Positions 1 through 64,000 of a DNA stretch of 64,000 nucleotides are shown here, piece by piece. Below the pieces are notes generated by a model, which was not told the DNA's origin, made no database searches, and saw nothing but the letters and a program-made list of their open reading frames with translations. Source of the stretch: Alphaproteobacteria bacterium. Lineage in GTDB: Bacteria; Pseudomonadota; Alphaproteobacteria; UBA828. Location of the stretch: NCBI GenBank assembly GCA_965214705.1, contig OZ243972.1, positions 1,824,001-1,888,000 on the forward strand, in the 5' to 3' direction. Both the position numbers and the translations under genes were made by a program. Positions within the stretch are counted from its first letter, which is position 1. Each line of letters starts with the position of its first letter.

Positions 1-185
1 GACCCCTGGGAGATCGTCTGCGAGCGCGCCGGGCTCAAGGACATGCGGCTTCACGACTGCCGGCACTCTTACGCGTCCAGGGCGCTGGCGCTCGGCGAGA
101 GCCTGCCGATGATCGGGCGCCTGCTCGGTCACACGCAGGTGGAAACCACGGCGCGGTATGCGCACCTGGCGCAGGATTCGGTGAA
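1..185 (+). pseudogene. Tyrosine integrase catalytic C-terminal region (partial at window edge), interrupted by IS1634
   Basis: Frame +1 reads DPWEIVCERAGLKDMRLHDCRHSYASRALALGESLPMIGRLLGHTQVETTARYAHLAQDSV (HxxRH, LGH, catalytic Y). Confidence 0.9.
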
Positions 186-2281
186 CCCATCTTTGCCATT
201 TTGGCGCGCGCCTGCGACCTAAGTAGTTGCGATGATGGGCTGATTTTCTGGCCCATCTGGGATTATGGCACTACGTTTGTGCGCTCATCGCGACACTCCC
301 GGGAGCACCGCCCGGCGCCTGTGGGGATCCACCGTGAGGCCCGCCGCCTGCGCGATGACGCGCGCCTCGGCGTCGGGTTGAGCATCCTGGCGGATGACGA
401 TGCGGTTTCCGTCCACCTCCCGGATGGTGGAGGTGAGACGCACCCAGCCCGCGAGCTTGTCGCGGATCGTACTCCAGCGGTCATGCAAGCCGTGCGCCGC
501 CAGACGGGTTCGCAGCAGATGAACCGCGTGGTAGGCGAGGACGGCGATGAACAGGTGGGCGGCGATGCGCGAGGTCTTGGAGTGCCAGACCGGGCGCAGG
601 CCGATTTCGGATTTCAGGCTGCGGAAGGTGGCCTCGAGCTCTGTGAGCTTCCAGTAGGTTCGGACCACGGTTTCAAGATCCCACTCGACGTGGCTGGTGC
701 GCAGCACATAGATGCCCGCTTGGCGGTCGCGCTCGGCATGGAGAGCGTTGCGCCTCCAGCGGACCGCACTGGCCCGCCCCTTCTCTCCGGGCTCGACCTC
801 GATGTCGTACTGACGGTGGACGCGCCTGTACCTTTCCTTCAGCCGGCCCAGCTTCTCCATCACCTTGGTGAACTGCTTGATGTGGTTCTTCTTCGACAGC
901 CCGCCATGCAGGGCGCGCAGGGCGTCCTCGAAGTTGTGACGCTGACGGGCGAGCACGGCCTCGTCCTTCTGCTGGCGCTCATGGCTCCAGACGCACAGGT
1001 GCGCTTCGTCGTCCCCTGCCGCGAGACGCCAGGCGCGGGCATCGTGGCCGGCCCGGGTTTCGAAGGCGGCATCGGCTTCGCGCCCGGGCGGCGCCGAGAC
1101 GCCGCGGCGAACGGTGATCCAGTGATAGCCGCCCGCCCGCAGCCAGGCGAGGTTGGCCTCGGTGGAGATGCCGGCGTCCATGATGACCGTGGGCCTGGGG
1201 GCGTTGCTGCCGCGCGCTTGGCATTCCAGCCGCCCGATGGCGTCGGCGAGAGTGGCCGGCTCGGAGATGTTGCCGGGCAGGATCTCGCTGTGCTGCGGAA
1301 AGCCGGCCTGGTTCAGCGACAGGGCCAGGGTCACGATCGGACAATCGTCACGCCTCTGCTTCGAGCGCCCGAAGCGGGCCAGCGCGGAGCTGGGCCGTCC
1401 GGTCATATGGGTGTTGGTCAGGTCGAAGAAGACGATGGTGTCGGGGATGCCGAAGAGATCGCGCTCCCGGGCGCACAGCGCCTCTTCAAGCGCCGCGCGG
1501 TGACGCCACAAGAGGTCGCCGATGCGGTAGAGCTTGCTGAGCGTGAGCGACTTGCCGCTGTCGACATCGAGCAACTCCAGGGTCGCGCTGTTCGCGCTCA
1601 GCCAGCGGAAGGCCTCGCGCTCGCTGGAGGGATGGATCATGCGCGCGACCACCAGTGCCGCCGCGATGCGTGCGTCGCGCTCACTTGCGCCCAGCCTCTC
1701 CAGCGTCTCGATGAAGCGAAGGTCGTCAAGCGCGGCGAGAGCCAGGCGCTCGCAGCCCACCGAGCGGACCTGTTCGTGGGAGAGGCTATCGAGACGGACC
1801 GTGGCCAGGTCGCTCTCGTCCCCGGGCCGCGACGCGCCGAGATCGCGGGCGTGAAGCCGCCGTACGACGTCCTCGGCGACGGGGCGCAAGGCGGCATCCG
1901 GCTCCAGCAGCGGCTCGCTGCCGGCGAGAAGGGTTTCGATCAGAAGCGCCAATTCGCGCCATTGCTCCTCGGGCACACCGAAGTCGGCGCCGAGATTGAG
2001 GAGCGTGACCTGGCGCACCCTTCCGCCGATGCGTTCGCTGCGCACGAGGCGGTAGGTGGCATAGCGCTCGCCACCGTCTCCGCGACCGGTGAGGGTTTTG
2101 CGAATGAACATGGCGGCAGGGTCACGGACAGTTTGCGGACTGTCAAGGAGCGCCGGCCCACAGACCAAAGATTATGGCACTACAATGGACTTCCCAAAAC
2201 ACAATCCAACAAAATCAGTGCCTTAGATCCCAAAGGCTACCCAAAATCAGGCCTTCGGGACCGAAAAGTGGCAAAGATGGG
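186..2281 (-). mobile_element. IS1634-family insertion sequence
   Basis: Terminal inverted repeats CCCATCTTTGCCA (186-198) / TGGCAAAGATGGG (2269-2281); TGAA (or GTGAA if the right end is 2280) duplicated on both sides; removal restores the integrase frame. Confidence 0.9.
285..2111 (-). CDS. IS1634-family DDE transposase
   Basis: MFIRKT start, YRLVRSERIGGRVRQVTLLNLG, FFDLTN, VIMDAG, ELEATFRSLKSEIGLRPVWH motifs. Confidence 0.92.
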   Translation of the reverse strand: MFIRKTLTGRGDGGERYATYRLVRSERIGGRVRQVTLLNLGADFGVPEEQWRELALLIETLLAGSEPLLEPDAALRPVAEDVVRRLHARDLGASRPGDESDLATVRLDSLSHEQVRSVGCERLALAALDDLRFIETLERLGASERDARIAAALVVARMIHPSSEREAFRWLSANSATLELLDVDSGKSLTLSKLYRIGDLLWRHRAALEEALCARERDLFGIPDTIVFFDLTNTHMTGRPSSALARFGRSKQRRDDCPIVTLALSLNQAGFPQHSEILPGNISEPATLADAIGRLECQARGSNAPRPTVIMDAGISTEANLAWLRAGGYHWITVRRGVSAPPGREADAAFETRAGHDARAWRLAAGDDEAHLCVWSHERQQKDEAVLARQRHNFEDALRALHGGLSKKNHIKQFTKVMEKLGRLKERYRRVHRQYDIEVEPGEKGRASAVRWRRNALHAERDRQAGIYVLRTSHVEWDLETVVRTYWKLTELEATFRSLKSEIGLRPVWHSKTSRIAAHLFIAVLAYHAVHLLRTRLAAHGLHDRWSTIRDKLAGWVRLTSTIREVDGNRIVIRQDAQPDAEARVIAQAAGLTVDPHRRRAVLPGVSR

Positions 2282-2406
2282 TGAAGGAGTCGGCGGACCG
2301 GGTGGCCGACAGCATTGCCGGCGATCTTCTTGCGGAGTACGCGGGCTCAAGAGGCCGCGGATCCGTTTCCCCGATGACCCCTCGGAGCGGAACCGGATCG
2401 ACATGA
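2282..2406 (+). pseudogene. Separated 3' end of the tyrosine integrase
   Basis: Continues DSV-KESADRVADSIAGDLL...* in frame once the IS is removed. Confidence 0.85.
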
Positions 2407-2649
2407 AGGCGGCGCATGCGCCGCCGACAGACTTCTCAATGCGACGGACCGACTGGCGGACTCCACAGCCAAAATGATTGTGCTCTCGGCTCAAGCCTAT
2501 GATTTGGACCTTTCAGGATGGCGGATCACGATTGTTACTCTCAACGATTATGTGGTCACGCTCGAATTCTAAGGGACCGCCGCCCTGACGGCCGCTCTCC
2601 GATCCCTCAGGGTCCATCTCGCCGCGCCGAGCAATTAAGGAGCGTTGCA

Positions 2650-3318
2650 ATGGCTGACCTGACGATATTGGACAAAGCATCAGGACATCGCGCGGACTTC
2701 AATGCTCATCACAACGTAGCCCGCAATGTCGCTGTACTGCGCGCAGGTTTGCAATCCCTATATGACGAGGTGAAAGGTCTGGAAAAGCACTTGCCGGAAC
2801 ATGTCCACAGCATCATGAACTTCGACGTAAGCGGCGAATTCGCGTTGATGGCTGCGAAATTCGACTGGTTCAGCATCAGCATGGTGAATCTCATGCAGGG
2901 CGTCAGCTTACTTGACACGCTTTCGCGCCATGCACCGGGAATGGGTTATGAAGAATTTTCTTCGATGGAAGGAAAGATGAGGGTGATCGCCGATGAGGCA
3001 AAGCAATACGTCCCCACTATACCCGAGGCTCATGCGCTGTTGCTGTGGAGGCACAAGGTAGCGGCGCACCGATCAGGCATTTTTCCTCCGCCTCGTAAGC
3101 AGCAGGACGACGAAGCAACACGCCTCATTTCCCTGTTTGGCATTCAGGTGATGATTCAGAACGGGAAATACATCGCCCCGGGAATGAAGCCGGGCGAAAC
3201 AGAACAACTGCCGGAATGGTCTCTGACAGAGATCTGGGAAACCCTAGAAGCCAGTCGGTATGAATGGCTGAACGATGGCAGCTTCTTCGAAGGCATCAGC
3301 GGTGTGAGATTGATCTAG
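2650..3318 (+). CDS. Hypothetical protein, possible HEPN-like domain
   Basis: AAGGAG RBS before ATG 2650; lower GC than flanks; WRHKVAAH resembles the HEPN R-x4-6-H motif. Confidence 0.6.
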   Translation: MADLTILDKASGHRADFNAHHNVARNVAVLRAGLQSLYDEVKGLEKHLPEHVHSIMNFDVSGEFALMAAKFDWFSISMVNLMQGVSLLDTLSRHAPGMGYEEFSSMEGKMRVIADEAKQYVPTIPEAHALLLWRHKVAAHRSGIFPPPRKQQDDEATRLISLFGIQVMIQNGKYIAPGMKPGETEQLPEWSLTEIWETLEASRYEWLNDGSFFEGISGVRLI

Positions 3319-3399
3319 GATCGGGCCTCCTGTCGCCCCCCTAACGATCGCTCTGCGACCCGTCCGGGTCCATCTCCCCCCGCCGGGCTGGGCTTCGGC

Positions 3400-3775
3400 G
3401 CCGGCGCGATTGCGCAGCCGGTCACCGCCTTCCACCGGGCCTTCGCCGAAGAACATCTCGCGCGCCTGGTTCGGGTGTGGACCGGCCCGCCCGCGGCCTG
3501 CAGCGCCAGCTCCACCTGCATCCCGAAATCGCCGGCGATCAGGTCGCGCTCGTTGAACGTCACCTCCGCGCCGAGCGCGTGGGAGGACTTCTGCGCGATG
3601 TTGCGCGCGAGCGGCAGCAGCGCGTGCTAGTCGGCTGCTGGTGGCGCGCCACCGTGTTCGAGAACTTGGTGTCGGAGCTGCCGCCGACGGCGAAGGGCGG
3701 CACGCGAACAGCGCCTCGATCTCGCGGATGAGTTGAGCGTACGCAGAATATCTGCCGGGGAGTCGAGCGATTTCG
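3400..3775 (-). pseudogene. Degraded HK97-type phage portal protein, C-terminal fragment
   Basis: Across several frameshifts: REIEALF/RVPPFAVGGSSDTKFSN/LLPLARNIAQ..VTFNERDLIAGD/PNQAREMFFGEGPVEGGDRL, matching the portal C-terminal pattern. Coordinates approximate. Confidence 0.6.
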
Positions 3776-3963
3776 CTCGCATTATTTGATGTGTGGGGGC
3801 GGGTGCCCCCGGCGATCTTGCAAGAAGGCCTCCGGGGGGCTTGTCTCGGTGACGTGGCAATCATCCGGGACGCCCTGGGGGCGGTCGGCCGGCAATGGGG
3901 GATCCCGGTGCCGACGCGGATCCCCATGCCGCGGGGCCGGCTTCGCGGGACCCGCCTCCCGCC

Positions 3964-6267
3964 TCACCCGTCATCCGGCCCGAGCATGCGGTATCCGAGG
4001 CCGCGCTCGCTGAGGATGTATCTGGGGTTCCTGGCGTCGTCGCCGAGCTTGGCGCGGAGCTTGCGGATGGCGTTGCGCATGGTCTCCGGGTTGGCGCCGC
4101 CCCGGTCGCCCCACACCCGGCGCCGCAGCGTGTCGTAGGTGGTCGCCCCGCCGGCGTCGAGCGAGAGCGTGTGCAGGATCCTGTACTCGATGGCGGTGAG
4201 CCGCACCGGTTTGCCGGCGACGGTGACGCGTCGCGTCGCGCGGTCGATGGCGAGGTCGCCGAGCACGAAGGGCCCGGGCGCGGCACGGCGGTTGAGCGCG
4301 ACGCCCACCCGGGCCACCAGCTCGGCCGGCGAGAAGGGCTTGACGATGTAGTCGGCCGCACCCGCCTCCAGGGCCCGCGCGATGGTCTCGCCCCTTCCGT
4401 AGGCCGAGACGAAGATCACCGGCAGGTCGGCGAGTGCCGGCAGGGTGCGCATCAGCTCGATGCCGTCGGCGCCGGGCAGCACCAGGTCGAGCACCGCGAG
4501 CGCGGGCCGCCGGGTCTCGACCAGGCGGGCCAGCTCGCCCGACCCGGCGGCGGTGACCGGGTCGTAGCCCGCCGCCGCCAGTGCGTCGCGCATCCCGCGC
4601 AGCGCGTGCGGGTCGTCGTCCACCACCAGGATGGCGGTCCCGCCCGGCCCGTCCGGGGAGACGGACGCGGGGACGGCAGCGGCGGGAGCGTCCTCCACGG
4701 CCGGCAGGGTGAAGGTGATCGTGGTGCCGCGGCCCGGCCCGGCGCTCTCGGCCCGGATGCGCCCGCCATGGGCCTCCACCAGGCCCCGGCAGATGACCAG
4801 CCCGAGACCCGACCCGCCGCCCACGCCCCCGTCCATGTCGGCGTGGCGGCGGAACAGGTGAGGAATCCGCTCCGGCGCAATCCCCTCGCCGTCGTCGGCG
4901 ACCGAGACCGCCACGTGCGCGCCCTCGCGCTCCGCCGCCACCCGGATGGGAGAGGCTTCCGGCGAGTGCCGCGCGGCATTGGTCAGGAGATTGTCCAGCA
5001 CCTGCACGATGCGGCGCGGGTCCGCCATCACCCGGGGCAGGTCCGGCGGAAGGTCGACGACCACGGAATGCTTGCCGCCGGCGCCCGCGAACGCGGTCCG
5101 CGCCCGCTCGACCAGCCCGGCCAGATCCTGCGCCTCCGGATCGACCGGCATCACCCCGGCGCCGATGCGCCCGGCATCCAGCAGGTCGCCGATCAGCCCG
5201 TTCATGCGGTCGGCCTGCGCATCCACGATGCGCAGGAACTGGCGCAACTCCGCACGGTCGGGCTCGCGCGCGCCCTCCAGCGCCGCCGCGGCCGAGCCCT
5301 TGATCGCCGCCAGCGGCGTGCGCAGCTCGTGGCTCACCGTGGAGAGGAAGTCGGCCCGGGACCGCGCCAGCGCCTCGAACGGCTCGAGGTCCTGCAGGAT
5401 CACCACCAGCCGTTCCACCGCGCCGTCCTCGGCACGGATCGGGGTGGCGTCGAGGAGTGTCCGCACGCTGGCCCCGCCGGGCACCGAGAGCTCGACCTCC
5501 TCGGCGCGCACCGTCTCGCCGCGGCCGAGATCGTCGAGCGTGACCGCGCGCCCGTCGCCCCGCCGGCAGGTCATCGCGCCGGCCAGCCGCTCGACCGGGA
5601 GCTCGGGCGAGACCAGCCCCGCCACGATGCGCCTTGCCTCCCGGTTGAGCGAGGCGAGCGCGCCGGTGGCGGCGTCGAGCACCACCACGCCGACCGGGCA
5701 GGTCTCGACCAGCGCCTCGAGGTCGGCGCGGGCGCGCCGCTCCTCGCGATGGGCGCGCGCGTTGGCGACCGCGGCGGCGGCCTGGGCGGAGAGCAGCACC
5801 AGCACCTCCTCGTCCGCCTCGGTGAACCCGCCCTTCTTGGTGCCGAGGAAGAAACTGCCGACATGAGCGCCCCGGTGGCGCATCGGCGTGCCCTGGAACG
5901 CCCCGCAGTCGATCGGGCACGGCGAGGGGATCAGCGCGTTCACGAACTCCGCCAGGTCGGCCAGGCGGATCGGCGCGGCGAGGCCAGCGAGATGGGCAAA
6001 GAGGCCGTGCCCGTCGGGCCAGCCCTCCAGCGCCTGGTGCTCGTCCTCCGTCAGGCCGGAGGTGACGAAGTCGCCGGGGCGCCCCAACTCATCGACGGTG
6101 GCGATGGCGCCGCAGCCCGCGCCGGTGAGCGCGCGGGCGGCGTCGACCACCTCGCGCAGCACCGTGTCGAGATCGAGGCTCGCGCCGATGCGCAGCACCG
6201 CCGCGCTGAGCGCGCTCGGATGTGCGCCGTCATCCCCTTCCCGTGCCGTTTCGTCGCGTTCGGTCAA
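3964..6267 (-). CDS. Hybrid sensor kinase/response regulator (GAF-PAS-HisKA-HATPase-REC-OmpR-type winged helix)
   Basis: SHELRTPL H-box, NLLTNAARH N-box, DDGEGI and GSGLGL G-boxes, ILVVDDD/LDLVLPGADG/DYIVKPF receiver, IRKLRAKLGDDARNPRYILSERGLGYR DNA-binding domain. Confidence 0.93.
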   Translation of the reverse strand: MTERDETAREGDDGAHPSALSAAVLRIGASLDLDTVLREVVDAARALTGAGCGAIATVDELGRPGDFVTSGLTEDEHQALEGWPDGHGLFAHLAGLAAPIRLADLAEFVNALIPSPCPIDCGAFQGTPMRHRGAHVGSFFLGTKKGGFTEADEEVLVLLSAQAAAAVANARAHREERRARADLEALVETCPVGVVVLDAATGALASLNREARRIVAGLVSPELPVERLAGAMTCRRGDGRAVTLDDLGRGETVRAEEVELSVPGGASVRTLLDATPIRAEDGAVERLVVILQDLEPFEALARSRADFLSTVSHELRTPLAAIKGSAAAALEGAREPDRAELRQFLRIVDAQADRMNGLIGDLLDAGRIGAGVMPVDPEAQDLAGLVERARTAFAGAGGKHSVVVDLPPDLPRVMADPRRIVQVLDNLLTNAARHSPEASPIRVAAEREGAHVAVSVADDGEGIAPERIPHLFRRHADMDGGVGGGSGLGLVICRGLVEAHGGRIRAESAGPGRGTTITFTLPAVEDAPAAAVPASVSPDGPGGTAILVVDDDPHALRGMRDALAAAGYDPVTAAGSGELARLVETRRPALAVLDLVLPGADGIELMRTLPALADLPVIFVSAYGRGETIARALEAGAADYIVKPFSPAELVARVGVALNRRAAPGPFVLGDLAIDRATRRVTVAGKPVRLTAIEYRILHTLSLDAGGATTYDTLRRRVWGDRGGANPETMRNAIRKLRAKLGDDARNPRYILSERGLGYRMLGPDDG

Positions 6268-6509
6268 GGCTTCGTCCTCCCCGGCAACGGCCGCACCCCT
6301 TGCCGATGCGGGCCATAAGTCACTGTCAGGAGACTTTAGAGGACGTTTTGACGATATACAAGAGACTATGTTGTTCGTTTATCTGCTTCAAGATCTCCTT
6401 GACTTGCCGATTACATCACGTCTTCCGCGATAGTCTTGTTATGGATTACAATATGCATACGATATGCGGCTCAGGTTGCGAGAGAACGGCTTCATCGGGG
6501 GGTTGGGTC

Positions 6510-9500
6510 ATGCGAATCGGTTGGTCTGGAGCGTCGGACGGCAAGGCATGTGTTTCGGGTTCGGACAGCGAGCGAGTCCCTTCCGGCTCGCGCCTCGGCC
6601 CGCGCGGCGGTGCCGCTTCCCGCTCTTCCTTCCGTGCCTTCGCCGGCCTCCGCTCCGGCGCCGCGCACGCCCTCGCCGGGGCGTTCGTGCTCCTCGCCCT
6701 CGGCGTCCTCGCCGCCCCGCAGGCCGAGGCGCAGTCGGCCACTTACGTCGCCGTCATCGATGGTATTACACCTGGTCGTGGGTCGGAGGGGACGACGTTC
6801 GCGTTCCGAGTGCGGCTGGTTGACCCATCCGTAGGGTTCGTCGGGGCTCCCCCGGGCGGGCTGACGGTCAACCTGACCGTGTCCGACACGACGACAGCCG
6901 GCGCCGATTACGTGGCGCCGCAGAACGAGGGCGCGAAGACGGTGACGTTCAGGGAAGGCCAGTCGGAGGCCACGTACCGCGTCCCCACCGTCGACGACAA
7001 CCAGGACGAGCCTGACGGCACCATCAAACTCGCGCTTGCAGCCGGCAACGGCTACACGGTGAGTGAATCTCAGCCCTCTCAGACGCCGACCGTGACCGAC
7101 AACGACACGCCGGTACCCAATCTGACCGTCAACCCGGTCTCCGGCAACGGCGACAAGCTCAACGTGTCGTGGAGCGCGCCGACCGGCGTCAGTTTCACCG
7201 GATACAGTGTCCTGTGGAAGACCAGAAGCCAGACATACCTCCGCGGATCCCGTACCGGCTCCGCATCTTTCCTGGCCTCGACAACGAGCTATCAGATCAC
7301 CGGCCTGACGCCCGGCACCGAATACGACGTCCTGGTCAACGCCCTGACCCCTTCTTTTCGCGTTGTAGCCGGCTCCGGAACCTCCGCCACCACCCATTCG
7401 AACCGGGCGCCGGCGTTTTTGGCGCAGTATTACTTCTTCGAGCTGGCGGAGAACGACGACGGGAGCACGACGCCGGTGTCGCTGGGCAGCGTGTTGGCGT
7501 CGGACGCGGACGGGACCACGGTGAGCTACAGCATTACGGATGGCAACCCGGGCAACAAGTTCGCCATCTCCTCCACCGGCGCGATCACCTACACCGGCAG
7601 CGGCGAAAACTACGAGAGCTTCCGGCGCAACCGCGCGGGCTTCGGGACCCCGGACATGGCGTACGTCCTGACGGTGGAGGCGACCGATGCAGGAGGGGCG
7701 AGCGGCGCCGCGACGGTGCAGATAGAGGTGACGGACGTGGACGACCCGCCGGCCGCGCCGGCCGCGCCGACGGTGTCGCCGACGCAGTACACGACCACGA
7801 GCCTGGACGTGAACTGGGAAAGGCCGGCCAACGGCGGCCCGCCGATCACGAGCTACGACCTGCGCTACAAGAGGAGCGCGGACACGGGCTGGACGAGCGG
7901 CCCGCAGGACGTGACCGTCCCGGTTACGTTTACCAGGATGTCGGCCAGGATCACGGGGCTGACGGCGGGCACGGCGTACCAGGTGCAGGTGCGCGCGAGC
8001 AACGAAGAAGGCGACGGCCCCTGGTCGAATTCAGGGACGGGGACGACCACCGCCACTCCGCCCTCCGTAGTCGACGGCGTCACCGGGATCAACCTGACGC
8101 TCAACAGGAACAGCATCGACGAGGGCGGACAGGCGCAGTGGATCACGGCCACGGTGAGCCTGATCGGCCAGACCCGGTCGACGGCGACGAGCGTGACGAT
8201 AGACGGTGAAGGCATCACGACAGATCTCGACATCCTCACGTGGGCCATCCACAAGACCATCACCATTCCGGCCAACGCCCGTCGCGTGACGACCACCCTG
8301 GGCATCACGCCGTACGACGACTCGTACCATGAAGGCCCCGAGACTTTCAGGATCATCGCCGCCGCCGCCATCGGCGGTTATGAGCTGATCGACAAGGAGG
8401 TTGTGACCATCATCGACAACGACCTCGGGAGGCTGATCGGGCTGACCGTTACCCCGGTCCCCGGCACCACCGACTCGCTCAGAATTTCCTGGAACGCGTT
8501 TCCGGGCGCAAACGACTACCGGTTCGAGTGGAAGAGCGGCAACGCGGAATACCATCCCTCCAGCACCACAAGACTTCTTAGCGCCAACACCTCTACGACT
8601 CACTCGGGCCGGTCGCCTGGCACCACCTACACCTACCGGATCACCGCGCTGGACACGACGACCAACCCCCACACCGAGCTGGCGCAGGCCGAAGCCAGCG
8701 GGACCACCGCACTTCCGGCGATCACCAACTTTACCGTCTCGCCGGTCGATGGCGACGGGACGAAGCTCAGACTTTCCTGGGATGCGGTGCAAGGCGCAAA
8801 CAACTACCTTCTGGAGTGGAAGAGCGGCAACCAGGAGTACGCCACCACCGGCCGCCGCTCATTGGTTGGGAACGTCACCTCTGCGACGCCAACGGGCCTG
8901 TCGCCGGGCACGACCTACACCTACCGGCTCACCGCGCTGAACACGGCTACGAACCCCGACACGAAGCTGGCGCAGGCCGAAGCCAGCGGGACGACCTACG
9001 CACCACTCCCGACGATCGCCAACTTTACCGTCTCGCCGGTGTCTGGCGAGCCGACGAAGCTCAGCCTTCGCTGGGATTCGGTGCAAGGCGCCGGCAAATA
9101 CCGCCTGGAGTGGAAGAGCGGCGACCAGGAATACAATAGCGTTCGTAGCTCAAGTGTTACCATCACCTCTGCGACGCTAACGGGCCTGTCGTCGAGCACC
9201 ACCTACACCGTCAGGGTTACCGCGCTGAACACGGCCACCAACCCCGACACCGAGCTGGCGCAGGCCGAAGGCAGCGGGACCACCGCACTCCCGACGATCG
9301 CCAACTTCACCGTCTCGCCAGTGATGGGCGACGGGACGAAGCTCAGACTTTCCTGGGATACGGTGCAAGGCGCAAACAACTACCTTCTGCAGTGGAAGAG
9401 CGGCAACCAGGAGTACGTCAACACCGGCCGCCGCTCATTGGTTGGCAACGTCACCTCTGCGACGCCAACGGGCCTGTCGCCGGGCACGACCTACACCTAC

Positions 9501-12326
9501 CGGCTCACCGCGCTGAACACGGCTACGGACCCCGACACCGAGCTGGCACAGGCCGAAGCCAGCGGGACCACGGTGGCTGCCACCGGCACGGGGCAGGCGC
9601 AGATCACGGTCTACCACGACCCGCGCCCCTCGGATGCGTCGGCCGCGGCGGGGAGCCGCTACGACTCAGGCGTAGCGCTGCTCAAGGCGGCCAGCCGGTC
9701 CTACGCGGTGCGCACGGTGACGGGCACCGGCACGGTGGACGACCTCGCCGGGGTCGAGAACTCGGTGCTGCCGCGCTTCTTCCTGGGCGACCCGACGGAA
9801 GAGGGCTGGGGTCCCTCGGAGCCGGGGGTCAACAACGGCGGCCTGAAGTGGCTGCGGAAGGTGCTCGAGGAACAGCAGGAATCGTCGCCTCCGCCCGCGC
9901 CGACGGTGACCGTCGAGGCCGGCGCGGCGGTGGACGAGGGGACGGCGGCGTCGTTCACGGTGACGTTCTCGCAAGCGGCGCCGGCGGACGGGCTGACGCT
10001 CGCCTACACCGTGTCCGAGGACGGCGCCTTCGTGGCGGCCTCTGACGAGGGCGCGAAGACCCTCGCCATCGCCGGAGGCGCGACCAGTGCCACGCTCAGC
10101 GTGGCGACGGCGGACGACGACGGGGACGAGGCGGACGGCAAGGTGACGGTGACGCTCGATGCCGGCACCGGCTACGAGGTCGGCGACCCCGCGAGCGCGT
10201 CGGTGACGGTGCGCGACGACGACGAGCCCGTGGCGGCGCCGGCCGCGTTCACCGTCTACCACGACCCGAACGCCGGCGCCGCGGCGGTGACCCGCTACAA
10301 CACGGCGCTCACGCTGCTCAAGGCGGCAGGCCGGACCTACGCGGTGCGCACCGTGTCGGGGACGGCCAAGGTGGACGACCTCGCCGGGGTGTCCGGCTCG
10401 GTGATGCCGCGCTTCTTCCTGGGCGATCCCGAGGCGGAGGGCTGGGGACCGGCGCGGGCCAAGGTCAACAACGGCGGCCTCAAGTGGCTGCGCTCGGCGC
10501 TGGGGCAGACGCAGGCGGCCTCGGCGTCCGCCGGGACGGTGTCGGTGTCGGTGGCGGACGCCTCGGCGCGCGAAGCGTCCGGCTCGATCGCGTTCGCGGT
10601 GACCCTGTCCGCGGCGGCGCGCGAAGCGGTGTCGGTGGACTGGGCGACGCGGGACGGCACGGCGACTTCGGGCACGGATTACACGGCGGCAAGCGGCACG
10701 CTCACCTTCGCCACGGGCGAGACGCGCAAGTCGGTAACCGTCACCCTCCTCGACGACGTGCATGACGAGGGCACGGAGACCTTCTCGCTGGTGCTGAGCA
10801 ACCCGCGTCCGGGGGACGCGGCGACGCTCGCGGACGGGACGGCGACGGGCACGATCTCGAACGCCGACCCGCTGCAGAAGGACTGGCTGGCGCGGTTCGG
10901 CCGCGCGGTGGCTTCGGATGCCATCGCCGCGGTGACGGTGCGGCTGGAGGTGCCGCGGGACGCGGGCTCGCACTTCACGCTGGGCGGGCACCGCATGGCG
11001 CTCGACGGCTCCGGGGGGGAACCCGGCCTGCCGCCGGCGCCGGCGTTCGGACCCGGCACCGCGTCGTGGCTCACCTGGTCCGGCGACCCGGCCGGGGACC
11101 GCTCGCGGACGATGACCACGCGCGAGCTGCTGCTCGGCACGTCGTTCCGCGCGGTGCTCGGGCAGGGCGCGGGCTCGCAGTTCACGAGCTGGGGCCAGGG
11201 CGCGTCGGTGTCGCAGTTCTCCAGCGCCGGTACGGGCCTCAGCCTGAGCGGCGAGGCGGCGACCGGTGCCATGGGCATGGACTACGAGCGCGGGCGCCTG
11301 CTGACCGGGTTCGCGATGACGCACAGCGTCGGCGAGGGCACGGCGCAGGGCGCGGGCCGGGTCTACGCGATGGGGAGCTCGGTGACGACGATGCTGCCCT
11401 ATGCGCGGCTCAGGCTCTCCGAGCGCCTGTCGGCCTGGGGTCTGGCGGGGACGGGCAGCGGAAGCCTCTCGCTGGAGCTCGACGGCGGTCCGGCGGAGCG
11501 CTACGGCACGGACCTGTCGATGACGCTGGCCGCGATGGGCATGCGGGGCGAGCTGGTGACGCCTGCGGAGGCGGACGGGTTCGCGCTGGCGCTCAAGGCG
11601 GACGCGTTCTGGGTCCGGACGGAGTCGGACAGGGCCTCGGTGCCCGGCGTGGGCAACCTCGCCGGCGCGCAGGCCGAGGCGAGCCGCGTCCGGGCGGTGC
11701 TGGACGGATCAAGGAAGTTCGCGCTCGCTGACGGCGGGACGCTGACGCCGTCGGCGACGCTGGGCTTGCGCCACGACGGGGGCGACGCGGAGACCGGGAC
11801 GGGCGTGGAGCTCGGCGCCGGCATCGGCTACGCCGACCCGTCGCGGGGCCTCGACATGGCGCTCCGGGTGCACGGTCTCGCGGCGCATGCCGCGGACGGC
11901 TACTCGGAGTGGGGCGTGTCGGGGTCGATCCGGCTGGTGCCGGGCGGCGCCGGACGCGGCCTGTCGATGTCGCTCACGCCGTCTCACGGCGTGGATCCGG
12001 GCAGCAAGGAGCCGCTGTGGATGCTGTCGGACGCGTCGGGGCTGGCGGCGAACGACGACGCGCCGCTGTCGAGCCGGCTCGATGCGGAGCTCGGCTACGG
12101 CATCGCGCTGTTCGGCGGGGGCTTCACGGGCACGCCCAATGTCGGGTTCGGTCTGTCGGACACGATGCGGGAGTACCGCATGGGCTGGCGTCTGAGCTCG
12201 GCGCGGCCGGGCGACGCCGGGGGCTTCGAGCTCAGCCTCGACGCCGCGCGGCGCGAGGCCGCGAACGACCCCGGAGCGAGCGAGCCCGAGCACAGGATCG
12301 GCTTCGGTCTCACCGCGCGCTGGTAG
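6510..12326 (+). CDS. Large surface protein/adhesin: Calx-beta, fibronectin type III and cadherin domains with autotransporter-like C-terminal beta-barrel (start codon uncertain)
   Basis: Signal-like LAGAFVLLALGVLAAPQAEA; FN3 repeats (W...GLTPGTEY); cadherin DADG...VTDVDD; Calx-beta DDVHDEGTETF; C-terminus LRHDGGDAETGTG...IGFGLTARW. Confidence 0.88.
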   Translation: MRIGWSGASDGKACVSGSDSERVPSGSRLGPRGGAASRSSFRAFAGLRSGAAHALAGAFVLLALGVLAAPQAEAQSATYVAVIDGITPGRGSEGTTFAFRVRLVDPSVGFVGAPPGGLTVNLTVSDTTTAGADYVAPQNEGAKTVTFREGQSEATYRVPTVDDNQDEPDGTIKLALAAGNGYTVSESQPSQTPTVTDNDTPVPNLTVNPVSGNGDKLNVSWSAPTGVSFTGYSVLWKTRSQTYLRGSRTGSASFLASTTSYQITGLTPGTEYDVLVNALTPSFRVVAGSGTSATTHSNRAPAFLAQYYFFELAENDDGSTTPVSLGSVLASDADGTTVSYSITDGNPGNKFAISSTGAITYTGSGENYESFRRNRAGFGTPDMAYVLTVEATDAGGASGAATVQIEVTDVDDPPAAPAAPTVSPTQYTTTSLDVNWERPANGGPPITSYDLRYKRSADTGWTSGPQDVTVPVTFTRMSARITGLTAGTAYQVQVRASNEEGDGPWSNSGTGTTTATPPSVVDGVTGINLTLNRNSIDEGGQAQWITATVSLIGQTRSTATSVTIDGEGITTDLDILTWAIHKTITIPANARRVTTTLGITPYDDSYHEGPETFRIIAAAAIGGYELIDKEVVTIIDNDLGRLIGLTVTPVPGTTDSLRISWNAFPGANDYRFEWKSGNAEYHPSSTTRLLSANTSTTHSGRSPGTTYTYRITALDTTTNPHTELAQAEASGTTALPAITNFTVSPVDGDGTKLRLSWDAVQGANNYLLEWKSGNQEYATTGRRSLVGNVTSATPTGLSPGTTYTYRLTALNTATNPDTKLAQAEASGTTYAPLPTIANFTVSPVSGEPTKLSLRWDSVQGAGKYRLEWKSGDQEYNSVRSSSVTITSATLTGLSSSTTYTVRVTALNTATNPDTELAQAEGSGTTALPTIANFTVSPVMGDGTKLRLSWDTVQGANNYLLQWKSGNQEYVNTGRRSLVGNVTSATPTGLSPGTTYTYRLTALNTATDPDTELAQAEASGTTVAATGTGQAQITVYHDPRPSDASAAAGSRYDSGVALLKAASRSYAVRTVTGTGTVDDLAGVENSVLPRFFLGDPTEEGWGPSEPGVNNGGLKWLRKVLEEQQESSPPPAPTVTVEAGAAVDEGTAASFTVTFSQAAPADGLTLAYTVSEDGAFVAASDEGAKTLAIAGGATSATLSVATADDDGDEADGKVTVTLDAGTGYEVGDPASASVTVRDDDEPVAAPAAFTVYHDPNAGAAAVTRYNTALTLLKAAGRTYAVRTVSGTAKVDDLAGVSGSVMPRFFLGDPEAEGWGPARAKVNNGGLKWLRSALGQTQAASASAGTVSVSVADASAREASGSIAFAVTLSAAAREAVSVDWATRDGTATSGTDYTAASGTLTFATGETRKSVTVTLLDDVHDEGTETFSLVLSNPRPGDAATLADGTATGTISNADPLQKDWLARFGRAVASDAIAAVTVRLEVPRDAGSHFTLGGHRMALDGSGGEPGLPPAPAFGPGTASWLTWSGDPAGDRSRTMTTRELLLGTSFRAVLGQGAGSQFTSWGQGASVSQFSSAGTGLSLSGEAATGAMGMDYERGRLLTGFAMTHSVGEGTAQGAGRVYAMGSSVTTMLPYARLRLSERLSAWGLAGTGSGSLSLELDGGPAERYGTDLSMTLAAMGMRGELVTPAEADGFALALKADAFWVRTESDRASVPGVGNLAGAQAEASRVRAVLDGSRKFALADGGTLTPSATLGLRHDGGDAETGTGVELGAGIGYADPSRGLDMALRVHGLAAHAADGYSEWGVSGSIRLVPGGAGRGLSMSLTPSHGVDPGSKEPLWMLSDASGLAANDDAPLSSRLDAELGYGIALFGGGFTGTPNVGFGLSDTMREYRMGWRLSSARPGDAGGFELSLDAARREAANDPGASEPEHRIGFGLTARW
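8430..9570 (+). repeat. Four tandem ~290-bp FN3-coding repeats
   Basis: Units TV(S/T)PV..(K/S)L..W..WKSG..EY..LAQAE(A/G)SGTT; units 2 and 4 nearly identical in DNA. Coordinates approximate. Confidence 0.85.
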
Positions 12327-12372
12327 CGGCCCGGCGCCGGGAAGGCCGGTCCGCCGGTGAGGCCGATCCGCG

Positions 12373-12909
12373 ATGGACAGCGGGACGCGCACATGGAAGC
12401 TGCTGTGCGGGCTTGAGGCCTACCGGGCGGCGTACGAGGCGCACGCGGCGCCTCCGGGGTTCGAGAGGGAGACCGCGTTCCCGGTGCGTGTCCAGTCGAA
12501 GGCGGACCTTGCGGCGCGGGATCCCTGGCGGATCGAGGCGTGGGAGAACCCGTTTGCGCGGGACGGCCCGGCTTCGCCGTTCCTTGCCGGCGAAGCGATG
12601 CTGGAGGCCGAGGGCTCGGCGCGGGCTTCGCCGCTCGTGCCGTTTCTCGCGGCCGCGGGCGCGCGCATCGACGGGCTCAGGCTTCTGGACGGGACGCTGA
12701 TCGTGAAGGTCGAGCAGGCCGGGCGGGCGGTGCAGGTCCGGGTGACGAACGAGGGTCCGCTGCTCGCCGGCGGGGGCCTCCGGCTCTATCACGACTACGG
12801 GCTGGAGCTGCCCATGGAGATCGCCCGCCTGGAGGACCTGTGGAGCGTCTCGGGGGGACCGGCCCCTCGGCGAGGGCGGGTTCGGTGGGCGAGGAACGGG
12901 AATTGTTGA
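12373..12909 (+). CDS. Probable DUF6499/DUF2285-associated protein (N-terminal part of an FseA-like activator)
   Basis: AYRAAY...W.I..WENP pattern; lies directly before a DUF2285-like HTH and the excisionase/tra operon. Confidence 0.5.
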   Translation: MDSGTRTWKLLCGLEAYRAAYEAHAAPPGFERETAFPVRVQSKADLAARDPWRIEAWENPFARDGPASPFLAGEAMLEAEGSARASPLVPFLAAAGARIDGLRLLDGTLIVKVEQAGRAVQVRVTNEGPLLAGGGLRLYHDYGLELPMEIARLEDLWSVSGGPAPRRGRVRWARNGNC

Positions 12910-13106
12910 TACTGCTGGCGGCAAACCGGGCGAAGATGACGTCGCAGCGCGAGATCGCGGTCGCATACTGGGGCCTCGAGGAAGTCGCGAAGCACTGGGA
13001 CACGGCCGACTGGATGCGCGCCCGGGTGCGCTACCGGCTGGACGTGGCGCGCGGGATCGAGCGCCGGCGCCGGGCAGACGGCGGCCCGGAGGCGGACGGG
13101 GGCTGA
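12906..13106 (+). CDS. DUF2285-like helix-turn-helix protein
   Basis: SQREIAVAYWGLEEVAKHWDTADWMRARVRYRL; TTG start overlapping upstream TGA (TTGA) with GAGGA RBS, or reached by a -1 shift. Confidence 0.6.
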   Translation: MILLAANRAKMTSQREIAVAYWGLEEVAKHWDTADWMRARVRYRLDVARGIERRRRADGGPEADGG

Positions 13107-13815
13107 CCGCGCCGCTGCCGGCGCGGTTGTGGAATCCCGGAACGATCCGCACGGCGGGGGTTGTTTCCTCGCGGACGCGCCCGGCGGCGGAGTGGCGAGG
13201 CGCCGGCGGCAACCCGACTGCGTGGCATCGCTCCGGGGTGGCCGCCTCGGGTGAACCCGCCCGGCCGCGCCGGATGAGCTGCGTCGGCTGAAGGGGCGGT
13301 ATCCGGCTCAGGCATCCCGGCTGCCGGTCATCCCCGGCGTATCCCGGTTCTTCTTCCGCTCCGCCTGCCCCGGGTCGCGCAGCTTTTGGACTTGGAGCCG
13401 CCCCCTGTACCTCTGACGGCGGCTCGGGCGCGGCGCTCGCGCGACAGCGATGCGCCGCGGTCCCGCAGCGCGCCGCATGGCGCATTCCGGATCCGCACCG
13501 CCCGGGCGGATGCCGCCCTCTCTCCCGATTCGCCCCGCAGGCCTTCCGTCAGGACCGCGAACGCGCTTCTGCGGCCCGTCCGGTGCGCGAAACCGTCCGT
13601 CGGTCCGCCGGGGCGCGTTCGTAGCTCAGGCGGCCTCAGGCGTCGCGAGGCGCCGTGAGGCGCCGTCTGCCGGGGGGAGAATTTCGGCCCCCGTTTTTCT
13701 CCGTGTCGGCAAGCGCCCGCTTTCGCTTGGATGACCGCGCATGGGCGCCCGGCAGCTCGCGGGCGCCACGGGGTTCGGAGATCCCGGAACGGGTCCGGGG
13801 CAGGAGGAGAACACG

Positions 13816-14052
13816 ATGGCGGACGAGAAGAAGTACCTGTCGACGCGCAAGGCGGCGAGGCATCTGGGCCTGTCGCCGCGCACGCTCGACCGCTACCGGG
13901 TGACGGGCGGCGGGCCGGTGTACCACCAGTTCGGCACGGCGGTGCGCTACCTGGCCGAGGATCTGGACGAGTGGTCCAGGACGCGGCGGCGGCGCTCGAC
14001 GTCGGACGACGGGTCGCTCCCGCGGCCCGCGCCCGCGGGAGCGGGACAATGA
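13816..14052 (+). CDS. AlpA/RdfS-like HTH excisionase/regulator
   Basis: AGGAGG RBS; YLSTRKAARHLGLSPRTLDRYRVTGGGPVYHQFGTAVRY..EDLDEW. Confidence 0.85.
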   Translation: MADEKKYLSTRKAARHLGLSPRTLDRYRVTGGGPVYHQFGTAVRYLAEDLDEWSRTRRRRSTSDDGSLPRPAPAGAGQ

Positions 14053-14363
14053 GCGCCCGGGGCCGGGGATGGACGCGCGCGGGCCTCGGCATGGCGGCGT
14101 TCGCGGCGGCCACCGTGCTGGCGGGAGCGGACGCCGCGTTCGCCACGACGGACACTACCTTCGACAATCCGCTCGACACGGTGGAGGGCATCGTGGGCGG
14201 CACCGGCGGCCAGCTCGCCGCCGCGCTCGCCGTGGGCGCCGCGCTGGTCGGCTCGGTGCTGCGCTTCAACGCCATGCAGCTGATGGGCGCGGTCGGCGTC
14301 GGCATCGCGGCCGGCGCCGGCACCGGGATCGTCACCGGCCTGGTCGGCACGGCGATCGTCTGA
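14049..14363 (+). CDS. traA: Conjugative pilin
   Basis: Leader plus two hydrophobic segments; first gene before traL; ATGA overlap with upstream gene. Confidence 0.7.
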   Translation: MSARGRGWTRAGLGMAAFAAATVLAGADAAFATTDTTFDNPLDTVEGIVGGTGGQLAAALAVGAALVGSVLRFNAMQLMGAVGVGIAAGAGTGIVTGLVGTAIV

Positions 14364-14656
14364 TGAACGACGCGGCCCGCCACACCATCCCGCGCCGGCT
14401 CGACGACCCGGAGCGCTGGCTGTTCTGGACCGTCGACGAGGCGGCCGCCCTGATGGGACCCGCCCTGCTCGGGCTGGCGGCCAACCAGTTCGTGCCGGGG
14501 CTGGTCGCGGGCGTCGGCGGCTGGCTGCTGCTGCGGCGCGTCAAGCGCGGCGGCGGCGCCAACATCGCGCGCTACGCGCTTTACTGGTTCCTGCCGGACT
14601 TCGTGCTGCGTTTGAAGGCGACGCCGCCGAGCCACCTCCGGCGCTTCGTCGGCTGA
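14363..14656 (+). CDS. traL: Pilus assembly protein TraL
   Basis: IPRRLDDPERWLFWTVDE...YWFLP motif. Confidence 0.9.
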   Translation: MNDAARHTIPRRLDDPERWLFWTVDEAAALMGPALLGLAANQFVPGLVAGVGGWLLLRRVKRGGGANIARYALYWFLPDFVLRLKATPPSHLRRFVG

Positions 14657-14664
14657 GGCGGGCG

Positions 14665-15237
14665 ATGCGGCGCATCGAAATGGACTCCGCCCTCCGCCGG
14701 GTGCGGGACGTGCGGCTCGCGCTGGCGGGCCTGCTCGTGCTGTCGATGACCGCCAACCTGATGCTCACGATGAGCTTCGCCGGGCGCGAGACGGTGACCG
14801 TGCTGGTGCCGGCGGCGGCGGGTCCGGCGTGGGAAGTGAGCGGCAGCGGCGCCGGCGCGGGCCTGGCGGGCGCCCGGTATCTCGAGGACATGGCGCGCAC
14901 GGCGGCGGTGACTCTGCTCACGCTGACGCCCGAGAACGCAACCCATGTGCGCCTCGCGGCCGCGCGGCTTGCCCACGCCTCGGCGCGGGGCGCGATCGGC
15001 GCGTGGGTCGAGGCCGAGGCGGACCGCATGGCCGGGCGCGACATGGCGAGCGCGTTCTATCCCGCGGAAATCCAGGCCGACCCCGAACGGCTCAGCGTGG
15101 AGATCGCGGGCGAGCTCGTGACCTGGATCGGGCGCGAGGAGTCCTCGCGCGAGGACCGGCGCTACCGGCTGGCGTTCCGCGTCGATGCCGGGCGGATCGG
15201 GCTGCTGCGCTTCGAACAGATGGAGAGTGAAAAATGA
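14665..15237 (+). CDS. traE: Pilus assembly protein TraE
   Basis: N-terminal TM, TVLVP, YLEDMA..LLTLTPEN, SAFYP; synteny. Confidence 0.88.
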   Translation: MRRIEMDSALRRVRDVRLALAGLLVLSMTANLMLTMSFAGRETVTVLVPAAAGPAWEVSGSGAGAGLAGARYLEDMARTAAVTLLTLTPENATHVRLAAARLAHASARGAIGAWVEAEADRMAGRDMASAFYPAEIQADPERLSVEIAGELVTWIGREESSREDRRYRLAFRVDAGRIGLLRFEQMESEK

Positions 15238-16022
15238 CGATTATCGGTTCGCGCCCGCGCGCGGCGCTCCTTGCCCTGCACATCGTTGTCATGGGCGCGC
15301 TCGCGACGCCGCTTCCCGCGCTGGCGATGCAGATCCTCGATGCGGCGGACCATGCCGAGCTCGCCGCGGAAATCTCCGCAACGGGCGTCAACCGGATCGC
15401 GCTGGCGGGCGACCGGATCGTGAAGGTGGTGCGTGCCCCGGACGGGTTCGCGGTCGAGCACGACGCCGCCTCGGGGGACCTCTATCTGAGGTCCGCGCAC
15501 CCCTCGCCGTCCGCCGAAACGTCCGGGCATGAGCCCGTCACGCTGTTCATCGGCACGGAGAGGGGCTTCACCTACCGGCTGACGCTGACCCCGGCGGACC
15601 GCGCATCCGCGCAGATCCTGATCCGCAACGCGGCGGCCCTGCCGGGGCCCGGCGAAATCTCCGGTGCCGGCGCTCCGGTGGCGACATCCGAGCCTCGCGT
15701 ATCGGCGCTGCTGCGGCTGGTGCGCGCGGTGGCGCGCCGCGAGCTGCCGCCGGGCCACGCAATTGTCGTCGCGGACCAAGCGGAGGCATCCGGGCTGAGG
15801 CTCATCGAGACCTGGCGGGGTCCGCGCTTCGCGGCGCTCGTCTTCGAGGCCGCACGTCCGGCATCGGTCGGTGCGGACGGGCTTGCGGGCCTCGCCGGGA
15901 CCATCGGGAGCCTGCCGGGCGCCGGCCGGGTCGCCGCGCTGTGGCTCGCGGCGCCCCGCACCGGGCCGTCCGGCGGGCGGCTGGTCGTGGCGGTGACCGA
16001 AGCCGCCGGAGGCCCGCGATGA
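15234..16022 (+). CDS. traK: Secretin-like TraK
   Basis: ISATGVNRIALAGDRI, GDLYL, TLFIGTERGFTYRLTLTP; synteny. Confidence 0.88.
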   Translation: MTIIGSRPRAALLALHIVVMGALATPLPALAMQILDAADHAELAAEISATGVNRIALAGDRIVKVVRAPDGFAVEHDAASGDLYLRSAHPSPSAETSGHEPVTLFIGTERGFTYRLTLTPADRASAQILIRNAAALPGPGEISGAGAPVATSEPRVSALLRLVRAVARRELPPGHAIVVADQAEASGLRLIETWRGPRFAALVFEAARPASVGADGLAGLAGTIGSLPGAGRVAALWLAAPRTGPSGGRLVVAVTEAAGGPR

Positions 16023-17281
16023 GCGCCCGCGCCGATACCGGCGATCCCGCGGCAGTGCGCCGTCGCCAGCTGCTGCTGTTCTCGGTCGTCGCGGCCGTCG
16101 TGCTGGTCGCCGTCGCCGCCTGGCTCGGGATGGGCGGCGGCAAGGAGCGCGCGCCGGAAAGCGGCATCGAGGCGGAGATCGCCGGGCCGGACGCGGCCGA
16201 GAAGGTCTGGACCCGGCGCTCGGAGGCGCGGCTCGGCGGGATCGAGACGCAGATCCGCGAGCTCCGGCAGGAAGCGCGGACGCTCCGCGCCGACAACGAC
16301 CGGCTGCGCGCCAGGCTGGAGACCGACGCGGCGGACGCGCGCAGCGTCATCGACCGTCAGGCGGCCGTGATCGACGAGCTGAAGCGCGGCATGCAGCCGC
16401 CGCCGGGCGACGCGGGGACCGGGGCGCCGGCCCCGGGCGAGTACTTCCGGGCGCAGGGGAACACGCCGTCCGGCGGGCAGACGCAACCGACCGCGCCGCT
16501 CGCGCCGACTCCCATGATCGAGACATTCGACCTGGAAGGCGCGCCGCGATCTTCCGCGGCCGATCCCCGGTCCGGCCCCGAGCTGGTTGCCGACGCTGTG
16601 GCGAAGCCGGTGTCGGTGTGGCTGCCGGCGGGCGCCCATGCCGAGGCCGTGGTGCTGGCCGGCGTCGACGCCTCCGCCGGGGTCTCGTCGCAGGGCGATC
16701 CGCGCCCGGTGCTGTTCCGCATCGTGGGTCCCGCCTGGACCGCCGCCGAGGACGGCACCGCCCTGCAGGTGGACGTCGATGGCTGCACGGTCACCGGCGC
16801 GGCGCATGGCGACCTCTCGTCGGAGAAGGTCTACGCCAGGTTCCGCACCATGACCTGCGCCGGGCCGGAGCCGGGCACGGTGGTCGAGACCGACGTGGCG
16901 GGGTTCGTGGCGGGCTCGGGCAAGACCGGGGTGCGCGGCCCGGTGGTGAGCCGCGAGGGCGCGCTCGTCGAGAAGGCGTTCCTCGCCGGCCTGGTCTCCG
17001 GCGTCGGCCAGGGCGTGAGCCAGGCGTTCCAGCCGCAGGCGGTCGCGACCGGCGGCGGAGCGGCGGTCGCCAACACCGGGCTGGGCGACATCGGACGGGC
17101 CGGCCTCGGCGCCGGGGCGTCGAGCGCCGGGCAGAAGGTCGCCGACTACATGATCCGCCGCGCCGAACAGTACCAGCCGGTGATCCAGCTCCAGGCCGGA
17201 ACGAAGGTGACGCTGGTGTTCCTCGAGGGCGCCCGCATCGACGGCCGCGGCCCCGTCCTGACCGCGCAGAAGGGAGACTGA
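16019..17281 (+). CDS. traB: TraB (VirB10-like)
   Basis: TM, coiled coil, LAGVDA, GDLSSEKVY, GKTGVRGPVVSREG, AEQYQPVI. Confidence 0.92.
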   Translation: MSARADTGDPAAVRRRQLLLFSVVAAVVLVAVAAWLGMGGGKERAPESGIEAEIAGPDAAEKVWTRRSEARLGGIETQIRELRQEARTLRADNDRLRARLETDAADARSVIDRQAAVIDELKRGMQPPPGDAGTGAPAPGEYFRAQGNTPSGGQTQPTAPLAPTPMIETFDLEGAPRSSAADPRSGPELVADAVAKPVSVWLPAGAHAEAVVLAGVDASAGVSSQGDPRPVLFRIVGPAWTAAEDGTALQVDVDGCTVTGAAHGDLSSEKVYARFRTMTCAGPEPGTVVETDVAGFVAGSGKTGVRGPVVSREGALVEKAFLAGLVSGVGQGVSQAFQPQAVATGGGAAVANTGLGDIGRAGLGAGASSAGQKVADYMIRRAEQYQPVIQLQAGTKVTLVFLEGARIDGRGPVLTAQKGD

Positions 17282-17282
17282 C

Positions 17283-17900
17283 ATGACGCTTGCCACGAAA
17301 TACCCGCGCCGCATGGCGCTTCCGCTTGCCGCGATCGCCGCGCTGCTGCTGGCCGGCTGTTCGTCGGGCAATGTCGGCGAAAGCTGGCAGTGCCCGCTGG
17401 CCGACGCCGGGACCTGCGACAGCGTCGCCGCCGCCGATCCGGCGGTGCCGCATGCGGATGCCGCCGGCAATGTCGTGCTCGGCGAGCCGCTCTGGCGGGT
17501 GCGGGCGAGCGACCGGTACGAGGCGGCGCCGGAGAGGCCCTGCGAGGCCGATTGCGGCGGGTTCGATCCCTTCGACTGGCTGGCGCGGCTGTTCGGGGTT
17601 GAGGAGGACGATTCGGGCAAGGCCGATGGGGCGCCGCAACCGCTCGCCACGAAACCCTCGACGGCTGCCTCTCCGGCAACGGCCTCGCCGGTCAATCCGC
17701 TTCCGGGAGAACCGGCCCCGGCCCTTCTCCCGGCCGAACCCGGTCCGGTGCAGGACGAACCCGACGCCGGCGATCTCCGCACCGACGAGGTGGTGGCGCG
17801 GATCTGGATCGCGCCCTTCGTCGATGCCGACGGCGTGTACCGGGAGGCGTCCTGGGTCCGCGCGGTGCTGAAGCCGGCCGGCTGGAGGCTCGGGCGGTGA
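17283..17900 (+). CDS. traV: Lipoprotein TraV
   Basis: Lipobox LAGC, WQC..C, RTDEVVARIWIAPFVDADG. Confidence 0.9.
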   Translation: MTLATKYPRRMALPLAAIAALLLAGCSSGNVGESWQCPLADAGTCDSVAAADPAVPHADAAGNVVLGEPLWRVRASDRYEAAPERPCEADCGGFDPFDWLARLFGVEEDDSGKADGAPQPLATKPSTAASPATASPVNPLPGEPAPALLPAEPGPVQDEPDAGDLRTDEVVARIWIAPFVDADGVYREASWVRAVLKPAGWRLGR

Positions 17901-20437
17901 AGCGGCTGCTGGAACTGTTCGAGGGGCCGGAGGCGCCCGGCCCCTGGGCGCCGCCGGAGATGCCCGCAGCGCTGCACGCGCTGCTGCCGTGGCGCGCCTG
18001 GGACGAGTCCAGCGAGCTCTACGTCAACGCAGGATCGGTGGGGTTCGTCGTCGAGCTGCCGCCGTTCGCCGGCATCGATGCCGAGACCCTGGGCGCGCTG
18101 GCGGGCACGCTGGCCGACGCGGCGCCCGAGCGCTGCACCGTGCAGGTGATCCACTGGGCGAGCCCGCGTTTCGGGGCGGCTTCGCGCGCCTGGGCGGAAC
18201 CGCGCAGCGATGCGGGCGGGGCGCTGGCCCGGATGGGTGCGTGGCGCCGGGACCTGCTGACCTCCGGCGGCTGGCGCCGGCTGCATGCGGGCGGACCGCC
18301 CTTCACGCTCAGCGACTACCGGGTGTTCGTCACCGCCTGCCTCACGGCCCTGCCCGGCCCGGCCGCCGAGACCGCGCTCGGCGCGTTCCGCCGGGCGCTG
18401 GAGGGCACGCTGGCCTCGGCCGGCGCGCAGACCCGGCGGCTGGAGCCGGATGCGCTGCTGTCGGTCGCGGCCGAGCTGGTCGCACCGGACATCGGCGGGG
18501 TTCGAGACGGCGGGACCGACCGACCGAGCCGCCGCTGGGCGCCGCGCGATCCGCTCCACGAACAGTGCATCGCGCCCGGCCGCGCCCTCACGGTCCACCC
18601 GACCGGGCTGACCTTCCACCACCCCGACGATCAGGACATCGCCGTCCGGGTTCTCAGCGCCATCGCCTTCCCGGAGGTCTGGCCCGGCTGGCGCGGCAAC
18701 GCGCTGATCGGCGATTTCCACCGCGACTTCCTGCAACCGGGCTGCCCGGTGCTGACCTGCCTCACCGTGACCACCGGCGACGAGGCGGCCGGCGAGAAGG
18801 CGTTCCTCAAATCCGCCCGCGCGACCCAGCAGGCCGGCACGGGCATTGCCAGATACCTGCCCGGCCTGCCCGAGAAGGCGCGCGACTGGCAGGCGGTCAC
18901 CGAGCGGATCAAGGACGGCGAGAAACTGGTCCGGGCCTGCTACATGGCCGCCGTCTACGCGCCGCTCGACGCCCTCGACGAGGCCGAGCAGGCGGTGCGC
19001 GCGATCTATCACGGCCAGGGCTGGCGCGTGAACGCGGAACGCTACATGCAGCTCCCCTCCTGGCTGGCGTGCCTTCCCATGGTGTCCGCCGGGGGGCTCG
19101 ACAGCGACCTCGAACGCATGGGGCGGATGAAGACCCTGCTGACCTCCAGCGCGGTCAATCTCTCCCCGCTGCACGGCGAGTGGCGCGGCCAGCCCGCCAA
19201 TCCCGACAATCCTCCGGCGCTGTTCCTGATCGGGCGCCGGGGCCAGCCCGCCTGCTGGTCGCCCTTCGCCAACGAGGCCGGCAACTACAACGTCGCGGTG
19301 ACGGGGAAATCAGGCTCCGGCAAGTCGGTGCTGATGCAGGAGCTGGTCACCGGGCTGATCGGCGCGGGCGGCGAGGCCGTAGTGATCGACGACGGCCGCT
19401 CCTTCCAGCACACGGCCGAGGCGCTCGGCGGCGCCTTCATCGCCTTCGGCAAGGACCCCGCCTGCCTGAACCCGTTCGCCATGATCGACTCAGGCACCGC
19501 CGAACATGACGGCGACTACCGGGAAGAGTGCTTCGCCATGCTGGCGGGCGTCATCGGACGGATGGCCAGGCGCCGGGGCTCCATCGACGACATCGAGGCG
19601 GCGCTGATCGCCGAGGCCATCGCGGCGGCCTGGGACGAGGCGGGCAACGACGCCGATCTCGGCACGGTCAGGAAGAACCTCGACGGACGCGACGACCGCA
19701 GGGCGAAGGACATGGCGACCTCGCTCGGCCCCTGGTGCCCGGGCGGCGCCATGGGCCGGTTGTTCGCGGGTTCGAACGTGCCCGACCTGGAGAACGCGCT
19801 CACCGTGTTCGAGCTCGCCGAGCTCAAGGGGCGCGGCGACGTCCAGGCGGTGGTGCTGATGCTGGTGGTCTTCCTTTCGACCCAGCGCATGTATCACGGC
19901 CCCCGAACCCGGGCGAAGGCCATCGTCATCGACGAAGCCTGGGACCTCTTGTCGGGCGAGGACAGCAAGGCGTTTCTCGAAGGCGCGGCAAGAAGAGCCA
20001 GGAAGTATCGCGGCGCGCTGGTGACCGGCACGCAGAGCGTCAACGACTACTACGCCAACCCGGCAGCGCGGGCCGCCTGGGAGAACTCGGACTGGGTGAT
20101 CTTCCTCGCCCAGAAGGACGAATCCGTCGAGCTGCTCAAGCAGGAGAAGCGCATCCACTGCGATCCCGGCATGGAGCGGGCGCTGAAGAGCCTGACCACG
20201 GCGGACGGGCGCTACGCCGAGCTGGTGCTGCATGGCCCCGACGGCTGGCGAGTAGCGCGCCTCGTGCTGGACGCCTGGTCGGTGGCGCTGTTCTCGTCGC
20301 GGGGGCCGGCGTTCGCGGCCGTGGAAAAGCTCAAGGCGCAGGGCCTCACCACGGTCGAGGCCATAGATCGGCTGGCGGGCGACACCCCCGCCGCTGCCGG
20401 CCAATCCGAACAATCCGAAACGGAGGAAGTTGCATGA
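17897..20437 (+). CDS. traC: Conjugative ATPase TraC (VirB4-like)
   Basis: GNYNVAVTGKSGSGKS Walker A, IVIDEAWDLL Walker B, RRARKYRG. Confidence 0.95.
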   Translation: MKRLLELFEGPEAPGPWAPPEMPAALHALLPWRAWDESSELYVNAGSVGFVVELPPFAGIDAETLGALAGTLADAAPERCTVQVIHWASPRFGAASRAWAEPRSDAGGALARMGAWRRDLLTSGGWRRLHAGGPPFTLSDYRVFVTACLTALPGPAAETALGAFRRALEGTLASAGAQTRRLEPDALLSVAAELVAPDIGGVRDGGTDRPSRRWAPRDPLHEQCIAPGRALTVHPTGLTFHHPDDQDIAVRVLSAIAFPEVWPGWRGNALIGDFHRDFLQPGCPVLTCLTVTTGDEAAGEKAFLKSARATQQAGTGIARYLPGLPEKARDWQAVTERIKDGEKLVRACYMAAVYAPLDALDEAEQAVRAIYHGQGWRVNAERYMQLPSWLACLPMVSAGGLDSDLERMGRMKTLLTSSAVNLSPLHGEWRGQPANPDNPPALFLIGRRGQPACWSPFANEAGNYNVAVTGKSGSGKSVLMQELVTGLIGAGGEAVVIDDGRSFQHTAEALGGAFIAFGKDPACLNPFAMIDSGTAEHDGDYREECFAMLAGVIGRMARRRGSIDDIEAALIAEAIAAAWDEAGNDADLGTVRKNLDGRDDRRAKDMATSLGPWCPGGAMGRLFAGSNVPDLENALTVFELAELKGRGDVQAVVLMLVVFLSTQRMYHGPRTRAKAIVIDEAWDLLSGEDSKAFLEGAARRARKYRGALVTGTQSVNDYYANPAARAAWENSDWVIFLAQKDESVELLKQEKRIHCDPGMERALKSLTTADGRYAELVLHGPDGWRVARLVLDAWSVALFSSRGPAFAAVEKLKAQGLTTVEAIDRLAGDTPAAAGQSEQSETEEVA

Positions 20438-21087
20438 CCGCAAAGACCGCCGCCGCCCCCGGATCGAAGTCCGGGGCAGGCGAACGGCCGCTCAACTGGC
20501 CGGACGATCCGGAGACCGTGACAGCCGCCGACATCGACTTCGAGGCGCTGGCCCATGTGCTGGCCAACACCTGCCGGCGGGGCGGCTGCCTGCGCCAGTA
20601 TCACTCGGTCGCGGCGCACGCGGTGGTCGTGAGCGAGGAGATCGAGGCGCTCGACGGGCTCGGGGACGAGGACCGGCGGCGGCTGGCGCTGCACGCGCTC
20701 ATCGCGAACGCGCCGTCCGCCTGGCTCCGGGGGCGCCTGCCGGACTCGCAGCGTGCGGCGGACCGCTCCGGGAAGCTCGCCACCGGGATCGAAACCGCGG
20801 TGCGCGAGGCGGCCGGCCTCGATGCGGTGATCGACGAGGAACAGGCGGAGCTTCTGCGGTTCGTCACGCGCATGGCGGCGGCGGCCGAGAGCCGCGACTT
20901 GCTCGGCGGCGATGCGCCGGCGGGTGCCGGCGTCGCCTTCCCGCCGCTGAAGCGCCGCATTCGCAGTTTCCCTCCGGACAAGGCGGCGGCGGCCTGGCTC
21001 GCCCGGTTCCGGACGCTGGCAGGGCCGGACGCGGAGCGACGCGGGCGCATTACCCGAACGGACGGGGCGGATGCCGCGCAAGGCTGA
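20434..21087 (+). CDS. Degenerate HD-superfamily (YfbR/YfdR-like) protein
   Basis: IDFEALAHVLANTCR.GG...HSVAAHAV matches the family N-terminus; ALLHDA is replaced by ALIANA. Confidence 0.65.
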   Translation: MTAKTAAAPGSKSGAGERPLNWPDDPETVTAADIDFEALAHVLANTCRRGGCLRQYHSVAAHAVVVSEEIEALDGLGDEDRRRLALHALIANAPSAWLRGRLPDSQRAADRSGKLATGIETAVREAAGLDAVIDEEQAELLRFVTRMAAAAESRDLLGGDAPAGAGVAFPPLKRRIRSFPPDKAAAAWLARFRTLAGPDAERRGRITRTDGADAAQG

Positions 21088-21088
21088 C

Positions 21089-21478
21089 ATGACGCGATCC
21101 GACCCCGGCTGGCCGGTGCTGCTGTCCGCCGTGCTTCTCTCGGGCGCCGTGGCGGCGGCGGTCGCGGCGGCGACGCTCCGATATGGCGTCGAGCCGGCGC
21201 CGGGAATCGCCAGCGTGCGGCTCGGCGAGATGACCGCCGCATACACCACCCGCGCCGCCGCGGACGGTGGGACGCCGGAGGACGTTCGGGCCTGGGGCGA
21301 GGCGCTGGAAGCCGCGCTCGACCGGGTGGCGCACCGTCATCGCGTCGTGCTGCTGCCGGCGCGCGCGGTCGCCGCCGGGGCGCCGGACCTGACGGCGGAG
21401 GTCGAGGACACGCTCGCGGCCATCCTGGCGCGGGATGGTGCGGCGGGGATCGCAACGCCGCCGGAGGACGGAAGGTGA
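21089..21478 (+). CDS. trbI: TrbI-like protein
   Basis: N-terminal TM, VVLLPARAVAAGAPDLT C-terminal motif; synteny. Confidence 0.75.
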   Translation: MTRSDPGWPVLLSAVLLSGAVAAAVAAATLRYGVEPAPGIASVRLGEMTAAYTTRAAADGGTPEDVRAWGEALEAALDRVAHRHRVVLLPARAVAAGAPDLTAEVEDTLAAILARDGAAGIATPPEDGR

Positions 21479-22062
21479 CCGCGCGGCCTTCGATATTCGG
21501 TCCGAGGATGGCCGCGTTGCGCCGCCGCCATATCGCCCTCGGGGTGATGATCGCGCTGGCGGCGCTCTGGCTCGGCGCGGCCTCGCGCGTTCACGTCAAT
21601 GCGAGCTGGTCCGACGAGAGCTGGGGTTACGTCGCGTTTCCGCTGTTCGGCGAGGTGCCGGAGCTTGGCGACCGGGTGCTGTTCGAGCCTCCCGAGGCGG
21701 TGGGATCGAAGGTGCCGTATCTCAAGACCGTTCGCGGCGTGCCGGGCATGCGAATCGAAGTCGGTGAGGACGGGAGGGTCTTTCTCGACGGTACGCCCGC
21801 CGGCTTGGCGAAGACTCATGCCCTCGACGGGCGGCCGCTCGCGGCCATCGCGCTGGGGATCATCCCGCCGGGGCACTTCTACCTGCACGCCGATCACGTC
21901 GACAGCCACGACAGCCGCTATGCGGAGATTGGGCTGGTGCCTGCCGCGCGCATCCTCGGCCGGGCGATCGCCATGCCGGACGTGCCGTGGCTGGGCCTGA
22001 AGGGACCGCTGGTCGGGCCGGTGGACGTGGGCGACGATGAGACGCCCGAGGCGCGGCCATGA
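21475..22062 (+). CDS. S26 conjugative signal peptidase (TrhF-like)
   Basis: VNASWS, YLKTVRGVPG, IPPGHFYL, DSHDSRY. Confidence 0.85.
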   Translation: MTARPSIFGPRMAALRRRHIALGVMIALAALWLGAASRVHVNASWSDESWGYVAFPLFGEVPELGDRVLFEPPEAVGSKVPYLKTVRGVPGMRIEVGEDGRVFLDGTPAGLAKTHALDGRPLAAIALGIIPPGHFYLHADHVDSHDSRYAEIGLVPAARILGRAIAMPDVPWLGLKGPLVGPVDVGDDETPEARP

Positions 22063-22760
22063 CCCGTTCCGCCGCCATCGTGTTCGCCGTGACCCTGACC
22101 GCCCTGCCGGCCGTCGGCGTTCCGTCCGCCGCATCCGCGAAGGACCTCGGCGTGCGCGGCGCGACGTGGGCCATCGCCGAATCCGACCTGCTCGAAGAAA
22201 TCGAAACGCGCCTGCTGGAGATGCAGCGCTCGGGCGAGCTGGCCCGGCTGGAAGAGGAAGCCCGCGAGCGCGCCCGGCGACAGCTGGATGAGCCCGCGCC
22301 GGTTCCGGGCATCGCGCCAGCCACGCGGGAACGCAGCCGCCTGTTCGACCCCGCCATCGTCGTGGCGCGCGACATCCGCACGCCGGACGGAACGCTCATC
22401 GCCGCCGCCGGGACGCGGGTCAACCCGCTGGAGCGGATGCCGATGACGCGGGACCTGCTGTTCGTCGACGGACGGCGGGCGGCGGAGGTCGGATGGGCGC
22501 TCGCCCATGACAGGCCGGCGAAGATCGTGCTGCTGGGGGGCAGGCCGCTCGACCTGATGCGCAGGCACGGGCGGGCCTTCTTCTTCGACACGGGCGGGAC
22601 GCTCGCGGCGCGGTTCGGCATCGCGGCGACGCCGAGCCTGGTCGAGCGGGCCGGAACGCGGCTGCGCATTACCGAGATCCCGGTCGAGAGCCTGTGCCCC
22701 GGACCGGTTCCGGGGACCGGGAGAGTGCCAGTGATGACGAGGAGGACTGAAGGATGCTGA
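22059..22760 (+). CDS. traW: TraW
   Basis: DLGVRGATWAIAESDLL, GTRVNPLE, FFDTGGTLAARFGIAATPS. Confidence 0.92.
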   Translation: MTRSAAIVFAVTLTALPAVGVPSAASAKDLGVRGATWAIAESDLLEEIETRLLEMQRSGELARLEEEARERARRQLDEPAPVPGIAPATRERSRLFDPAIVVARDIRTPDGTLIAAAGTRVNPLERMPMTRDLLFVDGRRAAEVGWALAHDRPAKIVLLGGRPLDLMRRHGRAFFFDTGGTLAARFGIAATPSLVERAGTRLRITEIPVESLCPGPVPGTGRVPVMTRRTEGC

Positions 22761-23140
22761 ACATGAACCGCGCCAGCCTGCTGGGCCATGCCGGGCGCGA
22801 TCCGGAGATCCGCGATCTCGCGAACGGCGAGAAGGCCGCGACCTTCACGCTGGCCACCACCGAGAAATGGAAGGACCGCGAGGGCCAGCCGGTCGAGGCG
22901 ACCGAATGGCACAGGATCGTGGTCTACGGCCCGACGGTCGCGGTGGTGGAGACGATGGTCAGGAAGGGCGATGCGGTGCTGGTCGAGGGCCGGATCGCGA
23001 CGCGCGAATACCGCGACCGGGAGGACGTGGCCCGCACTGTGACCGAAATCGTCGTCGCCGGCAGGCAGGGCGTGGTGAACGTGCTGTCGGCGCGGCGGGG
23101 GGACCCCGGATCGGGGTCCGGGGCAGGCTCCGCGGGATGA
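22754..23140 (+). CDS. ssb: Single-stranded DNA-binding protein
   Basis: NRASLLGHAGRDPEIR, TEWHRIV, KGDAVLVEGRI; lacks the acidic DDIPF tail. Confidence 0.92.
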   Translation: MLNMNRASLLGHAGRDPEIRDLANGEKAATFTLATTEKWKDREGQPVEATEWHRIVVYGPTVAVVETMVRKGDAVLVEGRIATREYRDREDVARTVTEIVVAGRQGVVNVLSARRGDPGSGSGAGSAG

Positions 23141-24139
23141 CCCGCCGTTGCGCCCTCCTCGCGGCACTGGCGCTCCTGGCCGTCCTGTGGTCGGCGCCGG
23201 CCTCGGCCCAGACCTGCACCGGGCGGTTCGTCAACCCGATCTCGGACGTGTGCTGGGAGTGCATCTTCCCGATCTCGATAGGGCCGATCACGATCGGCAG
23301 CGCCACCGGCGCGCCCGACACGCCCAACCCGTCCTCGCCGATCTGCCTCTGCGGCTCGCCGATTCCCCGCATCGGCCTCTCGCTCGGGGTGTGGGAGCCG
23401 GCGCGGCTGATGGACGTGACCCGCGTGCCCTGGTGCTTCCCGAACCTGGGCGGGCTCACGATAAATCCGGGACTGCACGCGGCACGCGGGCGCACCGGCT
23501 CCTCGGGTGGCGACGGGTCCGCAGGCTCGGTCTGGCATGCGCACTACTACATGTACCCGCTGCTCTCCTGGATCGGGGTGCTGCTCGATCTGGGCTGCCT
23601 GGAGGGCGGCGGTCTCGACATCGCCTGGGCCTCCGAGCTCGACCCGGCCTGGCTCGACGACGAGCTGACCTTCCTGCTCAACCCGGAAGCGGCGCTGTTC
23701 GCCAACCTGCCGGCCCAGGCGGCGTGCGCCGCCGACTGCGCCGCGTCCTCGGCCGGCCTGCCGCTCGACCCTCTCTTCTGGTGCGCGGGATGCCAGGGCG
23801 GGATGTATCCGCTGACCGGCAACGTGGCCGCCCATGTCGGCGGGGGTGCAGGCGTCGCTGCTGGCGGCGCAGCGGCTGGTCTACCGCCTCCACCGCGCCG
23901 GGATCGCCTGGGGGACGTCGGGCTCCGCCGCGCTCTGTGGGCGCTATCCCATGCCGATCATGAAGAAGAGCCAGTACCGCTGGCAGATGACCCAGCCGGT
24001 GCCGGCGACGAGCCCCATGACCGGCTGCAACCCGACCGGGCGGTCCTCGGTGCTGTGGGAATCCCTCCGAGAACTGCCGGTCTCGGGCGAGAGCTTCGGC
24101 TACCTGCTGTGGCGGAAGCGCTCGTGCTGCCTCTTGTGA
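23137..24139 (+). pseudogene. traU: TraU with a +1 frameshift in a G5 run (23842-23846)
   Basis: CTGRFVNPISDVCWECIFPI...CAGCQG..YPLTG; deleting one G joins HVGG-VQASLL...KKSQYR...WRKRSCC. Confidence 0.88.
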
Positions 24140-24149
24140 GACCCCCGAC

Positions 24150-24894
24150 ATGACGCGCAATCCCTGCGTTCGAACCGCCTTCATCGTGGCCGCCACGCTC
24201 TTTCTCGCGGGGTGCTGCCGCCCGGCTTTGGCCCAGCAAACGCCCTCTCTCCCGGACGCGACCGCACGCGATCTCGCGGCCGAAGTGATGCGCAGGGCCG
24301 GCGGGGACAGCGCGGACCTCGCTTGGCGCGTGGTCGCGCTCGGTCATCGACCGCGCGCTGGAACGGGCCGGCGAAGTCACGCGGCAGACCCTGCCGGGAT
24401 CTCCCGGAGAGGCCTCCGCTCCGCTTCCGGCCGAACGCCATGCGCCATCGCTCGCGGCAGAGCGCCCGCCAACGGCCGAAATCCTCGTCTTCACGAGCCT
24501 TTCGGTGCCGGCGGCGAGTTGGCGCCAGTGGGCGCGCGAGGCGGCAGGCATCGGGGTTCCGCTGGTGCTGCGCGGCGTGTCGCAAGATGGACTGCCAGCT
24601 ACCGCCAGGGAAATGAGCGTTCGCCTCGGCGGCGCGGAAGCCGGGGTCGCCATCGACCCGCGCCTGTTCCGCCTGTTCGGCATCACCCGTGTCCCGGCGG
24701 TGGTGGTCGTGCCGGGCGGCGTGCCGGCCTGCCGAAGCCGGGGCTGCGCGGACGATCCCGCGCCGCCCCACGACCTCGTGACCGGCAACATCGGATTGGT
24801 GGCGGCGCTGGAAGCGGTCGCGGACGAGGGCGCGGTCGGACGTGGCGCGGCACGCGTTCATCTGCGCCGCCTGAGAGGGGAACACCGGCCATGA
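24150..24894 (+). pseudogene. trbC: TrbC with a frameshift near 24320
   Basis: Signal peptide in one frame; ILVFTSLSVP, VLRGV, IDPRLFRLFGITRVPAVV, GNIGL in another. Confidence 0.8.
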
Positions 24895-26036
24895 CGGAAC
24901 AATCCGATCATTCGCGCGATCGCATCGAGGTCGCGCTGGACCGCGGGACGCGCATCGTCCGGCTACTGACCTGGACCGCGATGTTCGTGCTGGTGTGCCT
25001 GATGCTCTGGTTGGTCTCAGGCATGGTCGCGAAAGCGGAGGATCCCAAGGCCGCGGCCCGCGCCATCGGCAATGCGGGCGCGGCGGCGGCCGGCGCGATC
25101 GCAAGGGACGCATCGAAAGCGGCGACGGTGCCGGGCTATGCCGGCACGAATCTTCCGGAACGGAACATCGGAGCGGAGGACCTGGAGGATGAGGGCCGGG
25201 CGCGGCTCGCCGATCCGGACGACCCCGGCGGCGCGGCCGGCCGCGCGGTGGTGGAGGGGGTGACCGTCCGGCCAGCCGAAAACGTGTCGGCGGGCGACCC
25301 TGTCGTCACGCGCTCGGAAGGCATCGCGGGCTCGCCGCAATCGCCGGCGCACCGCGCGAACGGGCTCGCGTCCGGCAGCACCGAGAACTGTGGCGCGGAG
25401 CTGGATGACGCGCAGGACGGCGGGTCGTGCGGGCGGGTCACGTACTGCGTCGGCGCCGGCTGCGAGACCGTGCCGAGCCAATCCAACACCGGCTTCGTGG
25501 AAGCAACCACCCGGCTCAACATGGCGGTGGAGCTGGGCGGCGACGAGTTCGACCGGGACGACATGCGCTTCTTCACCGGCAAGCGCCGCGCCTGCCACAT
25601 CCATTTCGGGGGGCTGGCCAACTGCTGCAGGAACAGCGGGCTGCTGGTCGGGCTCGCCAACTGCTCGGCGTCGGAGCGCGAGCTGGCCGAGGAGCGCCAC
25701 GCCGGCAACACCCACTATCTCGGCCGGTACTGCTCGCGGCGCACCCTGTTCGGCATCTGCATCCGCCATTCGCGCGCCTGGTGCGTGTTCGGCTCCAAGC
25801 TCGGGCGCATCCTGCAGCAGCAGGGGCGCGCGCAGCTCGGTATCGGCTGGTCGAGCTGCCGGGGTCTCACGGTTGCGGAGATCGAGGGCATCGACTTCGC
25901 CCGGCTCGACCTCTCGGAGTTCACCGAGAACCTGATGGACGGCTCGATGGAGCCGTCGGTCTCGCTGCCCGATGCGGGCGACACCGGCGAGACGATGCGC
26001 GGCCGCATCCGCGACTTCTACTCCCGGGGCCAATGA
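24891..26036 (+). CDS. traN: Mating-pair stabilisation protein TraN (short form)
   Basis: Cys-rich C-terminal domain NCC, HYLGRYCS, CVFGSKLGRILQQQGRAQL, CRGLT, IDFARLDLSEF. Confidence 0.9.
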   Translation: MTEQSDHSRDRIEVALDRGTRIVRLLTWTAMFVLVCLMLWLVSGMVAKAEDPKAAARAIGNAGAAAAGAIARDASKAATVPGYAGTNLPERNIGAEDLEDEGRARLADPDDPGGAAGRAVVEGVTVRPAENVSAGDPVVTRSEGIAGSPQSPAHRANGLASGSTENCGAELDDAQDGGSCGRVTYCVGAGCETVPSQSNTGFVEATTRLNMAVELGGDEFDRDDMRFFTGKRRACHIHFGGLANCCRNSGLLVGLANCSASERELAEERHAGNTHYLGRYCSRRTLFGICIRHSRAWCVFGSKLGRILQQQGRAQLGIGWSSCRGLTVAEIEGIDFARLDLSEFTENLMDGSMEPSVSLPDAGDTGETMRGRIRDFYSRGQ

Positions 26037-26866
26037 TGCCGCGCGCCGTCAAACGGGCGCTCAAACGTGCCCTCGCTGCGACGGTCGTGTGGACGTCGCT
26101 CGGCGCGCCTGCGGCGGCCGCCGAGTGGCGGTCGTGGTGTGCCGATGAGGATTCCGGCGCCGCGCTCGGCTGGCACTTCTACTGCGACCGGCAAGAGGAA
26201 GCGCAAGAGGCCGAACCGGCGCCCGTGCCACCGACGCGGTCCTCTCCCGACACCGCTCAATCTGCGATGGAACGTATCCAGGCGATGCGCAAGGCTCTCG
26301 AAGAGGCACGGGCGGAGGCGATCCTGAATCCGACCACCGCGAACGTCACCGCCTATCTGCGCCTGCAACAGGAGACCCTGCAACGCGCCGCTACTTTCTC
26401 CGACGCCTTCCGGCGCACGGTGTGGGCGACGCCGGAGCTCGACTACACGCTCCGCCGTCCGGTTGGCGCGCTCGCCAAGCAGGTCTGGTCGGACGGGCGG
26501 CGGCAGGCCCGGGACCGGGCCCTGGCAACTCTCGGGGACCGCTACGGGCTGATCTACCTGGGCCATGCCGGCTGCGCCGGCTGCAAGGTGTTCGGCCCGC
26601 TGCTGCGCGCCTTCGCACAACGCCACGGCCTCGACGTGCTGGCGGTCTCGCTCAGCGGCGAGGCGCTGGAGGGCTGGCCCGAGGCTGTGGCGGATCAGGG
26701 GCGCGCCGCCCGGTTGGGCCTCGCGGGTGCGCCGGTTCCCGCCCTGGTGCTGTTCGACACGCAGACCAAGCACGTGATGCCCGTCGGCTTCGGCGTCATG
26801 GCCGAGGACGAGATGGCCGAGCGGATCTTCGCGCTCACCGCCCTGGAGCCCGGCAATGATTACTGA
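26033..26866 (+). CDS. traF: TraF (thioredoxin-like)
   Basis: LGWHFYCD, AILNPT, CAGC motif, PALVLFD, PVGFGV. Confidence 0.9.
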   Translation: MMPRAVKRALKRALAATVVWTSLGAPAAAAEWRSWCADEDSGAALGWHFYCDRQEEAQEAEPAPVPPTRSSPDTAQSAMERIQAMRKALEEARAEAILNPTTANVTAYLRLQQETLQRAATFSDAFRRTVWATPELDYTLRRPVGALAKQVWSDGRRQARDRALATLGDRYGLIYLGHAGCAGCKVFGPLLRAFAQRHGLDVLAVSLSGEALEGWPEAVADQGRAARLGLAGAPVPALVLFDTQTKHVMPVGFGVMAEDEMAERIFALTALEPGNDY

Positions 26867-28286
26867 TCTGAAGAAGAGCGCGGCTGGCGCTGCGCTCGCG
26901 GCGATGTTCGCGCTGGGCGTGGCGCCGGCCCATGCCGACGTCCTCTCGGAGATGAACCGCTTCTGGCAGGGCGCGGCGGTCAACACCACCGGACCGACCG
27001 CCTTCCAGGGCCAGGCGTCGGGCCACTGGACGCTCGGCAATCTCTATCTGAGATCGCCGGTGCGCTCGGAACAGATCGCTACCGTCAGCCTGCCCAGCTT
27101 CAGGGCGGGCTGCGGCGGCATCGACGCGTTCGCGGGCGCGTTCTCCTTCATCAACTCGGACCAGCTGATCGCCTTCGGCCGCGCGGTCGCCCAGAACGCC
27201 GCCGGCTTCGCCTTCGAGCTGGCGCTGGAGACCATCTCGCCCGTCATCGCCGAGACCATGGCCAAGCTCAGGGCGCTGGCGCAATGGATCAACAACCAGA
27301 ACATGAACAGCTGCGAGACCGCGCAGGCGCTGGTCGGGGCGGTGTGGTCGAAGAACGACCGGGCGAGCGCCGCGATCTGCGCCGCGATCGGCACCAGCCA
27401 GGGCATCTTCTCCGATTACGCCGCCGCCAGGCACGGCTGCGGCGCCGACGGCAAGCGCAACTCCACCCTGGCCGCCGCCTCCGGCGCGATGGCCGACCAG
27501 GTGCCGGTCAACGTCAACTACGCCTGGAAGGCGATCCGGGCCTCGTCGTTCCTGTCCGGGGACACGCAACTCGCGGAGTTCGCCATGGCGATCACGGGCA
27601 CGCTGATCGTCACCGCGCCCACCGGCGACGGCGACACGTCCGGGCCGCGGGTGCGCATCCTGGAGCCGCTGGCGCTCGACCGGCGGGTCACCGAGACCCT
27701 GATGGAGGGCGGCGGCGCCCTTCCCGTCTACGCCTGCGACACGCCGGACGCCTGTCTCAACCCGACGCTCGGCACCGCGACCGTTCCCGCCGACAGCGGC
27801 TTCCGGGCGCGGGTCGCCGGGCTGCTGCTCGATCTCGTGGACGCGGTGCGCACCGACACCGCCCCTCCGGCGGCGGCGCTCGGTCTGGTCAACCTCACCA
27901 CCTTGCCTGTCTACCGGGTCGCCAACGCGGCCGCGGCCTACCGGGGCGCGGTGATCGACCAGGAAATGGACGCGCTTGCCGAGGCCGTCGCGCTCGACGT
28001 GATGCAGGTCTGGATCACCGACCTGCACCGGACGGTGGAGGAGCGCGCCGGGACGCTCGACATCGCGGACGGCGAGCAACTGCGGCGCTGGCGCGAGGGG
28101 CTGAGGGCCAACCGCATCGCGCTGGCACGGCACCGCCACCAGGGGCTTCAGCGCCTCAACACGGCGCTCGCCGTGGTCGAGAAGCTGCGCCTGATCGAGA
28201 CCGAGCTGGCGGGCGCGCTGTCGGCGGACCTGCGGGCGGCGCTCGCCTGGTCGCGCGGCGGCGCCGGCGCGGCGGGCGCGCAGTAG
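26856..28286 (+). CDS. traH: TraH
   Basis: NTTGPTAFQGQASG, PSFRAGCGGIDAFAGAFSFIN, NSCETAQALV. Confidence 0.93.
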   Translation: MITDLKKSAAGAALAAMFALGVAPAHADVLSEMNRFWQGAAVNTTGPTAFQGQASGHWTLGNLYLRSPVRSEQIATVSLPSFRAGCGGIDAFAGAFSFINSDQLIAFGRAVAQNAAGFAFELALETISPVIAETMAKLRALAQWINNQNMNSCETAQALVGAVWSKNDRASAAICAAIGTSQGIFSDYAAARHGCGADGKRNSTLAAASGAMADQVPVNVNYAWKAIRASSFLSGDTQLAEFAMAITGTLIVTAPTGDGDTSGPRVRILEPLALDRRVTETLMEGGGALPVYACDTPDACLNPTLGTATVPADSGFRARVAGLLLDLVDAVRTDTAPPAAALGLVNLTTLPVYRVANAAAAYRGAVIDQEMDALAEAVALDVMQVWITDLHRTVEERAGTLDIADGEQLRRWREGLRANRIALARHRHQGLQRLNTALAVVEKLRLIETELAGALSADLRAALAWSRGGAGAAGAQ

Positions 28287-28305
28287 GCGCCGGGGCCTCC
28301 AGCCC

Positions 28306-31212
28306 GTGTTCGAGATCTTCACCCTCGGCGGCGGCGCCTACCTGGTCGACCTGCTGAACGCCGTCGCGGCGATCACCGGCGGCGGCGCCTACGTGACGCT
28401 CGCCCAGCTCGCCGGCGTGGCGGGGCTCGCCTGGATCCTGTTCCGCACCGCCTTCGGCGGCTCGTGGAAGGACAACGCCAAGTGGGTGCTGCTGTTCGTC
28501 GCCGTCTGGGGCGCGATGATCGTGCCCAGGGCGACGGTGCGGGTGGTCGATCGGCTCGACGCGACGCTCGCGCCCGCGGTCGTGGCCAACGTCCCGATCG
28601 GGCTCGCGCTCTTCGCGTCGTTGACCTCCCAGGTCGGCGACGGGCTCACAAGGCTCACCGAGCAGGCCTTCACCCTGCCCGACGATCTGCGCTACCAGCG
28701 CCACGGGCTCATATTCGGGGCGAGGCTCGCGGCGGCCGCGACCCGGCTCGAGGTGACCGACGCGGTGTTCGCGCGCAACCTGCGCAACTATGCGAGGCAG
28801 TGCGTCTTCCACGCGCTGCTGCTCGGCCATATGACGGCCGACGATCTGCGCGAATCGACCGACGTCTGGACCCTGGTGACCGCGGTGGGCGCGCCGTCCG
28901 CCGGGGCCTCGCCGGCGCGCATGTTCGAGTTCGCCACCCGGGGCGCCACGGCGGGCACCGGGGCGACCACGCTCACCCGCGAGATCGTCACCTGCGCCGA
29001 CGGGGCGGGGCGGCTCGACGCGCTGTGGACGGCCGAGCTCGCCCGCGCGGGCGACATCTTCGGCATGCGCCTCTTCCCCGACGCCGCGACCGACGCCGTG
29101 GCCCGCACCGAGCTCACCGCCGCGCTGCCGGCCGCGCACGACTTCCTGATCGGCGCCGCGCGCACCGCGGGCGAGATCATGCGCCAGCAGATGGTGCTGA
29201 ACGCGCTCCACGCCGCGGGCGAGCAATGGTCGGCGGAGGCCGGCAACGCCGCCGCGCTGCGGGCCTATACGGAAGCGAGGGCCGAGGCCCAGACGGTCTC
29301 GGCCTACCGGGCGATCGGCCGCCAGGCCGAGACCTGGGTGCCGCTGCTCCGCATCGTGTTCGAGTGCCTCTATGTCGGCGCCTTCCCGCTGGCGGTGCTG
29401 CTGATGCTGACGCCGGCGGGGCTCACGATATTCCGGTCCTACGTGACGGGGCTGATCTGGCTCCAGTCCTGGGGGCCGCTCTACGCCGTCCTGCACCGCA
29501 TCTCGATGGGCGAGGCGGCCGAGCGGATGAGCGCGGCGGCGGCGATGCCGGGGGGCGAGGCCGGCATCTCGCTGGTCGCCCAGGCCGGCATCCGGGCGGT
29601 CGCCTCCGACGTCGCGGTGATGAGCGGATACCTCTCCATGTCGGTGCCGTTCCTCGCCGCCGCCCTCGCCTACGGCCTGTCGAAAGCCACCGTGCTCGCG
29701 ACCTCGGTGCTGGCGGTCGGCCAGGACGCGGCCTCGGCGGCCGCGCACGAGGGCACGACGGGCAACCTGTCGCTCGCCAACACCGGCTACGACACGCACC
29801 GGTTCGCGACGCTGGAGGGGCGCCAGATCCGCACCTCGGCCCATGTCGACACCGACCGCTATGTGGGATTTGCGCCGGCCGGGGCGGGGTTCGTCGTGAC
29901 CGGCGACGGCACGGCGGTGGTCGACGCGGGCAGCGCCACCAGCCGCATTCCGGCAGCCGGGGTCAGGCTCTCGGAGGCGCTGGCGACCAGCAACGAGACG
30001 CGCGCGGCGGAGGCGGCATCGATCGCCCGAAACTGGGACGTGCAGGTGGGCATGGCGAGGAACGCCGCCGTGACCGATGCGACGAGGCTGGTCGAGCGTT
30101 ACAGCCACGACGTGAGCATCGGGGAGGCGCACGCCAGGGGGGTGACCGAGAGCGAGAGCGCGCAGGTGCAGGCGCTCGAGTCGCATTACGAGAAACTCGC
30201 CGAGATCGGCGGCATCACGAAGAACCAGGCCGCGGTGCTGACCGGCGAGGCGAAGATCGGCGGCGGACTGGAGAAGATCGTCGAGATCGGTGCGAGCGGG
30301 AGCGCGACCTGGCGCGGCGAGACCATCGAGAGCGAAGCGTGGAACCGGATGCGGGAATACGACCGCCAGCACGGGGTGACGGATTTGTGGTCGAGGGTCT
30401 CGGAGGCGTCGCGGCGCTACTCGGCGGCGACCGGCGAGAGCGAGGCGGCCGCGCTGGAGGAGAGCCTCAACGCCAATCTCACCCGGATGCGGAGCTTCGG
30501 CGAGCGGGCGTCACTGGCGCGGCAGGAGTCGGAGATGTGGACGGAGCAGGCGGCGCAGGTGCGTTCCGACGCGCAGGCCATCGACCGTGACCTCTCCCAG
30601 CCCTTCTTCGCCTGGCTGTCGGAGCGCGAGGGCGCGGACGGCAGGCCGATCGGCGCGGCCGGGGCGAGCAGTCTGATCTCGGTGCAGACGCCGGAGGACG
30701 CGGAAGCGCTCCGCGAGCATGCGGCCCGGTTCATCGCGGAGAAGTTCCCGGCGCCCGCCGGGCCCGATCGGGCGTCGGTCGGCGGTGTCGCGGCGTACGA
30801 GGGCGCCGCCGGCGAGGTGCGCGAGGCTTATGGCCGCGAGACCGCGGCGGCCCACGGGGGCTGGTCGGCTGCGGTGCGGGACCGGGCGGGCGCGGCCGGA
30901 ACGCCGCGGCCGGGCGGCGTGCCGGAGGCTGCGATCCGGGAAGGCGCGCGGGCGGAGACCGACATGATCGTGCGCGGCAGCGCGCGCGAGGCGAAGACGG
31001 AGGTGACGCGGGAGGACGCGCTGGAGGGCCGGGCCGGTGTCGCGGCGGAGACCGGGAAGCCCTTCGAGCACCATGCCACCGAGAACCTGCCGTTCATCGG
31101 CGGCTGGCTCGCCGGCAAGCTGTTCGGGACCGCGCAGAACGCGGCGCCGGACGGGGCCGGGGAGCAGCCGCGGACGATACCGACGCCGGACTGGCGGGAC
31201 CAGTCGCCGTGA
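28306..31212 (+). CDS. traG: TraG (F-type)
   Basis: EIFTLGGG..L..LLNAVA, VANVPIGLA, WLQSWGPLYAVL; long soluble C-terminus. Confidence 0.93.
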   Translation: MFEIFTLGGGAYLVDLLNAVAAITGGGAYVTLAQLAGVAGLAWILFRTAFGGSWKDNAKWVLLFVAVWGAMIVPRATVRVVDRLDATLAPAVVANVPIGLALFASLTSQVGDGLTRLTEQAFTLPDDLRYQRHGLIFGARLAAAATRLEVTDAVFARNLRNYARQCVFHALLLGHMTADDLRESTDVWTLVTAVGAPSAGASPARMFEFATRGATAGTGATTLTREIVTCADGAGRLDALWTAELARAGDIFGMRLFPDAATDAVARTELTAALPAAHDFLIGAARTAGEIMRQQMVLNALHAAGEQWSAEAGNAAALRAYTEARAEAQTVSAYRAIGRQAETWVPLLRIVFECLYVGAFPLAVLLMLTPAGLTIFRSYVTGLIWLQSWGPLYAVLHRISMGEAAERMSAAAAMPGGEAGISLVAQAGIRAVASDVAVMSGYLSMSVPFLAAALAYGLSKATVLATSVLAVGQDAASAAAHEGTTGNLSLANTGYDTHRFATLEGRQIRTSAHVDTDRYVGFAPAGAGFVVTGDGTAVVDAGSATSRIPAAGVRLSEALATSNETRAAEAASIARNWDVQVGMARNAAVTDATRLVERYSHDVSIGEAHARGVTESESAQVQALESHYEKLAEIGGITKNQAAVLTGEAKIGGGLEKIVEIGASGSATWRGETIESEAWNRMREYDRQHGVTDLWSRVSEASRRYSAATGESEAAALEESLNANLTRMRSFGERASLARQESEMWTEQAAQVRSDAQAIDRDLSQPFFAWLSEREGADGRPIGAAGASSLISVQTPEDAEALREHAARFIAEKFPAPAGPDRASVGGVAAYEGAAGEVREAYGRETAAAHGGWSAAVRDRAGAAGTPRPGGVPEAAIREGARAETDMIVRGSAREAKTEVTREDALEGRAGVAAETGKPFEHHATENLPFIGGWLAGKLFGTAQNAAPDGAGEQPRTIPTPDWRDQSP

Positions 31213-31226
31213 TGCGTAGGGTGCGT

Positions 31227-31592
31227 TCAGTGCCCGCGCATCAGCCGTTCGTGCTCCTCATGGATGCGGAGCCAGGCGTAGCGACCGGTCTTCGTGCCCC
31301 AGTCGAAACTGTCGCCGTTGTCGCGCGGCAGCCGGTAGCGGCGGAACGGCGACCAGTCCCGGTGGCGGAGGCCCTGCCACAGGGCGGCGGCGACGCTGGC
31401 CGCAACCGTCCACGCGATGGCCGCCATCCAGACGGGACCGATCGCCTCCGTGCCGGACCCGGCCGCGAGCGACGCGGCGGTGTAGAGGGCGGCCAGGGCG
31501 AGCCCGCCGAGCACGAAGAGGCGCTCAGCACCCGTGCTTCTTGGCCTCGCCGGCACGCCGGAACGTGCATTCGATGTTCTTGGCATGTTCAT
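31227..31592 (-). CDS. Small two-TM membrane protein convergent on traG (candidate entry exclusion)
   Basis: Two hydrophobic segments; positional inference only. Confidence 0.5.
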   Translation of the reverse strand: MNMPRTSNARSGVPARPRSTGAERLFVLGGLALAALYTAASLAAGSGTEAIGPVWMAAIAWTVAASVAAALWQGLRHRDWSPFRRYRLPRDNGDSFDWGTKTGRYAWLRIHEEHERLMRGH

Positions 31593-31783
31593 GTCCTCCG
31601 ATCATAGCGGCAGCGGTGCGGAATGGAATCCCCACCTGCTCCCCCGGCTCGGTGGCCGGGGCAGGCTCCCCCCGATCCGGGGGCGCCGCGCGGGGCGGCC
31701 CTCCTCCATCCCGGCCTCTTCGCCCGCCCTCCGCTTCGCTCCGCCTCCGGGCGGTGACTCACGCAACTTGAAGGAGACCGGCC

Positions 31784-32379
31784 ATGCGCGGTATCGGCGG
31801 CAGCACGCTCAGGGGCGGCCAGACGGTCTTTCACGGGCTGCGGATGTGGGGCCAGCTCTTCCGGGCGGCGATGTTCCTCGCGGCCGTCACCACCGTGACG
31901 GTGCCGGCCTGGACGCTGTGGCACCGCACCACCGGGGCGGAGTGGTACGCCGCCGGCATGGTGACGCTGGCCGAGGTCAAGCTCGTCCTCGGCTACGACC
32001 CGGAGTCCGGCCAGGAAATCCGGTTCGCCGACGGCACGCGGCGGGTGATGAGCATCCGCGACATCGCCGCGTCCGTTCCGGCCAGGGCCGCGCGGGAGCG
32101 GATCAGGGACGAGATGTTCGCGAGCGCGGCGCTCGGGGCGATGGCGGGCGCCGGGCTGATCGGGCTCTTCCTTGCCGTCTTCTGGGTCCGGGGCGCGCAG
32201 CTGGGCCGCCAGAAGCGCATCCGGGGCGCGGAGATGGTGACGGCCGCCGAGCTGCGCCGGCGGGTGCAGCCGCCGCATCACCGCGCGCTCGCGAGGCTGC
32301 CGGGCGGCAAGCGGCTGCGGCCCTACTCGATCGCCGGCATCCCGTACCCGGAGAGGACGGAGACGCAGCACACCATCGT
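31784..32379 (+). pseudogene. traD: Coupling protein TraD, 5' part (interrupted)
   Basis: AAGGAG RBS; LRGGQTVFHGLRMWGQ, two TMs, RIRGAE, ends ETQHTIV immediately before the expected Walker A. Confidence 0.9.
32367..32379 (+). repeat. Left att core of the traD-integrated element
   Basis: 12/13 match to 59538-59550, exactly at the traD break. Confidence 0.85.
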
Positions 32380-32495
32380 GCGCACCTTCGGTGCTAACGT
32401 ACTGATATAGCGTCGCTTCTTTCCTCCTGATTCAGCCGCTGGAGGCGGATTCGATCCCCGATTTCGCCCCGGCTGCAACATGAAGAACGGGAGGA

Positions 32496-33626
32496 ATGCC
32501 AATGGCGACGCTCCGCCTCAACGACCGCCGCGTCGAGTCGCTCAAGCCCCGAAAGTCCACCTACGACGTTCGCGACCGCGACCTCAGGGGCTTCGGCGTA
32601 AGGGTGCTGCCCTCGGGCGCCAAGCGGTATTTCGTACATGCTCAGCACGAAGGCCGGCGGATCTGGAAGATCGTCGGCCGCGCCGGGTCCATCGGCGCGG
32701 GCGAGGCCCGCGAACGGGCCAGAACCTTGATCGCCGCGATCCGGAATGGAAACGACGACCAAGCCGCTGCACCGCCGGACACCCCGTTCGAGACGGTGGG
32801 CGACGAAGTCTTCCGGCGCTACGCCCGAAACTGGAAGCCGTCGACCCTCAGGGTCAACCGGAACTACTACCGAAACCAGATTCTCCCCTGGTTCCAGGGA
32901 CGCCCCATCGCCGACATCACCGCCCGCGACGTCAAGCAGTGGTTCACATCCCTTCACGAGACCCCTGTCGCCGCCGACCGCTCGGCTCCCGTTCTCTCGG
33001 TCATCATGCGCCAGGCCGAGGTCTACGGGTATCGGCCGGAAGGGACCAATCCGTGCGTGGGCATCAAACGGTACCGCCGCCAGGGGCGGGAGCGCTTCCT
33101 GACGGCGGCGGAGCTCCGCCGCCTGGGCGCGATGCTGGCCCGCCACGAGGCCGGCCGCCCGCAGGTCGTGGCGATCATTCGGCTGTTGCTGCTCACCGGG
33201 TGCCGCAAGGGCGAGATCATCACGCTGAAGTGGCGCTACTACCGCGAGGGCAACCTGTTCCTGGCGGACAGCAAAGTCGGGCCGCGCTCGGTCTGGCTCT
33301 CGTCCGCCGCGCGCGAGGTTCTCGACAGCGTACCCCGCAGCCCGGTCTGGGTCTTCCCCTCGCCGCAAACTGACGGATGCCTGACCGTGGCCACACTCGA
33401 CCGGGCCTGGCAGCGCATCAGAGCCGAAGCGGACCTGCGCGATGTCCGTCTTCACGATTGCCGGCACACGTACGCCAGCATGGCGCTGGCACAGGGCGAG
33501 ACGGTGCTGACCATCGGCCGGCTGCTCGGACACCGCGATCCAGCAACGACGCTGAAATACACACACATGTCCGACATCATGGTGCACGAAGCCGCCGATA
33601 CCGTCGGCGTCGTCCTCAAGGGCTAG
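32496..33626 (+). CDS. Tyrosine integrase 1 (N-terminal arm-binding domain)
   Basis: RDRDLRGFGVRVLPSGAKRY, TGCRKGE, HDCRH, LGH, catalytic Y. Confidence 0.93.
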   Translation: MPMATLRLNDRRVESLKPRKSTYDVRDRDLRGFGVRVLPSGAKRYFVHAQHEGRRIWKIVGRAGSIGAGEARERARTLIAAIRNGNDDQAAAPPDTPFETVGDEVFRRYARNWKPSTLRVNRNYYRNQILPWFQGRPIADITARDVKQWFTSLHETPVAADRSAPVLSVIMRQAEVYGYRPEGTNPCVGIKRYRRQGRERFLTAAELRRLGAMLARHEAGRPQVVAIIRLLLLTGCRKGEIITLKWRYYREGNLFLADSKVGPRSVWLSSAAREVLDSVPRSPVWVFPSPQTDGCLTVATLDRAWQRIRAEADLRDVRLHDCRHTYASMALAQGETVLTIGRLLGHRDPATTLKYTHMSDIMVHEAADTVGVVLKG

Positions 33627-33628
33627 GC

Positions 33629-34768
33629 ATGGCCGTGAAAAGGCGGCGTCTGACCGACGCCAACATCGCGAAGCTGGCGCCGAAGGCCCGCGAATACACG
33701 GTGTGGGACACGCGGCATGCCGGTCTCGGCGTGCGCATACGTCCGTCGGGGCACCGCAGCTTCGTCTACTGGCGGAAGGGCAAAGGCGGCGCGCGCAGGA
33801 TCACCCTCGGGTCTGCGGCGTTGATGAGCGTCGAGGAGGCGCGCGCCAAGTGCCTCGCCGTCGAGACCGCAGCCCTTGACGGCCAGCCGGAACGCGGAGA
33901 GGTCCCGACGTTCGCGGAGTTCGTCGCCGGGCCGGAGCGAGTCTTCTTCAACCGGGGCAAGCCGTCGACGCGGAAGGAGGCGAACCGGATGATCAACGCG
34001 CGTCTGCTTCCGGCCTTTGGATCGCTGCCGCTGGACCGGATCACCCGCGCCTGCGTGACCCGCTGGTTCGACGAGTTCAGCCGCACCGCGCCGGGCGGAG
34101 CCAATCATGCGTTGAACCTGCTCGGCAAGTTGCTGAACCACGCGATCGATTGCGGACATCTGCGGACGAACCCGGCCCGGAGCGTGAGGCGCAACCCCCG
34201 CCCCAAGCTCACCCGCTTCCTGTCTCGCGAGGAGGTCCGCCGTCTTCATCGTGCGCTCGACCGCCACGCCGTAGCACGGCCATTGTGCGCGCAACAGGCG
34301 GATATCATCCGCCTTCTCTTGCTGACCGGCTGCCGCCGGAGCGAGATCCTGACGCTGCGCTGGCAAGATGTGGAAGAGGACACGCTCAATCTCGGCGATG
34401 CCAAGAGCGGGCCCAGGCGGGTCTTTCTGAATGCGCCGGCCCGCGCGATCCTGAAGCGGCAGCCGCGATCCGCTTGCGCTTACGTCTTTCCTTCCCCGAA
34501 AAATCCCGGACGACCGCGTTCGCACAACCTGGCGCTCTGGCGTTCGGTGCGCAAGGAGGCCGGGATCGAGGATGTGCGCCTGCATGACCTCAGACACACG
34601 TACGCCAGCCACGCCGTGCTGCAAGGCGTCCCGTTGCCCGTCGTCTCACGCCTGCTCGGCCACAGGCGACCAAGCATGACGCTGCGCTATGCCCATGTCG
34701 GCGACCGCGAGACCGAAGCGGCATCGGAACGTATCGGTGCAGCTATCTCGCGAGCATTGGATGGCTGA
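33629..34768 (+). CDS. Tyrosine integrase 2 (paralogue of integrase 1)
   Basis: WDTRHAGLGVRIRPSG, TGCRRSE, HDLRH, LGH, RYAH; starts 2 nt after the integrase 1 stop. Confidence 0.93.
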   Translation: MAVKRRRLTDANIAKLAPKAREYTVWDTRHAGLGVRIRPSGHRSFVYWRKGKGGARRITLGSAALMSVEEARAKCLAVETAALDGQPERGEVPTFAEFVAGPERVFFNRGKPSTRKEANRMINARLLPAFGSLPLDRITRACVTRWFDEFSRTAPGGANHALNLLGKLLNHAIDCGHLRTNPARSVRRNPRPKLTRFLSREEVRRLHRALDRHAVARPLCAQQADIIRLLLLTGCRRSEILTLRWQDVEEDTLNLGDAKSGPRRVFLNAPARAILKRQPRSACAYVFPSPKNPGRPRSHNLALWRSVRKEAGIEDVRLHDLRHTYASHAVLQGVPLPVVSRLLGHRRPSMTLRYAHVGDRETEAASERIGAAISRALDG

Positions 34769-34850
34769 TTGCCTCACACCCGATCCACTTGCAAACTCCT
34801 GAGCGGATGCTGCAAGTGCTGGGCTCGCGGCCGGCACCGCAGCGGCCGAT

Positions 34851-35108
34851 ATGAAGAAGGTCACGCTCGGTACTGAGGGCGCCTACCCGCCCTTCAATTG
34901 GATCGACGAGAACGGCGACCTCCAGGGCTTCGACCTCGAAATCGGCAACGCGCTCTGCGCGGCGGCGAACCTGGAGTGCACCTGGGCGGTGAGCTACTTC
35001 TTCATCCTGCTCTCGCGCTTCATCGAGCACCGCCTCTCCGGCCACATGCGCGAGCGCCCGGCAAGCAGCAGCTCAATGTGCCGCGGCCGTCCGCTAAACC
35101 GCCATTGA
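34851..35108 (+). pseudogene. Deletion remnant of a polar amino-acid ABC transporter (binding-protein N-terminus joined to a permease-like tail)
   Basis: GTEGAYPPFNWIDENGDLQGFDLEIGNALC...CTW followed abruptly by FFILLSRFIEHRLSGH. Confidence 0.7.
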
Positions 35109-35190
35109 GTGTTAAATCACAGAAGTGGGAGTTCGCTTTCGACCCGCCCCCCGATATTATGACACAGGAACCGCTGGAGCCCCGGAACCA

Positions 35191-35824
35191 ATGGAATCGT
35201 GGCAACTGCTTGCAGACATCTGGGATAACGATGTCGCCCGGGCATTCTCTATCGCCATTGTCGTCATCCTTGCCCTGAGTCTACTCGGCTTGCGCTCCCT
35301 TGGCGCGTTAGCCGCCTTCTCTCAACACGGCACCACACTCTGCACAACGCTCGGCGTCCTAGGAACATTTACGGGCATCTTTCTAGGCCTTCTGCAATTC
35401 GATGTCGCCGAAATTGATGCCAGCGTGCCGGAACTCTTGGCGGGCCTCAAGATCGCGTTCTCCACCAGTATCGTGGGGTTAGGTGCGGCGGTGCTCCTCC
35501 GAGCCATCCGATCTTTTGTTCCAACTCGTTCCGAAGGCGCTACAGAGACAACGCCAGAAGCCATTCATCAGACGCTACGAGAAATCAACAACTCGATTAC
35601 CCAAGCTTCTAGAAACCAAGCCGAGGCTCTAACCCAGGTCAGAAGCGCAATTTCAGACGATACTGATAGCAGCCTGGTAACGCAGACACAAAAGCTGCGG
35701 ATAGCTGTTGAAGACGGCAATCTCCAACTGATCGAGCAGTTTAAGCAGTTCGCTGAAAGAATGGCGGAAAACAACTCTCGTGCACTAATCGAAGCACTGG
35801 AACAGGTGATCAGGGACTTTAACG
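35191..35824 (+). pseudogene. ZorA-like (MotA/TolQ/ExbB family) protein truncated by an IS
   Basis: TTLGVLGTFTGIFLGL, GLKIAFSTSIVG, then helical tail MAENNSRALIEALEQVIRDFN cut at the IS66 end. Confidence 0.7.
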
Positions 35825-35844
35825 GTAAGTGGGGCAAATTCTGG

Positions 35845-36515
35845 GAGCGCCAGGCTAACTCTGTCGTGGATAGCCGGTGAAAGTCCGGTGAAGGGAAGGA
35901 CTAACGAACCACCCTTGCCTTGAGCCGTGCGTCGGCCTTCGCGAGGAGGCAGGCGAAGCGTCGGTAGAGGTGCGCGTGGGCAGGACATTGAGCACCGAAA
36001 ATGCCGTCATTCGGAGTGCCGAGGCCATCCAGAAGGTCGAAGGCAACACCGGCCGCCCGCTTTCGTGAGGGCCGGCAGGGCTCCGCGGTGTCCAAGACCC
36101 CAGGCACGCGCGTACGTCCACACAGGGGACCTGGGAGGCCTCTTCATCACCCGTGCCTCAGAGTGCGGGTCGTGACGGGAAGGGTGGATGCCCATAGCCG
36201 TCGATGTACGATGGGGAGGAATCTGACTCGGTCGTAGTACCGTTGAAACGGGGGAACAAAGGGGCGTGACAACCTTGGCGGACTTCGTGGAGGAAAGGAC
36301 CGGGGCCAACGGGAGATCGGGGACCTGAAGCATGTGCCGGGCACAGAACCGGGTAAGCATGTCACAGGAGGGTCTCCGAACACGCCGCCGTGCGAGACGT
36401 CGCAAGAGCGACGAGAGTGCGCCGGACGTCTGACCGGAGGCAGGAGCCGGATGCCTTAGCGGGCACGTCCGGATCTGCGCGGGGGGCGCTGGGTAACCAG
36501 CGTCCCTACCGCGAA
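35845..36515 (+). ncRNA. ORF-less group II intron, copy 1 (671 nt)
   Basis: Starts GAGCG; DV/DVI GAGCCGGATGCCTTAGCGGGCACGTCCGGATCTGCGCGGGGGG...CCCTACCGCGAA; EBS1 CCAGAA (36029-36034) complements upstream TTCTGG. Confidence 0.88.
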
Positions 36516-37186
36516 GAGCGCCAGGCTAACTCTGTCGTGGATAGCCGGTGAAAGTCCGGTGAAGGGAAGGACTAACGAACCACCCTTGCCTTGAGCCGTG
36601 CGTCGGCCTTCGCGAGGAGGCAGGCGAAGCGTCGGTAGAGGTGCGCGTGGGCAGGACATTGAGCACCGAAAATGCCGTCATTCGGAGTGCCGAGGCCATC
36701 CAGAAGGTCGAAGGCAACACCGGCCGCCCGCTTTCGTGAGGGCCGGCAGGGCTCCGCGGTGTCCAAGACCCCAGGCACGCGCGTACGTCCACACAGGGGA
36801 CCTGGGAGGCCTCTTCATCACCCGTGCCTCAGAGTGCGGGTCGTGACGGGAAGGGTGGATGCCCATAGCCGTCGATGTACGATGGGGAGGAATCTGACTC
36901 GGTCGTAGTACCGTTGAAACGGGGGAACAAAGGGGCGTGACAACCTTGGCGGACTTCGTGGAGGAAAGGACCGGGGCCAACGGGAGATCGGGGACCTGAA
37001 GCATGTGCCGGGCACAGAACCGGGTAAGCATGTCACAGGAGGGTCTCCGAACACGCCGCCGTGCGAGACGTCGCAAGAGCGACGAGAGTGCGCCGGACGT
37101 CTGACCGGAGGCAGGAGCCGGATGCCTTAGCGGGCACGTCCGGATCTGCGCGGGGGGCGCTGGGTAACCAGCGTCCCTACCGCGAA
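36516..37186 (+). ncRNA. ORF-less group II intron, copy 2 (head-to-tail duplicate)
   Basis: Apparently identical to copy 1, 671-bp period, no spacer. Confidence 0.88.
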
Positions 37187-37451
37187 GGACGGATTGATGC
37201 GCCGTCTCATGTAGACGCTGGTGTGATGGCGCTTGGGGGTACCCGTTACGCCTGGCGCTGACGGTAGTCCTTGGTGATGGGCATCGGGTCACATTCAGCG
37301 TTTCCTGGCCATCGCAATTCCAGTTCCGGGTGCAGCGACCATGGGCCCGGCCATGTGACGCGACCGCGTTACCGATCCGGATCAGGGGGTTGAGCGAGCA
37401 TTTTTCGCTGGACTTCGCGCGCTTTATGGACAGCGTGCGCGCGGAGGGTCC

Positions 37452-39119
37452 ATGGTCGATTCGCTTCAAACCCAGGCTCAGTTGATCGCGGCTCTGCGGG
37501 CGACGATCGCCGCGCAAGCGGAAACGATCCTTGAGTTGCGTGCCGAGAACGAGCGTCTCAAGGAGACGGTCGCCGTGCACACCGAGACAATCGAGATGCT
37601 CAAGGCCGAGATCCGCCAACTCAAGAGACTGCCCGGCAAGCCGGATATCAAACCGGGCGCGGGCGACGGAGACGGCAAGGGCTCGGGCGGCAAGGGCCTG
37701 GAGGGAGGCCGGCGCTCTTCGGGCGCCTCGAAGAAGCGGCGAGGCCGCAAGCGGGGCCGCGAAGAGGCGAAGCGGGTGGTGCTGTCCGTGCCGGACGCGC
37801 CCGAGGGCTCGGTTCACAAGGATTACCAGGACTATCACGCCCAACTGCTGGAACTCGACGTCTGCAACGTCGTCTTTCAGCGCGAGCGCGTGGTGACGCC
37901 GGACGGGCGCATCGTCGTCGCTGAGCTGCCGGACGGCGTGATCGGCGGCTTCAACCTGGAGCTGCATCGCTTTGTGCTGATGCTCTATCACCAGGGCCAG
38001 AGCACGATCCCGCGCATCACTGCCCTGCTCGATGCGATCGGCCTCGACATCTCGGAGCGCCAGGTGCGGCGCATGCTGACCGGGAACAGGGAGCCGTTCG
38101 TCGGCGAGGCGGCGGAGATCCTGAAGGCGGGTCTTGAAGGGGCGGCCTGGATCTCGGTCGACGACACCGGCGCGCGCCATCAAGGCCGCAACGGCTATTG
38201 CATCTCGATCGGCAACGATTGCTTCGGCTGGTTCGGAACGACGGGGTCGAAGAGCCGGCTGAGCTTCCTCGACACGATGTGCGGCGCCCTCGGCGAGTAC
38301 GTGCTGAACGATGAAGCGTTCCGGTACATGGAGAGCCACGGCATGCCGCGTCGGGCGCTTGACGCGTTGAGGGGGCATGCCGGTGGTCGGTTTGACGGGC
38401 CTGACCTGTGGATGGCGTTCCTCGACGGGCTCGGGATCGACGCCCCCAGGGCCCGGCTCCTCGCCACCGAGGGCGCCCGGCTCGGCTGTCTGTTCGCCCA
38501 TGGCCTGCTGCGCGAGGACAGCGCCATCCTGAGCGACGACGCCGGCCAGTTCGACCTCGGCCTGCACCAGTTCCTGTGCTGGATCCATGCCGAACGGCTC
38601 TACCGCACGTTGCCGGTCTGGAGCGACGCGAGCCGTGCGGCCGTCGATGAGGTGCGCGGCGGCATCTGGCGGACCTACCGGCTGCTCGGCGCCTATTGCC
38701 GCCAGCCAAGCCCCCGCAGACGCGCCGTCGTCGAGCGCAGCTTCGCGCGCACCTTCCGGGCCGGCACCGGCTACCGCCTGCTCGACGAGCAGATCGGGCG
38801 CACCCTCGCAAACCGCGACAAGCTGCTCGCCGTGCTCGACCGCCCCGACGTGCCTGCCCACAACAATCAGCGCGAGGGCGACCTTCGCGTCTGTGTCGTC
38901 CGCCGCAAGGTCTCGGGCGGAACCCGCTCGGATCGAGGCCGTGCCTGCCGCGACGCCTTCCTCACCCACATGAAGACCTGTGCCCGCCATGGTATCTCAT
39001 TCTGGAACTACCTCGGTGACCGCCTGGGCATCCCAGGTGCCGAAAGTGTCCCCTGGCTCCCGGACCTCGCGCGCCAGCGACCGACCGCTGGCCCAGTGCT
39101 CGCCCCGCAGGCCATCTGA
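37452..39119 (+). CDS. IS66-family transposase (single-ORF type)
   Basis: N-terminal coiled coil, SVDDTGARH, LSDDAGQF, LCWIHAER, HNNQREGDLR..V.RRKVSGGTRS. Confidence 0.9.
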   Translation: MVDSLQTQAQLIAALRATIAAQAETILELRAENERLKETVAVHTETIEMLKAEIRQLKRLPGKPDIKPGAGDGDGKGSGGKGLEGGRRSSGASKKRRGRKRGREEAKRVVLSVPDAPEGSVHKDYQDYHAQLLELDVCNVVFQRERVVTPDGRIVVAELPDGVIGGFNLELHRFVLMLYHQGQSTIPRITALLDAIGLDISERQVRRMLTGNREPFVGEAAEILKAGLEGAAWISVDDTGARHQGRNGYCISIGNDCFGWFGTTGSKSRLSFLDTMCGALGEYVLNDEAFRYMESHGMPRRALDALRGHAGGRFDGPDLWMAFLDGLGIDAPRARLLATEGARLGCLFAHGLLREDSAILSDDAGQFDLGLHQFLCWIHAERLYRTLPVWSDASRAAVDEVRGGIWRTYRLLGAYCRQPSPRRRAVVERSFARTFRAGTGYRLLDEQIGRTLANRDKLLAVLDRPDVPAHNNQREGDLRVCVVRRKVSGGTRSDRGRACRDAFLTHMKTCARHGISFWNYLGDRLGIPGAESVPWLPDLARQRPTAGPVLAPQAI

Positions 39120-39646
39120 GATCCTGCCCAAACCGGCCCTCAAGGGCGACTATCACGCCGCTTCATCCCAGGATTTGCCCCTCTTACGCTCCAAGTCTTG
39201 ATTGACTGAACATGCGCCAACAACGATCAAGGTCAACGCAAGCATGGGCCACTTCATTGTGTTCTCCTGATTTTATCTACTGCGGAGGTTGCACTCCAAT
39301 CGGGGGCAGGAGTTCTCGCATCCCCGTTAGCTGTGGACAATGGGCTCGCCGGGGTCCGAGATCAACGCCGCCATCCGCCGCGGCCTCGAAGACGAAGGGG
39401 TGCTGCACGGCCCAGAGCTGGGTGTTGTGCGGCGCGAAAGTGCGCCGAACAACACCTCAGGCTTGTGAGACTTTCTTGCCATCGTCGATCCTCCTCTTTC
39501 CATAACCTAAGGCTGGACCAATCTCATGGTGGAGGATCACTCTGCCTTACATTCGAGACTACTACTAATTTTCAATTCCTGGAGATCTATTTCGGTTTGA
39601 GAGTATACAGAAGTATCGCAACTGTAAATCGTGTAAACGTCCTTTG

Positions 39647-39763
39647 CTACGAGATGGTGGAAATCTCTGGGGCCTCACCTTCTCCCACAATCACTAATTT
39701 CGCGGTAAGGGGAACAGTTCTCTGTTGGTTCGTTATATGGAGCATTCCGTCGAAAGTGATGTT
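39647..39763 (-). CDS. 3' exon of a small secreted protein split by the RT intron
   Basis: Joining to 47278 gives in-frame ...IQDG|NITFDGMLHITNQQRTVPLTAKLVIVGEGEAPEISTIS*. Confidence 0.55.
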   Translation of the reverse strand, partial: NITFDGMLHITNQQRTVPLTAKLVIVGEGEAPEISTIS

Positions 39764-39835
39764 TTTGCGGTAGGAACGCCGGTTACCCAGCGCCCCCCGC
39801 ACAGATCCCCGCAGGCCCGTTAGGGCACGAGGCTC

Positions 39836-40021
39836 CTACCTTGAGTGGTTGACGGCAAATCGCTGGTTTGGCCAAGGGTGGCGGATGCTCAGTGGCGGCC
39901 AAAAGGCCCGCGCCAGGGCGCCGACCTTGGCCAGCGTGAAGCGGTCCTTTTGGGATCGGCGCCGCAGCACGCGACGCCATAGCCGCACGAGCCGGAACGT
40001 GAACTGCTTGAGGTACGGGAA
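39836..40021 (-). pseudogene. Group II intron RT/maturase, separated 3' end
   Basis: FPYLKQF...WRRVLRRRSQK...IRHPWPNQRF continues VPTS in frame once 40022-45624 is removed. Confidence 0.85.
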
Positions 40022-40025
40022 GGTT

Positions 40026-40067
40026 AAGGGTTGGGCAGGCTCTCTCTCGAGAGCCTGCCCAACCCTT
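40026..40067. repeat. Perfect 19-bp-stem terminal hairpin
   Basis: AAGGGTTGGGCAGGCTCTC-tctc-GAGAGCCTGCCCAACCCTT. Confidence 0.95.
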
Positions 40068-40185
40068 TTGAACGGAGGCGCGGGCCACGAGAGGCGAAGT
40101 TGAGCGTAAGCGTTACGCAGACCCCATGCCGGAATCTGGGTTGACTACGAGGGGGACTTGTTGAGGAGCGCCGTGAGCGCGCGAG

Positions 40186-41901
40186 TCAATTTGTCTCGGG
40201 CTCGAAGTTCCACGGCAGCAGTTCCTGGATTTTGGACTGCGGGTGACCCTTGGCGATCTTCTCGAGCGTGCTCCGCATCCAGGCGTAAGGCTCGACGCCG
40301 TTCATCTTGCAGGTCTCGATCAGCGATGCGATGCGGGCCCAGGCTTGCGCACCCTCGTCGTTGCCGGCGAAGAGCGCATTCTTGGCGGTGAGCTTCAGCG
40401 GGCGGATTCGGTTTTCCACCAGGTTCGAGTCGATCTCGACGCGGCCGTCGTGCAGGAACTCCAGCAGCCCGTCCCACTGGTTGGCGATATAGGTGAGCTT
40501 CTCGCCGAGACGCGAGCGCGGTGAGACCCGCGAGCGCTGTTCGTCGAGCCAGACACCGAAGGCGTTCACGATCGGCGCCGACTCCTCCCAGCGGATCGCC
40601 TGACGCGTCGCCGGCGGCTCGCCCCGGATCTTCTCCTCGATCGCATAGAGCGTCGCGATCCGCTTCAGGCCAGCCAGCGCGATCGGCGAGGCGCTCGAGT
40701 CGTACACCTCTTTCAGCTTGCGCCTGACGTGCGCCCAGCACAGAGCCCGCGTCACGGGGCCGCCGGGCCGGTCCGGCCGCGCCAGGATGTTGTGGCCCGA
40801 GTAGGCGTCGAGCTGCACCGTCCCCGAAAAGCCCTTCAAGAGCCTGGCGCCATACTTGCCGCCGCGACCGGGCTCATAGCGATAGACAACGCCCGGCGGG
40901 TCGGCGCCGCTCCAGTGGCGCTCGTCGCGCACAAGGGTCCACATGTAGCCCGTCTTCGTCTTGCCCCGGCCCGGGTCGAGAACGCGGATCGTGGTCTCGT
41001 CCAGACCCAGGTGATCCGACTTCTTCAGCTCATCCTTCAGGCAAGCGACCACGGGGCGCAGGTGAAACGACGCCTGCCCCACCCACGTCGCCAGCGTCGC
41101 ACGGTGAACCTCGATCCCCGAGCGCTCGTAAATCTGCGACTGACGGTAGAGCGGGCAATGATCGCCGTACTTCGCGATCAGCACCTGCGCCAGAAGAGCC
41201 TCGGTGGGAAGGCCGCCCTCCACCAGAGAGGCGGGCGCCGACGCCTGCACCACCCCGCCGCCCTTGCACTTGTTGCAGGCGTAGCGGGGGCGCACGGTCT
41301 CGATGACGGTGAACTTCGCCGGCTCATAGTCCAGCCGCTCGCTGCGGTCCTCGCCGATCTTCGTCATCTCGCCGCAGCCGCAGGGGCACATGATCGTGTC
41401 CGGCTCGATCACCTCCTCGCGCCGGTCGACCTGGGGCCCGAAGCGCACCCCGCTGCGCGACCCCCGGGAAGAGCGCCGCCGGCGCTTGCCGCCAGCCCCC
41501 TCGTCCTGCTCCTGGTCATCTGCCTCGGGCCGACCGCCGGCTTCAGCGATCGCCGCCCAAAACTCCTCGAACGTAAGCTGGCGCTCGTCCTCGTTGAGCT
41601 TCTCGGAGCGCGGACCGAACAGCGCCTTCCTGAGCTCCTTGTTGAGATGCTCAAGCCGGCTGATCTGCTCCGCGCTGTGCGCGTTCTCGGCCTCCAGCCG
41701 TGCCGCCCGCGCTTCCGCCGTCTGCCTCGCCGCCTCCGCCGCGCCGCGTGCCTGCTCCGCTTCGCATAGGGCTGCTTCGGTCGCACGGCGCGCCGCGCGC
41801 TCCTCGGCAAGCTCCGCCTGCAGGGTCGCCAGCGCCGCCGAAACCACCGCAGGCGACGGCGAACCGGCGCTGCTGAGGGGTGAGGGCGTGACCTTCGGCA
41901 T
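40186..41901 (-). CDS. tnpC: IS66 transposase TnpC
   Basis: LFGPRSEK, CPCGC, GLDETT, LDAYSG, CWAHVRRK, DSNLVENRIRP, ELLPWN. Confidence 0.95.
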   Translation of the reverse strand: MPKVTPSPLSSAGSPSPAVVSAALATLQAELAEERAARRATEAALCEAEQARGAAEAARQTAEARAARLEAENAHSAEQISRLEHLNKELRKALFGPRSEKLNEDERQLTFEEFWAAIAEAGGRPEADDQEQDEGAGGKRRRRSSRGSRSGVRFGPQVDRREEVIEPDTIMCPCGCGEMTKIGEDRSERLDYEPAKFTVIETVRPRYACNKCKGGGVVQASAPASLVEGGLPTEALLAQVLIAKYGDHCPLYRQSQIYERSGIEVHRATLATWVGQASFHLRPVVACLKDELKKSDHLGLDETTIRVLDPGRGKTKTGYMWTLVRDERHWSGADPPGVVYRYEPGRGGKYGARLLKGFSGTVQLDAYSGHNILARPDRPGGPVTRALCWAHVRRKLKEVYDSSASPIALAGLKRIATLYAIEEKIRGEPPATRQAIRWEESAPIVNAFGVWLDEQRSRVSPRSRLGEKLTYIANQWDGLLEFLHDGRVEIDSNLVENRIRPLKLTAKNALFAGNDEGAQAWARIASLIETCKMNGVEPYAWMRSTLEKIAKGHPQSKIQELLPWNFEPETN

Positions 41902-41994
41902 GGCCGATCCCTTAATCCGATTCGCCAATGCGTGACCAGGGAAAAGTGCAGGCGGGACCTCGACAAAAATCTGCGGACCCGCCTGCGTCTCGCC

Positions 41995-42345
41995 TCACTC
42001 CGCCGCCAGCGGGCGGCGAACCGGGCGGGCCTTCACCCGGCGCCAGTCGAGGCCCTCGAAGAGAGCCTCGAACTGGCCCTTCGTAAGGCGAATCACACCG
42101 TCCTCGATCCGGGGCCAGGCGAAGCGGCCTTGCTCCAGACGCTTGTAGGTCATCACCAGACCGGTCCCGTCCCAGGTGAGAAGCTTGAGCCTGTCCCCGC
42201 GGCGCGAGCGGAAGATCACGATCACCCCGGAATAGATATCGAGGTCCAGCTCCCTCGCCGCCGTCGCCGCAAGCGCGTCGTGGCCGCGACGAAAATCAAC
42301 CGGACGCGTCGCCAACACGATGCGAAGCGAGGGCACCGCGATCAT
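41995..42345 (-). CDS. tnpB: IS66 accessory protein TnpB
   Basis: PVDFRRGHDAL, FRSRRGDRLKLLTWDGTG, KRLEQGRFAWP. Confidence 0.95.
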   Translation of the reverse strand: MIAVPSLRIVLATRPVDFRRGHDALAATAARELDLDIYSGVIVIFRSRRGDRLKLLTWDGTGLVMTYKRLEQGRFAWPRIEDGVIRLTKGQFEALFEGLDWRRVKARPVRRPLAAE

Positions 42346-42944
42346 GACGACGCACGACCCAGGCCCGAGGCCACAGCCACGATCCGATCGACCGCGCTCT
42401 CCACCGGAAGGCGAACGACGACGCCCAGCGCCTCAATCGCGACCGTCCGCTCGGACGCAGACCCGTCAACTACAACCGGAATATAGGGGGGCGAAGACCC
42501 GGCTCCCTGCCGATCGCCACCAGCGTCACTCGCCGCCTGGCGACGCCAGGTGCGCAGCGTCTTCTCGCTGATGCCGTGACGGCGGGCAACTGCCGATATC
42601 GATGCATCCGGGCGCTCGCTCTCCGCAACAATCCGCGCCTTCACATCAGCCGGCCAAGGCCGGCCACGCCGCTTCCCGGAAGCCGCTGACCGACTGCGCC
42701 ACTGACGAAGAGTTTGTGCGCTGATGCCGTGGCGAGCCGCGACCTCCTTCTGCACAACTCCCGGCCTGTCGCTCTCCGCGACGATCCGTGCCTTCTCCTC
42801 GGCGGACCATGACCGCCGAGTGTGATCAGCCGGAACAGTTGCCGTAGATGGGGCTGCGGCAGATGGGGCGGCCTCTTCAGGCGCTCGCGCCTCGACCGAG
42901 TGACCGCCGAACTCGTGGCCACGCAGAAAATCCAAATCCTTCAT
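42342..42944 (-). CDS. tnpA: IS66 TnpA with two HTH domains
   Basis: WSAEEKARIVAES..VAARHGIS..LRQWR and WPADVKARIVAES..VARRHGIS..LRTWR. Confidence 0.85.
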   Translation of the reverse strand: MKDLDFLRGHEFGGHSVEARAPEEAAPSAAAPSTATVPADHTRRSWSAEEKARIVAESDRPGVVQKEVAARHGISAQTLRQWRSRSAASGKRRGRPWPADVKARIVAESERPDASISAVARRHGISEKTLRTWRRQAASDAGGDRQGAGSSPPYIPVVVDGSASERTVAIEALGVVVRLPVESAVDRIVAVASGLGRASS

Positions 42945-43266
42945 CGCGATGCCTCCTCCAAGGCTCCTTGCCAAGGCCAAGAGTCAGCCGCGAAATCAGA
43001 TGCGTTGGAAGTATGGGGCCTCGATACCGCTTACAGTTGAGCTATGTGGAAAGTGCGCTGATGTCAGCGTCAGGCGGCATCCACCGGCAGCAGAGTTGCG
43101 CATGAGATCGACGCTCGCGCCGGCCTTTCGGCAGGCATGCGGGCGCACGCTGCGAGGACTGAGCGGGGTGTGAGCCGAGGGCTGTCAGCCCGGCCCAAGC
43201 GGAGACAGGTTCGGTCGTGCGTCGGCGCTTTGGCGCCGTTGCGCGGGGCCGAAGCGAGCGGGCGTC

Positions 43267-44508
43267 TCACGGTTTCCCCCTGTGGGTCGGCGGCACGGCC
43301 GGCGGACCGCGCGTCGAGCGGGGCTCATGGCGGCGGCGGATTTCGCGGACGAGGCGCATGACGCCGCCGCAGTGGGGGCAGGCCACGGGCGCGGTGTCGA
43401 TCACGGTCTCTTCGTCGGGCTCGGCCCGAGCGCCGCCCACGCTTTCCTCGGGGACGGCGCAGCCGAGGGCGCCGAGAGTCTGGCGTGCTCTCTCCAGCGT
43501 GCTGGCGCGGCAGCCGTTGGCGAGAATGCCGAAGTAGCGGATGCGGTGCATGCCGTCCGGCAGGACGTGCATCAGGAAGCGGCGGATGAACTCGTCTGCG
43601 CTCACGGTGGCGATGCCGTAGCGCGGCTTTCTCTGCCCCGGCGCCTTGGGCTTGCGGTGGCGGAAGGAGACCGTCTCGCCGTCGAAGGAGACGATGCGGC
43701 TGTCGGAGATGGCGATCCTGTGCGTGTAGTGCGAGAGGTACCGGAAGACCTGCTCAGGCCCGCGGAAGGGCCGCTTGGCGTAGACCACCCAGTCCCTGGC
43801 CCGGGCGGCGGCAAGCGTGGCGTGGAACTCGCCGGGATTGGCGAGGTGGGCGAGGGTGCCGTGGAACTCCAGGTCCCCCCGGCCGTGGGCGCGGGCGAGC
43901 TCCTTGAGGAAGAGGCGGCGGAACAGGCTGCCGAGGACCTTGACGGGGGCGAGGAAGGTGGTGCTCCCCGTCTTCCACTCGCCGCTGTCTACGTCGAAGC
44001 CCGCGTTGGGCACGACCACGTGCAGGTGCGGGTGGAAGCGGAGCTTCTGATCCCAGGTATGGAGGACCGCGGTGCCGCCGATGCGCATGCCGCCGTGGCG
44101 GGGATCGGCGGCGATGGTGCGCAGGGTCTCGGCGACGGCCCGGAAGAGGATGTCGAACACCACCCTGCGGTTGCAGAAGGCAATGGCGGCAACCTCCTTG
44201 GGCAGGGTGAAGACCACATGGAAGTAGGGCACCGGCAGGATGTCCCCGGCGCGCTCCTCGCTCCAGAGGTTGGCGGCGAGACCCTGGCAGGTGGGGCAGT
44301 GGCGGTTGCGGCAGGAGTTGAAGAGCGGATGCTCGCGCCCGCAGCCCTCGCAGGCGTACATGTGGCCGCCGAGCACGGCGGTGCGGCACGCCTCGATGGC
44401 GCCCATGACCTTGAGCCGGGCGGCGTCGATGCGCCCTTTGTGGCGCTCACGGAAAGCGGCGCCGGCGCGGCGGAGGATCTCCGCCACGCCCGCGCGTTCG
44501 GCCTCCAC
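43267..44508 (-). CDS. IS91-like (Y2 HUH) transposase with zinc-binding domain
   Basis: CRT..LGGH, SCRNRHCPTCQ, YFHVVFTLP, LHTW..HPHLH, YLSHYTHR, HVLP.G..RIRYFG. Confidence 0.93.
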   Translation of the reverse strand: MEAERAGVAEILRRAGAAFRERHKGRIDAARLKVMGAIEACRTAVLGGHMYACEGCGREHPLFNSCRNRHCPTCQGLAANLWSEERAGDILPVPYFHVVFTLPKEVAAIAFCNRRVVFDILFRAVAETLRTIAADPRHGGMRIGGTAVLHTWDQKLRFHPHLHVVVPNAGFDVDSGEWKTGSTTFLAPVKVLGSLFRRLFLKELARAHGRGDLEFHGTLAHLANPGEFHATLAAARARDWVVYAKRPFRGPEQVFRYLSHYTHRIAISDSRIVSFDGETVSFRHRKPKAPGQRKPRYGIATVSADEFIRRFLMHVLPDGMHRIRYFGILANGCRASTLERARQTLGALGCAVPEESVGGARAEPDEETVIDTAPVACPHCGGVMRLVREIRRRHEPRSTRGPPAVPPTHRGKP

Positions 44509-44514
44509 GCGCCG

Positions 44515-45393
44515 TCAGTTGCGCAACGCTGCGAAGCCTGAGATCGGGTGGTCGAGGCCCTCGAACATCTTGCCGGTGACGCGGGCGTAGTGACGGGTCG
44601 TGTTCGCGCTTCGATGGCCGAGCATGTCCCGGATCACCTCGATATCGCCGCCGCGCTCGAGGAGATGGGTCGCCGCCGAATGGCGCAGGCAATGGAAGGT
44701 GTAGCTGCGGTCGAGCTCGGCAATGTCGCGCGCCCTCCTGAAGGCGGCCTGCAAGGTCTCCGTTGCGATGGGCCTGTCGAGCGAGACGCCGTAGAAGAGC
44801 CAGCTCGTCGGACGCGGCCAGATGTTCCTGTAGTAGGCGCGCAAGTAGTGGATGACGCTGTCCGGCAACGGTGCCATTCTCTCGGTGCCGCCTTTGCCGG
44901 AGGGGATGTGTAGCAGCTTCTTCTCCGACAGGATGTCGCCGACCTTGATGGCCAAGGTCTCGGAGATGCGGAGCCCGCCGCCATAGCCGGTGACAATGGC
45001 AGCACGGTGGCGGAGGTCGGGCGTCGCAAGGATGAGGTGCTCGACCTCCTGCTCCGACATGTAGCGCGGCAGCTTGCCGGGCTTCTTGCGGGAGCGCAGG
45101 CCGGCGACGTGGTCAGGCCAGCCGAGTGTGTCGATGTAGAGGAAGTTCAGCGCGGCGAAGGAGACGTTGGTCGTGCCCGGACTGAGCCCCTTGTCGATCC
45201 GCCCCAGGTACCACTGGCGCACCTGCTCGGCGTCGAGCTCGTCCGGCGAGGCGTCGTAGTACCTGGCCAGGTTCTTGATCTCGCAGATGTAGGCCTTGGA
45301 CGTGCTCGCGGCCAGATTGGCGATGCGGAGCTGCTCCTCCATGCGCTGGCGAAGAGGGGTGACGGTGTTCGTGTCGCACGCGGTCCCGGTCAT
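44515..45393 (-). CDS. Tyrosine recombinase (Xer/IntI-like) paired with the IS91-like transposase
   Basis: PLRQRM, GLRISE, GKGGTER, HCLRHSAATHLLE, LGH, TTRHY. Confidence 0.93.
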   Translation of the reverse strand: MTGTACDTNTVTPLRQRMEEQLRIANLAASTSKAYICEIKNLARYYDASPDELDAEQVRQWYLGRIDKGLSPGTTNVSFAALNFLYIDTLGWPDHVAGLRSRKKPGKLPRYMSEQEVEHLILATPDLRHRAAIVTGYGGGLRISETLAIKVGDILSEKKLLHIPSGKGGTERMAPLPDSVIHYLRAYYRNIWPRPTSWLFYGVSLDRPIATETLQAAFRRARDIAELDRSYTFHCLRHSAATHLLERGGDIEVIRDMLGHRSANTTRHYARVTGKMFEGLDHPISGFAALRN

Positions 45394-45624
45394 TATCGAT
45401 CTCCCTGGATCGCGACGGCGCGCCGCCGGACCGATCCGGCGACGGTCCGTCGCAGGGGTCGATGCTAACCACTGGTGATCGGGAGGCTGCTGGGGATCCG
45501 CCACTCGACGGGCGGAGCGCCACTGACGCAACCGGGAAGCGAACGCACAGGGCAAACGGCACCCGCGACGCCTCGGAAATGAATGAACTCTACGCCGCTA
45601 ACTCCGCGTAGCGGCTTCGTTCAA

Positions 45625-46917
45625 GCTGGTTGGGACGGCATAGTATCGAAGCCATCCGTCCACGACCCTCCCAAGCCATTTTGCAACCTCGTACCGGTCA
45701 TGGTGCATCCTTCGGCGCAGTTCGGCCTTGATGCGCTTGAGGGTTCGGTTGACCCGGCTTCGCATCGGTTTCCGGCCCAGACCGGGACGTCCGGTCCTCG
45801 TGGTCCGGCAGTAATGCGTGAACCCGAGGAAGTCGAACGTTTCGGGACGCCGCTCGCCTCGCGCCCGCCGGCGTGCGATCGCCCGCTGGCCAAACTCGAT
45901 GAGCCGCGTCTTGTCCGGGTGGAGGTCGAGCGAGAACAAAGCCAGCCTCGCCTTCAAGTCGCGCAGGAACCGTTCCGCGTCGCTCTTGTGCTCGAAACCG
46001 ACCACAAAATCATCGGCGTAACGCACGATGATCGTGTCGCCGCAGGCCGTCCGCGAACGCCATTTCTGGAACCACAGGTCGAGCACATAGTGGAGGTAGA
46101 CGTTCGCGAGAATCGGCGAAGCCACCGCCCCTTGCGGGGTGCCCACCAGCGTGTCTGACCATGCGCCCTCTTCGATGACGCCCGCGTTGAGCCACTTGGC
46201 GATCAGCCGGAGTGCCCGCCGATCCCCGATGCGATGGCCCAAGAACCGGAGCGTCCAGTTCCTGTCCAGGTTATCGAAGAACCCACGGATGTCGGCGTCA
46301 ACGATCCAGTTGACCCGGCGTCGGTCGATCCCGTACGCCAGAGCATCGAGCGCGTCGTGCGCCCCACGCCCCGGACGGAACCCATAGCTGAACCCGAGGA
46401 AGGCCGGCTCGTAAATTGGCGTCAGGATAATCTCCGTCACCGCCTTCTGGACGATCTTGTCCTCTAGCGCGGCGACGCCGAGCGGTCGTGTCCCGCCGTC
46501 TGGCTTGGGTATCTCTACCCGCCGGACCGGCGGCGCCCGATACGCTCCGGTCTGTACGCGACGGTGAAGGTCGAGCAGCCGCTCTTCCAGCCCCTCCGCG
46601 TACTGAGCCCATGTCATGCCGTCTACCCCCGCTGCGGCGTCCCGCTTCAGCGCGTGGAAGGCCCAGCGCAGCGCGTCCGGCGTGACATGATGCAAGAGCG
46701 CCGTCAGCTTCTCCCGCGGCTTCCTCGTTGCAGTTTGCCGTATCCGCTCGGCGGCCTGGGACACGCTTTCCCGGCTCTGCGTCCGGCGCGTGCTTTCGCG
46801 TCGCGGATTCCTCTCGGTTCCGGCCCTTCGCTTCATCGGCTCCGCCGGACCTCGCGGCCCCTTGTTCGCCGACTTCATCGCTACTATGGCCGAATCAGAT
46901 TGCTTCGACTCGTACAT
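45625..46917 (-). pseudogene. ltrA: Group II intron reverse transcriptase/maturase, 5' part
   Basis: AAGVDG, IPKPDGGTRPLG, SYGFRPGR, GTPQG, RYADD, FDFLGF; cut after VPTS; no endonuclease domain. Confidence 0.92.
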
Positions 46918-47277
46918 CTTCGATTCGGATATCCTCCTTTCTTCCGCGGCCCCGGTACGACCACCGGGGCAAGTCGAAGCCCTCCCGAGTCCCGGCACAG
47001 GGGTGTACGTGCGTCCATGGATTCCTCAGACAACGCGGAGCCCCGCAGTGCCTCACCAGAGCGGTCCTGCAGGTGTCGCCTTCGGCCGATGAGAAAACCT
47101 CGGCACTCCGGACCATAACATTTTCGATGCTCAATCATCCCGGCCACACGCGCCGCTACCGACGCTTCGACCGCACCCTCACGGATGCCGCCGCACGGCT
47201 CGCGGTGGAAGTAGTGGTTAGCCTTTCCTTCCCGTCGGACTCTCACCGACTCCCCTGCGCCAGTTAGCTCGGCGCTC

Positions 47278-47451
47278 CCCATCTTGGATTGAACTCATTT
47301 CTGTTGCGGTAAGTGTGGAGAATATCGAATTTCCGCCGTGAGAACGAACGGTGTCAACAGTGACGAATTTACCGTCAGCGACTGCATAAGTCGAACTCGC
47401 AACCATGGCGGTTGTCAGCATTCCGAAAGCAATATTGCGGAAGGTTTTCAT
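47278..47451 (-). CDS. 5' exon of a small secreted protein (intron host gene)
   Basis: AAGGAG RBS, signal-like MKTFRNIAFGMLTTAMVASSTYAVA; low GC. Confidence 0.6.
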
Positions 47452-47978
47452 TGGAAGTTTCTCCTTTCGTGGTTTCAGCGGTGATGTTCTCATTAGCCCG
47501 AATTATTTGTGTCTGGTTTGATTTTGGGGTGGCGGACGTAGCGTAAGCCGTTGCTATCAGGTAGGAATTCGTTGTTCGAGCGTCTTCCTCTCCGCACAAC
47601 GAAAGTGCCACGCCCGCCATGACCAACGATAGCCTTCCCCCCTTTGATGTGCCAAGGCCAGGACCGGGGGCTGGCTTGATGGCCGGAACACCGGGAGCCG
47701 CCGCCATGCGGCCCGCGCCAAGCGAAGGCCCTGCGCCTACATCGACATTGAACGAAGCCGCTACGCGGAGTTAGCGGCGTAGAGTTCATTCATTTCCGAG
47801 GCGTCGCGGGTGCCGTTTGTTCTGTGCGTTCGCTTCCCGGTTGCGTCAGTGGCGCTCCGCCCGTCGGGTGGCGGATCCCCAGCAGCCTCCCGATCACCAG
47901 TGGTTAGCATCGACCCCTGCGACGGACCGTCGCCGGATCGGTCCGGCGGCGCGCCGTCGCGATCCAGGGAGATCGATA

Positions 47979-48857
47979 ATGACCGGGACCGCGTGCGACA
48001 CGAACACCGTCACCCCTCTTCGCCAGCGCATGGAGGAGCAGCTCCGCATCGCCAATCTGGCCGCGAGCACGTCCAAGGCCTACATCTGCGAGATCAAGAA
48101 CCTGGCCAGGTACTACGACGCCTCGCCGGACGAGCTCGACGCCGAGCAGGTGCGCCAGTGGTACCTGGGGCGGATCGACAAGGGGCTCAGTCCGGGCACG
48201 ACCAACGTCTCCTTCGCCGCGCTGAACTTCCTCTACATCGACACACTCGGCTGGCCTGACCATGTCGCCGGCCTGCGCTCCCGCAAGAAGCCCGGCAAGC
48301 TGCCGCGCTACATGTCGGAGCAGGAGGTCGAGCACCTCATCCTTGCGACACCCGACCTCCGCCACCGTGCTGCCATTGTCACCGGCTATGGCGGCGGGCT
48401 CCGCATCTCCGAGACCTTGGCCATCAAGGTCGGCGACATCCTGTCGGAGAAGAAGCTGCTGCACATCCCCTCCGGCAAAGGCGGCACCGAGAGAATGGCA
48501 CCGTTGCCGGACATCGTCATCCACTACTTGCGCGTCTACTACAGGAACATCTGGCCGCGTCCGACGAACTGGCTCTTCTACGGCGTCTCGCTCGACAGGC
48601 CCATCGCAACGGAGACCTTGCAGGCCGCCTTCAGGAGGGCGCGCGACATTGCCGAGCTCGACCGCAGCTACACCTTCCATTGCCTGCGCCATTCGGCGGC
48701 GACCCATCTCCTCGAGCGCGGCGGCGATATCGAGGTGATCCGGGACATGCTCGGCCATCGAAGCGCGAACACGACCCGTCACTACGCCCGCGTCACCGGC
48801 AAGATGTTCGAGGGCCTCGACCACCCGATCTCAGGCTTCGCAGCGTTGCGCAACTGA
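47979..48857 (+). CDS. Tyrosine recombinase, copy 2
   Basis: Near-identical to 44515-45393. Confidence 0.93.
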   Translation: MTGTACDTNTVTPLRQRMEEQLRIANLAASTSKAYICEIKNLARYYDASPDELDAEQVRQWYLGRIDKGLSPGTTNVSFAALNFLYIDTLGWPDHVAGLRSRKKPGKLPRYMSEQEVEHLILATPDLRHRAAIVTGYGGGLRISETLAIKVGDILSEKKLLHIPSGKGGTERMAPLPDIVIHYLRVYYRNIWPRPTNWLFYGVSLDRPIATETLQAAFRRARDIAELDRSYTFHCLRHSAATHLLERGGDIEVIRDMLGHRSANTTRHYARVTGKMFEGLDHPISGFAALRN

Positions 48858-49160
48858 CGGCGCGTGGAGGCCGAACGCGCGGGCGTGGCGGAGATCTTCC
48901 GCCGCGCCGGCGCCGCTTTCCGTGAGCGCCACAAAGGGCGCATCGACGCCGCCCGGCTCAAGGTCATGGGCGCCATCGAGGCGTGCCGCACCGCCGTGCT
49001 CGGCGGCCACATGTACGCCTGCGAGGGCTGCGGGCGCGAGCATCCGCTCTTCAGATACCATGAGCACGGTGGCACCGAATCGATTCTGGCGGTTAGACAA
49101 GCTCGGAGAGAAGGCCAGCACCTTCTCTCCGAGCGGAATCGTCAACAACGGAGTGGACGG

Positions 49161-50357
49161 ATGTCGGATGGTCCAGACACGACCGCGCTGACAGGCGCAA
49201 GTAGTAGCACGATTTATGTCGCGGTGGAGATCAGCCTCAAATCGTGGATCGTTGGCGTGCATTGCCCGGATGCCTCGGGTGGCAGCATCAGCATCCACAC
49301 ACTGGCTGCTGCCGACACGGCGGGACTGTTGGATCTCGTCGGGTCGGTGCGGGAACGGGTGGCGAGGGAGCTCGGCGCCCGTCCTCGGGTGATGCTGACC
49401 TACGAGGCGGGCTACGAGGGGTTCTGGCTTGCCCGCGATATCGAGCGCCGTGACGCGGAGATCGATATCTTCATGAACGATCCGGCGAGCCTGCGGGTGA
49501 ACCGGCGCGCCAAGAAGAAAAAGACCGACCGTATCGACGCGAGGAGGATGGTTCGGGCTCTGAAGGCATGGGACCAAGGCGATTCGGAGGCCATGTCCTG
49601 GGTGCGCGTGCCCGATGTGGACCAGGAGGATGCCAAGCGCCTGCTGCGCGAGAGGGACACGCTGATCAGCGAGCGTACCCGCGTCAACAACCGGATCAAA
49701 GGGCTCTTGCAGTTGCACGGCATCTTCGATCTGGCGCCGCGCAAGCCGGACTTCCTCGAACGCCTCGCGACCGCGCGGACGGGCTATGGGGCGCCGTTGC
49801 CGCCGCGTGCGCGGGCAGAGATTGAGAGGGCGGTGGGGATGCTTCGCCTGGTTGAGGAGCATATCGAGATGATCGAGGCCGAGAAGAGGGCCCTGCTGAA
49901 GGCTGGCCGGAAAGCCCAGGACGCGACCAATCGTGACGGGACGGCGATGATCGCGGCGCTTACGCGCATCCATGGCATCGGCCTCAATGACGCCACACTG
50001 CTGGCTGGCGAGGTGTTCTATCGGGACTTCCGCAATCGCCGGGAGTTGGGCAGCTGGGCCGGGTTGACGTCGGTGCCGTGGGCGAGCGGAGATGTCGACC
50101 ACGATCTTGGCATCAGCAAGGCCGGCCCCTCGCATGTCAGGAAGCACATGATCCAGATGGCTTGGCGCTGGCTGAAGCTGCAACCGGAAAGCGCGATCAC
50201 GAAGTGGTTCCACGCCTACGTCGCCAGGGATGCCGGTGGCGGGAGGGACCGGCGAGCGAGGAAGCGGGCGATCGTGGGGGTCGCGCGCAAGCTGCTGATC
50301 GCGCTGTGGCGCTATGCCACCCAAGGACTGGTGCCTGAGGGCGCCATCGTCTCCTGA
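49161..50357 (+). CDS. IS110-family recombinase/transposase
   Basis: VAVEIS, YEAG..GFWL, KTDRIDA, GLTSVPWASG, ISKAG, AIVGVARKLL. Confidence 0.93.
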   Translation: MSDGPDTTALTGASSSTIYVAVEISLKSWIVGVHCPDASGGSISIHTLAAADTAGLLDLVGSVRERVARELGARPRVMLTYEAGYEGFWLARDIERRDAEIDIFMNDPASLRVNRRAKKKKTDRIDARRMVRALKAWDQGDSEAMSWVRVPDVDQEDAKRLLRERDTLISERTRVNNRIKGLLQLHGIFDLAPRKPDFLERLATARTGYGAPLPPRARAEIERAVGMLRLVEEHIEMIEAEKRALLKAGRKAQDATNRDGTAMIAALTRIHGIGLNDATLLAGEVFYRDFRNRRELGSWAGLTSVPWASGDVDHDLGISKAGPSHVRKHMIQMAWRWLKLQPESAITKWFHAYVARDAGGGRDRRARKRAIVGVARKLLIALWRYATQGLVPEGAIVS

Positions 50358-50702
50358 GGGCACCGGCCGAACGAACGGGAAAATACAGGAGGTTCCGACG
50401 TGGTCGGACGCGGCCGCGGAGGATGCCGGGCAAGGCGTGTGACCGGGCAAGAGTTGGGTCGCCGCTTGGCACCGTTCTACAGATGGGTCCCGCCTCCCGG
50501 AACGTCACCACCGCTTGGATGCGGTATTGGGGTCACGGAGCCGGCAAGCGCCGGAGTTCCGAACCGGATAAGAGCTGAGCAGCGTGGCGGATCGCTGCGT
50601 GGAAACGACGTTCTGCCTGGACATCGGCCGCGGATTCGAGTGGAGAGATTGCGAATGCCATTGACGTAGATGAAGCCGGGCCTTGCGGAGAGAGCTCATA
50701 AG
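50358..50702 (+). ncRNA. Candidate bridge/seek RNA region of the IS110 element
   Basis: 3' non-coding region in the IS1111 position; contains ATAAGAG (donor junction match) and GAGTTG/GGAGTT (complement of target CAACTCC). RNA boundaries unknown. Confidence 0.55.
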
Positions 50703-50866
50703 AGCCGGCAAGCGCCGGAGTTCCGAACCGGATAAGAGCTGAGCAGCGTGGCGGATCGCTGCGTGGAAACGACGTTCTGCCTGGACATCGGCCGCGGATT
50801 CGAGTGGAGAGATTGCGAATGCCATTGACGTAGATGAAGCCGGGCCTTGCGGAGAGAGCTCATAAG
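50539..50866 (+). repeat. Tandem duplication of the 164-bp IS110 right end
   Basis: 50539-50702 repeated at 50703-50866, each ending GCTCATAAG. Confidence 0.93.
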
Positions 50867-52177
50867 AACTCCTGCCGCAACCGCCACTGCCCCACCTGCC
50901 AGGGTCTCGCCGCCAACCTCTGGAGCGAGGAGCGCGCCGGGGACATCCTGCCGGTGCCCTACTTCCATGTGGTCTTCACCCTGCCCAAGGAGGTTGCCGC
51001 CATTGCCTTCTGCAACCGCAGGGTGGTGTTCGACATCCTCTTCCGGGCCGTCGCCGAGACCCTGCGCACCATCGCCGCCGATCCCCGCCACGGCGGCATG
51101 CGCATCGGCGGCACCGCGGTCCTCCATACCTGGGATCAGAAGCTCCGCTTCCACCCGCACCTGCACGTGGTCGTGCCCAACGCGGGCTTCGACGTAGACA
51201 GTGGCGAGTGGAAGACGGGGAGCACCACCTTCCTCGCCCCCGTCAAGGTCCTCGGCAGCCTGTTCCGCCGCCTCTTCCTCGAGGAGCTCGCCCGCGCCCA
51301 CGGCCGGGGGGACCTGGAGTTCCACGGCACCCTCGCCCACCTCGCCAATCCCGGCGAGTTCCACGCCACGCTTGCCGCCGCCCGGGCCAGGGACTGGGTG
51401 GTCTACGCCAAGCGGCCCTTCCGCGGGCCTGAGCAGGTCTTCCGGTACCTCTCGCACTACACGCACAGGATCGCCATCTCCGACAGCCGCATCGTCTCCT
51501 TCGACGGCGAGACGGTCTCCTTCCGCCACCGAAAGCCCAAGGCGCCGGGGCAGAGAAAGCCGCGCTACGGCATCGCCACCGTGAGCGCCGACGAGTTCAT
51601 CCGCCGCTTCCTGAGGCACGTCCTGCCGGACGGCATGCACCGCATTCGCTACTTCGGCATCCTCGCCAACGGCTGCCGCGCCAGCACGCTGGAGAGAGCA
51701 CGCCAGGCTCTCGGCGCCCTCGGCTGCGCCGCCCCCGAGGGAAGCGTGGACGGCGCTCGGGCCGAGCCCGACGAAGAGCCCGAGATCGGCACCGCGCCCG
51801 TGGCCTGCCCCCACTGCGGCGGCGTCATGCGCCTCGTCCGCGAAATCCGCCGCCGCCATGAGCCCCGCTCGACGCGCGGCCCGCCGGCGCTGCCGCCGAC
51901 CCACAGGGGGAAACCGTGAGACGCCCGCTCGCTTCGGCCCCGCGCAACGGCGCCAAAGCGCCGACGCACGACCGAACCTGTCTCCGCTTGAGCCGGGCTG
52001 ACAGCCCTCGGCTCACACCCCGCTCAGTCCTCGCAGCGTGCGCCCGCATGCCTGCCGAAAGACCGGCGCGAGCGTCGATTTTATGCGCAACTCTGCTGCC
52101 GGTGGATGCCGCCTGACGCTGACATCAGCGCACTTTCCACATAGCTCAACTTCGCCTCTCGTGGCCCGCGGCTTCGT

Positions 52178-55100
52178 TCAAAAGGGTTGGGCAGGCTCTC
52201 GAGAGAGAGCCTGCCCAACCCTTAACCTTCCCCGGTCCCGGCTCATTCGCAGGGCGGCCTGCTTTTCCTGTTCCTGCGCGACCCTGTTGCGGATCTCCTC
52301 TTCCCGCTCCCGAACTACATCCGGGCCTGCGCCGGCGGCGCCCAGATGGGCGGCGAGTTCGTGTTGCGGCATTTCCTTCCTGATTGCCGCCGCCTCGTCG
52401 AGAACCTCCTTCTCCTTCTGCCCGCAGTCCTGCCGGGCCTGTCGACGCTCCTCGAACGAGTTGGTCGTGACGTCCATCTGCGTCAGAGCGTTCCGCGCGC
52501 GCTCGAACTCCGCGGCCCGTTCGAGGAACGCATGGACCCGATCCCGGTTGAGCGCCCAGCGTTCGTCCCTGGCGAGAAGGCCGTCGACCGTGTCGCGCAG
52601 CCTCTCCGGCAGATGCGGCCTGGCATCGAGCGAGCGGGCGCGCTCCATCAGCGCGGCATAGGCGCGGCTGTCGAAGCCGATCCCGCCCGTCTTCTCCGCC
52701 CACTGCTGCACGACCGAAGACAGCACGTCCGTCTCCCGTGCCTCGACCTCGATCAGCGCGCTGTCGAGGCGGTCCGTTCCCTCGGCCAGCGCCTTGCGCT
52801 CGGCCGGTAAGGCGGCGAGATGGGGCGCATGAGGGGCGTCGTTCGCCAGCATCGCGCGGGCCTCGGCGAGCAGGGGCTCCGCCTGCCGCCGCCAGCCGGT
52901 CAGGGCGACGAGCGTCGCGGGACGCTCGGGGCAGTCCGCCGTCAGCGCGTCAAGCCGTGCGGGCCATTCCCGGATCTGCCGGCAGACCGGTTCGCACCGG
53001 GCGTGATAGTCGAGCCATGAGGCGACAACCTCCTGCGTGCGCGCCGGCAGCGCCGCCTGCGCGGAGAGCGCCTCGGCCCGTGCCATCAGCTCTCCGTAGC
53101 GCGGCACGTGGAACGCCTCGGTCCCGGTCTCGCGCTCCTGCCGGTTTACCTCCTTCGTCAGCCACCCGAATGCCCGGTAGCTGTCTTTCCTTAGCGCATC
53201 GCTGATTTCCTCCGCCGCCTCCCGGACAGCTTCGCGCCCGCCCGGCTCGGCGTCCAGGTAGGGCGCATGGACATCTTCCGGGCGCAGCATGTCCCCGGCC
53301 ATGGCCTCCAGCTTGACCCCTTCCTCGCGCCAGGACTGCCGCGCGGGATGGTCCGGATCGAGCCCGCCGGGCTCGTCCTGCGGCAGGTCCGCCGCCTGCC
53401 ACGCCGCGATACGGCCGGGCAGGGCGCGCACCTCGTCCGCCAGCGCCGTCTGCGCCGTATCGACCTCCCGCCATTCCGCCACCCCGCGCTGCGCCTGCGC
53501 ATCGAGTCCCTCGGCGACCGCGAGCCTTTCGCCAAGCGCCGCTACCTGCCGATAGCCCGGCGCGCAAATCTCCGGGACGACGCTCTCAGCCGCCCGTTCG
53601 CGAAGCGCGTGCCACGCCCGTTCGAACCGCCCGGCATCGTCGAGGAGGCGCGTGCGTTCGAGCATATCGACGGCGTCTTCCAGACCGGCGCGTCCGCCCG
53701 GCATGGCATGGAGGTGTCGGGCCACATCGCGATGCACCACCTCATGGTGTGCCGCCACGCGGTGGGCCGCTTCGCCGTCGGCCTCCACCAGACTCCGGCC
53801 TGCCTGTAGAAGCGCGGCCCCTTCATCGCGCCAGGCAGCATGTTCGGGGAGTTGCTCCACCGGCACTCCTTGCGAGGAGGCCGCCCAGCTGAGCTCCGGC
53901 CAGCGCCGCCAATGGTCCCGGATGCCCTCGACGAGACCGCGTACCTCGCGGTCGTGCGCGAGATGCTCCTCGTGTTTCGCCAGCATGGTGTCGGTGAGGC
54001 GGCGCATGTCCTCCGGCAGGTCCTCGATCTGCGCGAGCGCAGCAGCCTGGGCCATCGTGTCCCTGTAGCCCGGGAGGAGGAACGGAACGGTGTGCGTTGC
54101 CTCGCCCTCCTGCAGAAGCGCCCGCCAGTCCGCAGCCAGCGCCGCGAACTCTTCGGGGTCCACCACGGGGGGCTCGGACAGGTCGATCCCCAGCGCCTCC
54201 AGCGCCCCGTCCTCGCTCCGGTCGTATGCCATGCTCTCGATGAGCGCGTCGCGGTCGTCGGTCAGCAGCAGGAACTCTTCAGAGACCCGGCTGATCTCGA
54301 CATGGAACAGCTCGCGGTCGACCCAGCCGCCCGCGTCCAGCACCGCGATCGCCGCACGCGCCGTCCGGCCCTGCGCAGAATGCACGGTGGAACAGTAGGC
54401 ATGATCGAGATGGCGCAACTGCGGGTCGGCAAGCGCGAGACCGAACTCCCGGCCGCCCTCGCGGAAGAGCACCCGCCTGTAGCCGATCTCCACGATCTCC
54501 GCCTCGCCGCCATTGACCAGGTCCGGCCCCCGGGGATGCCTGCCGCGGCCGGGCGGGGCCTTGCGGTTGCGCGTCCAGCGGATCATATCGCCAGCGCGCA
54601 GCTCGATCCGCTCGGTGTCGCAGACGCTCAGATAGCGCGCCGCATTGCCCGAGGGCCGGAACCGGCGCTCGCCGTCCGCATGGGCCAGCACGACCCTGCC
54701 GTCGTCGTGGCCCATGACGGTGCAGACGTCGTTCGCGCGGCAGCCGAAGACGTCGCGGTGGAACACGACGGTGTCGCCGGGCTCGTAGCTGCGGATATCG
54801 GAAGCCAGCGCACGGGTGAGCCGCCGGTCGACCAGGCGGTCGACGGCCAAGGTGCGGCCCCGCAACACGCCTTCCTCCGCGAGCCCTTCGCGCACCGCCT
54901 CGTTTGCCTGCCGGCGGATTGCGTGCGTGGGGGCGAGGATCAGGGTGTCCGCCCGCTGCTCCGGCGCCAGCGTGAGCCAGCGCCGCGCCGCCTCGATGCC
55001 GAGCTCCTCGCGGGGCGCCTCGCGCACCCGGTTGCCCAGCGCCGCGATCGCCGCGCCCGGCTCCCCCTCCCTGACGCGGCCTACCGTCGCGCGCAGCTCC

Positions 55101-57043
55101 GGGTCGCGCTGGCGCAGCACCTCGTCCATGGTCGCCGTCGCCATGCCCGCCTTCTGCAGCAGACGGAAGGGCTGGCCCGCATCCACCGCCCTCAACTGCG
55201 CGGTGTCGCCCACCAGCGCGACCCGCGCCACGTCCAGATCGCGCGCGATGCGCAGCAGCGCCTCCATGCGCACGGTGTCGATCATCGAGGCCTCGTCCAC
55301 CGCCAGCACCACGCCCCCGTACTCCTCCCGGCCCCGCGCCAGCCGCGCCGGGTCGGAGAGGTCGTTGAAGCGGGTCAGGAAGTGCTGCAGCGTCCGTGAG
55401 GGGATGTCCGCCTCTCTGGCGAGAACCCGTGCGGCGGCGGCCGAGGGCGCAAGGCCCTGTATCGTCCTGTCCCCGAGAAGCGCCTTCACCTCCCTCAGCA
55501 TAGTGGTCTTGCCGCTGCCGGCATGGCCCTGCACGCCGACCGTGAAGTCGTCCGACAGCAGCACCGTGCGGACCGCCTCCCCCTGGCCCTGCGTGAGACG
55601 CGACGCCCCGAGCCGCGCCTCCACGGCATCCGCGCCGGCCAGCGCCATTCCCCGTGAGCGCCCCGCCCGCATCGACGCCAGCACCTGGCGTTCGGCCTTC
55701 ACCGCGCGGTCGGTGACGAAGGCCCGGTCCATGCCCCGGCGTTCCGCCTCGATCAGCTCGCCGCCGGACACGAGCCGCGCGATCGCCGCGTCGACCTGGG
55801 CCAGAGTGTAGCGCCCCGGCGCGTGACCCAGCGCCACCGCCCTGATCTCGGCCTCCGGGACCGCGGTGCGCCTCTCCGCAACATGCGCCACCGCCCGCGC
55901 CACCGCCTCCAGGACTCCGCGCTCCGGTTCCTGCGACAGCTCCGCCGGTGCCGGTGAGCGAGGGGGCGTGGGATTCACCCCCGCCGACGCGGCAACGCCG
56001 TCGCGGGGCTGCCTCGGCAGCGCCGGCAGCGCCGGCGCGCGCTTCAGGCTGCGGATCTCGTTGGGAGGCAGGTCGGGCGCAGGCACGCGCGGCACTCCAA
56101 CCCGCTCGCCGGTCACCGGGTCGAGGGGCCGGGACGGCGTGAGGGCCGTCTTCTCCCGGACCAGACCCAGTGCCCGCGCCCGTTCGCGCCATTCCGGCAC
56201 CAGGTCCGCAAGGCCCTTGTCCTCCTTGCGCCGGCGCGTGTGAAGTGCCGCCATCTGCGTGTGCTTCGCCGTGTAGGACAGGTCCTGGCGCTCCAGGTAC
56301 GCAAGTATCTCGCGGCGCCTGCCCGAGAACGCGTCCAGGAAGGAGCGGTCGTAGCCCGCAAGCTCGAACCCCGGCACCCGTCCCACCAGGCTCGGCGAGA
56401 CGGCCATGCCCAGCGCCTGAAGACGCAGCGCGAGCTCGTTCCGGTAGTACGCCCCGATCAGCTTCTCGCTGCGCCGGATCTTCGTCGGCTCCACGCTCCG
56501 CCATTCCCCGGACGCATTGCGCGTCATGTTGGCCAGCACGCAGTGAGTGTGCAGCTGCGGGTCCTGATCGCGGCTCGCGAGATGCCGGAACCCCGCCACC
56601 ACCATGCCCTCCGCCTTCACCCGGGGACGGCGCCGGGTCGCGGGGTCCCAGCCCCGGGTCTGAAGGAGGTCCGCTTCCACGAAGCCCAGCGTCGCCCGCA
56701 CCGCTTCGTCATGAGCCCGGATCACGCGCCGGTCGCCCATCACCAGCGCCTCCAGCGATACCGACTTGGGCGCCGACAGGGTGATGTCCCAGCCGGGCCG
56801 GTGATCGTGCTCCCCTTCGCGCATCCGGCCGAGACGCAGGTCCGTCCCCGGCACGTATCCCGACAGCACCGATTCGAAGCGCGAGGGACGCACATGGGCC
56901 TTGAGCCCCAGCGCCTTCGCCGCGTCCCCGTACCAGAAGCTGGCCTGGCGGTGCTCGGGATCGTTCTTTGCGTAGTAGCCGTCGCGCTCGTAGTAGGTCA
57001 CCGCCATGGCGGACGAACGAAGCTCCACCACCGTGGCTACCAT
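52178..57043 (-). CDS. MOBF relaxase-helicase of the integrated element (last 3 codons displaced to 47737-47747)
   Basis: YYERDGYY, DITLSAPKSVS, HLASRDQDPQLHTH, GHAGSGKTT, DEASM, HAYCSTVHSAQGRT; long helical C-terminus. Confidence 0.93.
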   Translation of the reverse strand: MVATVVELRSSAMAVTYYERDGYYAKNDPEHRQASFWYGDAAKALGLKAHVRPSRFESVLSGYVPGTDLRLGRMREGEHDHRPGWDITLSAPKSVSLEALVMGDRRVIRAHDEAVRATLGFVEADLLQTRGWDPATRRRPRVKAEGMVVAGFRHLASRDQDPQLHTHCVLANMTRNASGEWRSVEPTKIRRSEKLIGAYYRNELALRLQALGMAVSPSLVGRVPGFELAGYDRSFLDAFSGRRREILAYLERQDLSYTAKHTQMAALHTRRRKEDKGLADLVPEWRERARALGLVREKTALTPSRPLDPVTGERVGVPRVPAPDLPPNEIRSLKRAPALPALPRQPRDGVAASAGVNPTPPRSPAPAELSQEPERGVLEAVARAVAHVAERRTAVPEAEIRAVALGHAPGRYTLAQVDAAIARLVSGGELIEAERRGMDRAFVTDRAVKAERQVLASMRAGRSRGMALAGADAVEARLGASRLTQGQGEAVRTVLLSDDFTVGVQGHAGSGKTTMLREVKALLGDRTIQGLAPSAAAARVLAREADIPSRTLQHFLTRFNDLSDPARLARGREEYGGVVLAVDEASMIDTVRMEALLRIARDLDVARVALVGDTAQLRAVDAGQPFRLLQKAGMATATMDEVLRQRDPELRATVGRVREGEPGAAIAALGNRVREAPREELGIEAARRWLTLAPEQRADTLILAPTHAIRRQANEAVREGLAEEGVLRGRTLAVDRLVDRRLTRALASDIRSYEPGDTVVFHRDVFGCRANDVCTVMGHDDGRVVLAHADGERRFRPSGNAARYLSVCDTERIELRAGDMIRWTRNRKAPPGRGRHPRGPDLVNGGEAEIVEIGYRRVLFREGGREFGLALADPQLRHLDHAYCSTVHSAQGRTARAAIAVLDAGGWVDRELFHVEISRVSEEFLLLTDDRDALIESMAYDRSEDGALEALGIDLSEPPVVDPEEFAALAADWRALLQEGEATHTVPFLLPGYRDTMAQAAALAQIEDLPEDMRRLTDTMLAKHEEHLAHDREVRGLVEGIRDHWRRWPELSWAASSQGVPVEQLPEHAAWRDEGAALLQAGRSLVEADGEAAHRVAAHHEVVHRDVARHLHAMPGGRAGLEDAVDMLERTRLLDDAGRFERAWHALRERAAESVVPEICAPGYRQVAALGERLAVAEGLDAQAQRGVAEWREVDTAQTALADEVRALPGRIAAWQAADLPQDEPGGLDPDHPARQSWREEGVKLEAMAGDMLRPEDVHAPYLDAEPGGREAVREAAEEISDALRKDSYRAFGWLTKEVNRQERETGTEAFHVPRYGELMARAEALSAQAALPARTQEVVASWLDYHARCEPVCRQIREWPARLDALTADCPERPATLVALTGWRRQAEPLLAEARAMLANDAPHAPHLAALPAERKALAEGTDRLDSALIEVEARETDVLSSVVQQWAEKTGGIGFDSRAYAALMERARSLDARPHLPERLRDTVDGLLARDERWALNRDRVHAFLERAAEFERARNALTQMDVTTNSFEERRQARQDCGQKEKEVLDEAAAIRKEMPQHELAAHLGAAGAGPDVVREREEEIRNRVAQEQEKQAALRMSRDRGRLRVGQALSREPAQPF
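52182..52223. repeat. Perfect 19-bp-stem terminal hairpin (copy 2)
   Basis: AAGGGTTGGGCAGGCTCTC-gaga-GAGAGCCTGCCCAACCCTT. Confidence 0.95.
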
Positions 57044-57085
57044 CGGCTCAGCCCCCGATTACGACCGCGCCGGGACGCCGCCGGA

Positions 57086-57751
57086 TCAACCGGACCATAG
57101 CCATCCGTAGAGGACGTGTATGCGGCTCTCGATCAGCATGCCGAAGACCAGGACGATCAACCATACGAGAACCGTCTTCAGGCCGAACTTCGGGCCGGCC
57201 GTTTGCATGAGGATGTCATAGAGAAGCCCGCGGATCGGACCGGACTGCTGGATGACTTCGGAGCGCGTCGCCGCGAGGCCCTTTTCGATCCTGGCCGCGG
57301 CCTCCCCGATCTCGGCCGCAACCCGGTCCGCGGTGGTTTCCATACCCCGGTCGACGCGGTCTGCTGCCGCTGCCGCCTTCGCCGCCGCTTCCTCGATCCT
57401 GCCGGTTTGTTCTGCGACCGCCGCCGCCGCGTCGTCCTCCCCCGACGCGGCTTCTGCCTGCGCAGCCTCGGCGACACGGGCCACGAGTCCGTCGCCGAAG
57501 GACTCGAGCGCCTCCTGAGTCAGTGGCGCAGGCACTGCCTCAGGCTCCGGCGCTGACCGTTCCGTCGACACCGCTTCTCTCAGACCGGCCACCTGCTCCC
57601 GCAGGTTCCGCACCCCGGTCAGCAGCTCCTCGATCGCGGCCGGATCGATAGTGGGCGCCGGCGGCGAAGCGGGCGGGCCGTCCGCAGGCAGGCTCGCCAG
57701 AAGGTCCGGCCGGCTCGTCCGTCCGCTCTTCCCGTCGCTCTCCGCAGTCAC
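57086..57751 (-). CDS. Hypothetical coiled-coil protein with C-terminal TM segment
   Basis: Ala/Glu-rich helices, hydrophobic tail; co-oriented directly upstream of the relaxase. Confidence 0.7.
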   Translation of the reverse strand: MTAESDGKSGRTSRPDLLASLPADGPPASPPAPTIDPAAIEELLTGVRNLREQVAGLREAVSTERSAPEPEAVPAPLTQEALESFGDGLVARVAEAAQAEAASGEDDAAAAVAEQTGRIEEAAAKAAAAADRVDRGMETTADRVAAEIGEAAARIEKGLAATRSEVIQQSGPIRGLLYDILMQTAGPKFGLKTVLVWLIVLVFGMLIESRIHVLYGWLWSG

Positions 57752-57794
57752 GGCAATTGTCCCTTCTTGCGGTCCACCTCGTGCACCTCATTCA

Positions 57795-58040
57795 TGCCGG
57801 CAGCGCACATGGAGTCCGCCTCACGAAAACCTTTCCCGGCGGGAATCCGTCTCCCCTTCGCAGGCCTGTGGCGTGACCCTTTGCTTCTGCAGTCGCGTCC
57901 CGCTGTCACGCCATTTCTCTCCCCGTTCGGTCGACCTTCGCCCACATCGTTCGTGCCGGCAGCGCACATGGTGAGCGCCTCACAGAAGCCGGTCCTGGCG
58001 GGAATCCGTTTCCCCGGCGGAGGCCTCTGGCGCGACCTCC
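57795..58040. repeat. Imperfect ~85-bp direct repeat, 159-bp period
   Basis: TGCCGGCAGCGCACATGG...GGCGGGAATCCGT at 57795 and 57954. Confidence 0.75.
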
Positions 58041-58516
58041 GGCTTCGCTGCCGGCGGCTCGGTCGGGACCGTGACCGAGGTCACGACCGAGGCTGCAGCG
58101 ATACGTGCCCGCTCCTCGCCCAGCACCGAGGCGAGCGCCAGCCGCAGCTCTTCCGAGCGGCCCGACCCGGCCATCGCAGACGCCCACGCGGCGAACATCA
58201 CCGCGATCCTCTCCTGCATGTCGCGCACAAGGGGACCCGCATCCTCCCCCTCCAGCATCAGCGCGTGAACCTCCCGCAGCGCCTCCAGCTGCTCCCGCTG
58301 CTCGTCCTTTGCCAGCGCCAGCGCGGGCCACTCGTGCCGGGGACCCGCGTCCTCTTCCGATGCGTCCCGCTCCACCAGCCCCAGCAGGTAGCGCGCGATC
58401 GACAGGCCGCGCCGGTCGGCCTTGTTGCGAACGGTCTCCCACTCCGCGTCCGTCGCCGAGATCGAGATGTGCCTGCTCGGCCTGCGCGCCTTCCGCCGAC
58501 GCCGCACCCGTCTCAC
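57980..58516 (-). CDS. Ribbon-helix-helix (MobC/TrwA-like) protein 3
   Basis: RHISISATDAEWETVRNKADRRGLSIARYLL; GTGA overlap with upstream gene. Confidence 0.7.
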   Translation of the reverse strand: MRRVRRRRKARRPSRHISISATDAEWETVRNKADRRGLSIARYLLGLVERDASEEDAGPRHEWPALALAKDEQREQLEALREVHALMLEGEDAGPLVRDMQERIAVMFAAWASAMAGSGRSEELRLALASVLGEERARIAAASVVTSVTVPTEPPAAKPEVAPEASAGETDSRQDRLL

Positions 58517-58824
58517 GGCGCACGCTCCCTCGCAAGGACGGAGATCGCGCTCAAAAGGCTCAGCCCGCTGCCCCCCGGAAGCTCGCGCCGGAGAGCCCGC
58601 ACGAATGCCTGCAACTCCCGAACCCCGTCCCGCTGTTCCACCTGTTCCTCTTCCGTGAGCACCAGAGGATGGCGGTCCGGATCGTCGGCGAGCGCGAGAT
58701 CCAGAATATAGCGCGACACGGTCTTCTCCGCCGCCGCCGCGCGCTCCCGGATCATCGCCTGCTCGGCCGGCTTGCAGTGCAGGCTCCGCTGACGCCTGCC
58801 GGGCCGCGCCGCCGACTCCGTCAC
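58513..58824 (-). CDS. Ribbon-helix-helix (MobC-like) protein 2
   Basis: RQRSLHCKPAEQAMIRERAAAAEKTVSRYILDLAL; GTGA overlap. Confidence 0.72.
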   Translation of the reverse strand: MTESAARPGRRQRSLHCKPAEQAMIRERAAAAEKTVSRYILDLALADDPDRHPLVLTEEEQVEQRDGVRELQAFVRALRRELPGGSGLSLLSAISVLARERAP

Positions 58825-59192
58825 GATCCTTCCTCCTCAGCCGGCACCGCCGCCTTCCAGCGGTTCGCAGCGCCTGGATCGGTGAGCCGGTCCAGCATGC
58901 CCTCCCGATCGATCCATTCGTCCACCGCGTCGCAGGCGTCCTCCCAGGCCGCACCGGCGCCCGCCCCGCGCAGCCGCCTCTCCTCCAGCATGGACATCAC
59001 CAGCATCTCGCGGACCGCCCGGCGCAGAACCTCCGGCGGCAGAGGGTCCCGGTCCAGCGCGCGATGGATCACGAAGCGCGACAGGTCCATGCCGCTCGCC
59101 GCAGCCGCCCGGCCGATGCGTTCCCACTCCGCATCGGTGGCCATGACCGCGCGCTGGCGCCGTCCGCCGGCATCCTCCCTCATGGTGGCCAA
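58821..59192 (-). CDS. Ribbon-helix-helix (MobC-like) protein 1
   Basis: RQRAVMATDAEWERIGRAAAASGMDLSRFVIHRAL. Confidence 0.75.
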   Translation of the reverse strand: MATMREDAGGRRQRAVMATDAEWERIGRAAAASGMDLSRFVIHRALDRDPLPPEVLRRAVREMLVMSMLEERRLRGAGAGAAWEDACDAVDEWIDREGMLDRLTDPGAANRWKAAVPAEEEGS

Positions 59193-59440
59193 CCGCCCGA
59201 CAATACATGCCGCGACCGGGACACGCGTCCCCTAGAGCATGCAGAATATATGACGAAAATCCTATGGCATTCCTCGCGACCGCTAGTATATGCCGCCATT
59301 GTGTCCTCGCAGAGCCGCCCACACTAGTCACAAGACCATACCCGAGCTCTACGCCGATATCCACAACCCACTTCCCCGCGTGCAACTCCTGAGAGACACA
59401 AGATCTGCCATTGTGTTCTCCAACTCCGCCCAATCCGCCC

Positions 59441-59469
59441 TTGACAAGCATCCTAACCCACTGTAACGT
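59441..59469 (+). promoter_or_regulatory. Candidate sigma70 promoter facing out of the element
   Basis: TTGACA-17 nt-TAACGT, ~70 bp inside the right att site. Confidence 0.55.
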
Positions 59470-59537
59470 AGTCCACATACGGGAGAAAAGAGCAACCCTG
59501 CGTCAGCCCCGATGCACTGTTAATTCGCCTAGTATAG

Positions 59538-59550
59538 AGCACACCAGCGT
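59538..59550 (+). repeat. Right att core of the traD-integrated element
   Basis: AGCACACCAGCGT, followed directly by traD codons for SGTTGSGKT. Confidence 0.85.
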
Positions 59551-61153
59551 CTCGGGCACCACCGGGTCCGGCAAGACGGTGCTGATCTCGGACCTGGTGA
59601 CGCAGATCCGGGCGCGCGGTGAGCGCTGCGTTCTCTACGACAAGATGGGCTCCTACACCCGGTCCTTCTTCGACAAGGACCGGGACGTGCTGCTCAACCC
59701 GCTCGACGCGCGCGCGCCGCGCTGGTCGCCGTTCCTGGAGGCGAGGAACCCGCGCGACTTCGACATGATGGCGGCCGCGCTGATCCCGCAGCAGAAGGAC
59801 ACGGTGGACCCGTTCTGGGTGACGGCGGCGCGCCAGCTCTTCGCCAACGGGGCGGGCGTGCTGCGGGGCAAGGGCGAGACGCGCAACAAGGTCCTGGTCG
59901 ACCACCTGCTCAAGACCGACCTGACGGCCCTGGCCCAGGCCATGGAAGGCACGGTTGCCCAGTCGATCGTCGATCCCGAGAACCCCAAGACCGCGCTCTC
60001 GGTGCGCGCCATGCTGACCGCCAACCTGGGCGCATTGGAGTTCCTGCCCGACGAGGGCAAGCCGTTCTCGATCCGGGAGTGGATATCGGACGAGGAGCGC
60101 GAGGGGTTCCTGTTCCTCACGTCGCGGGGCGACCAGCACGCCAGCCTGCGCGGCCTCATATCCACCTGGCTGGAGATTGCCGTCAACGCGATGCTCTCGC
60201 TCGCCCAGGACGACGGCCGGCGCATCTGGGTGATCCTCGACGAGCTGCCGACGCTGCACCAGGTGCCGTCGCTGCAGCCGGGGCTTGCCGAATCCCGCCA
60301 GTTCGGCGGCTGTTTCGTGCTGGGTGTCCAGGTGGCCTCGGCGCTCCGCGACCTCTACGGCCGCAACGGCGCGGAGACGATCTCGGGGCTCTGCGGAACC
60401 CGTGTCGTGCTGGCGGCGCCGGACCGCGACACCGCGCAATGGTCGGCCGACAGCCTGGGGCGCAGCGAGGTCGAGGAGGTGTCCGAAGGGGTCAGCTACG
60501 GCGCCAACACCATCCGCGACGGGGTGAGCCTGACGCCGCGCCGCGAGCTGCGCGCGCTCGCGCTCCCTTCCGAGATCATGCGGTTGGAAAACCTCGCGGG
60601 CTATCTCAAGTTCCCCGGCCCCTTCCCGGTCGCCTCGATCCGCCTGAAATACGTCGCCCGGCCGAAGGCTGCCGAGCGGTTCGTGCCGCGCGAGGGGGAT
60701 GGCCCGGCGCCCGCCGGGCAGCCGGGCGGTGTCGTGATTCCTCCCGAAACCGGGGATGCAGCGTCCCGCGGGGAGGACGGCATGACGATCCCGGAGCGGG
60801 TGGAAGCAAATCCGTCAGCCGGCGTTGCGCTCCCGGCGCCGGAGGGCGGGCGGACATCCGCCGCGCGCCAGGGTGAGCTCGACCTTCCGCCGCTGCCGGG
60901 AGAGGCCGGGAGCGCGGAAGCGGAGCCCGAGGGACCCGGGAATCGCGGTTCCGGAAAGAAAGACGGCCGGGGCCAACCGCAGGCCGGCGTGGTGACGGCC
61001 GCGGCATCGGAGGCGGACGGGGAAGCTGCGACGGCGGAAGACACGCCGCCGGACGACGGGCTGGAAGCGCAAACCCAGCCGGCCGGGGCGCCCGCGACGG
61101 AGGAGGAAGGCGCGGCGGGGCCGGACGCGGGCCGCGCCTCCGACTGGGCCTGA
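59551..61153 (+). pseudogene. traD: Coupling protein TraD, 3' part
   Basis: SGTTGSGKT Walker A, YDKMG, NPLDAR, DPFW, ILDELPTL Walker B, RQFGGCFVLG. Confidence 0.93.
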
Positions 61154-61154
61154 C

Positions 61155-64000
61155 ATGCTCTCCATCGGCGCGCTGTCCTCGGCCGCCCAGGGCGCGTCCT
61201 ATTACGAGCGCGACGGCTACTACGCGAAGGACGACCCCGAGCACCGGGAGGCGAGCGGCTGGGCCGGCAAGGGGGCGGAAGAGCTCGGACTGGAGGGTCC
61301 GGTCGACCCCGGCACGTTCAAGGCGGTGCTCGGAGGCAAGGTGCCGGACGGCTCCGGCACCGAGCTCGGCCGGCGCGGCAAGGACGGCGAGATCCTCCAC
61401 CGCCCCGGCCGCGACCTTACCTTCTCGGCCCCGAAATCGGTCTCGCTGGCCGCGCTGGTGGGCGGCGACAGGCGCATCGTCGACGTCCACGACCGCGCCG
61501 TCGCGGCGGCGCTCGACTGGGTGGAGCGGAACGCGGCGGAGACCAGGATGAAGGACCCGGAGACCGGGCGCATGGTGCGCGCCGGCAACCAGAAGATCGT
61601 CGCTGCCACCTTCCGCCACGACACATCCCGCAACCTCGACCCGCAGCTCCACACCCACGCCGTGCTCGCGAACATGGTCAAGGGCGAGGACGGCAAGTGG
61701 CGCTCGATGGCGAACGAGAAGCTCTACGGCTCGAAAATGCTGCTGGGCGCGCTCTACCGGAGCGAACTCGCGCACGGGCTGAAGGACCTTGGTTACGACA
61801 TCGAGAAGACCCATGCCGACGGGCGCTTCGAGATTGCGGGCGTCTCCCGGGAGGCCATCGAGGCGTTCTCGAGCCGTCGCGCCGAGATCGAGGCGGCGAT
61901 GGAAGAGCGCGGGCTGGGTGCTTCGGGCGACAATCCGCGCATCGCGGAGCGGGCCGCGCTGATGACGCGAGCGAAGAAGCGCGACATCGACCGCGACGAA
62001 CTGCGCGGCGTGTGGCAGCGCCAGGCCGCCGATCTCGGCCTCGATGCGGGCGCGCTGGTCGCCGGGGCGGTGGAACGGTCGGTCTCGCCGGAACGGGAAT
62101 GGGCGGTGGAACCGGGCACCGAGCCCGGCGGCCCCCGTGAGCCGGAGGCGCCGGTGCTGCCGGACGTCGAGAATGTACGCGACGGAAGTGCTGCCGCGAC
62201 CCACGCACCGCCGGAAGAGCGAGCGCCTGTCCGGGAAGATGGAGGCGCGCCGGAACGCGCCGCCGCCGCCGACACGGCGCCGGGTTCGCCCGCCGCGAAG
62301 GCCGTTGCCTGGGCGATGGCGCACCTTTCGGAACGCGCGGCGGTGTTCTCGCGGGGCGACCTCTTCACCGCCGCGCTCACCCAGGCGCCGGGCGCGGTCC
62401 TGGTCGGGGACGTGGAACGCGAGGTGGCGGCGCTGGAGAAGGCCGGCGCGCTGCACGCCGTCGACATGCCGGGCGCCGAGAACTCGCTCGCGACGGAGAA
62501 GACCGCCGGCGAGGAGCGCGAGACGGTGGCGCTCATGCAGACGGGCCAGGGCCGGGGGCGCTCGCCGATGCGCGGCTGGCAGGTGCAGGGGCACCTCAAC
62601 AAGGGGCCGCTCACGGCCGGGCAGAAGGAGGCCGTGAAGCTCATCCTCGGCGCGAAGGACCGGACGGTGGGCGTACAGGGCTATGCCGGGACGGGGAAGA
62701 CCACCATGCTCGACCGCGCGCGGACGCTGGCGGAGAAGAAGGGCTGGCGCATGGCGGGCCTCGCGCCATCGGCCTCGGCGGTGCAGACCCTGGCCGCAGA
62801 GGCCGGCATCGAGAGCGAGACGTTGCAGCGCTTCCTCGCGAGGAACGCCGGCGTTGCCGAGGGGCGACTGACGAACAGGGGCGCGAAGGAGATGCGCGCC
62901 GCCTTCGCGAAGACCATCCTCGTGGTGGACGAGGGCTCGCTCGCCTCGACCGTACAGGCGAGAGACCTGCTCCGGATCGCGAACGAGTTCCGCATCCCGC
63001 GCGTGGTGCTGGTGGGCGACGCGAAGCAGCTCGACGCGGTGGACGCCGGCAAGCCCTTCGCCCAGCTCCAGGCCGCCGGGATGAAGACCGCGGTCATGGA
63101 CGAGATCATGCGCCAGCGCGATCCCGAGCTGAAACAGGCGGTCGAGGCGAGCCTCGCCGGCGAGATCGGCAGGGCGTTCGACAAGCTTGGGAACAATGTC
63201 GCGGCGGTGAAAGCGGACAATATCGCCGGCGCGGTGGCCGCGAGATGGCTCGGCCTCTCGAACGAGGCGCGGGAGAACACCGGCGTGATGGCGCCCTCCC
63301 ACGAGCTGCGGCAGGCGATCAACGGGCATATCCGCGAGCGGCTTGCCCGCGAGGGTCGGCTCCACGGTCCCGCCATGCAGGCCGAACGGCTGGTCTCGAA
63401 GGGCTACACCAATGCCGAGAAGTCGCTTGCCGGCAACTATGCGATGGGCGACGTGGTGGCGTTCCATCGGCCGTACAAGCGGATCGGCGTCGAGAAGGGG
63501 GACGAGCGCCGCGTCGCGGGCGTCGATCACAAGGCAGGCGCGGTGATGCTCGATGACGGCAAGGGCGGGAAGGTCGCGTGGAAACCGGAGGAGATCGGCG
63601 GGCGCCGGGGCGGCAGCGAGGTCTACCGGGCCGAGGAAATCGAGCTCCGGGCGGGCGACCGCATTCGCTGGACGCGCAACGACGCCGGCCTCGGGCTGGT
63701 CAACAGCCGCACGGCGGACGTGATCGCGGTGAAGGACGGCCAGGTGACGTTCCGGCTGGAAGATGGGAAGACGCTCGAACTTGGCAAGGGCGACCCGCAG
63801 CTCCGCCATCTCGACCACGCCTGGGCCTCGACCGTGCACGCATTCCAGGGGCGCACGGTGGACAACGTGATCGCCGCGATGGAGGCTCGGCACCCGCATC
63901 TCACCACCCAGAAGAGCTTCTACGTCGAGATCAGCCGCGCCCGGGACCGGGCCGAGCTGGTCACCGACGACGCGGCCGAGCTCCAGGCCCAGCTTCAGGC
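61155..64000 (+). CDS. traI: MOBF relaxase-helicase TraI of the host element (runs off window)
   Basis: MLSIGALSSAAQGASYYERDGYY, DLTFSAPKSVS, HDTSRNLDPQLHTH, GYAGTGKTT; starts 1 nt after the traD stop. Confidence 0.93.
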   Translation, partial: MLSIGALSSAAQGASYYERDGYYAKDDPEHREASGWAGKGAEELGLEGPVDPGTFKAVLGGKVPDGSGTELGRRGKDGEILHRPGRDLTFSAPKSVSLAALVGGDRRIVDVHDRAVAAALDWVERNAAETRMKDPETGRMVRAGNQKIVAATFRHDTSRNLDPQLHTHAVLANMVKGEDGKWRSMANEKLYGSKMLLGALYRSELAHGLKDLGYDIEKTHADGRFEIAGVSREAIEAFSSRRAEIEAAMEERGLGASGDNPRIAERAALMTRAKKRDIDRDELRGVWQRQAADLGLDAGALVAGAVERSVSPEREWAVEPGTEPGGPREPEAPVLPDVENVRDGSAAATHAPPEERAPVREDGGAPERAAAADTAPGSPAAKAVAWAMAHLSERAAVFSRGDLFTAALTQAPGAVLVGDVEREVAALEKAGALHAVDMPGAENSLATEKTAGEERETVALMQTGQGRGRSPMRGWQVQGHLNKGPLTAGQKEAVKLILGAKDRTVGVQGYAGTGKTTMLDRARTLAEKKGWRMAGLAPSASAVQTLAAEAGIESETLQRFLARNAGVAEGRLTNRGAKEMRAAFAKTILVVDEGSLASTVQARDLLRIANEFRIPRVVLVGDAKQLDAVDAGKPFAQLQAAGMKTAVMDEIMRQRDPELKQAVEASLAGEIGRAFDKLGNNVAAVKADNIAGAVAARWLGLSNEARENTGVMAPSHELRQAINGHIRERLAREGRLHGPAMQAERLVSKGYTNAEKSLAGNYAMGDVVAFHRPYKRIGVEKGDERRVAGVDHKAGAVMLDDGKGGKVAWKPEEIGGRRGGSEVYRAEEIELRAGDRIRWTRNDAGLGLVNSRTADVIAVKDGQVTFRLEDGKTLELGKGDPQLRHLDHAWASTVHAFQGRTVDNVIAAMEARHPHLTTQKSFYVEISRARDRAELVTDDAAELQAQLQ

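Follow-up and report, generated by a model that had tools for sequence, protein, structure and literature searches.

A split traD gene and the element within it

The window, a stretch of 64,000 nucleotides from an alphaproteobacterial genome, carries an F-type conjugation cluster whose traD gene breaks off after position 32379 and continues from 59551, as read directly from the sequence, around an insert of 27,171 bp (32380-59550). The genes and features of the locus are as follows.

14069-31212, + strand: host F-type T4SS genes, from Pfam matches
23137-24153, + strand: host traU, with a frame apparently broken near 23835 and its C part (23834-24139) in the next frame
31784-32379, + strand: traD 5′ fragment, residues 1-198 and two bases of codon 199, ending ...QHTIV
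32370-32379, + strand: attL core, ACACC plus the 5-mer ATCGT, the native traD sequence
32380-32495, + strand: element left end, with the conserved terminus GCGCACCTTCGGTGCTAAC (alignment of 31 copies)
about 32402-32427: left subterminal inverted-repeat arm (end-to-end alignment)
32496-33626, + strand: intA, tyrosine integrase with Arm-DNA-bind_3, SAM-like and catalytic domains
33629-34768, + strand: intB, second tyrosine integrase, 37% identical to IntA
34851-35108, + strand: SBP_bac_3 fragment, cargo remnant
35125-35880, + strand: ZorA2-like N-terminal fragment, cargo remnant
37452-39119, + strand: IS66-family remnant
40186-41928, 41995-42345 and 42342-42980, - strand: tnpC, tnpB and tnpA of a complete IS66-type unit
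43035-45624, - strand: IS91-type unit, copy 1, with a Y2 transposase (43267-44508) and a tyrosine recombinase (44515-45555)
45598-46998, - strand: group II intron-type reverse transcriptase ORF
47748-52151, + strand: IS91-type unit, copy 2, in opposite orientation to copy 1 and matching it at 98-99% identity
49054-50866: 1.8-kb IS110-type insertion interrupting IS91-type copy 2
52178-57043, - strand: MobF (TrwC/TraI-type) relaxase-helicase, 1621 aa, from profile matches
57086-57751, - strand: orf221, without a family match, kept next to the relaxase in other copies
58513-58824, - strand: RHH1, NikA-like, Pfam score slightly below cut-off
58821-59192, - strand: RHH2, NikA-like, Pfam score slightly below cut-off
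59193-59540, + strand: element right end, with the conserved block ...GCAACCCTGCGTCA...
about 59482-59506: right subterminal inverted-repeat arm (end-to-end alignment)
59541-59550, + strand: attR core, ACACC plus the 5-mer AGCGT, one base off native traD
59551-61153, + strand: traD 3′ fragment, starting SGTTGSGKT, from the Walker A motif GTTGSGKT onward
61155-64000, + strand: host traI, MobF relaxase, a 1025-aa ORF running to the equivalent of window position 64232

The 5′ frame of traD enters the insert and meets a stop at 32410, while the two fragments joined (596 + 1603 nt) give 732 codons plus a stop. Against the NCBIfam profile TraD_Ftype (TIGR02759), the 5′ fragment aligns to positions 2-179 and the 3′ fragment to 181-565 of 566; neither reaches the whole-protein cut-off alone, and full profile coverage across both pieces, together with the Walker A motif, identifies an F-type coupling protein. 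Five paralogous traD genes of the same genome read ...HTIVSGTTGSG unbroken at the split point which, along with a profile that runs on across the junction, indicates that the split is clean, in frame and not due to chance. A 13-bp repeat, AGCACACCA(T/G)CGT, lies at 32367-32379 and 59538-59550, and precise excision at the ACACC-N5 repeats would reopen the traD frame with either Ile or Ser at residue 198.

An insert misplaced into traD through mis-joining of repeats could mimic this arrangement, given that the integrase pair recurs some 30 times in the genome, which has a contamination score of 8.72% (a measure that counts duplicated marker genes). We consider such an artefact very improbable. 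The attL junction is bridged without any difference by contigs from two independent runs of one organism, and by a sponge-metagenome contig with 10 differences in 527 nt (~98% identity), which argues that it was not created by assembly. Both junctions also bear the ACACC-N5 signature of the element family, and traD junctions of this kind recur in G032 and G038, which are further species of the genus. The ~98% identical metagenome contig further suggests that the element has stayed integrated while its carriers diverged to some extent.

Both IntA and IntB match Phage_integrase, and are thus tyrosine rather than serine recombinases, and each carries a P4-type Arm-DNA-bind_3 domain. The relaxase scores 258.9 bits against NF041492 (cut-off 100) and has the MobF relaxase-SF1B helicase layout, with TrwC at residues 13-291 followed by AAA_30 at 483-671; its identity to host TraI is 41% over 967 aa, and the two have the motif YYERDGYYAK.DPEHR.AS in common. 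T4SS and coupling-protein families were absent among the 20 insert ORFs scanned. Judged by this gene content, namely a relaxase without mating-pore or coupling genes (oriT was not located), its own two recombinases, and ACACC-N5 at both ends, the assignment of the insert as a putative integrative mobilisable element (IME) is supported. Within it, roughly 15.6 kb (about 36.4-52.15 kb) consists of nested sequence of IS66, IS91-type, IS110-type and group II intron origin; without this, the core is ~11.6 kb, in the order left end, intA, intB, cargo, MobF relaxase, orf221, RHH1, RHH2 and right end. An earlier, sequence-only reading of this DNA had described the split at QHTIV/SGTTGSGKT with a 732-aa ORF on rejoining, an insert with two integrases, a MOBF relaxase and RHH genes but no T4SS or coupling gene, the motif common to relaxase and TraI, and a core of about 11.8 kb; all of these descriptions hold, the last one closely.

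Copies, ends and target sites of the family

The 7.9-Mb genome contains about 30 tandem-integrase elements, of which the insert is one. It yielded 149 integrase matches in all and 31 IntA loci at an identity of at least 59%; among the 31 loci as listed, 25 are followed immediately by IntB. The terminus GCGCACCT.CGGTGCTAA is common to all 31 upstream regions, where it is preceded by five variable bases and, before those, by ACACC (ACACG in one left-end copy), and the flanks beyond ACACC are unrelated among copies. Likewise, 15 right ends have a conserved block finishing GCACACC+N5, and a regular-expression census of the genome returned 35 left and 14 right ends. Within matched pairs of ends (n = 7), the 5-mers were identical in five and differed by one base in two, the traD insert among them. 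The landing site is thus the 5-bp ACACC plus five variable bases, and is not specific to traD, and the proposal of a conserved site defined by codons next to Walker A is not supported.

Where other members sit is in keeping with such a short target. All other matched pairs in the genome, and the three other relaxase-bearing copies, occupy unrelated sites; the genes hit include transposase genes of the DDE_3, IS66 and ISAs1 types, and a PKS gene entered between its PP-binding and ketosynthase domains. In related genomes, PhyH, GMC oxidoreductase, MR_MLE enolase-type and group II intron reverse transcriptase genes are interrupted, the GMC oxidoreductase gene at the same position in two species (G029 and G034), which suggests that hot spots are a habit of the family. 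In four Rhodobacterales genomes, members adjoin tRNA-Gln(ttg), and TraD homology was absent from the flanks of all 80 family loci examined in other taxa.

On this evidence, the insert is probably a composite, loosely targeted IME whose arrival in traD was opportunistic and survivable, in redundant mobile DNA, with no evolved gate. It belongs to a multi-copy tandem-tyrosine-integrase family with conserved termini and subterminal inverted repeats, loosely targeted but with hot spots, whose members integrate at ACACC plus five variable bases such that both parts of the motif end up at each end. IntA and IntB would recombine two ACACC-N5 cores, and the one-base difference between ATCGT and AGCGT may be the replication product that follows strand exchange over a mismatched overlap. 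For transfer, the element would depend on its relaxase and RHH proteins for nicking at an internal oriT, and on a coupling protein and T4SS supplied in trans. The present copy landed in the His-Thr codons right before the traD Walker A motif, and broke the gene in one of four F-type clusters. That the family is loosely targeted and present in many copies reduces a dedicated excision switch to a possibility.

Insertions in traD and the state of the host cluster

Across the genus, 3 of the 27 right ends examined from the relaxase- and RHH-bearing subfamily lie in traD, namely in the present genome (G000), in G038 at the same codon, and in G032 at a different one. Under uniform choice among ACACC sites, the probability of at least 3 traD hits in 28 is 1.3e-4, but p = 0.07 if insertions are tolerated in only one tenth of the genome: the hits exceed uniform expectation, yet insertions that persist where DNA is dispensable could account for them. 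The 8 traD stretches hold 44 ACACC sites, or ~6 per traD gene, which makes two hits at the same codon unremarkable once both lie in traD. In a tree of the TraD C part, the two same-codon cases stand apart (AU test of one clade, p = 0.020), a result that speaks for separate insertion events or for precise excision having occurred repeatedly.

A second reading, which we regard as possible but somewhat unlikely, is that landing is biased without any regulatory role: the relaxase-bearing subfamily would favour conjugative elements, and hitch-hike in cis with frequent dead ends. Such a bias might come from co-entry with conjugative elements, from activity when those are excised or transcribed, or from a carried 5-mer (A.CGT) that matches the present traD site. 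The hits at two different traD codons and the recurrence in GMC oxidoreductase are consistent with it, as are the attP-like and attB sequences, which have GCACACCA.CGT in common (11/12 bases), and another copy in the genome with ACACCAGCGT at both ends. The sample is small, however, survivorship alone gives the p = 0.07 above, and none of the 20 flanks tested showed another T4SS gene as target. The insertions may also be non-independent, as gene conversion may have obscured a common origin of G000 and G038 in the tree.

The sequence-only reading had favoured a third possibility, an excision-gated switch in which the element evolved to live in traD, with host transfer only after excision and the transfer of host and parasite thereby coupled. 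Some of it stands: by content the insert is a likely IME, it breaks a coupling gene, and excision would restore the frame. The clean in-frame split, the intact recombination machinery, the lack of a coupling protein or T4SS of its own, the departure of the three traD hits from uniform choice and the non-sister position of the same-codon cases are all compatible with such a switch. The same logic, in which IME excision restores the conjugation module of an integrative and conjugative element (ICE) and both then transfer, is already advanced in section 3.5 of PMC5704250 for IMEs of Firmicutes that reside in traG (VirD4). Recurrence at the same codon, which the switch proposal expected, was seen in G038, but G032 is cut elsewhere and most copies lie outside traD. 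Two observations that the sequence-only reading had named as contrary to its proposal were also made, namely homologous elements at unrelated sites, in this genome, in metabolic genes of relatives and in other taxa, and intact traD genes elsewhere in the genome. With a target of ACACC-N5 only and an enrichment that fades if insertions are tolerated in a tenth of the genome, we judge a switch improbable.

Host redundancy and decay bear on the same question. The host cluster runs traL, E, K, B, V, C, trbI, S26 peptidase, traW, ssb, traU, traN, traF, traH and traG, and is in our reading blocked by the element while integrated. The genome has four complete F-type clusters, the three others with intact traD and traI, which could supply TraD; of its five contiguous traD paralogs, three lie within those clusters, and one bears the same CACACCATCGT yet is empty. 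The four closest relatives of the split traD (92-95% identity, in four genomes) are likewise uninterrupted at the site. Besides the present copy, the site is occupied in the ~98% identical metagenome contig, and G038 has a remnant at the same codon. All three traD-inserted copies are damaged somewhere: the G038 copy is a decayed remnant with a relaxase ORF of 282 aa, without a 5′ traD fragment and without an integrase pair nearby, intB is split in G032, and the present locus has the apparent traU frameshift and the nested IS and intron sequence. In three paralogs, unlike the host traU here, the N and C parts of traU share one contiguous frame; an indel introduced during assembly of a G run might account for the break. 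Reversal is mechanically plausible for the present copy, in which intA and intB, the relaxase gene, the two ends and the traI of the host are full length.

Relation to known mobile elements

Genes split by an element and restored by its excision are known from the skin element in sigK and the comK prophage switches. The present insert resembles them in that it splits a gene whose frame precise excision would restore, but skin and comK elements occupy one fixed site with excision tied to a programme, whereas occupancy here is sporadic. Tn916 and CTnDOT are low-specificity tyrosine-recombinase elements with variable coupling sequences, and are similar in their short target motif, variable bases at the crossover, tolerance of heterology and many sites. 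They have a single integrase and are self-conjugative, whereas the present family has two integrases, no T4SS, and end 5-mers that are usually identical (5/7). Islands with P4-type integrases at tRNA genes have the same integrase domain layout, and the four Rhodobacterales members likewise abut tRNA-Gln(ttg), but the present family has a tandem integrase pair and most copies in the genus lie away from tRNA genes.

A parallel in insertion site comes from Firmicutes IMEs in traG (VirD4) of Tn5252-superfamily ICEs, for which passages of PMC5704250 describe IME_Sco1050_traG_site1, site2 and Tn6104. These too lack their own T4SS, sit in a coupling gene and use several sites, but they have high-specificity serine recombinases, other relaxase types and Gram-positive ICE hosts. 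The present element has two tandem tyrosine integrases and MobF, and lies in an F-type traD of an alphaproteobacterium, with most copies outside traD; 3 of 27 right ends at two sites do not amount to site-specific integration in a coupling-protein gene. It is doubtful that the relaxase-bearing branch converged on the Firmicutes serine-recombinase tactic, landing preferentially in F-type traD with excision gating host transfer. If it did, parasitism of coupling-protein genes would be a tactic that mobilisable elements use generally and have evolved independently. The combination of dual integrases, MOBF and F-type traD had been called unrecognised beforehand; the literature searched contained no description of this tandem-tyrosine-integrase family, but the concept is already present in section 3.5 of PMC5704250.

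Multi-recombinase elements include recombinase-in-trio (RIT) elements and Tn554, both named in PMC8138268; strand-biased circularising elements and GInts, the subject of PMC9345347 and PMC10214605, are further examples. The present family resembles them in its tandem tyrosine recombinases at one end, its multiple copies per genome and its transposon-like spread. RIT elements have three tandem recombinases and Tn554 has TnpA/TnpB plus TnpC, whereas the present element has two recombinases, then cargo fragments, without a TnpC-like third gene, and it carries Arm-DNA-bind_3 on both recombinases and a relaxase module as cargo.

The interrupted traD gene and its insert

The source genome (G000, an alphaproteobacterium of UBA828; 7.92 Mb in three contigs, 67% G+C), whose contig C1 contains the window at 1824001-1888000, carries an F-type traD gene that is cleanly split, in frame, into two pieces. 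The 5' piece (31784-32379, ending in QHTIV) runs on into foreign sequence up to a stop at 32410, and the 3' piece extends from 59551 (SGTTGSGKT) to 61153. The sequence-only reading had described a 27,171-bp insert bounded by the repeat AGCACACCA(T/G)CGT, and this was borne out both by the sequence, in which the repeat occupies 32367-32379 and 59538-59550, and by the NCBIfam TraD_Ftype profile, which matches the first piece over profile positions 2-179 and the second over positions 181-565 of 566. The five variable bases (5-mer) at the left end of the insert are native to traD, while those at the right end are a one-base variant. The left junction is spanned by contigs from two runs of one organism with 0 differences, and by a sponge-metagenome contig with 10 differences over 527 nt. 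The split is thus not an assembly error, and we regard that explanation as highly improbable. Among the matches listed in contigs of four runs, a type of data that drops rare variants, no loose ends were found at 32379/32380.

The insert contains the following features:

32496-33626, intA, first tyrosine integrase
33629-34768, intB, second tyrosine integrase
34851-35108, solute-binding protein gene, fragment
35125-35880, ZorA2-like gene, fragment
37452-39119, IS66 remnant
40186-42980, complete IS66-type unit
43035-45624, IS91-type unit, copy 1
45598-46998, group II intron-type reverse transcriptase (RT)
47748-52151, IS91-type unit, copy 2, inverted
49054-50866, IS110-type element, splitting IS91-type copy 2
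52178-57043, minus strand, MobF relaxase
57086-57751, orf221
58513-59192, two NikA-like RHH genes

IntA and IntB each have a P4-type arm-binding domain and belong to the tyrosine recombinases. The gene content originally proposed for the insert, namely two integrases, a MobF relaxase, and RHH genes with no type IV secretion system (T4SS) or coupling gene, was confirmed, as the 20 ORFs scanned gave no match to a T4SS or coupling-protein family. The motif said to be common to this relaxase and the host TraI is likewise present, the two proteins being 41% identical overall. The 251-aa ORF at 35125-35880 matches positions 1-221 of type II Zorya ZorA2 (NF041792, E 2.4e-31), and looks like the remnant of a truncated anti-phage system carried as cargo. 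An 89-nt inverted repeat with 98% identity (40017-40105 and 52144-52232) has one arm overlapping the 3' end of the relaxase gene and the other adjoining the IS66 unit, which suggests either a rearrangement or a sequence carried by the IS91-type units.

A full F-type set (traL, E, K, B, V, C, trbI, S26 peptidase, traW, ssb, traU, traN, traF, traH, traG) lies 5' of traD, and traI lies 3' of it; its product, a MobF relaxase, has 1025 aa, about as many as its paralogs (978-1040 aa). The N and C parts of the host traU (23137-24153) are in different frames, with a break near 23835, but run on in a single frame in three paralogous clusters; a true frameshift or an indel error in a G run could account for the break. 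A 2034-aa ORF with fn3, Calx-beta, and cadherin repeats (6222-12326), located immediately before the transfer genes, adjoins a hybrid histidine kinase/response regulator (3964-6267). Overall, G000 encodes four complete F-type clusters plus three additional traD-traI pairs, and has seven traD loci. Five traD paralogs are contiguous across the insertion site, with HTIVSGTTGSG unbroken, and the four nearest relatives of the split gene (92-95%) are uninterrupted; one contiguous paralog even includes CACACCATCGT, yet is empty. The 8.72% "contamination" score of this genome probably reflects duplicated genes. The insert belongs, as a mobilisable member, to a prolific family of tandem-integrase elements, and it has put one of the four redundant conjugation clusters out of action.

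A family of tandem-integrase elements with an ACACC-N5 target

IntA has 149 matches in G000, including 31 loci at 59% identity or more, 25 of which have IntB directly downstream by our own reading. Alignment of the 330 bp upstream of all 31 loci revealed a common left terminus, GCGCACCT.CGGTGCTAA, followed outward by five variable bases, then ACACC (ACACG in one copy), and then unrelated flanks. Right ends consist of a conserved block terminating in GCACACC and five variable bases, common to 15 copies and also adjoining unrelated flanks, and an imperfect subterminal inverted repeat of 25-40 bp relates the two element ends. A regular-expression census of G000 yielded 35 left and 14 right ends. 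Among seven matched pairs, the 5-mers were identical at both ends in five and differed by one base in two, including the traD insert. Three other G000 copies carry a relaxase ~90% identical to that of the traD insert along with orf221 and both RHH genes. A literature search of limited scope turned up no account of tandem P4-type integrase elements that target ACACC, and a plasmid search gave "site-specific integrase" gene pairs at 41% identity or less.

These ends suggest a model in which the integrase pair recombines two ACACC-N5 cores, and in which a one-base mismatch between 5-mers would record strand exchange between overlaps that were not identical, with replication resolving the difference. 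Once the element was excised, traD would be whole again, with either Ile or Ser at residue 198, and the relaxase module may act on a putative oriT, with coupling protein and pore borrowed in trans. Most right ends also include an outward-facing, promoter-like TTGACA-N17-TA..AT sequence, for instance L017 (in the related genome G038; TATTAT) and the aligned G000 copies, which in an excised circle would point across the joint to intA. The second hexamer of this sequence is degenerate in the traD-inserted copy (59440-59475), and a promoter scan scored no sigma-70-like site at either end of this copy.

Family members were found in a broad range of targets. Matched copies in G000 interrupt a PKS gene, between the carrier-protein and ketosynthase domains, and transposase genes of the DDE_3, IS66, and ISAs1 types; none of the other G000 ends lies inside a known T4SS gene of another cluster. 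One pair of G000 elements is nested (C1:360455-382350 and C1:365437-381024), with the 5-mer GTCTG at both ends of the inner element and ACCCG at those of the outer one. Targets in relatives include genes for PhyH, a GMC oxidoreductase, and an MR_MLE-type protein, as well as a group II intron RT. A left-end pattern scan of one genome per species recovered at least 84 stretches, with matches listed in many alphaproteobacterial MAGs as well as in gammaproteobacterial, Acidobacteria, Binatia, and Dehalococcoidia MAGs. Among the matches listed, 80 loci were examined, of which 62 encoded IntA and 58 IntB, and none had TraD homology in the flank. At four of these loci (L033, L073, L080, L098; Paracoccaceae and Rhodobacterales MAGs), the left end falls within the 5' end of a tRNA-Gln(ttg) gene, indicating classical site specificity for some branches of the family. 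An order-level family search of 49 genomes added nothing.

Recurrence of insertions in traD

Two further traD insertions were identified. A search of 44 genomes of the taxonomic family with an intact traD paralog as query revealed a G038 traD gene cut at the same codon as in G000, with a homologous right end adjoining the 3' fragment and, inward from it, RHH2 (88%), RHH1 (87%), orf221 (60%), and the first 261 residues of the relaxase (85%). This copy is a remnant: the relaxase ORF breaks off after 282 aa, the genes beyond it are ordinary metabolic ones, and neither a 5' traD fragment nor a nearby integrase pair was found. A census of RHH2 in the genus (21 genomes) produced 31 rows with identities of at least 82%. 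Among the flanks fetched for 20 right ends outside G000, one contained a conjugation protein. This was a traD gene in G032, interrupted ~74 residues further on by a whole 45-kb element with ACACCATGGC at both ends (IntA 79% identity, IntB split by ~1.3 kb, relaxase 89%). Of the homologues, the one in G038 splits traD at the same codon as in G000, the G032 element uses another codon, and most copies sit elsewhere, traD being the target of 3 of 27 right ends (six full-length G000 copies, the twenty fetched flanks, and G038).

Other candidate splits were rejected. The 5' traD ends at residue 198 or 204 in G030:C114 and G028:C603 are contig ends, and the insertion site is read through; the G040:C2 gene is cut ~15 codons upstream, by different DNA; and starts near residues 167-178 in G202, G408, and G438, from a sample of the class, lie upstream of the junction or reflect weak N-terminal matches. 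This sample (401 genomes, two candidates scored in each) contained no further traD split. Pattern scans of metagenome contigs for the right and left traD junctions gave 0 and 0 matches, which is weak evidence as the patterns were strict.

Whether three traD hits exceed chance depends on how much of the genome tolerates insertion. Within G000, 44 of 12,550 ACACC sites lie in traD genes, so that uniform choice among sites gives P = 1.3e-4 for at least three hits of 28 and 4e-3 for at least two; if only a tenth of the genome tolerates insertion, these values become 0.07 and 0.26. Since each traD gene contains about six ACACC sites, two cuts at the same codon are unremarkable once both fall in traD. 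A quickly built tree of the TraD C-terminal part (43 rows, after removal of four of 47: G030_C269, in the wrong frame, and the very short G030_C42, G041_C6_403k, and G030_C227, two short ones being among the nearest relatives) did not place the same-codon G000 and G038 copies as sisters. The former groups with G027_C85 (SH-aLRT 90) and the latter with G038's own intact paralogs (91), and forcing the two together costs 35.1 log-likelihood units (p-AU 0.020), which favours independent hits, although paralogs exchanging sequence by gene conversion could leave a similar pattern. RHH2-bearing right ends also occupy the same position of a GMC oxidoreductase gene in G029 (L160, C191) and G034 (L157, C1:366k), which could be another recurrent target or an old insertion common to both, such that same-site recurrence is not peculiar to traD. 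Taken together, we consider it reasonably likely that opportunistic insertion explains the traD hit. A landing bias toward traD without any regulation seems possible but rather unlikely.

Proposed excision-gated transfer and significance of the family

The sequence-only reading had proposed that the insert acts as a dedicated switch, host transfer being gated by its excision. The data do not support this, as homologues interrupt unrelated genes and intact traD paralogs exist elsewhere in G000, two observations designated in advance as counting against it. The family distribution likewise lends a dedicated switch no support; a weaker form is kept alive by the repeated traD hits, and we judge an evolved switch improbable. 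A 2017 review of integrative mobilisable elements (IMEs; PMC5704250) describes Firmicutes IMEs inserted in two sites of traG (VirD4) of Tn5252-type ICEs, and hypothesizes that induced IME excision restores the conjugation module, so that both elements move. The idea of a switch had hence been published before, in a different phylum and for a different class of recombinase. Unlike the Firmicutes traG IMEs, the G000 element combines tandem tyrosine integrases, a MobF relaxase, an F-type traD, an alphaproteobacterial host, and loose targeting.

Should the traD bias prove real, two unrelated recombinase systems, one in Gram-positive and one in Gram-negative hosts, would place mobilisable elements in the very gene they depend upon, which would suggest a principle of broad reach in how conjugative elements and their hitch-hikers compete, along with a testable on/off gate of conjugation. 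Even if the insertion is ordinary, this analysis documents a prolific tandem-integrase family with well-defined ends, a simple ACACC-N5 target, and members nested in one another, which should be of use for genomic island annotation and for the study of paired integrase function. The mobile-DNA load of G000 is very heavy, with several dozen TrwC-type relaxase matches and ~150 matches to one integrase. Members of a second tyrosine integrase family, with ~40% identity to IntA, stand two, three, or four in a row (e.g. C3:223375-227893), and one such pair (C1:1821848-1824186) ends just inside the window start (1-186).

Follow-up and report, generated by a model that had tools for sequence, protein, structure and literature searches.

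Introduction

Group II introns that have no open reading frame (ORF) are short derivatives in which the ribozyme is retained, and the protein of a related intron is needed for their movement. Such introns, and the homing of introns into other introns, were reportedly described from prokaryotes by Dai and Zimmerly in 2003 and by Simon et al. in 2008. Their likeness to the locus described here lies in the short, ribozyme-keeping unit and in a genome rich in nested introns.

Retargeted RmInt1 is described as inserting in tandem through an EBS3 = C, its pairing partner being the G with which the resident intron begins (PMC4075523). The intron dimer that we report shares with RmInt1, as far as the published account carries the comparison, a protein without an endonuclease domain, EBS3 = C, and exact head-to-tail insertion at an occupied site (PMC4075523). 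The RmInt1 tandem, as presented there, was engineered and over-expressed from a plasmid, whereas ours is a natural chromosomal pair of a different, ORF-less intron, with a two-step order that we infer (PMC4075523). In the data given for a second system, EcKTE56.groEL, tandems form through a U-G wobble and make up 22.4% of the integrants of the ORF-deleted intron versus 4.2% of those of the full-length form (PMC12584367). There too the second copy is said to enter at the junction between the 5' exon and the first copy, and it does so more often when the intron is ORF-deleted and the RT is supplied in trans; the differences, on the same account, are that EcKTE56.groEL is a IIB1 intron at the groEL stop codon, with EBS3 = U, followed in a laboratory assay, whereas here the pair is C-G and the site is the end of an IS (PMC12584367).

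A third system resembles ours in its choice of target. RmInt2 of Sinorhizobium meliloti GR4, as portrayed in PMC4615759, homes into the inverted repeats of ISRm17, at two sites per IS and on opposite strands; it tolerates only 4 paired EBS2/IBS2 bases, and a related IEP can mobilise its ORF-deleted form. Inverted repeats of an IS as homing sites, a 4-bp EBS2/IBS2 pairing, and an ORF-deleted form open to mobilisation are all points of likeness with our intron; RmInt2 differs in that it encodes its own protein (class D), whereas our intron is ORF-less (PMC4615759). Of natural genomic head-to-tail arrays of group II introns in bacteria we found no report, in a search that covered subscription journals thinly and that counts as weak evidence.

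Here we analyze such an array in an alphaproteobacterial genome (GenBank assembly GCA_965214705.1). The window, by which we mean the whole stretch of 64,000 nucleotides that was analyzed, comes from contig OZ243972.1; positions are those of the window unless another contig is named, and the intron units, the IS that carries them and the genes described upstream of it lie on the plus strand.

Results

An exact head-to-tail intron dimer

Two units of 671 nt, copy 1 at 35845..36515 and copy 2 at 36516..37186, are identical (0 differences) and abut directly, 3' end to 5' end, with no extra bases at the joint between 36515 and 36516. This is the exact joining of two 671-nt copies that the original prediction, made from the sequence alone, had claimed. 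The repeat cannot be extended leftward; rightward it extends by 1 base, a G, which leaves the unit boundary ambiguous by that one G.

Both units are matched over their full length by the Rfam model RF02005 (group-II-D1D4-6; model positions 1-225 of 225) at 168.1 bits, against a gathering score of 49, and the covariance model in this way supports the proposed intron identity for each copy. Domains V and VI (36442..36515 in copy 1; 37113-37186 in copy 2) are matched in each unit by RF00029 at 32.8 bits, under the gathering score of 40 (E 3.4e-4), and other introns in the genome have 3' ends that share 81-92% identity with this segment. The branch A is likely the base at 36508, 7 nt from the 3' end of copy 1.

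The usual 5' end of a group II intron is GUGYG. The 671-nt unit begins GAGCG (intron start GAGCGC) and falls outside this consensus; among its relatives we observe 5' ends reading GUGCG, GUGUG, GAGCG or GAAUG. Since the second intron base varies within the lineage, the usual 5' consensus is not kept in it, and the GAGCG start is a lineage variant at position 2. The unit belongs to a IIB-like lineage, the proteins of which have no endonuclease domain.

The insertion sequence that carries the dimer

The dimer lies inside an IS66-like insertion sequence that occupies 35825-39187 and measures 2,021 bp without the introns. The tip of its left terminal repeat, GTAAGTGGGGCAAATTCTGG (35825..35844), is the 5' exon of the intron, and the remaining IS body (37187..39187) contains the transposase (37452-39119) and the right terminal repeat (39168-39187), the latter being an empty intron site. 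The transposase matches Pfam DDE_Tnp_IS66 at 43.4 bits (cut-off 23.1) over residues 371-496 only, which is its C-terminal part, and scores 85 bits with the NCBIfam IS66 model (NF033517), under the cut-off of 180.

Members of the IS66 family are characterized by an 8-bp target duplication, by GTAAG termini, and by the accessory genes tnpA/tnpB upstream of the transposase. All ends of the present IS begin GTAAG, and 8-bp target duplications (CAACTACT, TTGCAATC and CATCTCTC) flank three of its four full copies in the genome. The copy in the window is flanked by CTTTAACG (35817-35824) and GCTCCAAG (39188-39195), which form no target duplication, and this suggests a later rearrangement or an adjacent deletion. 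The tnpA/tnpB trait is absent from the 2,021-bp element, which has one long ORF only and may belong to a single-ORF IS66 subgroup. The window copy, 95% identical to the others, is also the sole one to retain the first 30 bases inside the left repeat.

A host ORF (35125..35824) is interrupted by the IS, and its open frame continues to 35880, inside the intron; the sole Pfam match of this frame (35125..35880), to ALIX_LYPXL_bnd, is weak and below the cut-off. Just upstream of the disrupted gene stands a tyrosine integrase (Phage_integrase, Arm-DNA-bind_3; 33377-34768), so that the region resembles an island of mobile DNA. Cumulative GC skew is irregular across the three contigs of the assembly.

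Occupied and empty sites in the genome

The genome (G000; 3 contigs, 7.92 Mb, no N) contains five exact copies of the 671-nt unit at four loci, namely the window dimer and three single copies. Three of the four loci are ends of one insertion sequence, and the dimer is found at one locus alone. This IS is present in four full copies and one truncated copy, and a pattern scan with its 20-bp end returned 11 hits, 9 of which are IS ends. Six of these nine ends are occupied, by the intron itself or by a 290-nt relic, and the intron reads inward from the IS tip throughout, a distribution that agrees with the earlier claim that it homes to transposon ends. All four left ends are occupied, by the dimer in the window and by a 290-nt 5' relic, 94-96% identical, in the other three; two of the five right ends are occupied, each by a full single copy. 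The three empty right ends read GTAAGAGGGGCAAATCCTGG directly followed by GATGAAGCGG. From these empty sites the intron is seen to enter, to within one G, directly behind base 20 of the terminal repeat, its inner edge, which upholds the placement of the insertion 20 bp into the left IR. The outer junctions of the dimer are the same as those at single-copy sites.

Whether the other copies also lie in IS66 IRs had been posed as a check, and the answer is divided: two single copies do lie in IS ends, and one does not. This last copy (C3:1789188-1789858) is in a gene that reads ...LHTWGQNL up to the insertion point, its target being GGCAGAATCTGG followed by G. We take LHTWGQNL to be an IS91-type transposase motif, and the gene to be IS91-like.

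The 290-nt relics are found at C1:424197-424485, 1501634-1501922 and 2638438-2638726. The three IS copies that bear them have a common deletion end point and a 12-nt filler, together with differing 8-bp target duplications, an indication that the IS moved while its left end contained intron sequence. It has thus probably remained able to move with intron sequence in its end, and the two elements would spread together.

Target recognition by EBS1, EBS2 and EBS3

We aligned eleven related intron types with their exons, drawn from this genome and from G004, G008, G013, G017, G039 and G047. EBS1, CCAGAA, lies at 36029..36034 in copy 1 and at 36700-36705 in copy 2, and pairs 6/6 with the IBS1 TTCTGG (35839-35844). 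Across the alignment the EBS1 column pairs 6/6 with exon positions -6..-1 in 10 of the 11 types, and in the eleventh after a 1-nt shift. The assignment of CCAGAA as EBS1, already made in the original prediction, is secured by its position, which in the Rfam model is the loop of the EBS1 hairpin, by the 6/6 pairing, and by this covariation in the 11 types. The window site is the only one in the genome with 6/6 EBS1 pairs; the other sites have 5/6.

The basal Id stem contains a single unpaired base within the motif GUC[N]AA, which is C36093 in copy 1 and C36764 in copy 2. In 11 of 11 intron types the unpaired base of GUC[N]RA forms a Watson-Crick pair with position +1 of the 3' exon, with each of the four bases represented (A-U twice, G-C four times, U-A four times, C-G once); we take it to be EBS3. 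A G stands at +1 in all seven sites of the 671-nt intron, four of them occupied and three empty, and the three distinct natural 3' exons, GGACGG, GATGAA and GACAGC, share little beyond this G. The related intron of G004, whose EBS3 is a U, sits at +1 = A or C, the C being found in 2 of 5 site types; constraint on the 3' exon is accordingly weak. Variants with EBS3 = C in G321 occupy sites with +1 = T.

For EBS2, a fixed-register scan gave no consistent column across the 11 types, and a free-register scan supported a 13-nt internal loop, adjacent to the EBS1 hairpin on its 5' side, as EBS2 in the relatives, in that it makes 7-bp matches to exon positions -15..-8 in 4 of the 11 types. The candidate EBS2 of our intron, UGCC (36002..36005), lies in this loop and could pair with GGCA of the exon (35833-35836), the likely IBS2 core, over 4 bp only. 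An alternative EBS2 had been proposed at 35915-35920, TTGCCT. On paper it can indeed pair with GGGCAA, and in this intron alone the contiguous pairing reaches 8 bp, of which 3 are G-U, but it is part of a helix in the Rfam model, and its equivalents mismatch the exons of the relatives; we regard it as the less likely EBS2. The predicted target is GGCA-N2-TTCTGG/G, the slash marking the insertion point, where the 20-bp terminal repeats meet the interior of the IS.

Loss of the reverse transcriptase ORF

Stops are present in all three frames of the 671-nt unit, and its domain IV has no RT ORF; relatives measure 1,911 nt, and about 1,300 nt of ORF are missing. A remnant of the IEP N-terminus, MYDGEESDSVVVPLKRGNKG, is encoded in domain IV at 36204..36263 (copy 2 equivalent 36875-36934); by tblastn it is 50% identical over 20 aa to the start of a related intron protein (E 2.6e-4). 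An RT remnant had been proposed before in the form of CRAQNRVSMSQ; this peptide is present in one frame, but the remnant with statistical support is MYDGEESDSVVVPLKRGNKG. The unit is, to judge by these matches, an ORF-less derivative that retains the start of domain IV with ~20 recognisable codons of the IEP, and its description as non-autonomous is sound, the RT ORF being absent and only about 20 codons of the IEP start being left. According to PMC12584367, the start of domain IV houses the protein-binding site in those introns that have been studied. Because five identical copies exist at four loci, an RT/maturase would be needed in trans.

A close full-length parent of the unit was not found in this genome, where the best whole-length relative is 68% identical. 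Full-length introns reach at most 68% identity to the unit over its 5' 524 nt, and in the last 83 nt one full-length type shares 92% with it. The genome has one intact related IEP, in the intron at C2:590966-592876; it scores 341 bits with TIGR04416 (cut-off 300), and its only Pfam domain is RVT_1, the nuclease domain being absent. Class D IEPs are described as carrying the C-terminal motif LX3AX3PXLF[V/A]HW (PMC4615759), and the IEPs related to our intron end in ...FWPPLSIRHPW (LARAFWPPLSIRHPW) or AAAFWPPLQILHPW, which by eye is similar to the class D motif without matching it.

A related full-length intron lies in the window itself (39764..47277, minus strand). This 1,911-nt intron shares 68% identity with the 671-nt unit and 99.9% with the intact copy at C2:590966-592876. 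A 5.6-kb insert (40023-45622) interrupts it at nt 1655 and leaves its RT ORF (45598-46998) without the C-terminus. The insert contains a canonical IS66 transposase (40186-41928), an HTH transposase ORF (42342-42980), an IS91-type Y2 transposase (43267-44508) and a tyrosine recombinase (44515-45555). Matches to 3,618 records were obtained in the plasmid collection, with no place covering 80% of the query; the 25 matches listed of these 3,618 are 65-72% identical and provide no close relative or host clue.

Nested introns are found elsewhere in this genome. At C2:398565-402499 (L119), a 2,024-nt insert encoding a 436-aa protein (RVT_1 + GIIM) is located at nt 395/396 of a 1,911-nt intron; an intron within an intron is likewise seen at C3:92354-96288 and in other introns in C1 and C3. 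Rfam at gathering level gave no RNA model for the inner 2,024-nt element, whose ORF is also present inside two other intron types.

Exact tandems in other genomes

When the dimer junction was used as query, joint-spanning matches were obtained in 2 of 61 genomes of relatives and in 2 of 44 genomes of the family, G000 and G004 in both searches, and in 3 of 401 genomes of a class sample with at most 2 candidates scored in each (G000, G238 and G321). Related introns form exact natural tandems in three further genomes, which are G004, G238 and G321.

In G004, a 1,911-nt full-length intron forms a dimer inside what looks, from its sequence, like an IS6-type transposase gene, and the EBS3 of this intron is a U, able to wobble with G. 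The two units of the dimer differ at nt 1334 (C/T), a position at which 14 other full-length copies have T in 5 cases and C in 9. That the units carry different circulating alleles argues against the copying of a single RNA, and the G004 dimer likely derives from two different donors, which fits better than the double copying of one RNA.

G238 contains a 1,916-nt intron in four exact dimers (L105, L109-L111), two of them in identical flanks. Their EBS3 is a G, which pairs with the C of the exon and cannot pair with the first G of the neighboring intron. In G321, on C1 (L107, L108, L112-L118), another group II intron contains, between its domains V and VI, a 730-nt ORF-less intron. This genome has at least 40 scored matches, many of them in exact dimers or trimers that mix 1,918-nt and 730-nt units; among those listed, two matches abut base to base at 14 places, and both dimers and trimers were confirmed directly. 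At one and the same +1 T site the introns of G321 have either A or C as EBS3, in single and tandem copies alike; in the dimer at L107:3986-5445 the base is an A, which cannot pair with G.

Among eight arrays read for this base, the EBS3 of the upstream unit or units is C or U in three (the window, G321 L113 and G321 L114) and G or A in five (the four G238 dimers and G321 L112), and as arrays within a genome may be mutual copies of one another these are not independent counts; G004 (EBS3 U), G321 L107:7364-8823 and G321 L108 stand outside this tally. Exact tandems appear to recur in nature in this intron lineage. The existence of tandems despite EBS3 = G or A means that the EBS3-G pair is not required in the lineage, and that another route could make all the arrays.

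Discussion

We conclude that the dimer is real and that it represents a natural example of a known mechanism. Our preferred explanation, which we consider probable, is that the dimer arose by two successive events of ordinary retrohoming, a route for which retargeted RmInt1 (PMC4075523) and EcKTE56.groEL (PMC12584367) give laboratory precedent. An RT/maturase encoded elsewhere in the genome would mobilise the 671-nt intron. The first insertion would leave the 5' exon unchanged, and the base after the insertion point would again be a G, now the first base of the intron itself; IBS2, IBS1 and IBS3 would all persist at the 5' exon/intron junction of the resident copy. The first G of the resident intron would pair with EBS3 = C of the newcomer, the second intron RNA would reverse-splice at this junction, upstream of the resident, and DNA copying of the reverse-spliced RNA would produce the exact 3'-to-5' joint. 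Copy 1 would then be the later arrival, and G36516, the first base of copy 2, would stand in for its exon +1 (IBS3).

The locus shows the marks of tandem integration, namely an exact joint, intact IBS1 and IBS2 upstream, and an EBS3 = C able to pair with G. From the observed anatomy, target rule, and EBS1 and EBS3 pairings, we infer the order of events and the use of the junction as target. The original prediction had held that ordinary retrohoming cannot explain the dimer, and had pointed to the sequence before copy 2, CGCGAA, which EBS1 cannot pair. CGCGAA does precede copy 2. The argument nevertheless fails, because only the bases before copy 2 were weighed and the other order of events was missed: a newcomer can enter before the resident, where IBS2 and IBS1 are intact and +1 is a G. 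Both units, like all five copies in the genome, are identical, so no trace of two separate events is left here.

A single integration, in which the RT, having reached the 5' end of the inserted intron RNA, passes to the 3' end of another or runs round an RNA circle, is the kind of origin put forward in the original prediction; the dimer can be accounted for without it, and it is in our estimate unlikely. We keep some weight on it because the EBS3-G pair is not a general requirement: the tandems of G238 and the dimer at G321 L107:3986-5445, with an EBS3 unable to pair with G, are explained by an EBS3-independent route of this kind. Circles, template switching and precursor-RNA reverse splicing are all discussed as sources of head-to-tail junctions in the account of B.c.I4 (PMC1865049). 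The joint of our dimer contains no extra bases, and every array examined has an exact exon junction upstream, as expected of reverse splicing and not of the joining of free cDNA ends; both observations speak against a template jump or read-around. An RNA circle, furthermore, has no free 3' OH for reverse splicing, which we count against a circle-based origin. The different alleles of the G004 units exclude read-around on one RNA in that genome, and a jump to a second RNA is still compatible with them.

Reverse splicing into DNA could also be replaced by reverse splicing into an unspliced transcript at the 5' exon/intron junction, after which the two-intron RNA would be copied and recombined into the locus. 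Such a route would use the same pairings as two successive retrohoming events, and PMC1865049 names reverse splicing into precursor RNA among the origins of head-to-tail tandems. It needs an added step of cDNA recombination, however, for which nothing in the sequence calls, and laboratory tandems are attributed to DNA targets; we regard it as very unlikely.

We find it similarly hard to believe that the dimer is an artefact of assembly and that the window site really has one copy. The public reads, available as short contigs from four runs, include among those listed none that bridges 36515/36516, which is the one point in favor of this view. The left flank into the intron (35500-35870) is covered with 0 differences in contigs of two runs (X9 and X11), the assembly of 3 contigs has no N, and the ends of the duplication coincide exactly with the ends of the intron. 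The same kind of exact tandem is present, moreover, in the assemblies of other species, G004, G238 (4 dimers) and G321. Run X9 also includes one contig with an empty left-end site (joint 35844 to 37187), the shorter side of which is 21 letters, and the 290-nt relic form is present in run X11. That intron mobility played no part, and that unequal exchange or replication slippage duplicated the DNA in tandem, is scarcely credible: nothing specific favors it beyond the one base (G) of microhomology at the ends, the boundaries are intron ends here and in every other array examined, and G004 has 0 bases of homology at the ends.

Two successive retrohoming events would explain the window dimer, and a wider proposal may be made for the lineage, which we put forward tentatively and consider rather doubtful. 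Every inserted copy may stay a target, so that arrays build up, among them arrays of introns with an EBS3 unable to pair with the G of the neighboring unit, with recognition of the 3' exon abandoned or with concatenation that is independent of EBS3. If this were true, the intron would home onto itself, or template jumping between intron RNAs would concatenate the copies, and such arrays could raise the dosage of RT-less parasites.

Our findings have implications for the annotation of bacterial genomes, where exact intron dimers are not to be dismissed as assembly errors. The locus also provides a second natural case of an intron that homes to the terminal repeats of an IS. Tandem insertion of group II introns has hitherto been reported as a side product of over-expression assays. 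The window locus, together with the arrays in three other genomes, indicates that tandem insertion also takes place in natural chromosomes, and with ORF-less and full-length introns alike.

What the first reader, a model, noticed from the sequence alone, without database searches (positions are those of the whole stretch)
40022..52227. Tyrosine-recombinase + IS91-like HUH element with base-exact ends, terminal hairpin and TTCCC target
Seen: two near-identical inverted copies. Removing them restores the RT (ACCAGC|TTCCCG) and the relaxase tail (TCGACA|TTCCCC, giving RDRGMSM*). Both insert 5' of TTCCC with no duplication beyond a shared TT. The architecture is TTGAACGAAGCCGC - recombinase - Y2 transposase - ~250 nt non-coding - GCGGCTTCGTTCAA (14-bp IR, degenerate in copy 1) - perfect 19-bp hairpin - AACC. 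GCTTCCCG at 47832-47839 inside the element matches target 1. Established: IS91 moves by rolling circle without TSD; recombinase-HUH pairs are common but mechanistically poorly understood. Inference: HUH nicking at the hairpin end, with the recombinase acting at the IRs; the internal target match may be chance or a guide.
Basis: partly seen in the sequence, partly recalled or inferred. Interest (0 to 1): 0.75.

Follow-up and report, generated by a model that had tools for sequence, protein, structure and literature searches.

The report
IS91-type element with own recombinase
A 2.7-kb jumping gene carrying both a rolling-circle (HUH) transposase and a Xer-like tyrosine recombinase has spread to about 90 copies in this genome and lands at small dif-like inverted repeats, which hints that the recombinase, not the transposase, chooses and joins the target.

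Summary
The element is real, but the target reading is wrong. The native unit is 2666 bp: TTGAACGAAGCCGC, a 292-aa Xer/integron-like tyrosine recombinase (YR), a 413-aa IS91-family Y2 transposase, about 250 nt non-coding, GCGGCTTCGTTCAA, a 19-bp hairpin, then AACC. The genome holds about 90 copies (58 of 86 paired copies are exactly 2666 bp).

Ends are base-exact without duplication: 20 of 25 informative paralogous empty sites are exact.

The target is not TTCCC (4 of 82 sites). It is an imperfect inverted repeat, CGNNCAA-N6-|TTGNNCG, with insertion at the right border of the 6-bp spacer. A weak right half is compensated by a strong left half. The halves do not base-pair within sites. This is the anatomy of a Xer/dif-type core site.

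Sibling families keep the ends, and their hairpins show compensatory changes. Two of them insert at ATAA-N6-|TTAT sites.

The internal GCTTCCCG "guide" is chance.

Best model (inference, about 0.5): the HUH enzyme copies out a single-stranded circle. Its junction folds into an attC/CTXphi-attP-like hairpin, and the element's own YR pastes it in.

Membership in the IS91 family is firm. The YR-bearing subgroup is already catalogued.

The parts
47748..52227 (+). Copy 2 of the IS91-family element (4480 bp = 2666-bp native unit + 1813-bp nested IS, with 1 nt ambiguous at the junction)
47748..47761 (+). Left terminus TTGAACGAAGCCGC (terIS-side). It is the inverted repeat of 52168-52181. Its first 7 nt match the half-site consensus of the target.
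   Evidence: I15; identical in 90 of 90 genome copies; conserved in sibling families
47757..47781 (+). Small left-end hairpin: GCCGCTA..TAGCGGC, or alternatively TACGC..GCGTA
   Evidence: CCGC/GCGG changes to CTGC/GCAG in families B and C
47979..48857 (+). Tyrosine recombinase gene, 292 aa as called in public data (the ORF is open from 47817). Xer/integron-like.
   Evidence: Pfam Phage_integrase + SAM_4; NCBIfam Xer and IntI models match below their cut-offs; PDB XerC-like/XerD/IntI4; 292-aa homologues
48864..49053 (+). 5' part of the Y2 (HUH) transposase gene, cut by the IS110-family insertion
49054..50866 (+). Nested IS110-family element, with a 164-nt tandem duplication at 50538-50701 / 50702-50865. 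The same insertion point (element position 1306) is occupied in at least 14 other genome copies.
50867..51919 (+). 3' part of the Y2 transposase gene
   Evidence: Pfam Y2_Tnp, E = 2e-54
52168..52181 (+). Subterminal inverted repeat GCGGCTTCGTTCAA. It ends in CGTTCAA, a left-type half-site.
52182..52223 (+). 19-bp perfect hairpin with loop GAGA. The arms contain TTGGGCAG / CTGCCCAA. TT..CAG is invariant across families while the inner bases covary.
52224..52227 (+). Terminal AACC. It forms a 4-nt bulge in the folded circle junction.
52228..52234 (+). Right half of the target at copy 2 (TTCCCCG)
40022..45624 (-). Copy 1 (5603 bp = 2666-bp unit + 2929-bp IS66-family element + 8-bp duplication). 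It is an older copy: 33 differences from copy 2.
44515..45393 (-). Tyrosine recombinase gene of copy 1
43267..44508 (-). Intact Y2 transposase gene of copy 1 (413 aa). It carries the motifs HPHLH and YLSHY.
   Evidence: Pfam Zn_Tnp_IS91 + Y2_Tnp; NCBIfam NF033538, 383 bits against a cut-off of 125; alignment
40106..43034 (-). Nested IS66-family element (three ORFs), flanked by the duplication AGTTGAGC at 40098-40105 and 43035-43042
40022..40081 (-). Right end of copy 1: degenerate IR (40068-40081), hairpin (40026-40067), GGTT (40022-40025 on the + strand)
45625..47243 (-). Group II intron (RT ORF and ribozyme domains) that was interrupted by copy 1. This is context, not part of the element.
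52228..57043 (-). TrwC-type relaxase gene whose last 7 codons were cut off by copy 2. This is context.

Best explanation
FIRM PART. This is an insertion sequence of the IS91 family, in the subgroup that carries a tyrosine recombinase gene 6 nt upstream of the Y2 HUH transposase gene. The native unit is 2666 bp. It is or was recently very active: about 90 copies, most 99.8-100% identical. It inserts without duplication at base-exact ends.

INFERRED MECHANISM.
(1) The Y2 transposase nicks the bottom strand at the hairpin end (the oriIS side, downstream of its gene). As in IS91, it copies out a single-stranded circle whose junction reads ...GCGGCTTCGTTCAA-hairpin-AACC-TTGAACGAAGCCGC...
(2) This junction folds into a 14-bp stem, a 4-nt bulge and a 19-bp stem. 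The fold presents two duplex half-sites (TTGAACG:CGTTCAA and TTGGGCA:TGCCCAA) around a partly unpaired spacer. This resembles an integron attC site or the folded attP(+) of CTXphi.
(3) The element's own Xer-like recombinase binds this folded site and a double-stranded target that looks like a weak dif site, CGNNCAA-N6-TTGNNCG. It exchanges one pair of strands 3' of CAA on the bottom strand, at the arm/spacer border.
(4) Replication resolves the intermediate. That leaves the element between the 6-bp spacer and TTGNNCG, with nothing duplicated or lost.
For: FAMILY. Pfam Zn_Tnp_IS91 + Y2_Tnp. NCBIfam IS91 equivalog at 383 bits against a cut-off of 125. Motifs HPHLH and YLSHY conserved in 7 families.

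COPY NUMBER AND ENDS. 93 full left-part and 87 full right-part blastn hits. 90 of 90 left ends and 92 of 93 right ends identical over 16 nt. 58 of 86 paired copies are exactly 2666 bp.

NO DUPLICATION. Of 25 informative paralogous empty sites, 20 are exact.

TARGET. In 82 non-redundant sites: +1 T 68, +2 T 79, +3 G 40, +6 C 60, +7 G 49, and mirrored -7 A 38, -8 A 38, -12 G 41, -13 C 39. Against 18,509 genomic TTGNNCG control sites, A at -8 has p = 8.5e-9 and A at -7 has p = 4.6e-13, computed on 74 sites. There is no Watson-Crick covariation between the halves: mean 2.32 of 7 pairs against 2.51 in shuffles, so the target is not a hairpin. Compensation: A at -8 and at -7 in 9 of 11 sites that lack TT, against 25 of 63 sites that have TT, which is still above background at p = 1.9e-5 and 2.3e-8.

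SIBLING FAMILIES. Family F (own genome) inserts at ACATAA-N6-|TTATGT. The left half sits at exactly 6 nt in 4 independent sites. Family B inserts at GAGATAA-GCGCCA-|TTATCTC. The same palindromic repeat is hit once at its left edge and once 6 nt past its right edge. A Skermanella plasmid copy sits at GCGCAA-GATCGA-|TTGAAC.

ENDS OF OTHER COPIES AS TARGETS. The element also inserts exactly at the left terminus of sibling or own copies: AACC|TTGAAC... in 5 of 83 right flanks.

HAIRPIN. 86% of cells paired, 5 pairs with changes on both sides, 0 of 500 shuffles reach the covariation score. TT..CAG / CTG..AA are invariant.

JUNCTION FOLD. -48.4 kcal/mol with the predicted bulge.

BOTH GENES UNDER PURIFYING SELECTION. 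Ka/Ks 0.32-0.61 for the YR and 0.28-0.47 for the transposase.

LITERATURE. IS91 inserts its bottom-strand ssDNA circle next to a short target at oriIS (PMC13181058, passages read). YRs of IS91 elements group with integron integrases (bioRxiv 10.1101/542381, passage read).
Against: No experiment and no circle junction was seen. Logan contigs cannot show one.

The canonical IS91 transposase does everything alone, so the recombinase is not needed a priori.

The dyad rule is not universal. Family A shows TTC on the right in 5 of 6 sites but no AA at -8/-7 in any of 6. Families D and E are too small to judge.

The folded site has an unusual spacer (5 nt against 9 nt), and its half-site assignment is my reading, not a measured footprint.

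Three empty-site comparisons show substitutions at +1..+3 and two show extra T's. A fixed recombinase crossover does not predict these; they need an imprecise HUH cut or paralogue SNPs.

The recombinase lacks the IntI-specific insertion that integron integrases use on attC.

An orientation bias relative to replication could not be tested because the genome has almost no GC skew.

No YR-less IS91 control set was analysed for target symmetry.
Confidence: 0.5

Rival explanations
1. Canonical IS91 mechanism. The Y2 HUH transposase alone nicks, copies out and re-inserts the single strand, recognising CGNNCAA| on the bottom strand both at its own left end and at the target. The recombinase is an accessory: it resolves tandem multimers or cointegrates left by rolling-circle read-through, or it regulates.
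For: IS91, IS801 and IS1294 transpose without any recombinase. Their terIS cleavage tetranucleotide resembles their target tetranucleotide (PMC13181058), just as TTGAACG resembles TTGNNCG here. The right half of the target is much stronger than the left. Ragged ends fit imprecise HUH cleavage: extra T or TT at the right end in 2 copies, and missing T's at left ends in families A, B and C. Only 1 tandem pair among about 90 copies could mean that multimers are resolved.
Against: An ssDNA endonuclease gives no reason for a mirrored left half-site at a fixed 6-bp distance, nor for compensation between the halves. It also does not explain insertion either at the edge of a palindromic repeat or exactly 6 nt beyond its other edge. 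The conserved TT..CAG half-site inside the hairpin stem has no role in this model.
Confidence: 0.3
2. The recombinase does both excision and integration of a double-stranded circle by site-specific recombination. The Y2 protein only replicates the excised circle by rolling circle from the hairpin origin, so the element is a miniature integrative replicon (ICE-like logic).
For: The target has core-site anatomy. In the integrated state both junctions carry paired half-sites: CGNNCAA-N6-TTGAACG on the left and TGCCCAA-N9-TTGNNCG on the right. A tyrosine integrase is known to mobilise an ISCR2 unit by site-specific recombination (PMC9376610, passages read).
Against: A full two-strand exchange needs identical overlap regions, but the 6-bp spacers of the targets are unrelated to the element's terminal TTAACC. 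Excision would leave the copy number constant, whereas about 90 near-identical copies indicate replicative spread. The spacers of 5 and 9 bp in the duplex sites are outside the usual 6-8 bp; that usual range is recalled, not tested here.
Confidence: 0.12
3. One reading: a TTCCC-specific element whose internal GCTTCCCG acts as a guide for the target.
For: Both window copies abut TTCCC, and GCTTCCCG is present at 47832-47839.
Against: TTCCC occurs at 4 of 82 sites. The 8-mer occurs 8 times in the window against 5.7 expected, and 23 of 100 shuffles reach 8.
Confidence: 0.02

Closest known systems
IS91 / IS801 / IS1294 (IS91 family, rolling-circle HUH insertion sequences)
   Same: Y2 transposase with an N-terminal zinc domain. 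No target duplication. A short specific target abuts the end downstream of the transposase gene. Subterminal palindromes at both ends. The left-end sequence resembles the target.
   Different: This element has an extra tyrosine recombinase gene. Its target is TT(G)NNCG with a mirrored left half 6 bp away, instead of the CTTG/GTTC tetranucleotide. It has a 14-bp terminal/subterminal inverted repeat that flanks a perfect 19-bp hairpin.
IS91-family entries with an upstream 'phage integrase' ORF in ISfinder (names such as ISAzo26, ISMno23, ISSod25, ISShvi3, ISWz1 are recalled from memory, not from a call), and the 'integron-like' YR subgroup of Smyshlyaev et al. (bioRxiv 10.1101/542381)
   Same: Same gene pair and order. 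The pair is annotated in RefSeq, for example on Skermanella rosea plasmid pSR-1. The preprint states that YRs of IS91 elements are the closest homologues of IntI and lack its insertion.
   Different: I found no description of their ends, targets or the recombinase's role in the searches I ran. ISfinder and TnPedia themselves could not be consulted.
CTXphi and other IMEX (integrative mobile elements exploiting Xer); mechanism recalled from the literature
   Same: An HUH Rep makes ssDNA copies from the integrated form. A folded ssDNA hairpin creates the recombination site. There is a single strand exchange at a dif-type AA-N6-TT site, replicative resolution, and irreversible integration.
   Different: IMEX use the host XerCD and the single chromosomal dif site. 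This element encodes its own recombinase and uses many degenerate sites, so it behaves as a transposon.
Integron cassettes (attC x attI, IntI)
   Same: A folded bottom-strand hairpin with an unpaired spacer or bulge. The crossover is 3' of AA (|TT on the top strand). TTGAAC fits TTRRRY and GTTCAA fits RYYYAA; these core-site consensus sequences are recalled.
   Different: The recombinase lacks the IntI insertion and scores below the integron-integrase cut-offs. The stem is perfect, without extrahelical bases. G is avoided at -1 (2 of 82), where integrons have G.
GIsul2 integrase mobilising the ISCR2 'CR2-sul2' unit (PMC9376610)
   Same: A tyrosine recombinase moves an IS91/ISCR-type unit by site-specific recombination at sites that overlap the presumed terIS.
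   Different: There the integrase belongs to a genomic island and acts on 19-bp att sites at one chromosomal locus (guaA). Here the recombinase is part of the IS itself.

Membership tests
IS91 family | Y2 HUH transposase (Zn_Tnp_IS91 + Y2_Tnp) | tested here: met
   Pfam E = 4e-29 and 1.2e-54. NCBIfam NF033538 at 383 bits against a cut-off of 125.
IS91 family | HUH motif and two catalytic tyrosines (YxxxY) | tested here: met
   HPHLH and YLSHY are conserved in all 7 aligned family representatives. The motif names are recalled.
IS91 family | No target-site duplication | tested here: met
   20 of 25 informative empty-site paralogues are exact. 2 have 1-2 extra T and 3 have substitutions at +1..+3.
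IS91 family | Specific tetranucleotide target (CTTG/GTTC) next to oriIS | tested here: inconclusive
   A specific target abuts the end downstream of tnpA, but it is TT(G)NNCG plus a mirrored left half. T at the second position is shared with IS91.
IS91 family | Subterminal palindromes at oriIS and terIS | tested here: met
   19-bp hairpin at the right end and a small hairpin at the left end.
IS91 family | Rolling-circle transposition through an ssDNA circle | not testable with these tools
   Only contigs of public runs were available. No joints were reported.
Integron integrase (IntI) | NCBIfam integron-integrase model above its cut-off, with the IntI-specific insertion | tested here: not met
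   TIGR02249 at 132 bits against a cut-off of 265, and NF011946 at 77 against 435. The match to IntI4 (2a3v) is split into 2 stretches.
Chromosomal XerC / XerD | Equivalog score above the cut-off | tested here: not met
   XerC 136 against 335, and XerD 119 against 330. The fold relatives are XerC-like 4a8e and XerD 1a0p.
Tyrosine recombinase superfamily | Catalytic R..K..HxxR..H..Y | tested here: met
   LRISE, GKGG, HCLRHS, GHR and TTRHYAR are conserved in 7 families and align to XerD and XerC-like proteins. The residue roles are recalled.
IMEX / CTXphi-type integration | Insertion at a dif-type site (two inverted arms, 6-bp spacer) at the arm/spacer border | tested here: met
   CGNNCAA-N6-|TTGNNCG in 82 sites. 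ATAA-N6-|TTAT in families F and B. Not seen in family A (0 of 6).
IMEX / CTXphi-type integration | Use of the host XerCD and of a folded ssDNA attP | not testable with these tools
   The element encodes its own YR. The fold is predicted only.

The most novel reading that the evidence does not exclude
A two-enzyme single-strand transposon. An HUH rolling-circle transposase performs 'copy-out'. The element's own Xer-like tyrosine recombinase performs 'paste-in' of the folded hairpin junction into degenerate dif-like sites by a single strand exchange. This would be the transposon counterpart of CTXphi and integron-cassette integration. It would explain why a whole subgroup of IS91 elements carries a recombinase.
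Probability: 0.42. Interest if true: 0.8.

Novelty: new variant of a known kind. Interest (0 to 1): 0.62.

Why it matters
IS91/ISCR elements are major movers of resistance and catabolic genes, yet their mechanism is only partly known. The recombinase carried by one subgroup has no assigned role.

This genome offers a natural experiment with 82 independent insertions. It shows a Xer-type core-site anatomy at the target and matching half-sites in the element's hairpin end. That turns 'what does the recombinase do?' into a directly testable hypothesis.

If the hypothesis holds, it links three systems thought of separately: IS91 rolling-circle transposition, integron attC recombination and Xer-exploiting phages. 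It would also define a compact, self-contained ssDNA integration module.

If it does not hold, the element remains an ordinary but very successful member of a catalogued IS91 subgroup.

Tried and rejected
TTCCC target and internal guide: rejected.

Target as an ssDNA hairpin: rejected, because there is no covariation between the halves.

Palindromic logo as a mere mixture of two site classes: rejected, because the left half is still enriched among the 63 TT-bearing sites.

Orientation bias relative to replication, as a test for ssDNA targets. The cumulative GC skew is nearly flat and not V-shaped. The sign test on flank skew gave 35 against 51, 45 against 41 and 42 against 44 (p = 0.11, 0.75, 0.91). 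Uninformative.

Circle junctions in public data. The 4 runs laid were Logan contigs and gave no joints. This says nothing either way.

More insertion sites from relatives. 13 of 31 genomes, counting the window's own, had some match, but only the own genome has near-identical copies. About 80% relatives occur in G007 and G019. Families A and B have only 6 and about 6-8 copies in their genomes.

Near-identical copies in plasmids: none. 0 of 61 matching records covered 80% or more of the query.

Literature. Searches, with passages read, gave no description of ends, targets or recombinase function for the YR-bearing IS91 subgroup.

Family of the 2.09-kb IS: Pfam found nothing in its first 419 aa.

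A YR-less IS91 control for target symmetry was not done.

Full report
WHAT IS IN THE WINDOW

Two inverted copies of one element lie at 40022-45624 (- strand) and 47748-52227 (+ strand). The repeat finder splits their similarity into three blocks: 1306 nt at 99%, 1285 nt at 98% and 89 nt at 98%. The split arises because each copy carries a different nested insertion sequence.

- Copy 1 has a 2929-bp IS66-family element at 40106-43034. It has three ORFs (Pfam DDE_Tnp_IS66) and an 8-bp duplication, AGTTGAGC.
- Copy 2 has an 1813-bp IS110-family element at 49054-50866, inside the transposase gene (Pfam DEDD_Tnp_IS110 and Transposase_20). It ends in a 164-nt tandem duplication.

With these removed, both copies are 2666 bp and differ at 33 positions.

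The native unit, in order:
- TTGAACGAAGCCGC.
- A small hairpin.
- A tyrosine recombinase gene. Public gene calls give 292 aa; the ORF is open for 346 aa.
- Six nucleotides later, a 413-aa Y2 transposase gene.
- About 250 nt of non-coding sequence.
- GCGGCTTCGTTCAA.
- A perfect 19-bp hairpin with loop GAGA.
- AACC.

The transposase passes the NCBIfam IS91 equivalog (383 bits, cut-off 125). The recombinase matches the Xer and integron-integrase models but stays below all their cut-offs. Its closest solved relatives are an archaeal XerC-like protein, XerD and IntI4.

Copy 1 interrupts the RT of a group II intron (Rfam RF02005 at 47021-47243). Copy 2 cuts off the last seven codons of a TrwC relaxase.

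CENSUS IN THE GENOME

The window lies in a 7.9-Mb assembly of three contigs. blastn finds 93 full-length left parts and 87 full-length right parts.

All 90 left ends start with the same 16 nt. 92 of 93 right ends finish with the same 16 nt.

Of 86 copies whose two ends could be paired, 58 are exactly 2666 bp and 5 more are within 4 bp. The rest carry nested elements.

For 25 insertions an uninterrupted paralogue of the target exists elsewhere in the genome, mostly another IS copy.
- 20 are continuous across the junction with nothing duplicated or lost. These include three 120/120 matches for window copy 1.
- 2 have one or two extra T's at the right junction.
- 3 differ by substitutions at +1 to +3.

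THE TARGET

TTCCC is not preferred: 4 of 82 non-redundant sites.

The right flank reads T (68), T (79), G (40), N, N, C (60), G (49). This resembles the element's own left end, TTGAACG.

Unexpectedly, the left flank mirrors it at a fixed distance: A at -7 (38) and -8 (38), G at -12 (41), C at -13 (39). G is almost excluded at -1 (2). The consensus is CGNNCAA-N6-|TTGNNCG.

Against 18,509 genomic TTGNNCG sites used as control, the A's at -8 and -7 have p = 8.5e-9 and 4.6e-13, on 74 sites.

Within single sites the two halves are not complementary more often than in shuffles (2.32 against 2.51 pairs of 7). The target is therefore not a hairpin.

The halves compensate for each other. Sites without TT on the right have A at -8 and at -7 in 9 of 11 cases. 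Sites with TT still have them in 25 of 63.

Five of 83 right flanks begin TTGAAC. They include the left termini of two copies of a sibling family and of one own copy.

Two inverted 7-bp arms, a 6-bp spacer, additive half-sites and joining at the arm/spacer border are the anatomy of a Xer-type core site. The comparison with dif, ..ATAA-N6-TTAT.., is recalled.

RELATIVES

Six sibling families were found with 52-68% recombinase identity or about 80% DNA identity. They occur in other alphaproteobacterial genomes and in this genome.

All six keep these features:
- the left end TTGAACGAAGC(C/T)GC;
- the subterminal GC(G/A)GC(C/T)TCGTTCAA (one base differs in family E);
- a hairpin;
- a CCT(T/A)AA-type tail;
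- a flank that usually starts with TT.

In an alignment of seven right ends, 86% of hairpin cells pair. Five pairs change on both sides, and no shuffle of 500 reaches the covariation score. TT..CAG and CTG..AA in the stem are invariant while the bases between them covary. A protein-recognised half-site embedded in a stem would look like this.

Both genes are under purifying selection: Ka/Ks 0.32-0.61 and 0.28-0.47.

A more distant sibling in the same genome, family F, has about 10 copies. Its ends are the variants TTGAACTGAGCCGC on the left and GCGGCTCAGCTCAA on the right. It inserts at ACATAA-N6-|TTATGT. Four independent sites have the left arm exactly 6 nt from the insertion point.

Family B hits the same palindromic repeat once at its left edge and once 6 nt beyond its right edge.

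A RefSeq plasmid of Skermanella rosea carries the annotated pair 'tyrosine-type recombinase/integrase' plus 'IS91 family transposase', with GCGCAA-GATCGA-|TTGAAC at its left end.

Family A does not follow the left-half rule: 0 of 6 sites, although 5 of 6 have TTC on the right.

HOW IT PROBABLY WORKS

Shown:
- family membership;
- exact ends;
- no duplication;
- the target logo;
- conservation and covariation of the end structures.

Established for IS91 (PMC13181058, passages read):
- the transposase makes a bottom-strand ssDNA circle;
- that circle is the inserted form;
- the target lies next to oriIS;
- the terIS cleavage site resembles the target.

Inferred here: the HUH enzyme copies out the single strand. 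Its junction folds into a 14-bp stem, a 4-nt bulge and a 19-bp stem (-48.4 kcal/mol). This presents two duplex half-sites around a partly unpaired spacer. The element's own recombinase exchanges one pair of strands with a dif-like duplex target. Replication then resolves the intermediate.

The chemistry would give exactly the observed junctions. The logic is that of CTXphi and integron cassettes (recalled). A 2019 preprint places the recombinases of IS91 elements next to integron integrases.

The main rival is that the transposase does everything and the recombinase only resolves multimers. It explains the dominant right half and the ragged ends. It does not explain the mirrored left half, the compensation or the conserved half-site in the stem.

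I put the two-enzyme model at about 0.5, the canonical model at 0.3 and a recombinase-only integration/excision model at 0.12.

NOVELTY

The gene pair is catalogued. It is annotated in RefSeq and mentioned in the preprint. By my recollection it is also listed in ISfinder.

In seven literature searches I found no account of the ends, the target or the recombinase's role. Supplements, ISfinder and our own earlier findings (closed) could not be consulted.

I file it as a new variant of a known kind. The element itself is ordinary; the target anatomy is the interesting part.

LIMITS

- Nearly all the statistical weight comes from one family in one genome.
- No control set of YR-less IS91 elements was analysed.
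- No circle was observed.
- The replication-orientation test was uninformative.

Noticed in passing
window 49054-50866; genome copies listed: An IS110-family element sits at exactly element position 1306, inside the Y2 gene, in at least 14 further copies besides window copy 2. That count is 9 copies of 4316 bp, 3 of 7076 bp, and one each of 5759 and 16484 bp. The same break point appears as loose ends in contigs of two other public runs. Either the IS110 element targets this site repeatedly, or the composite is mobilised in trans.
   Followed up: partly
window 50538-50865: An exact 164-nt tandem duplication lies at the downstream end of the IS110-family insert. It is present only in the window copy (4480 bp against 4316 bp elsewhere). 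It lies in the non-coding end, where IS110-type elements carry a guide RNA; that last point is recalled.
   Followed up: no
G000, e.g. C3:1555947-1558046 (L037); 15 copies: A 2.09-kb IS with terminal inverted repeats and a 592-aa ORF. Pfam found no hit in its first 419 aa. 8 of its 15 copies sit in the TTAA of the terminal CCCTTAACC of the IS91-type element, so the hairpin end is a hotspot for a second IS.
   Followed up: partly
G000:C2:643960-649295 (junction in L106): This is the only head-to-tail pair of the element. Its junction is a perfect 37-bp-stem palindrome: a GGTT has been added opposite the AACC bulge and the loop is flipped (-55.2 kcal/mol). This suggests the junction existed as a folded hairpin or cruciform in vivo. 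The cause is unexplained.
   Followed up: partly
G000: C3:129047, C3:467098, C3:544222 (family D); C1:2528255, C1:2725597 (family E); about 10 copies such as C1:1988904 (family F): Three sibling recombinase + Y2 families coexist with the main one in the same genome. Family F targets dif-like palindromic repeats (TATGTTGAGCTCAACATA type).
   Followed up: yes
window 36000-36771 and 47021-47243: Group II intron ribozyme domains (RF02005) occur three times in 18 kb. The intron hit by copy 1 has three intact paralogues elsewhere in the genome.
   Followed up: partly
whole genome G000: The genome is saturated with insertion sequences: many targets of the element are other IS copies, some with 20-50 paralogues. 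It has almost no cumulative GC skew. CheckM-type contamination is given as 8.7%.
   Followed up: no
public runs X1-X19 (coded): The near-identical 2666-bp element (93% or more of sampled words) is held by 11 of the 24 runs listed, from 7 studies under 7 different organism labels. It is multi-copy in at least three of them, with summed contig depths of 110-460.
   Followed up: partly
window 52178-52227: Because of copy 2, the relaxase ORF now reads 50 nt into the element's hairpin end instead of ending with its own last seven codons.
   Followed up: no
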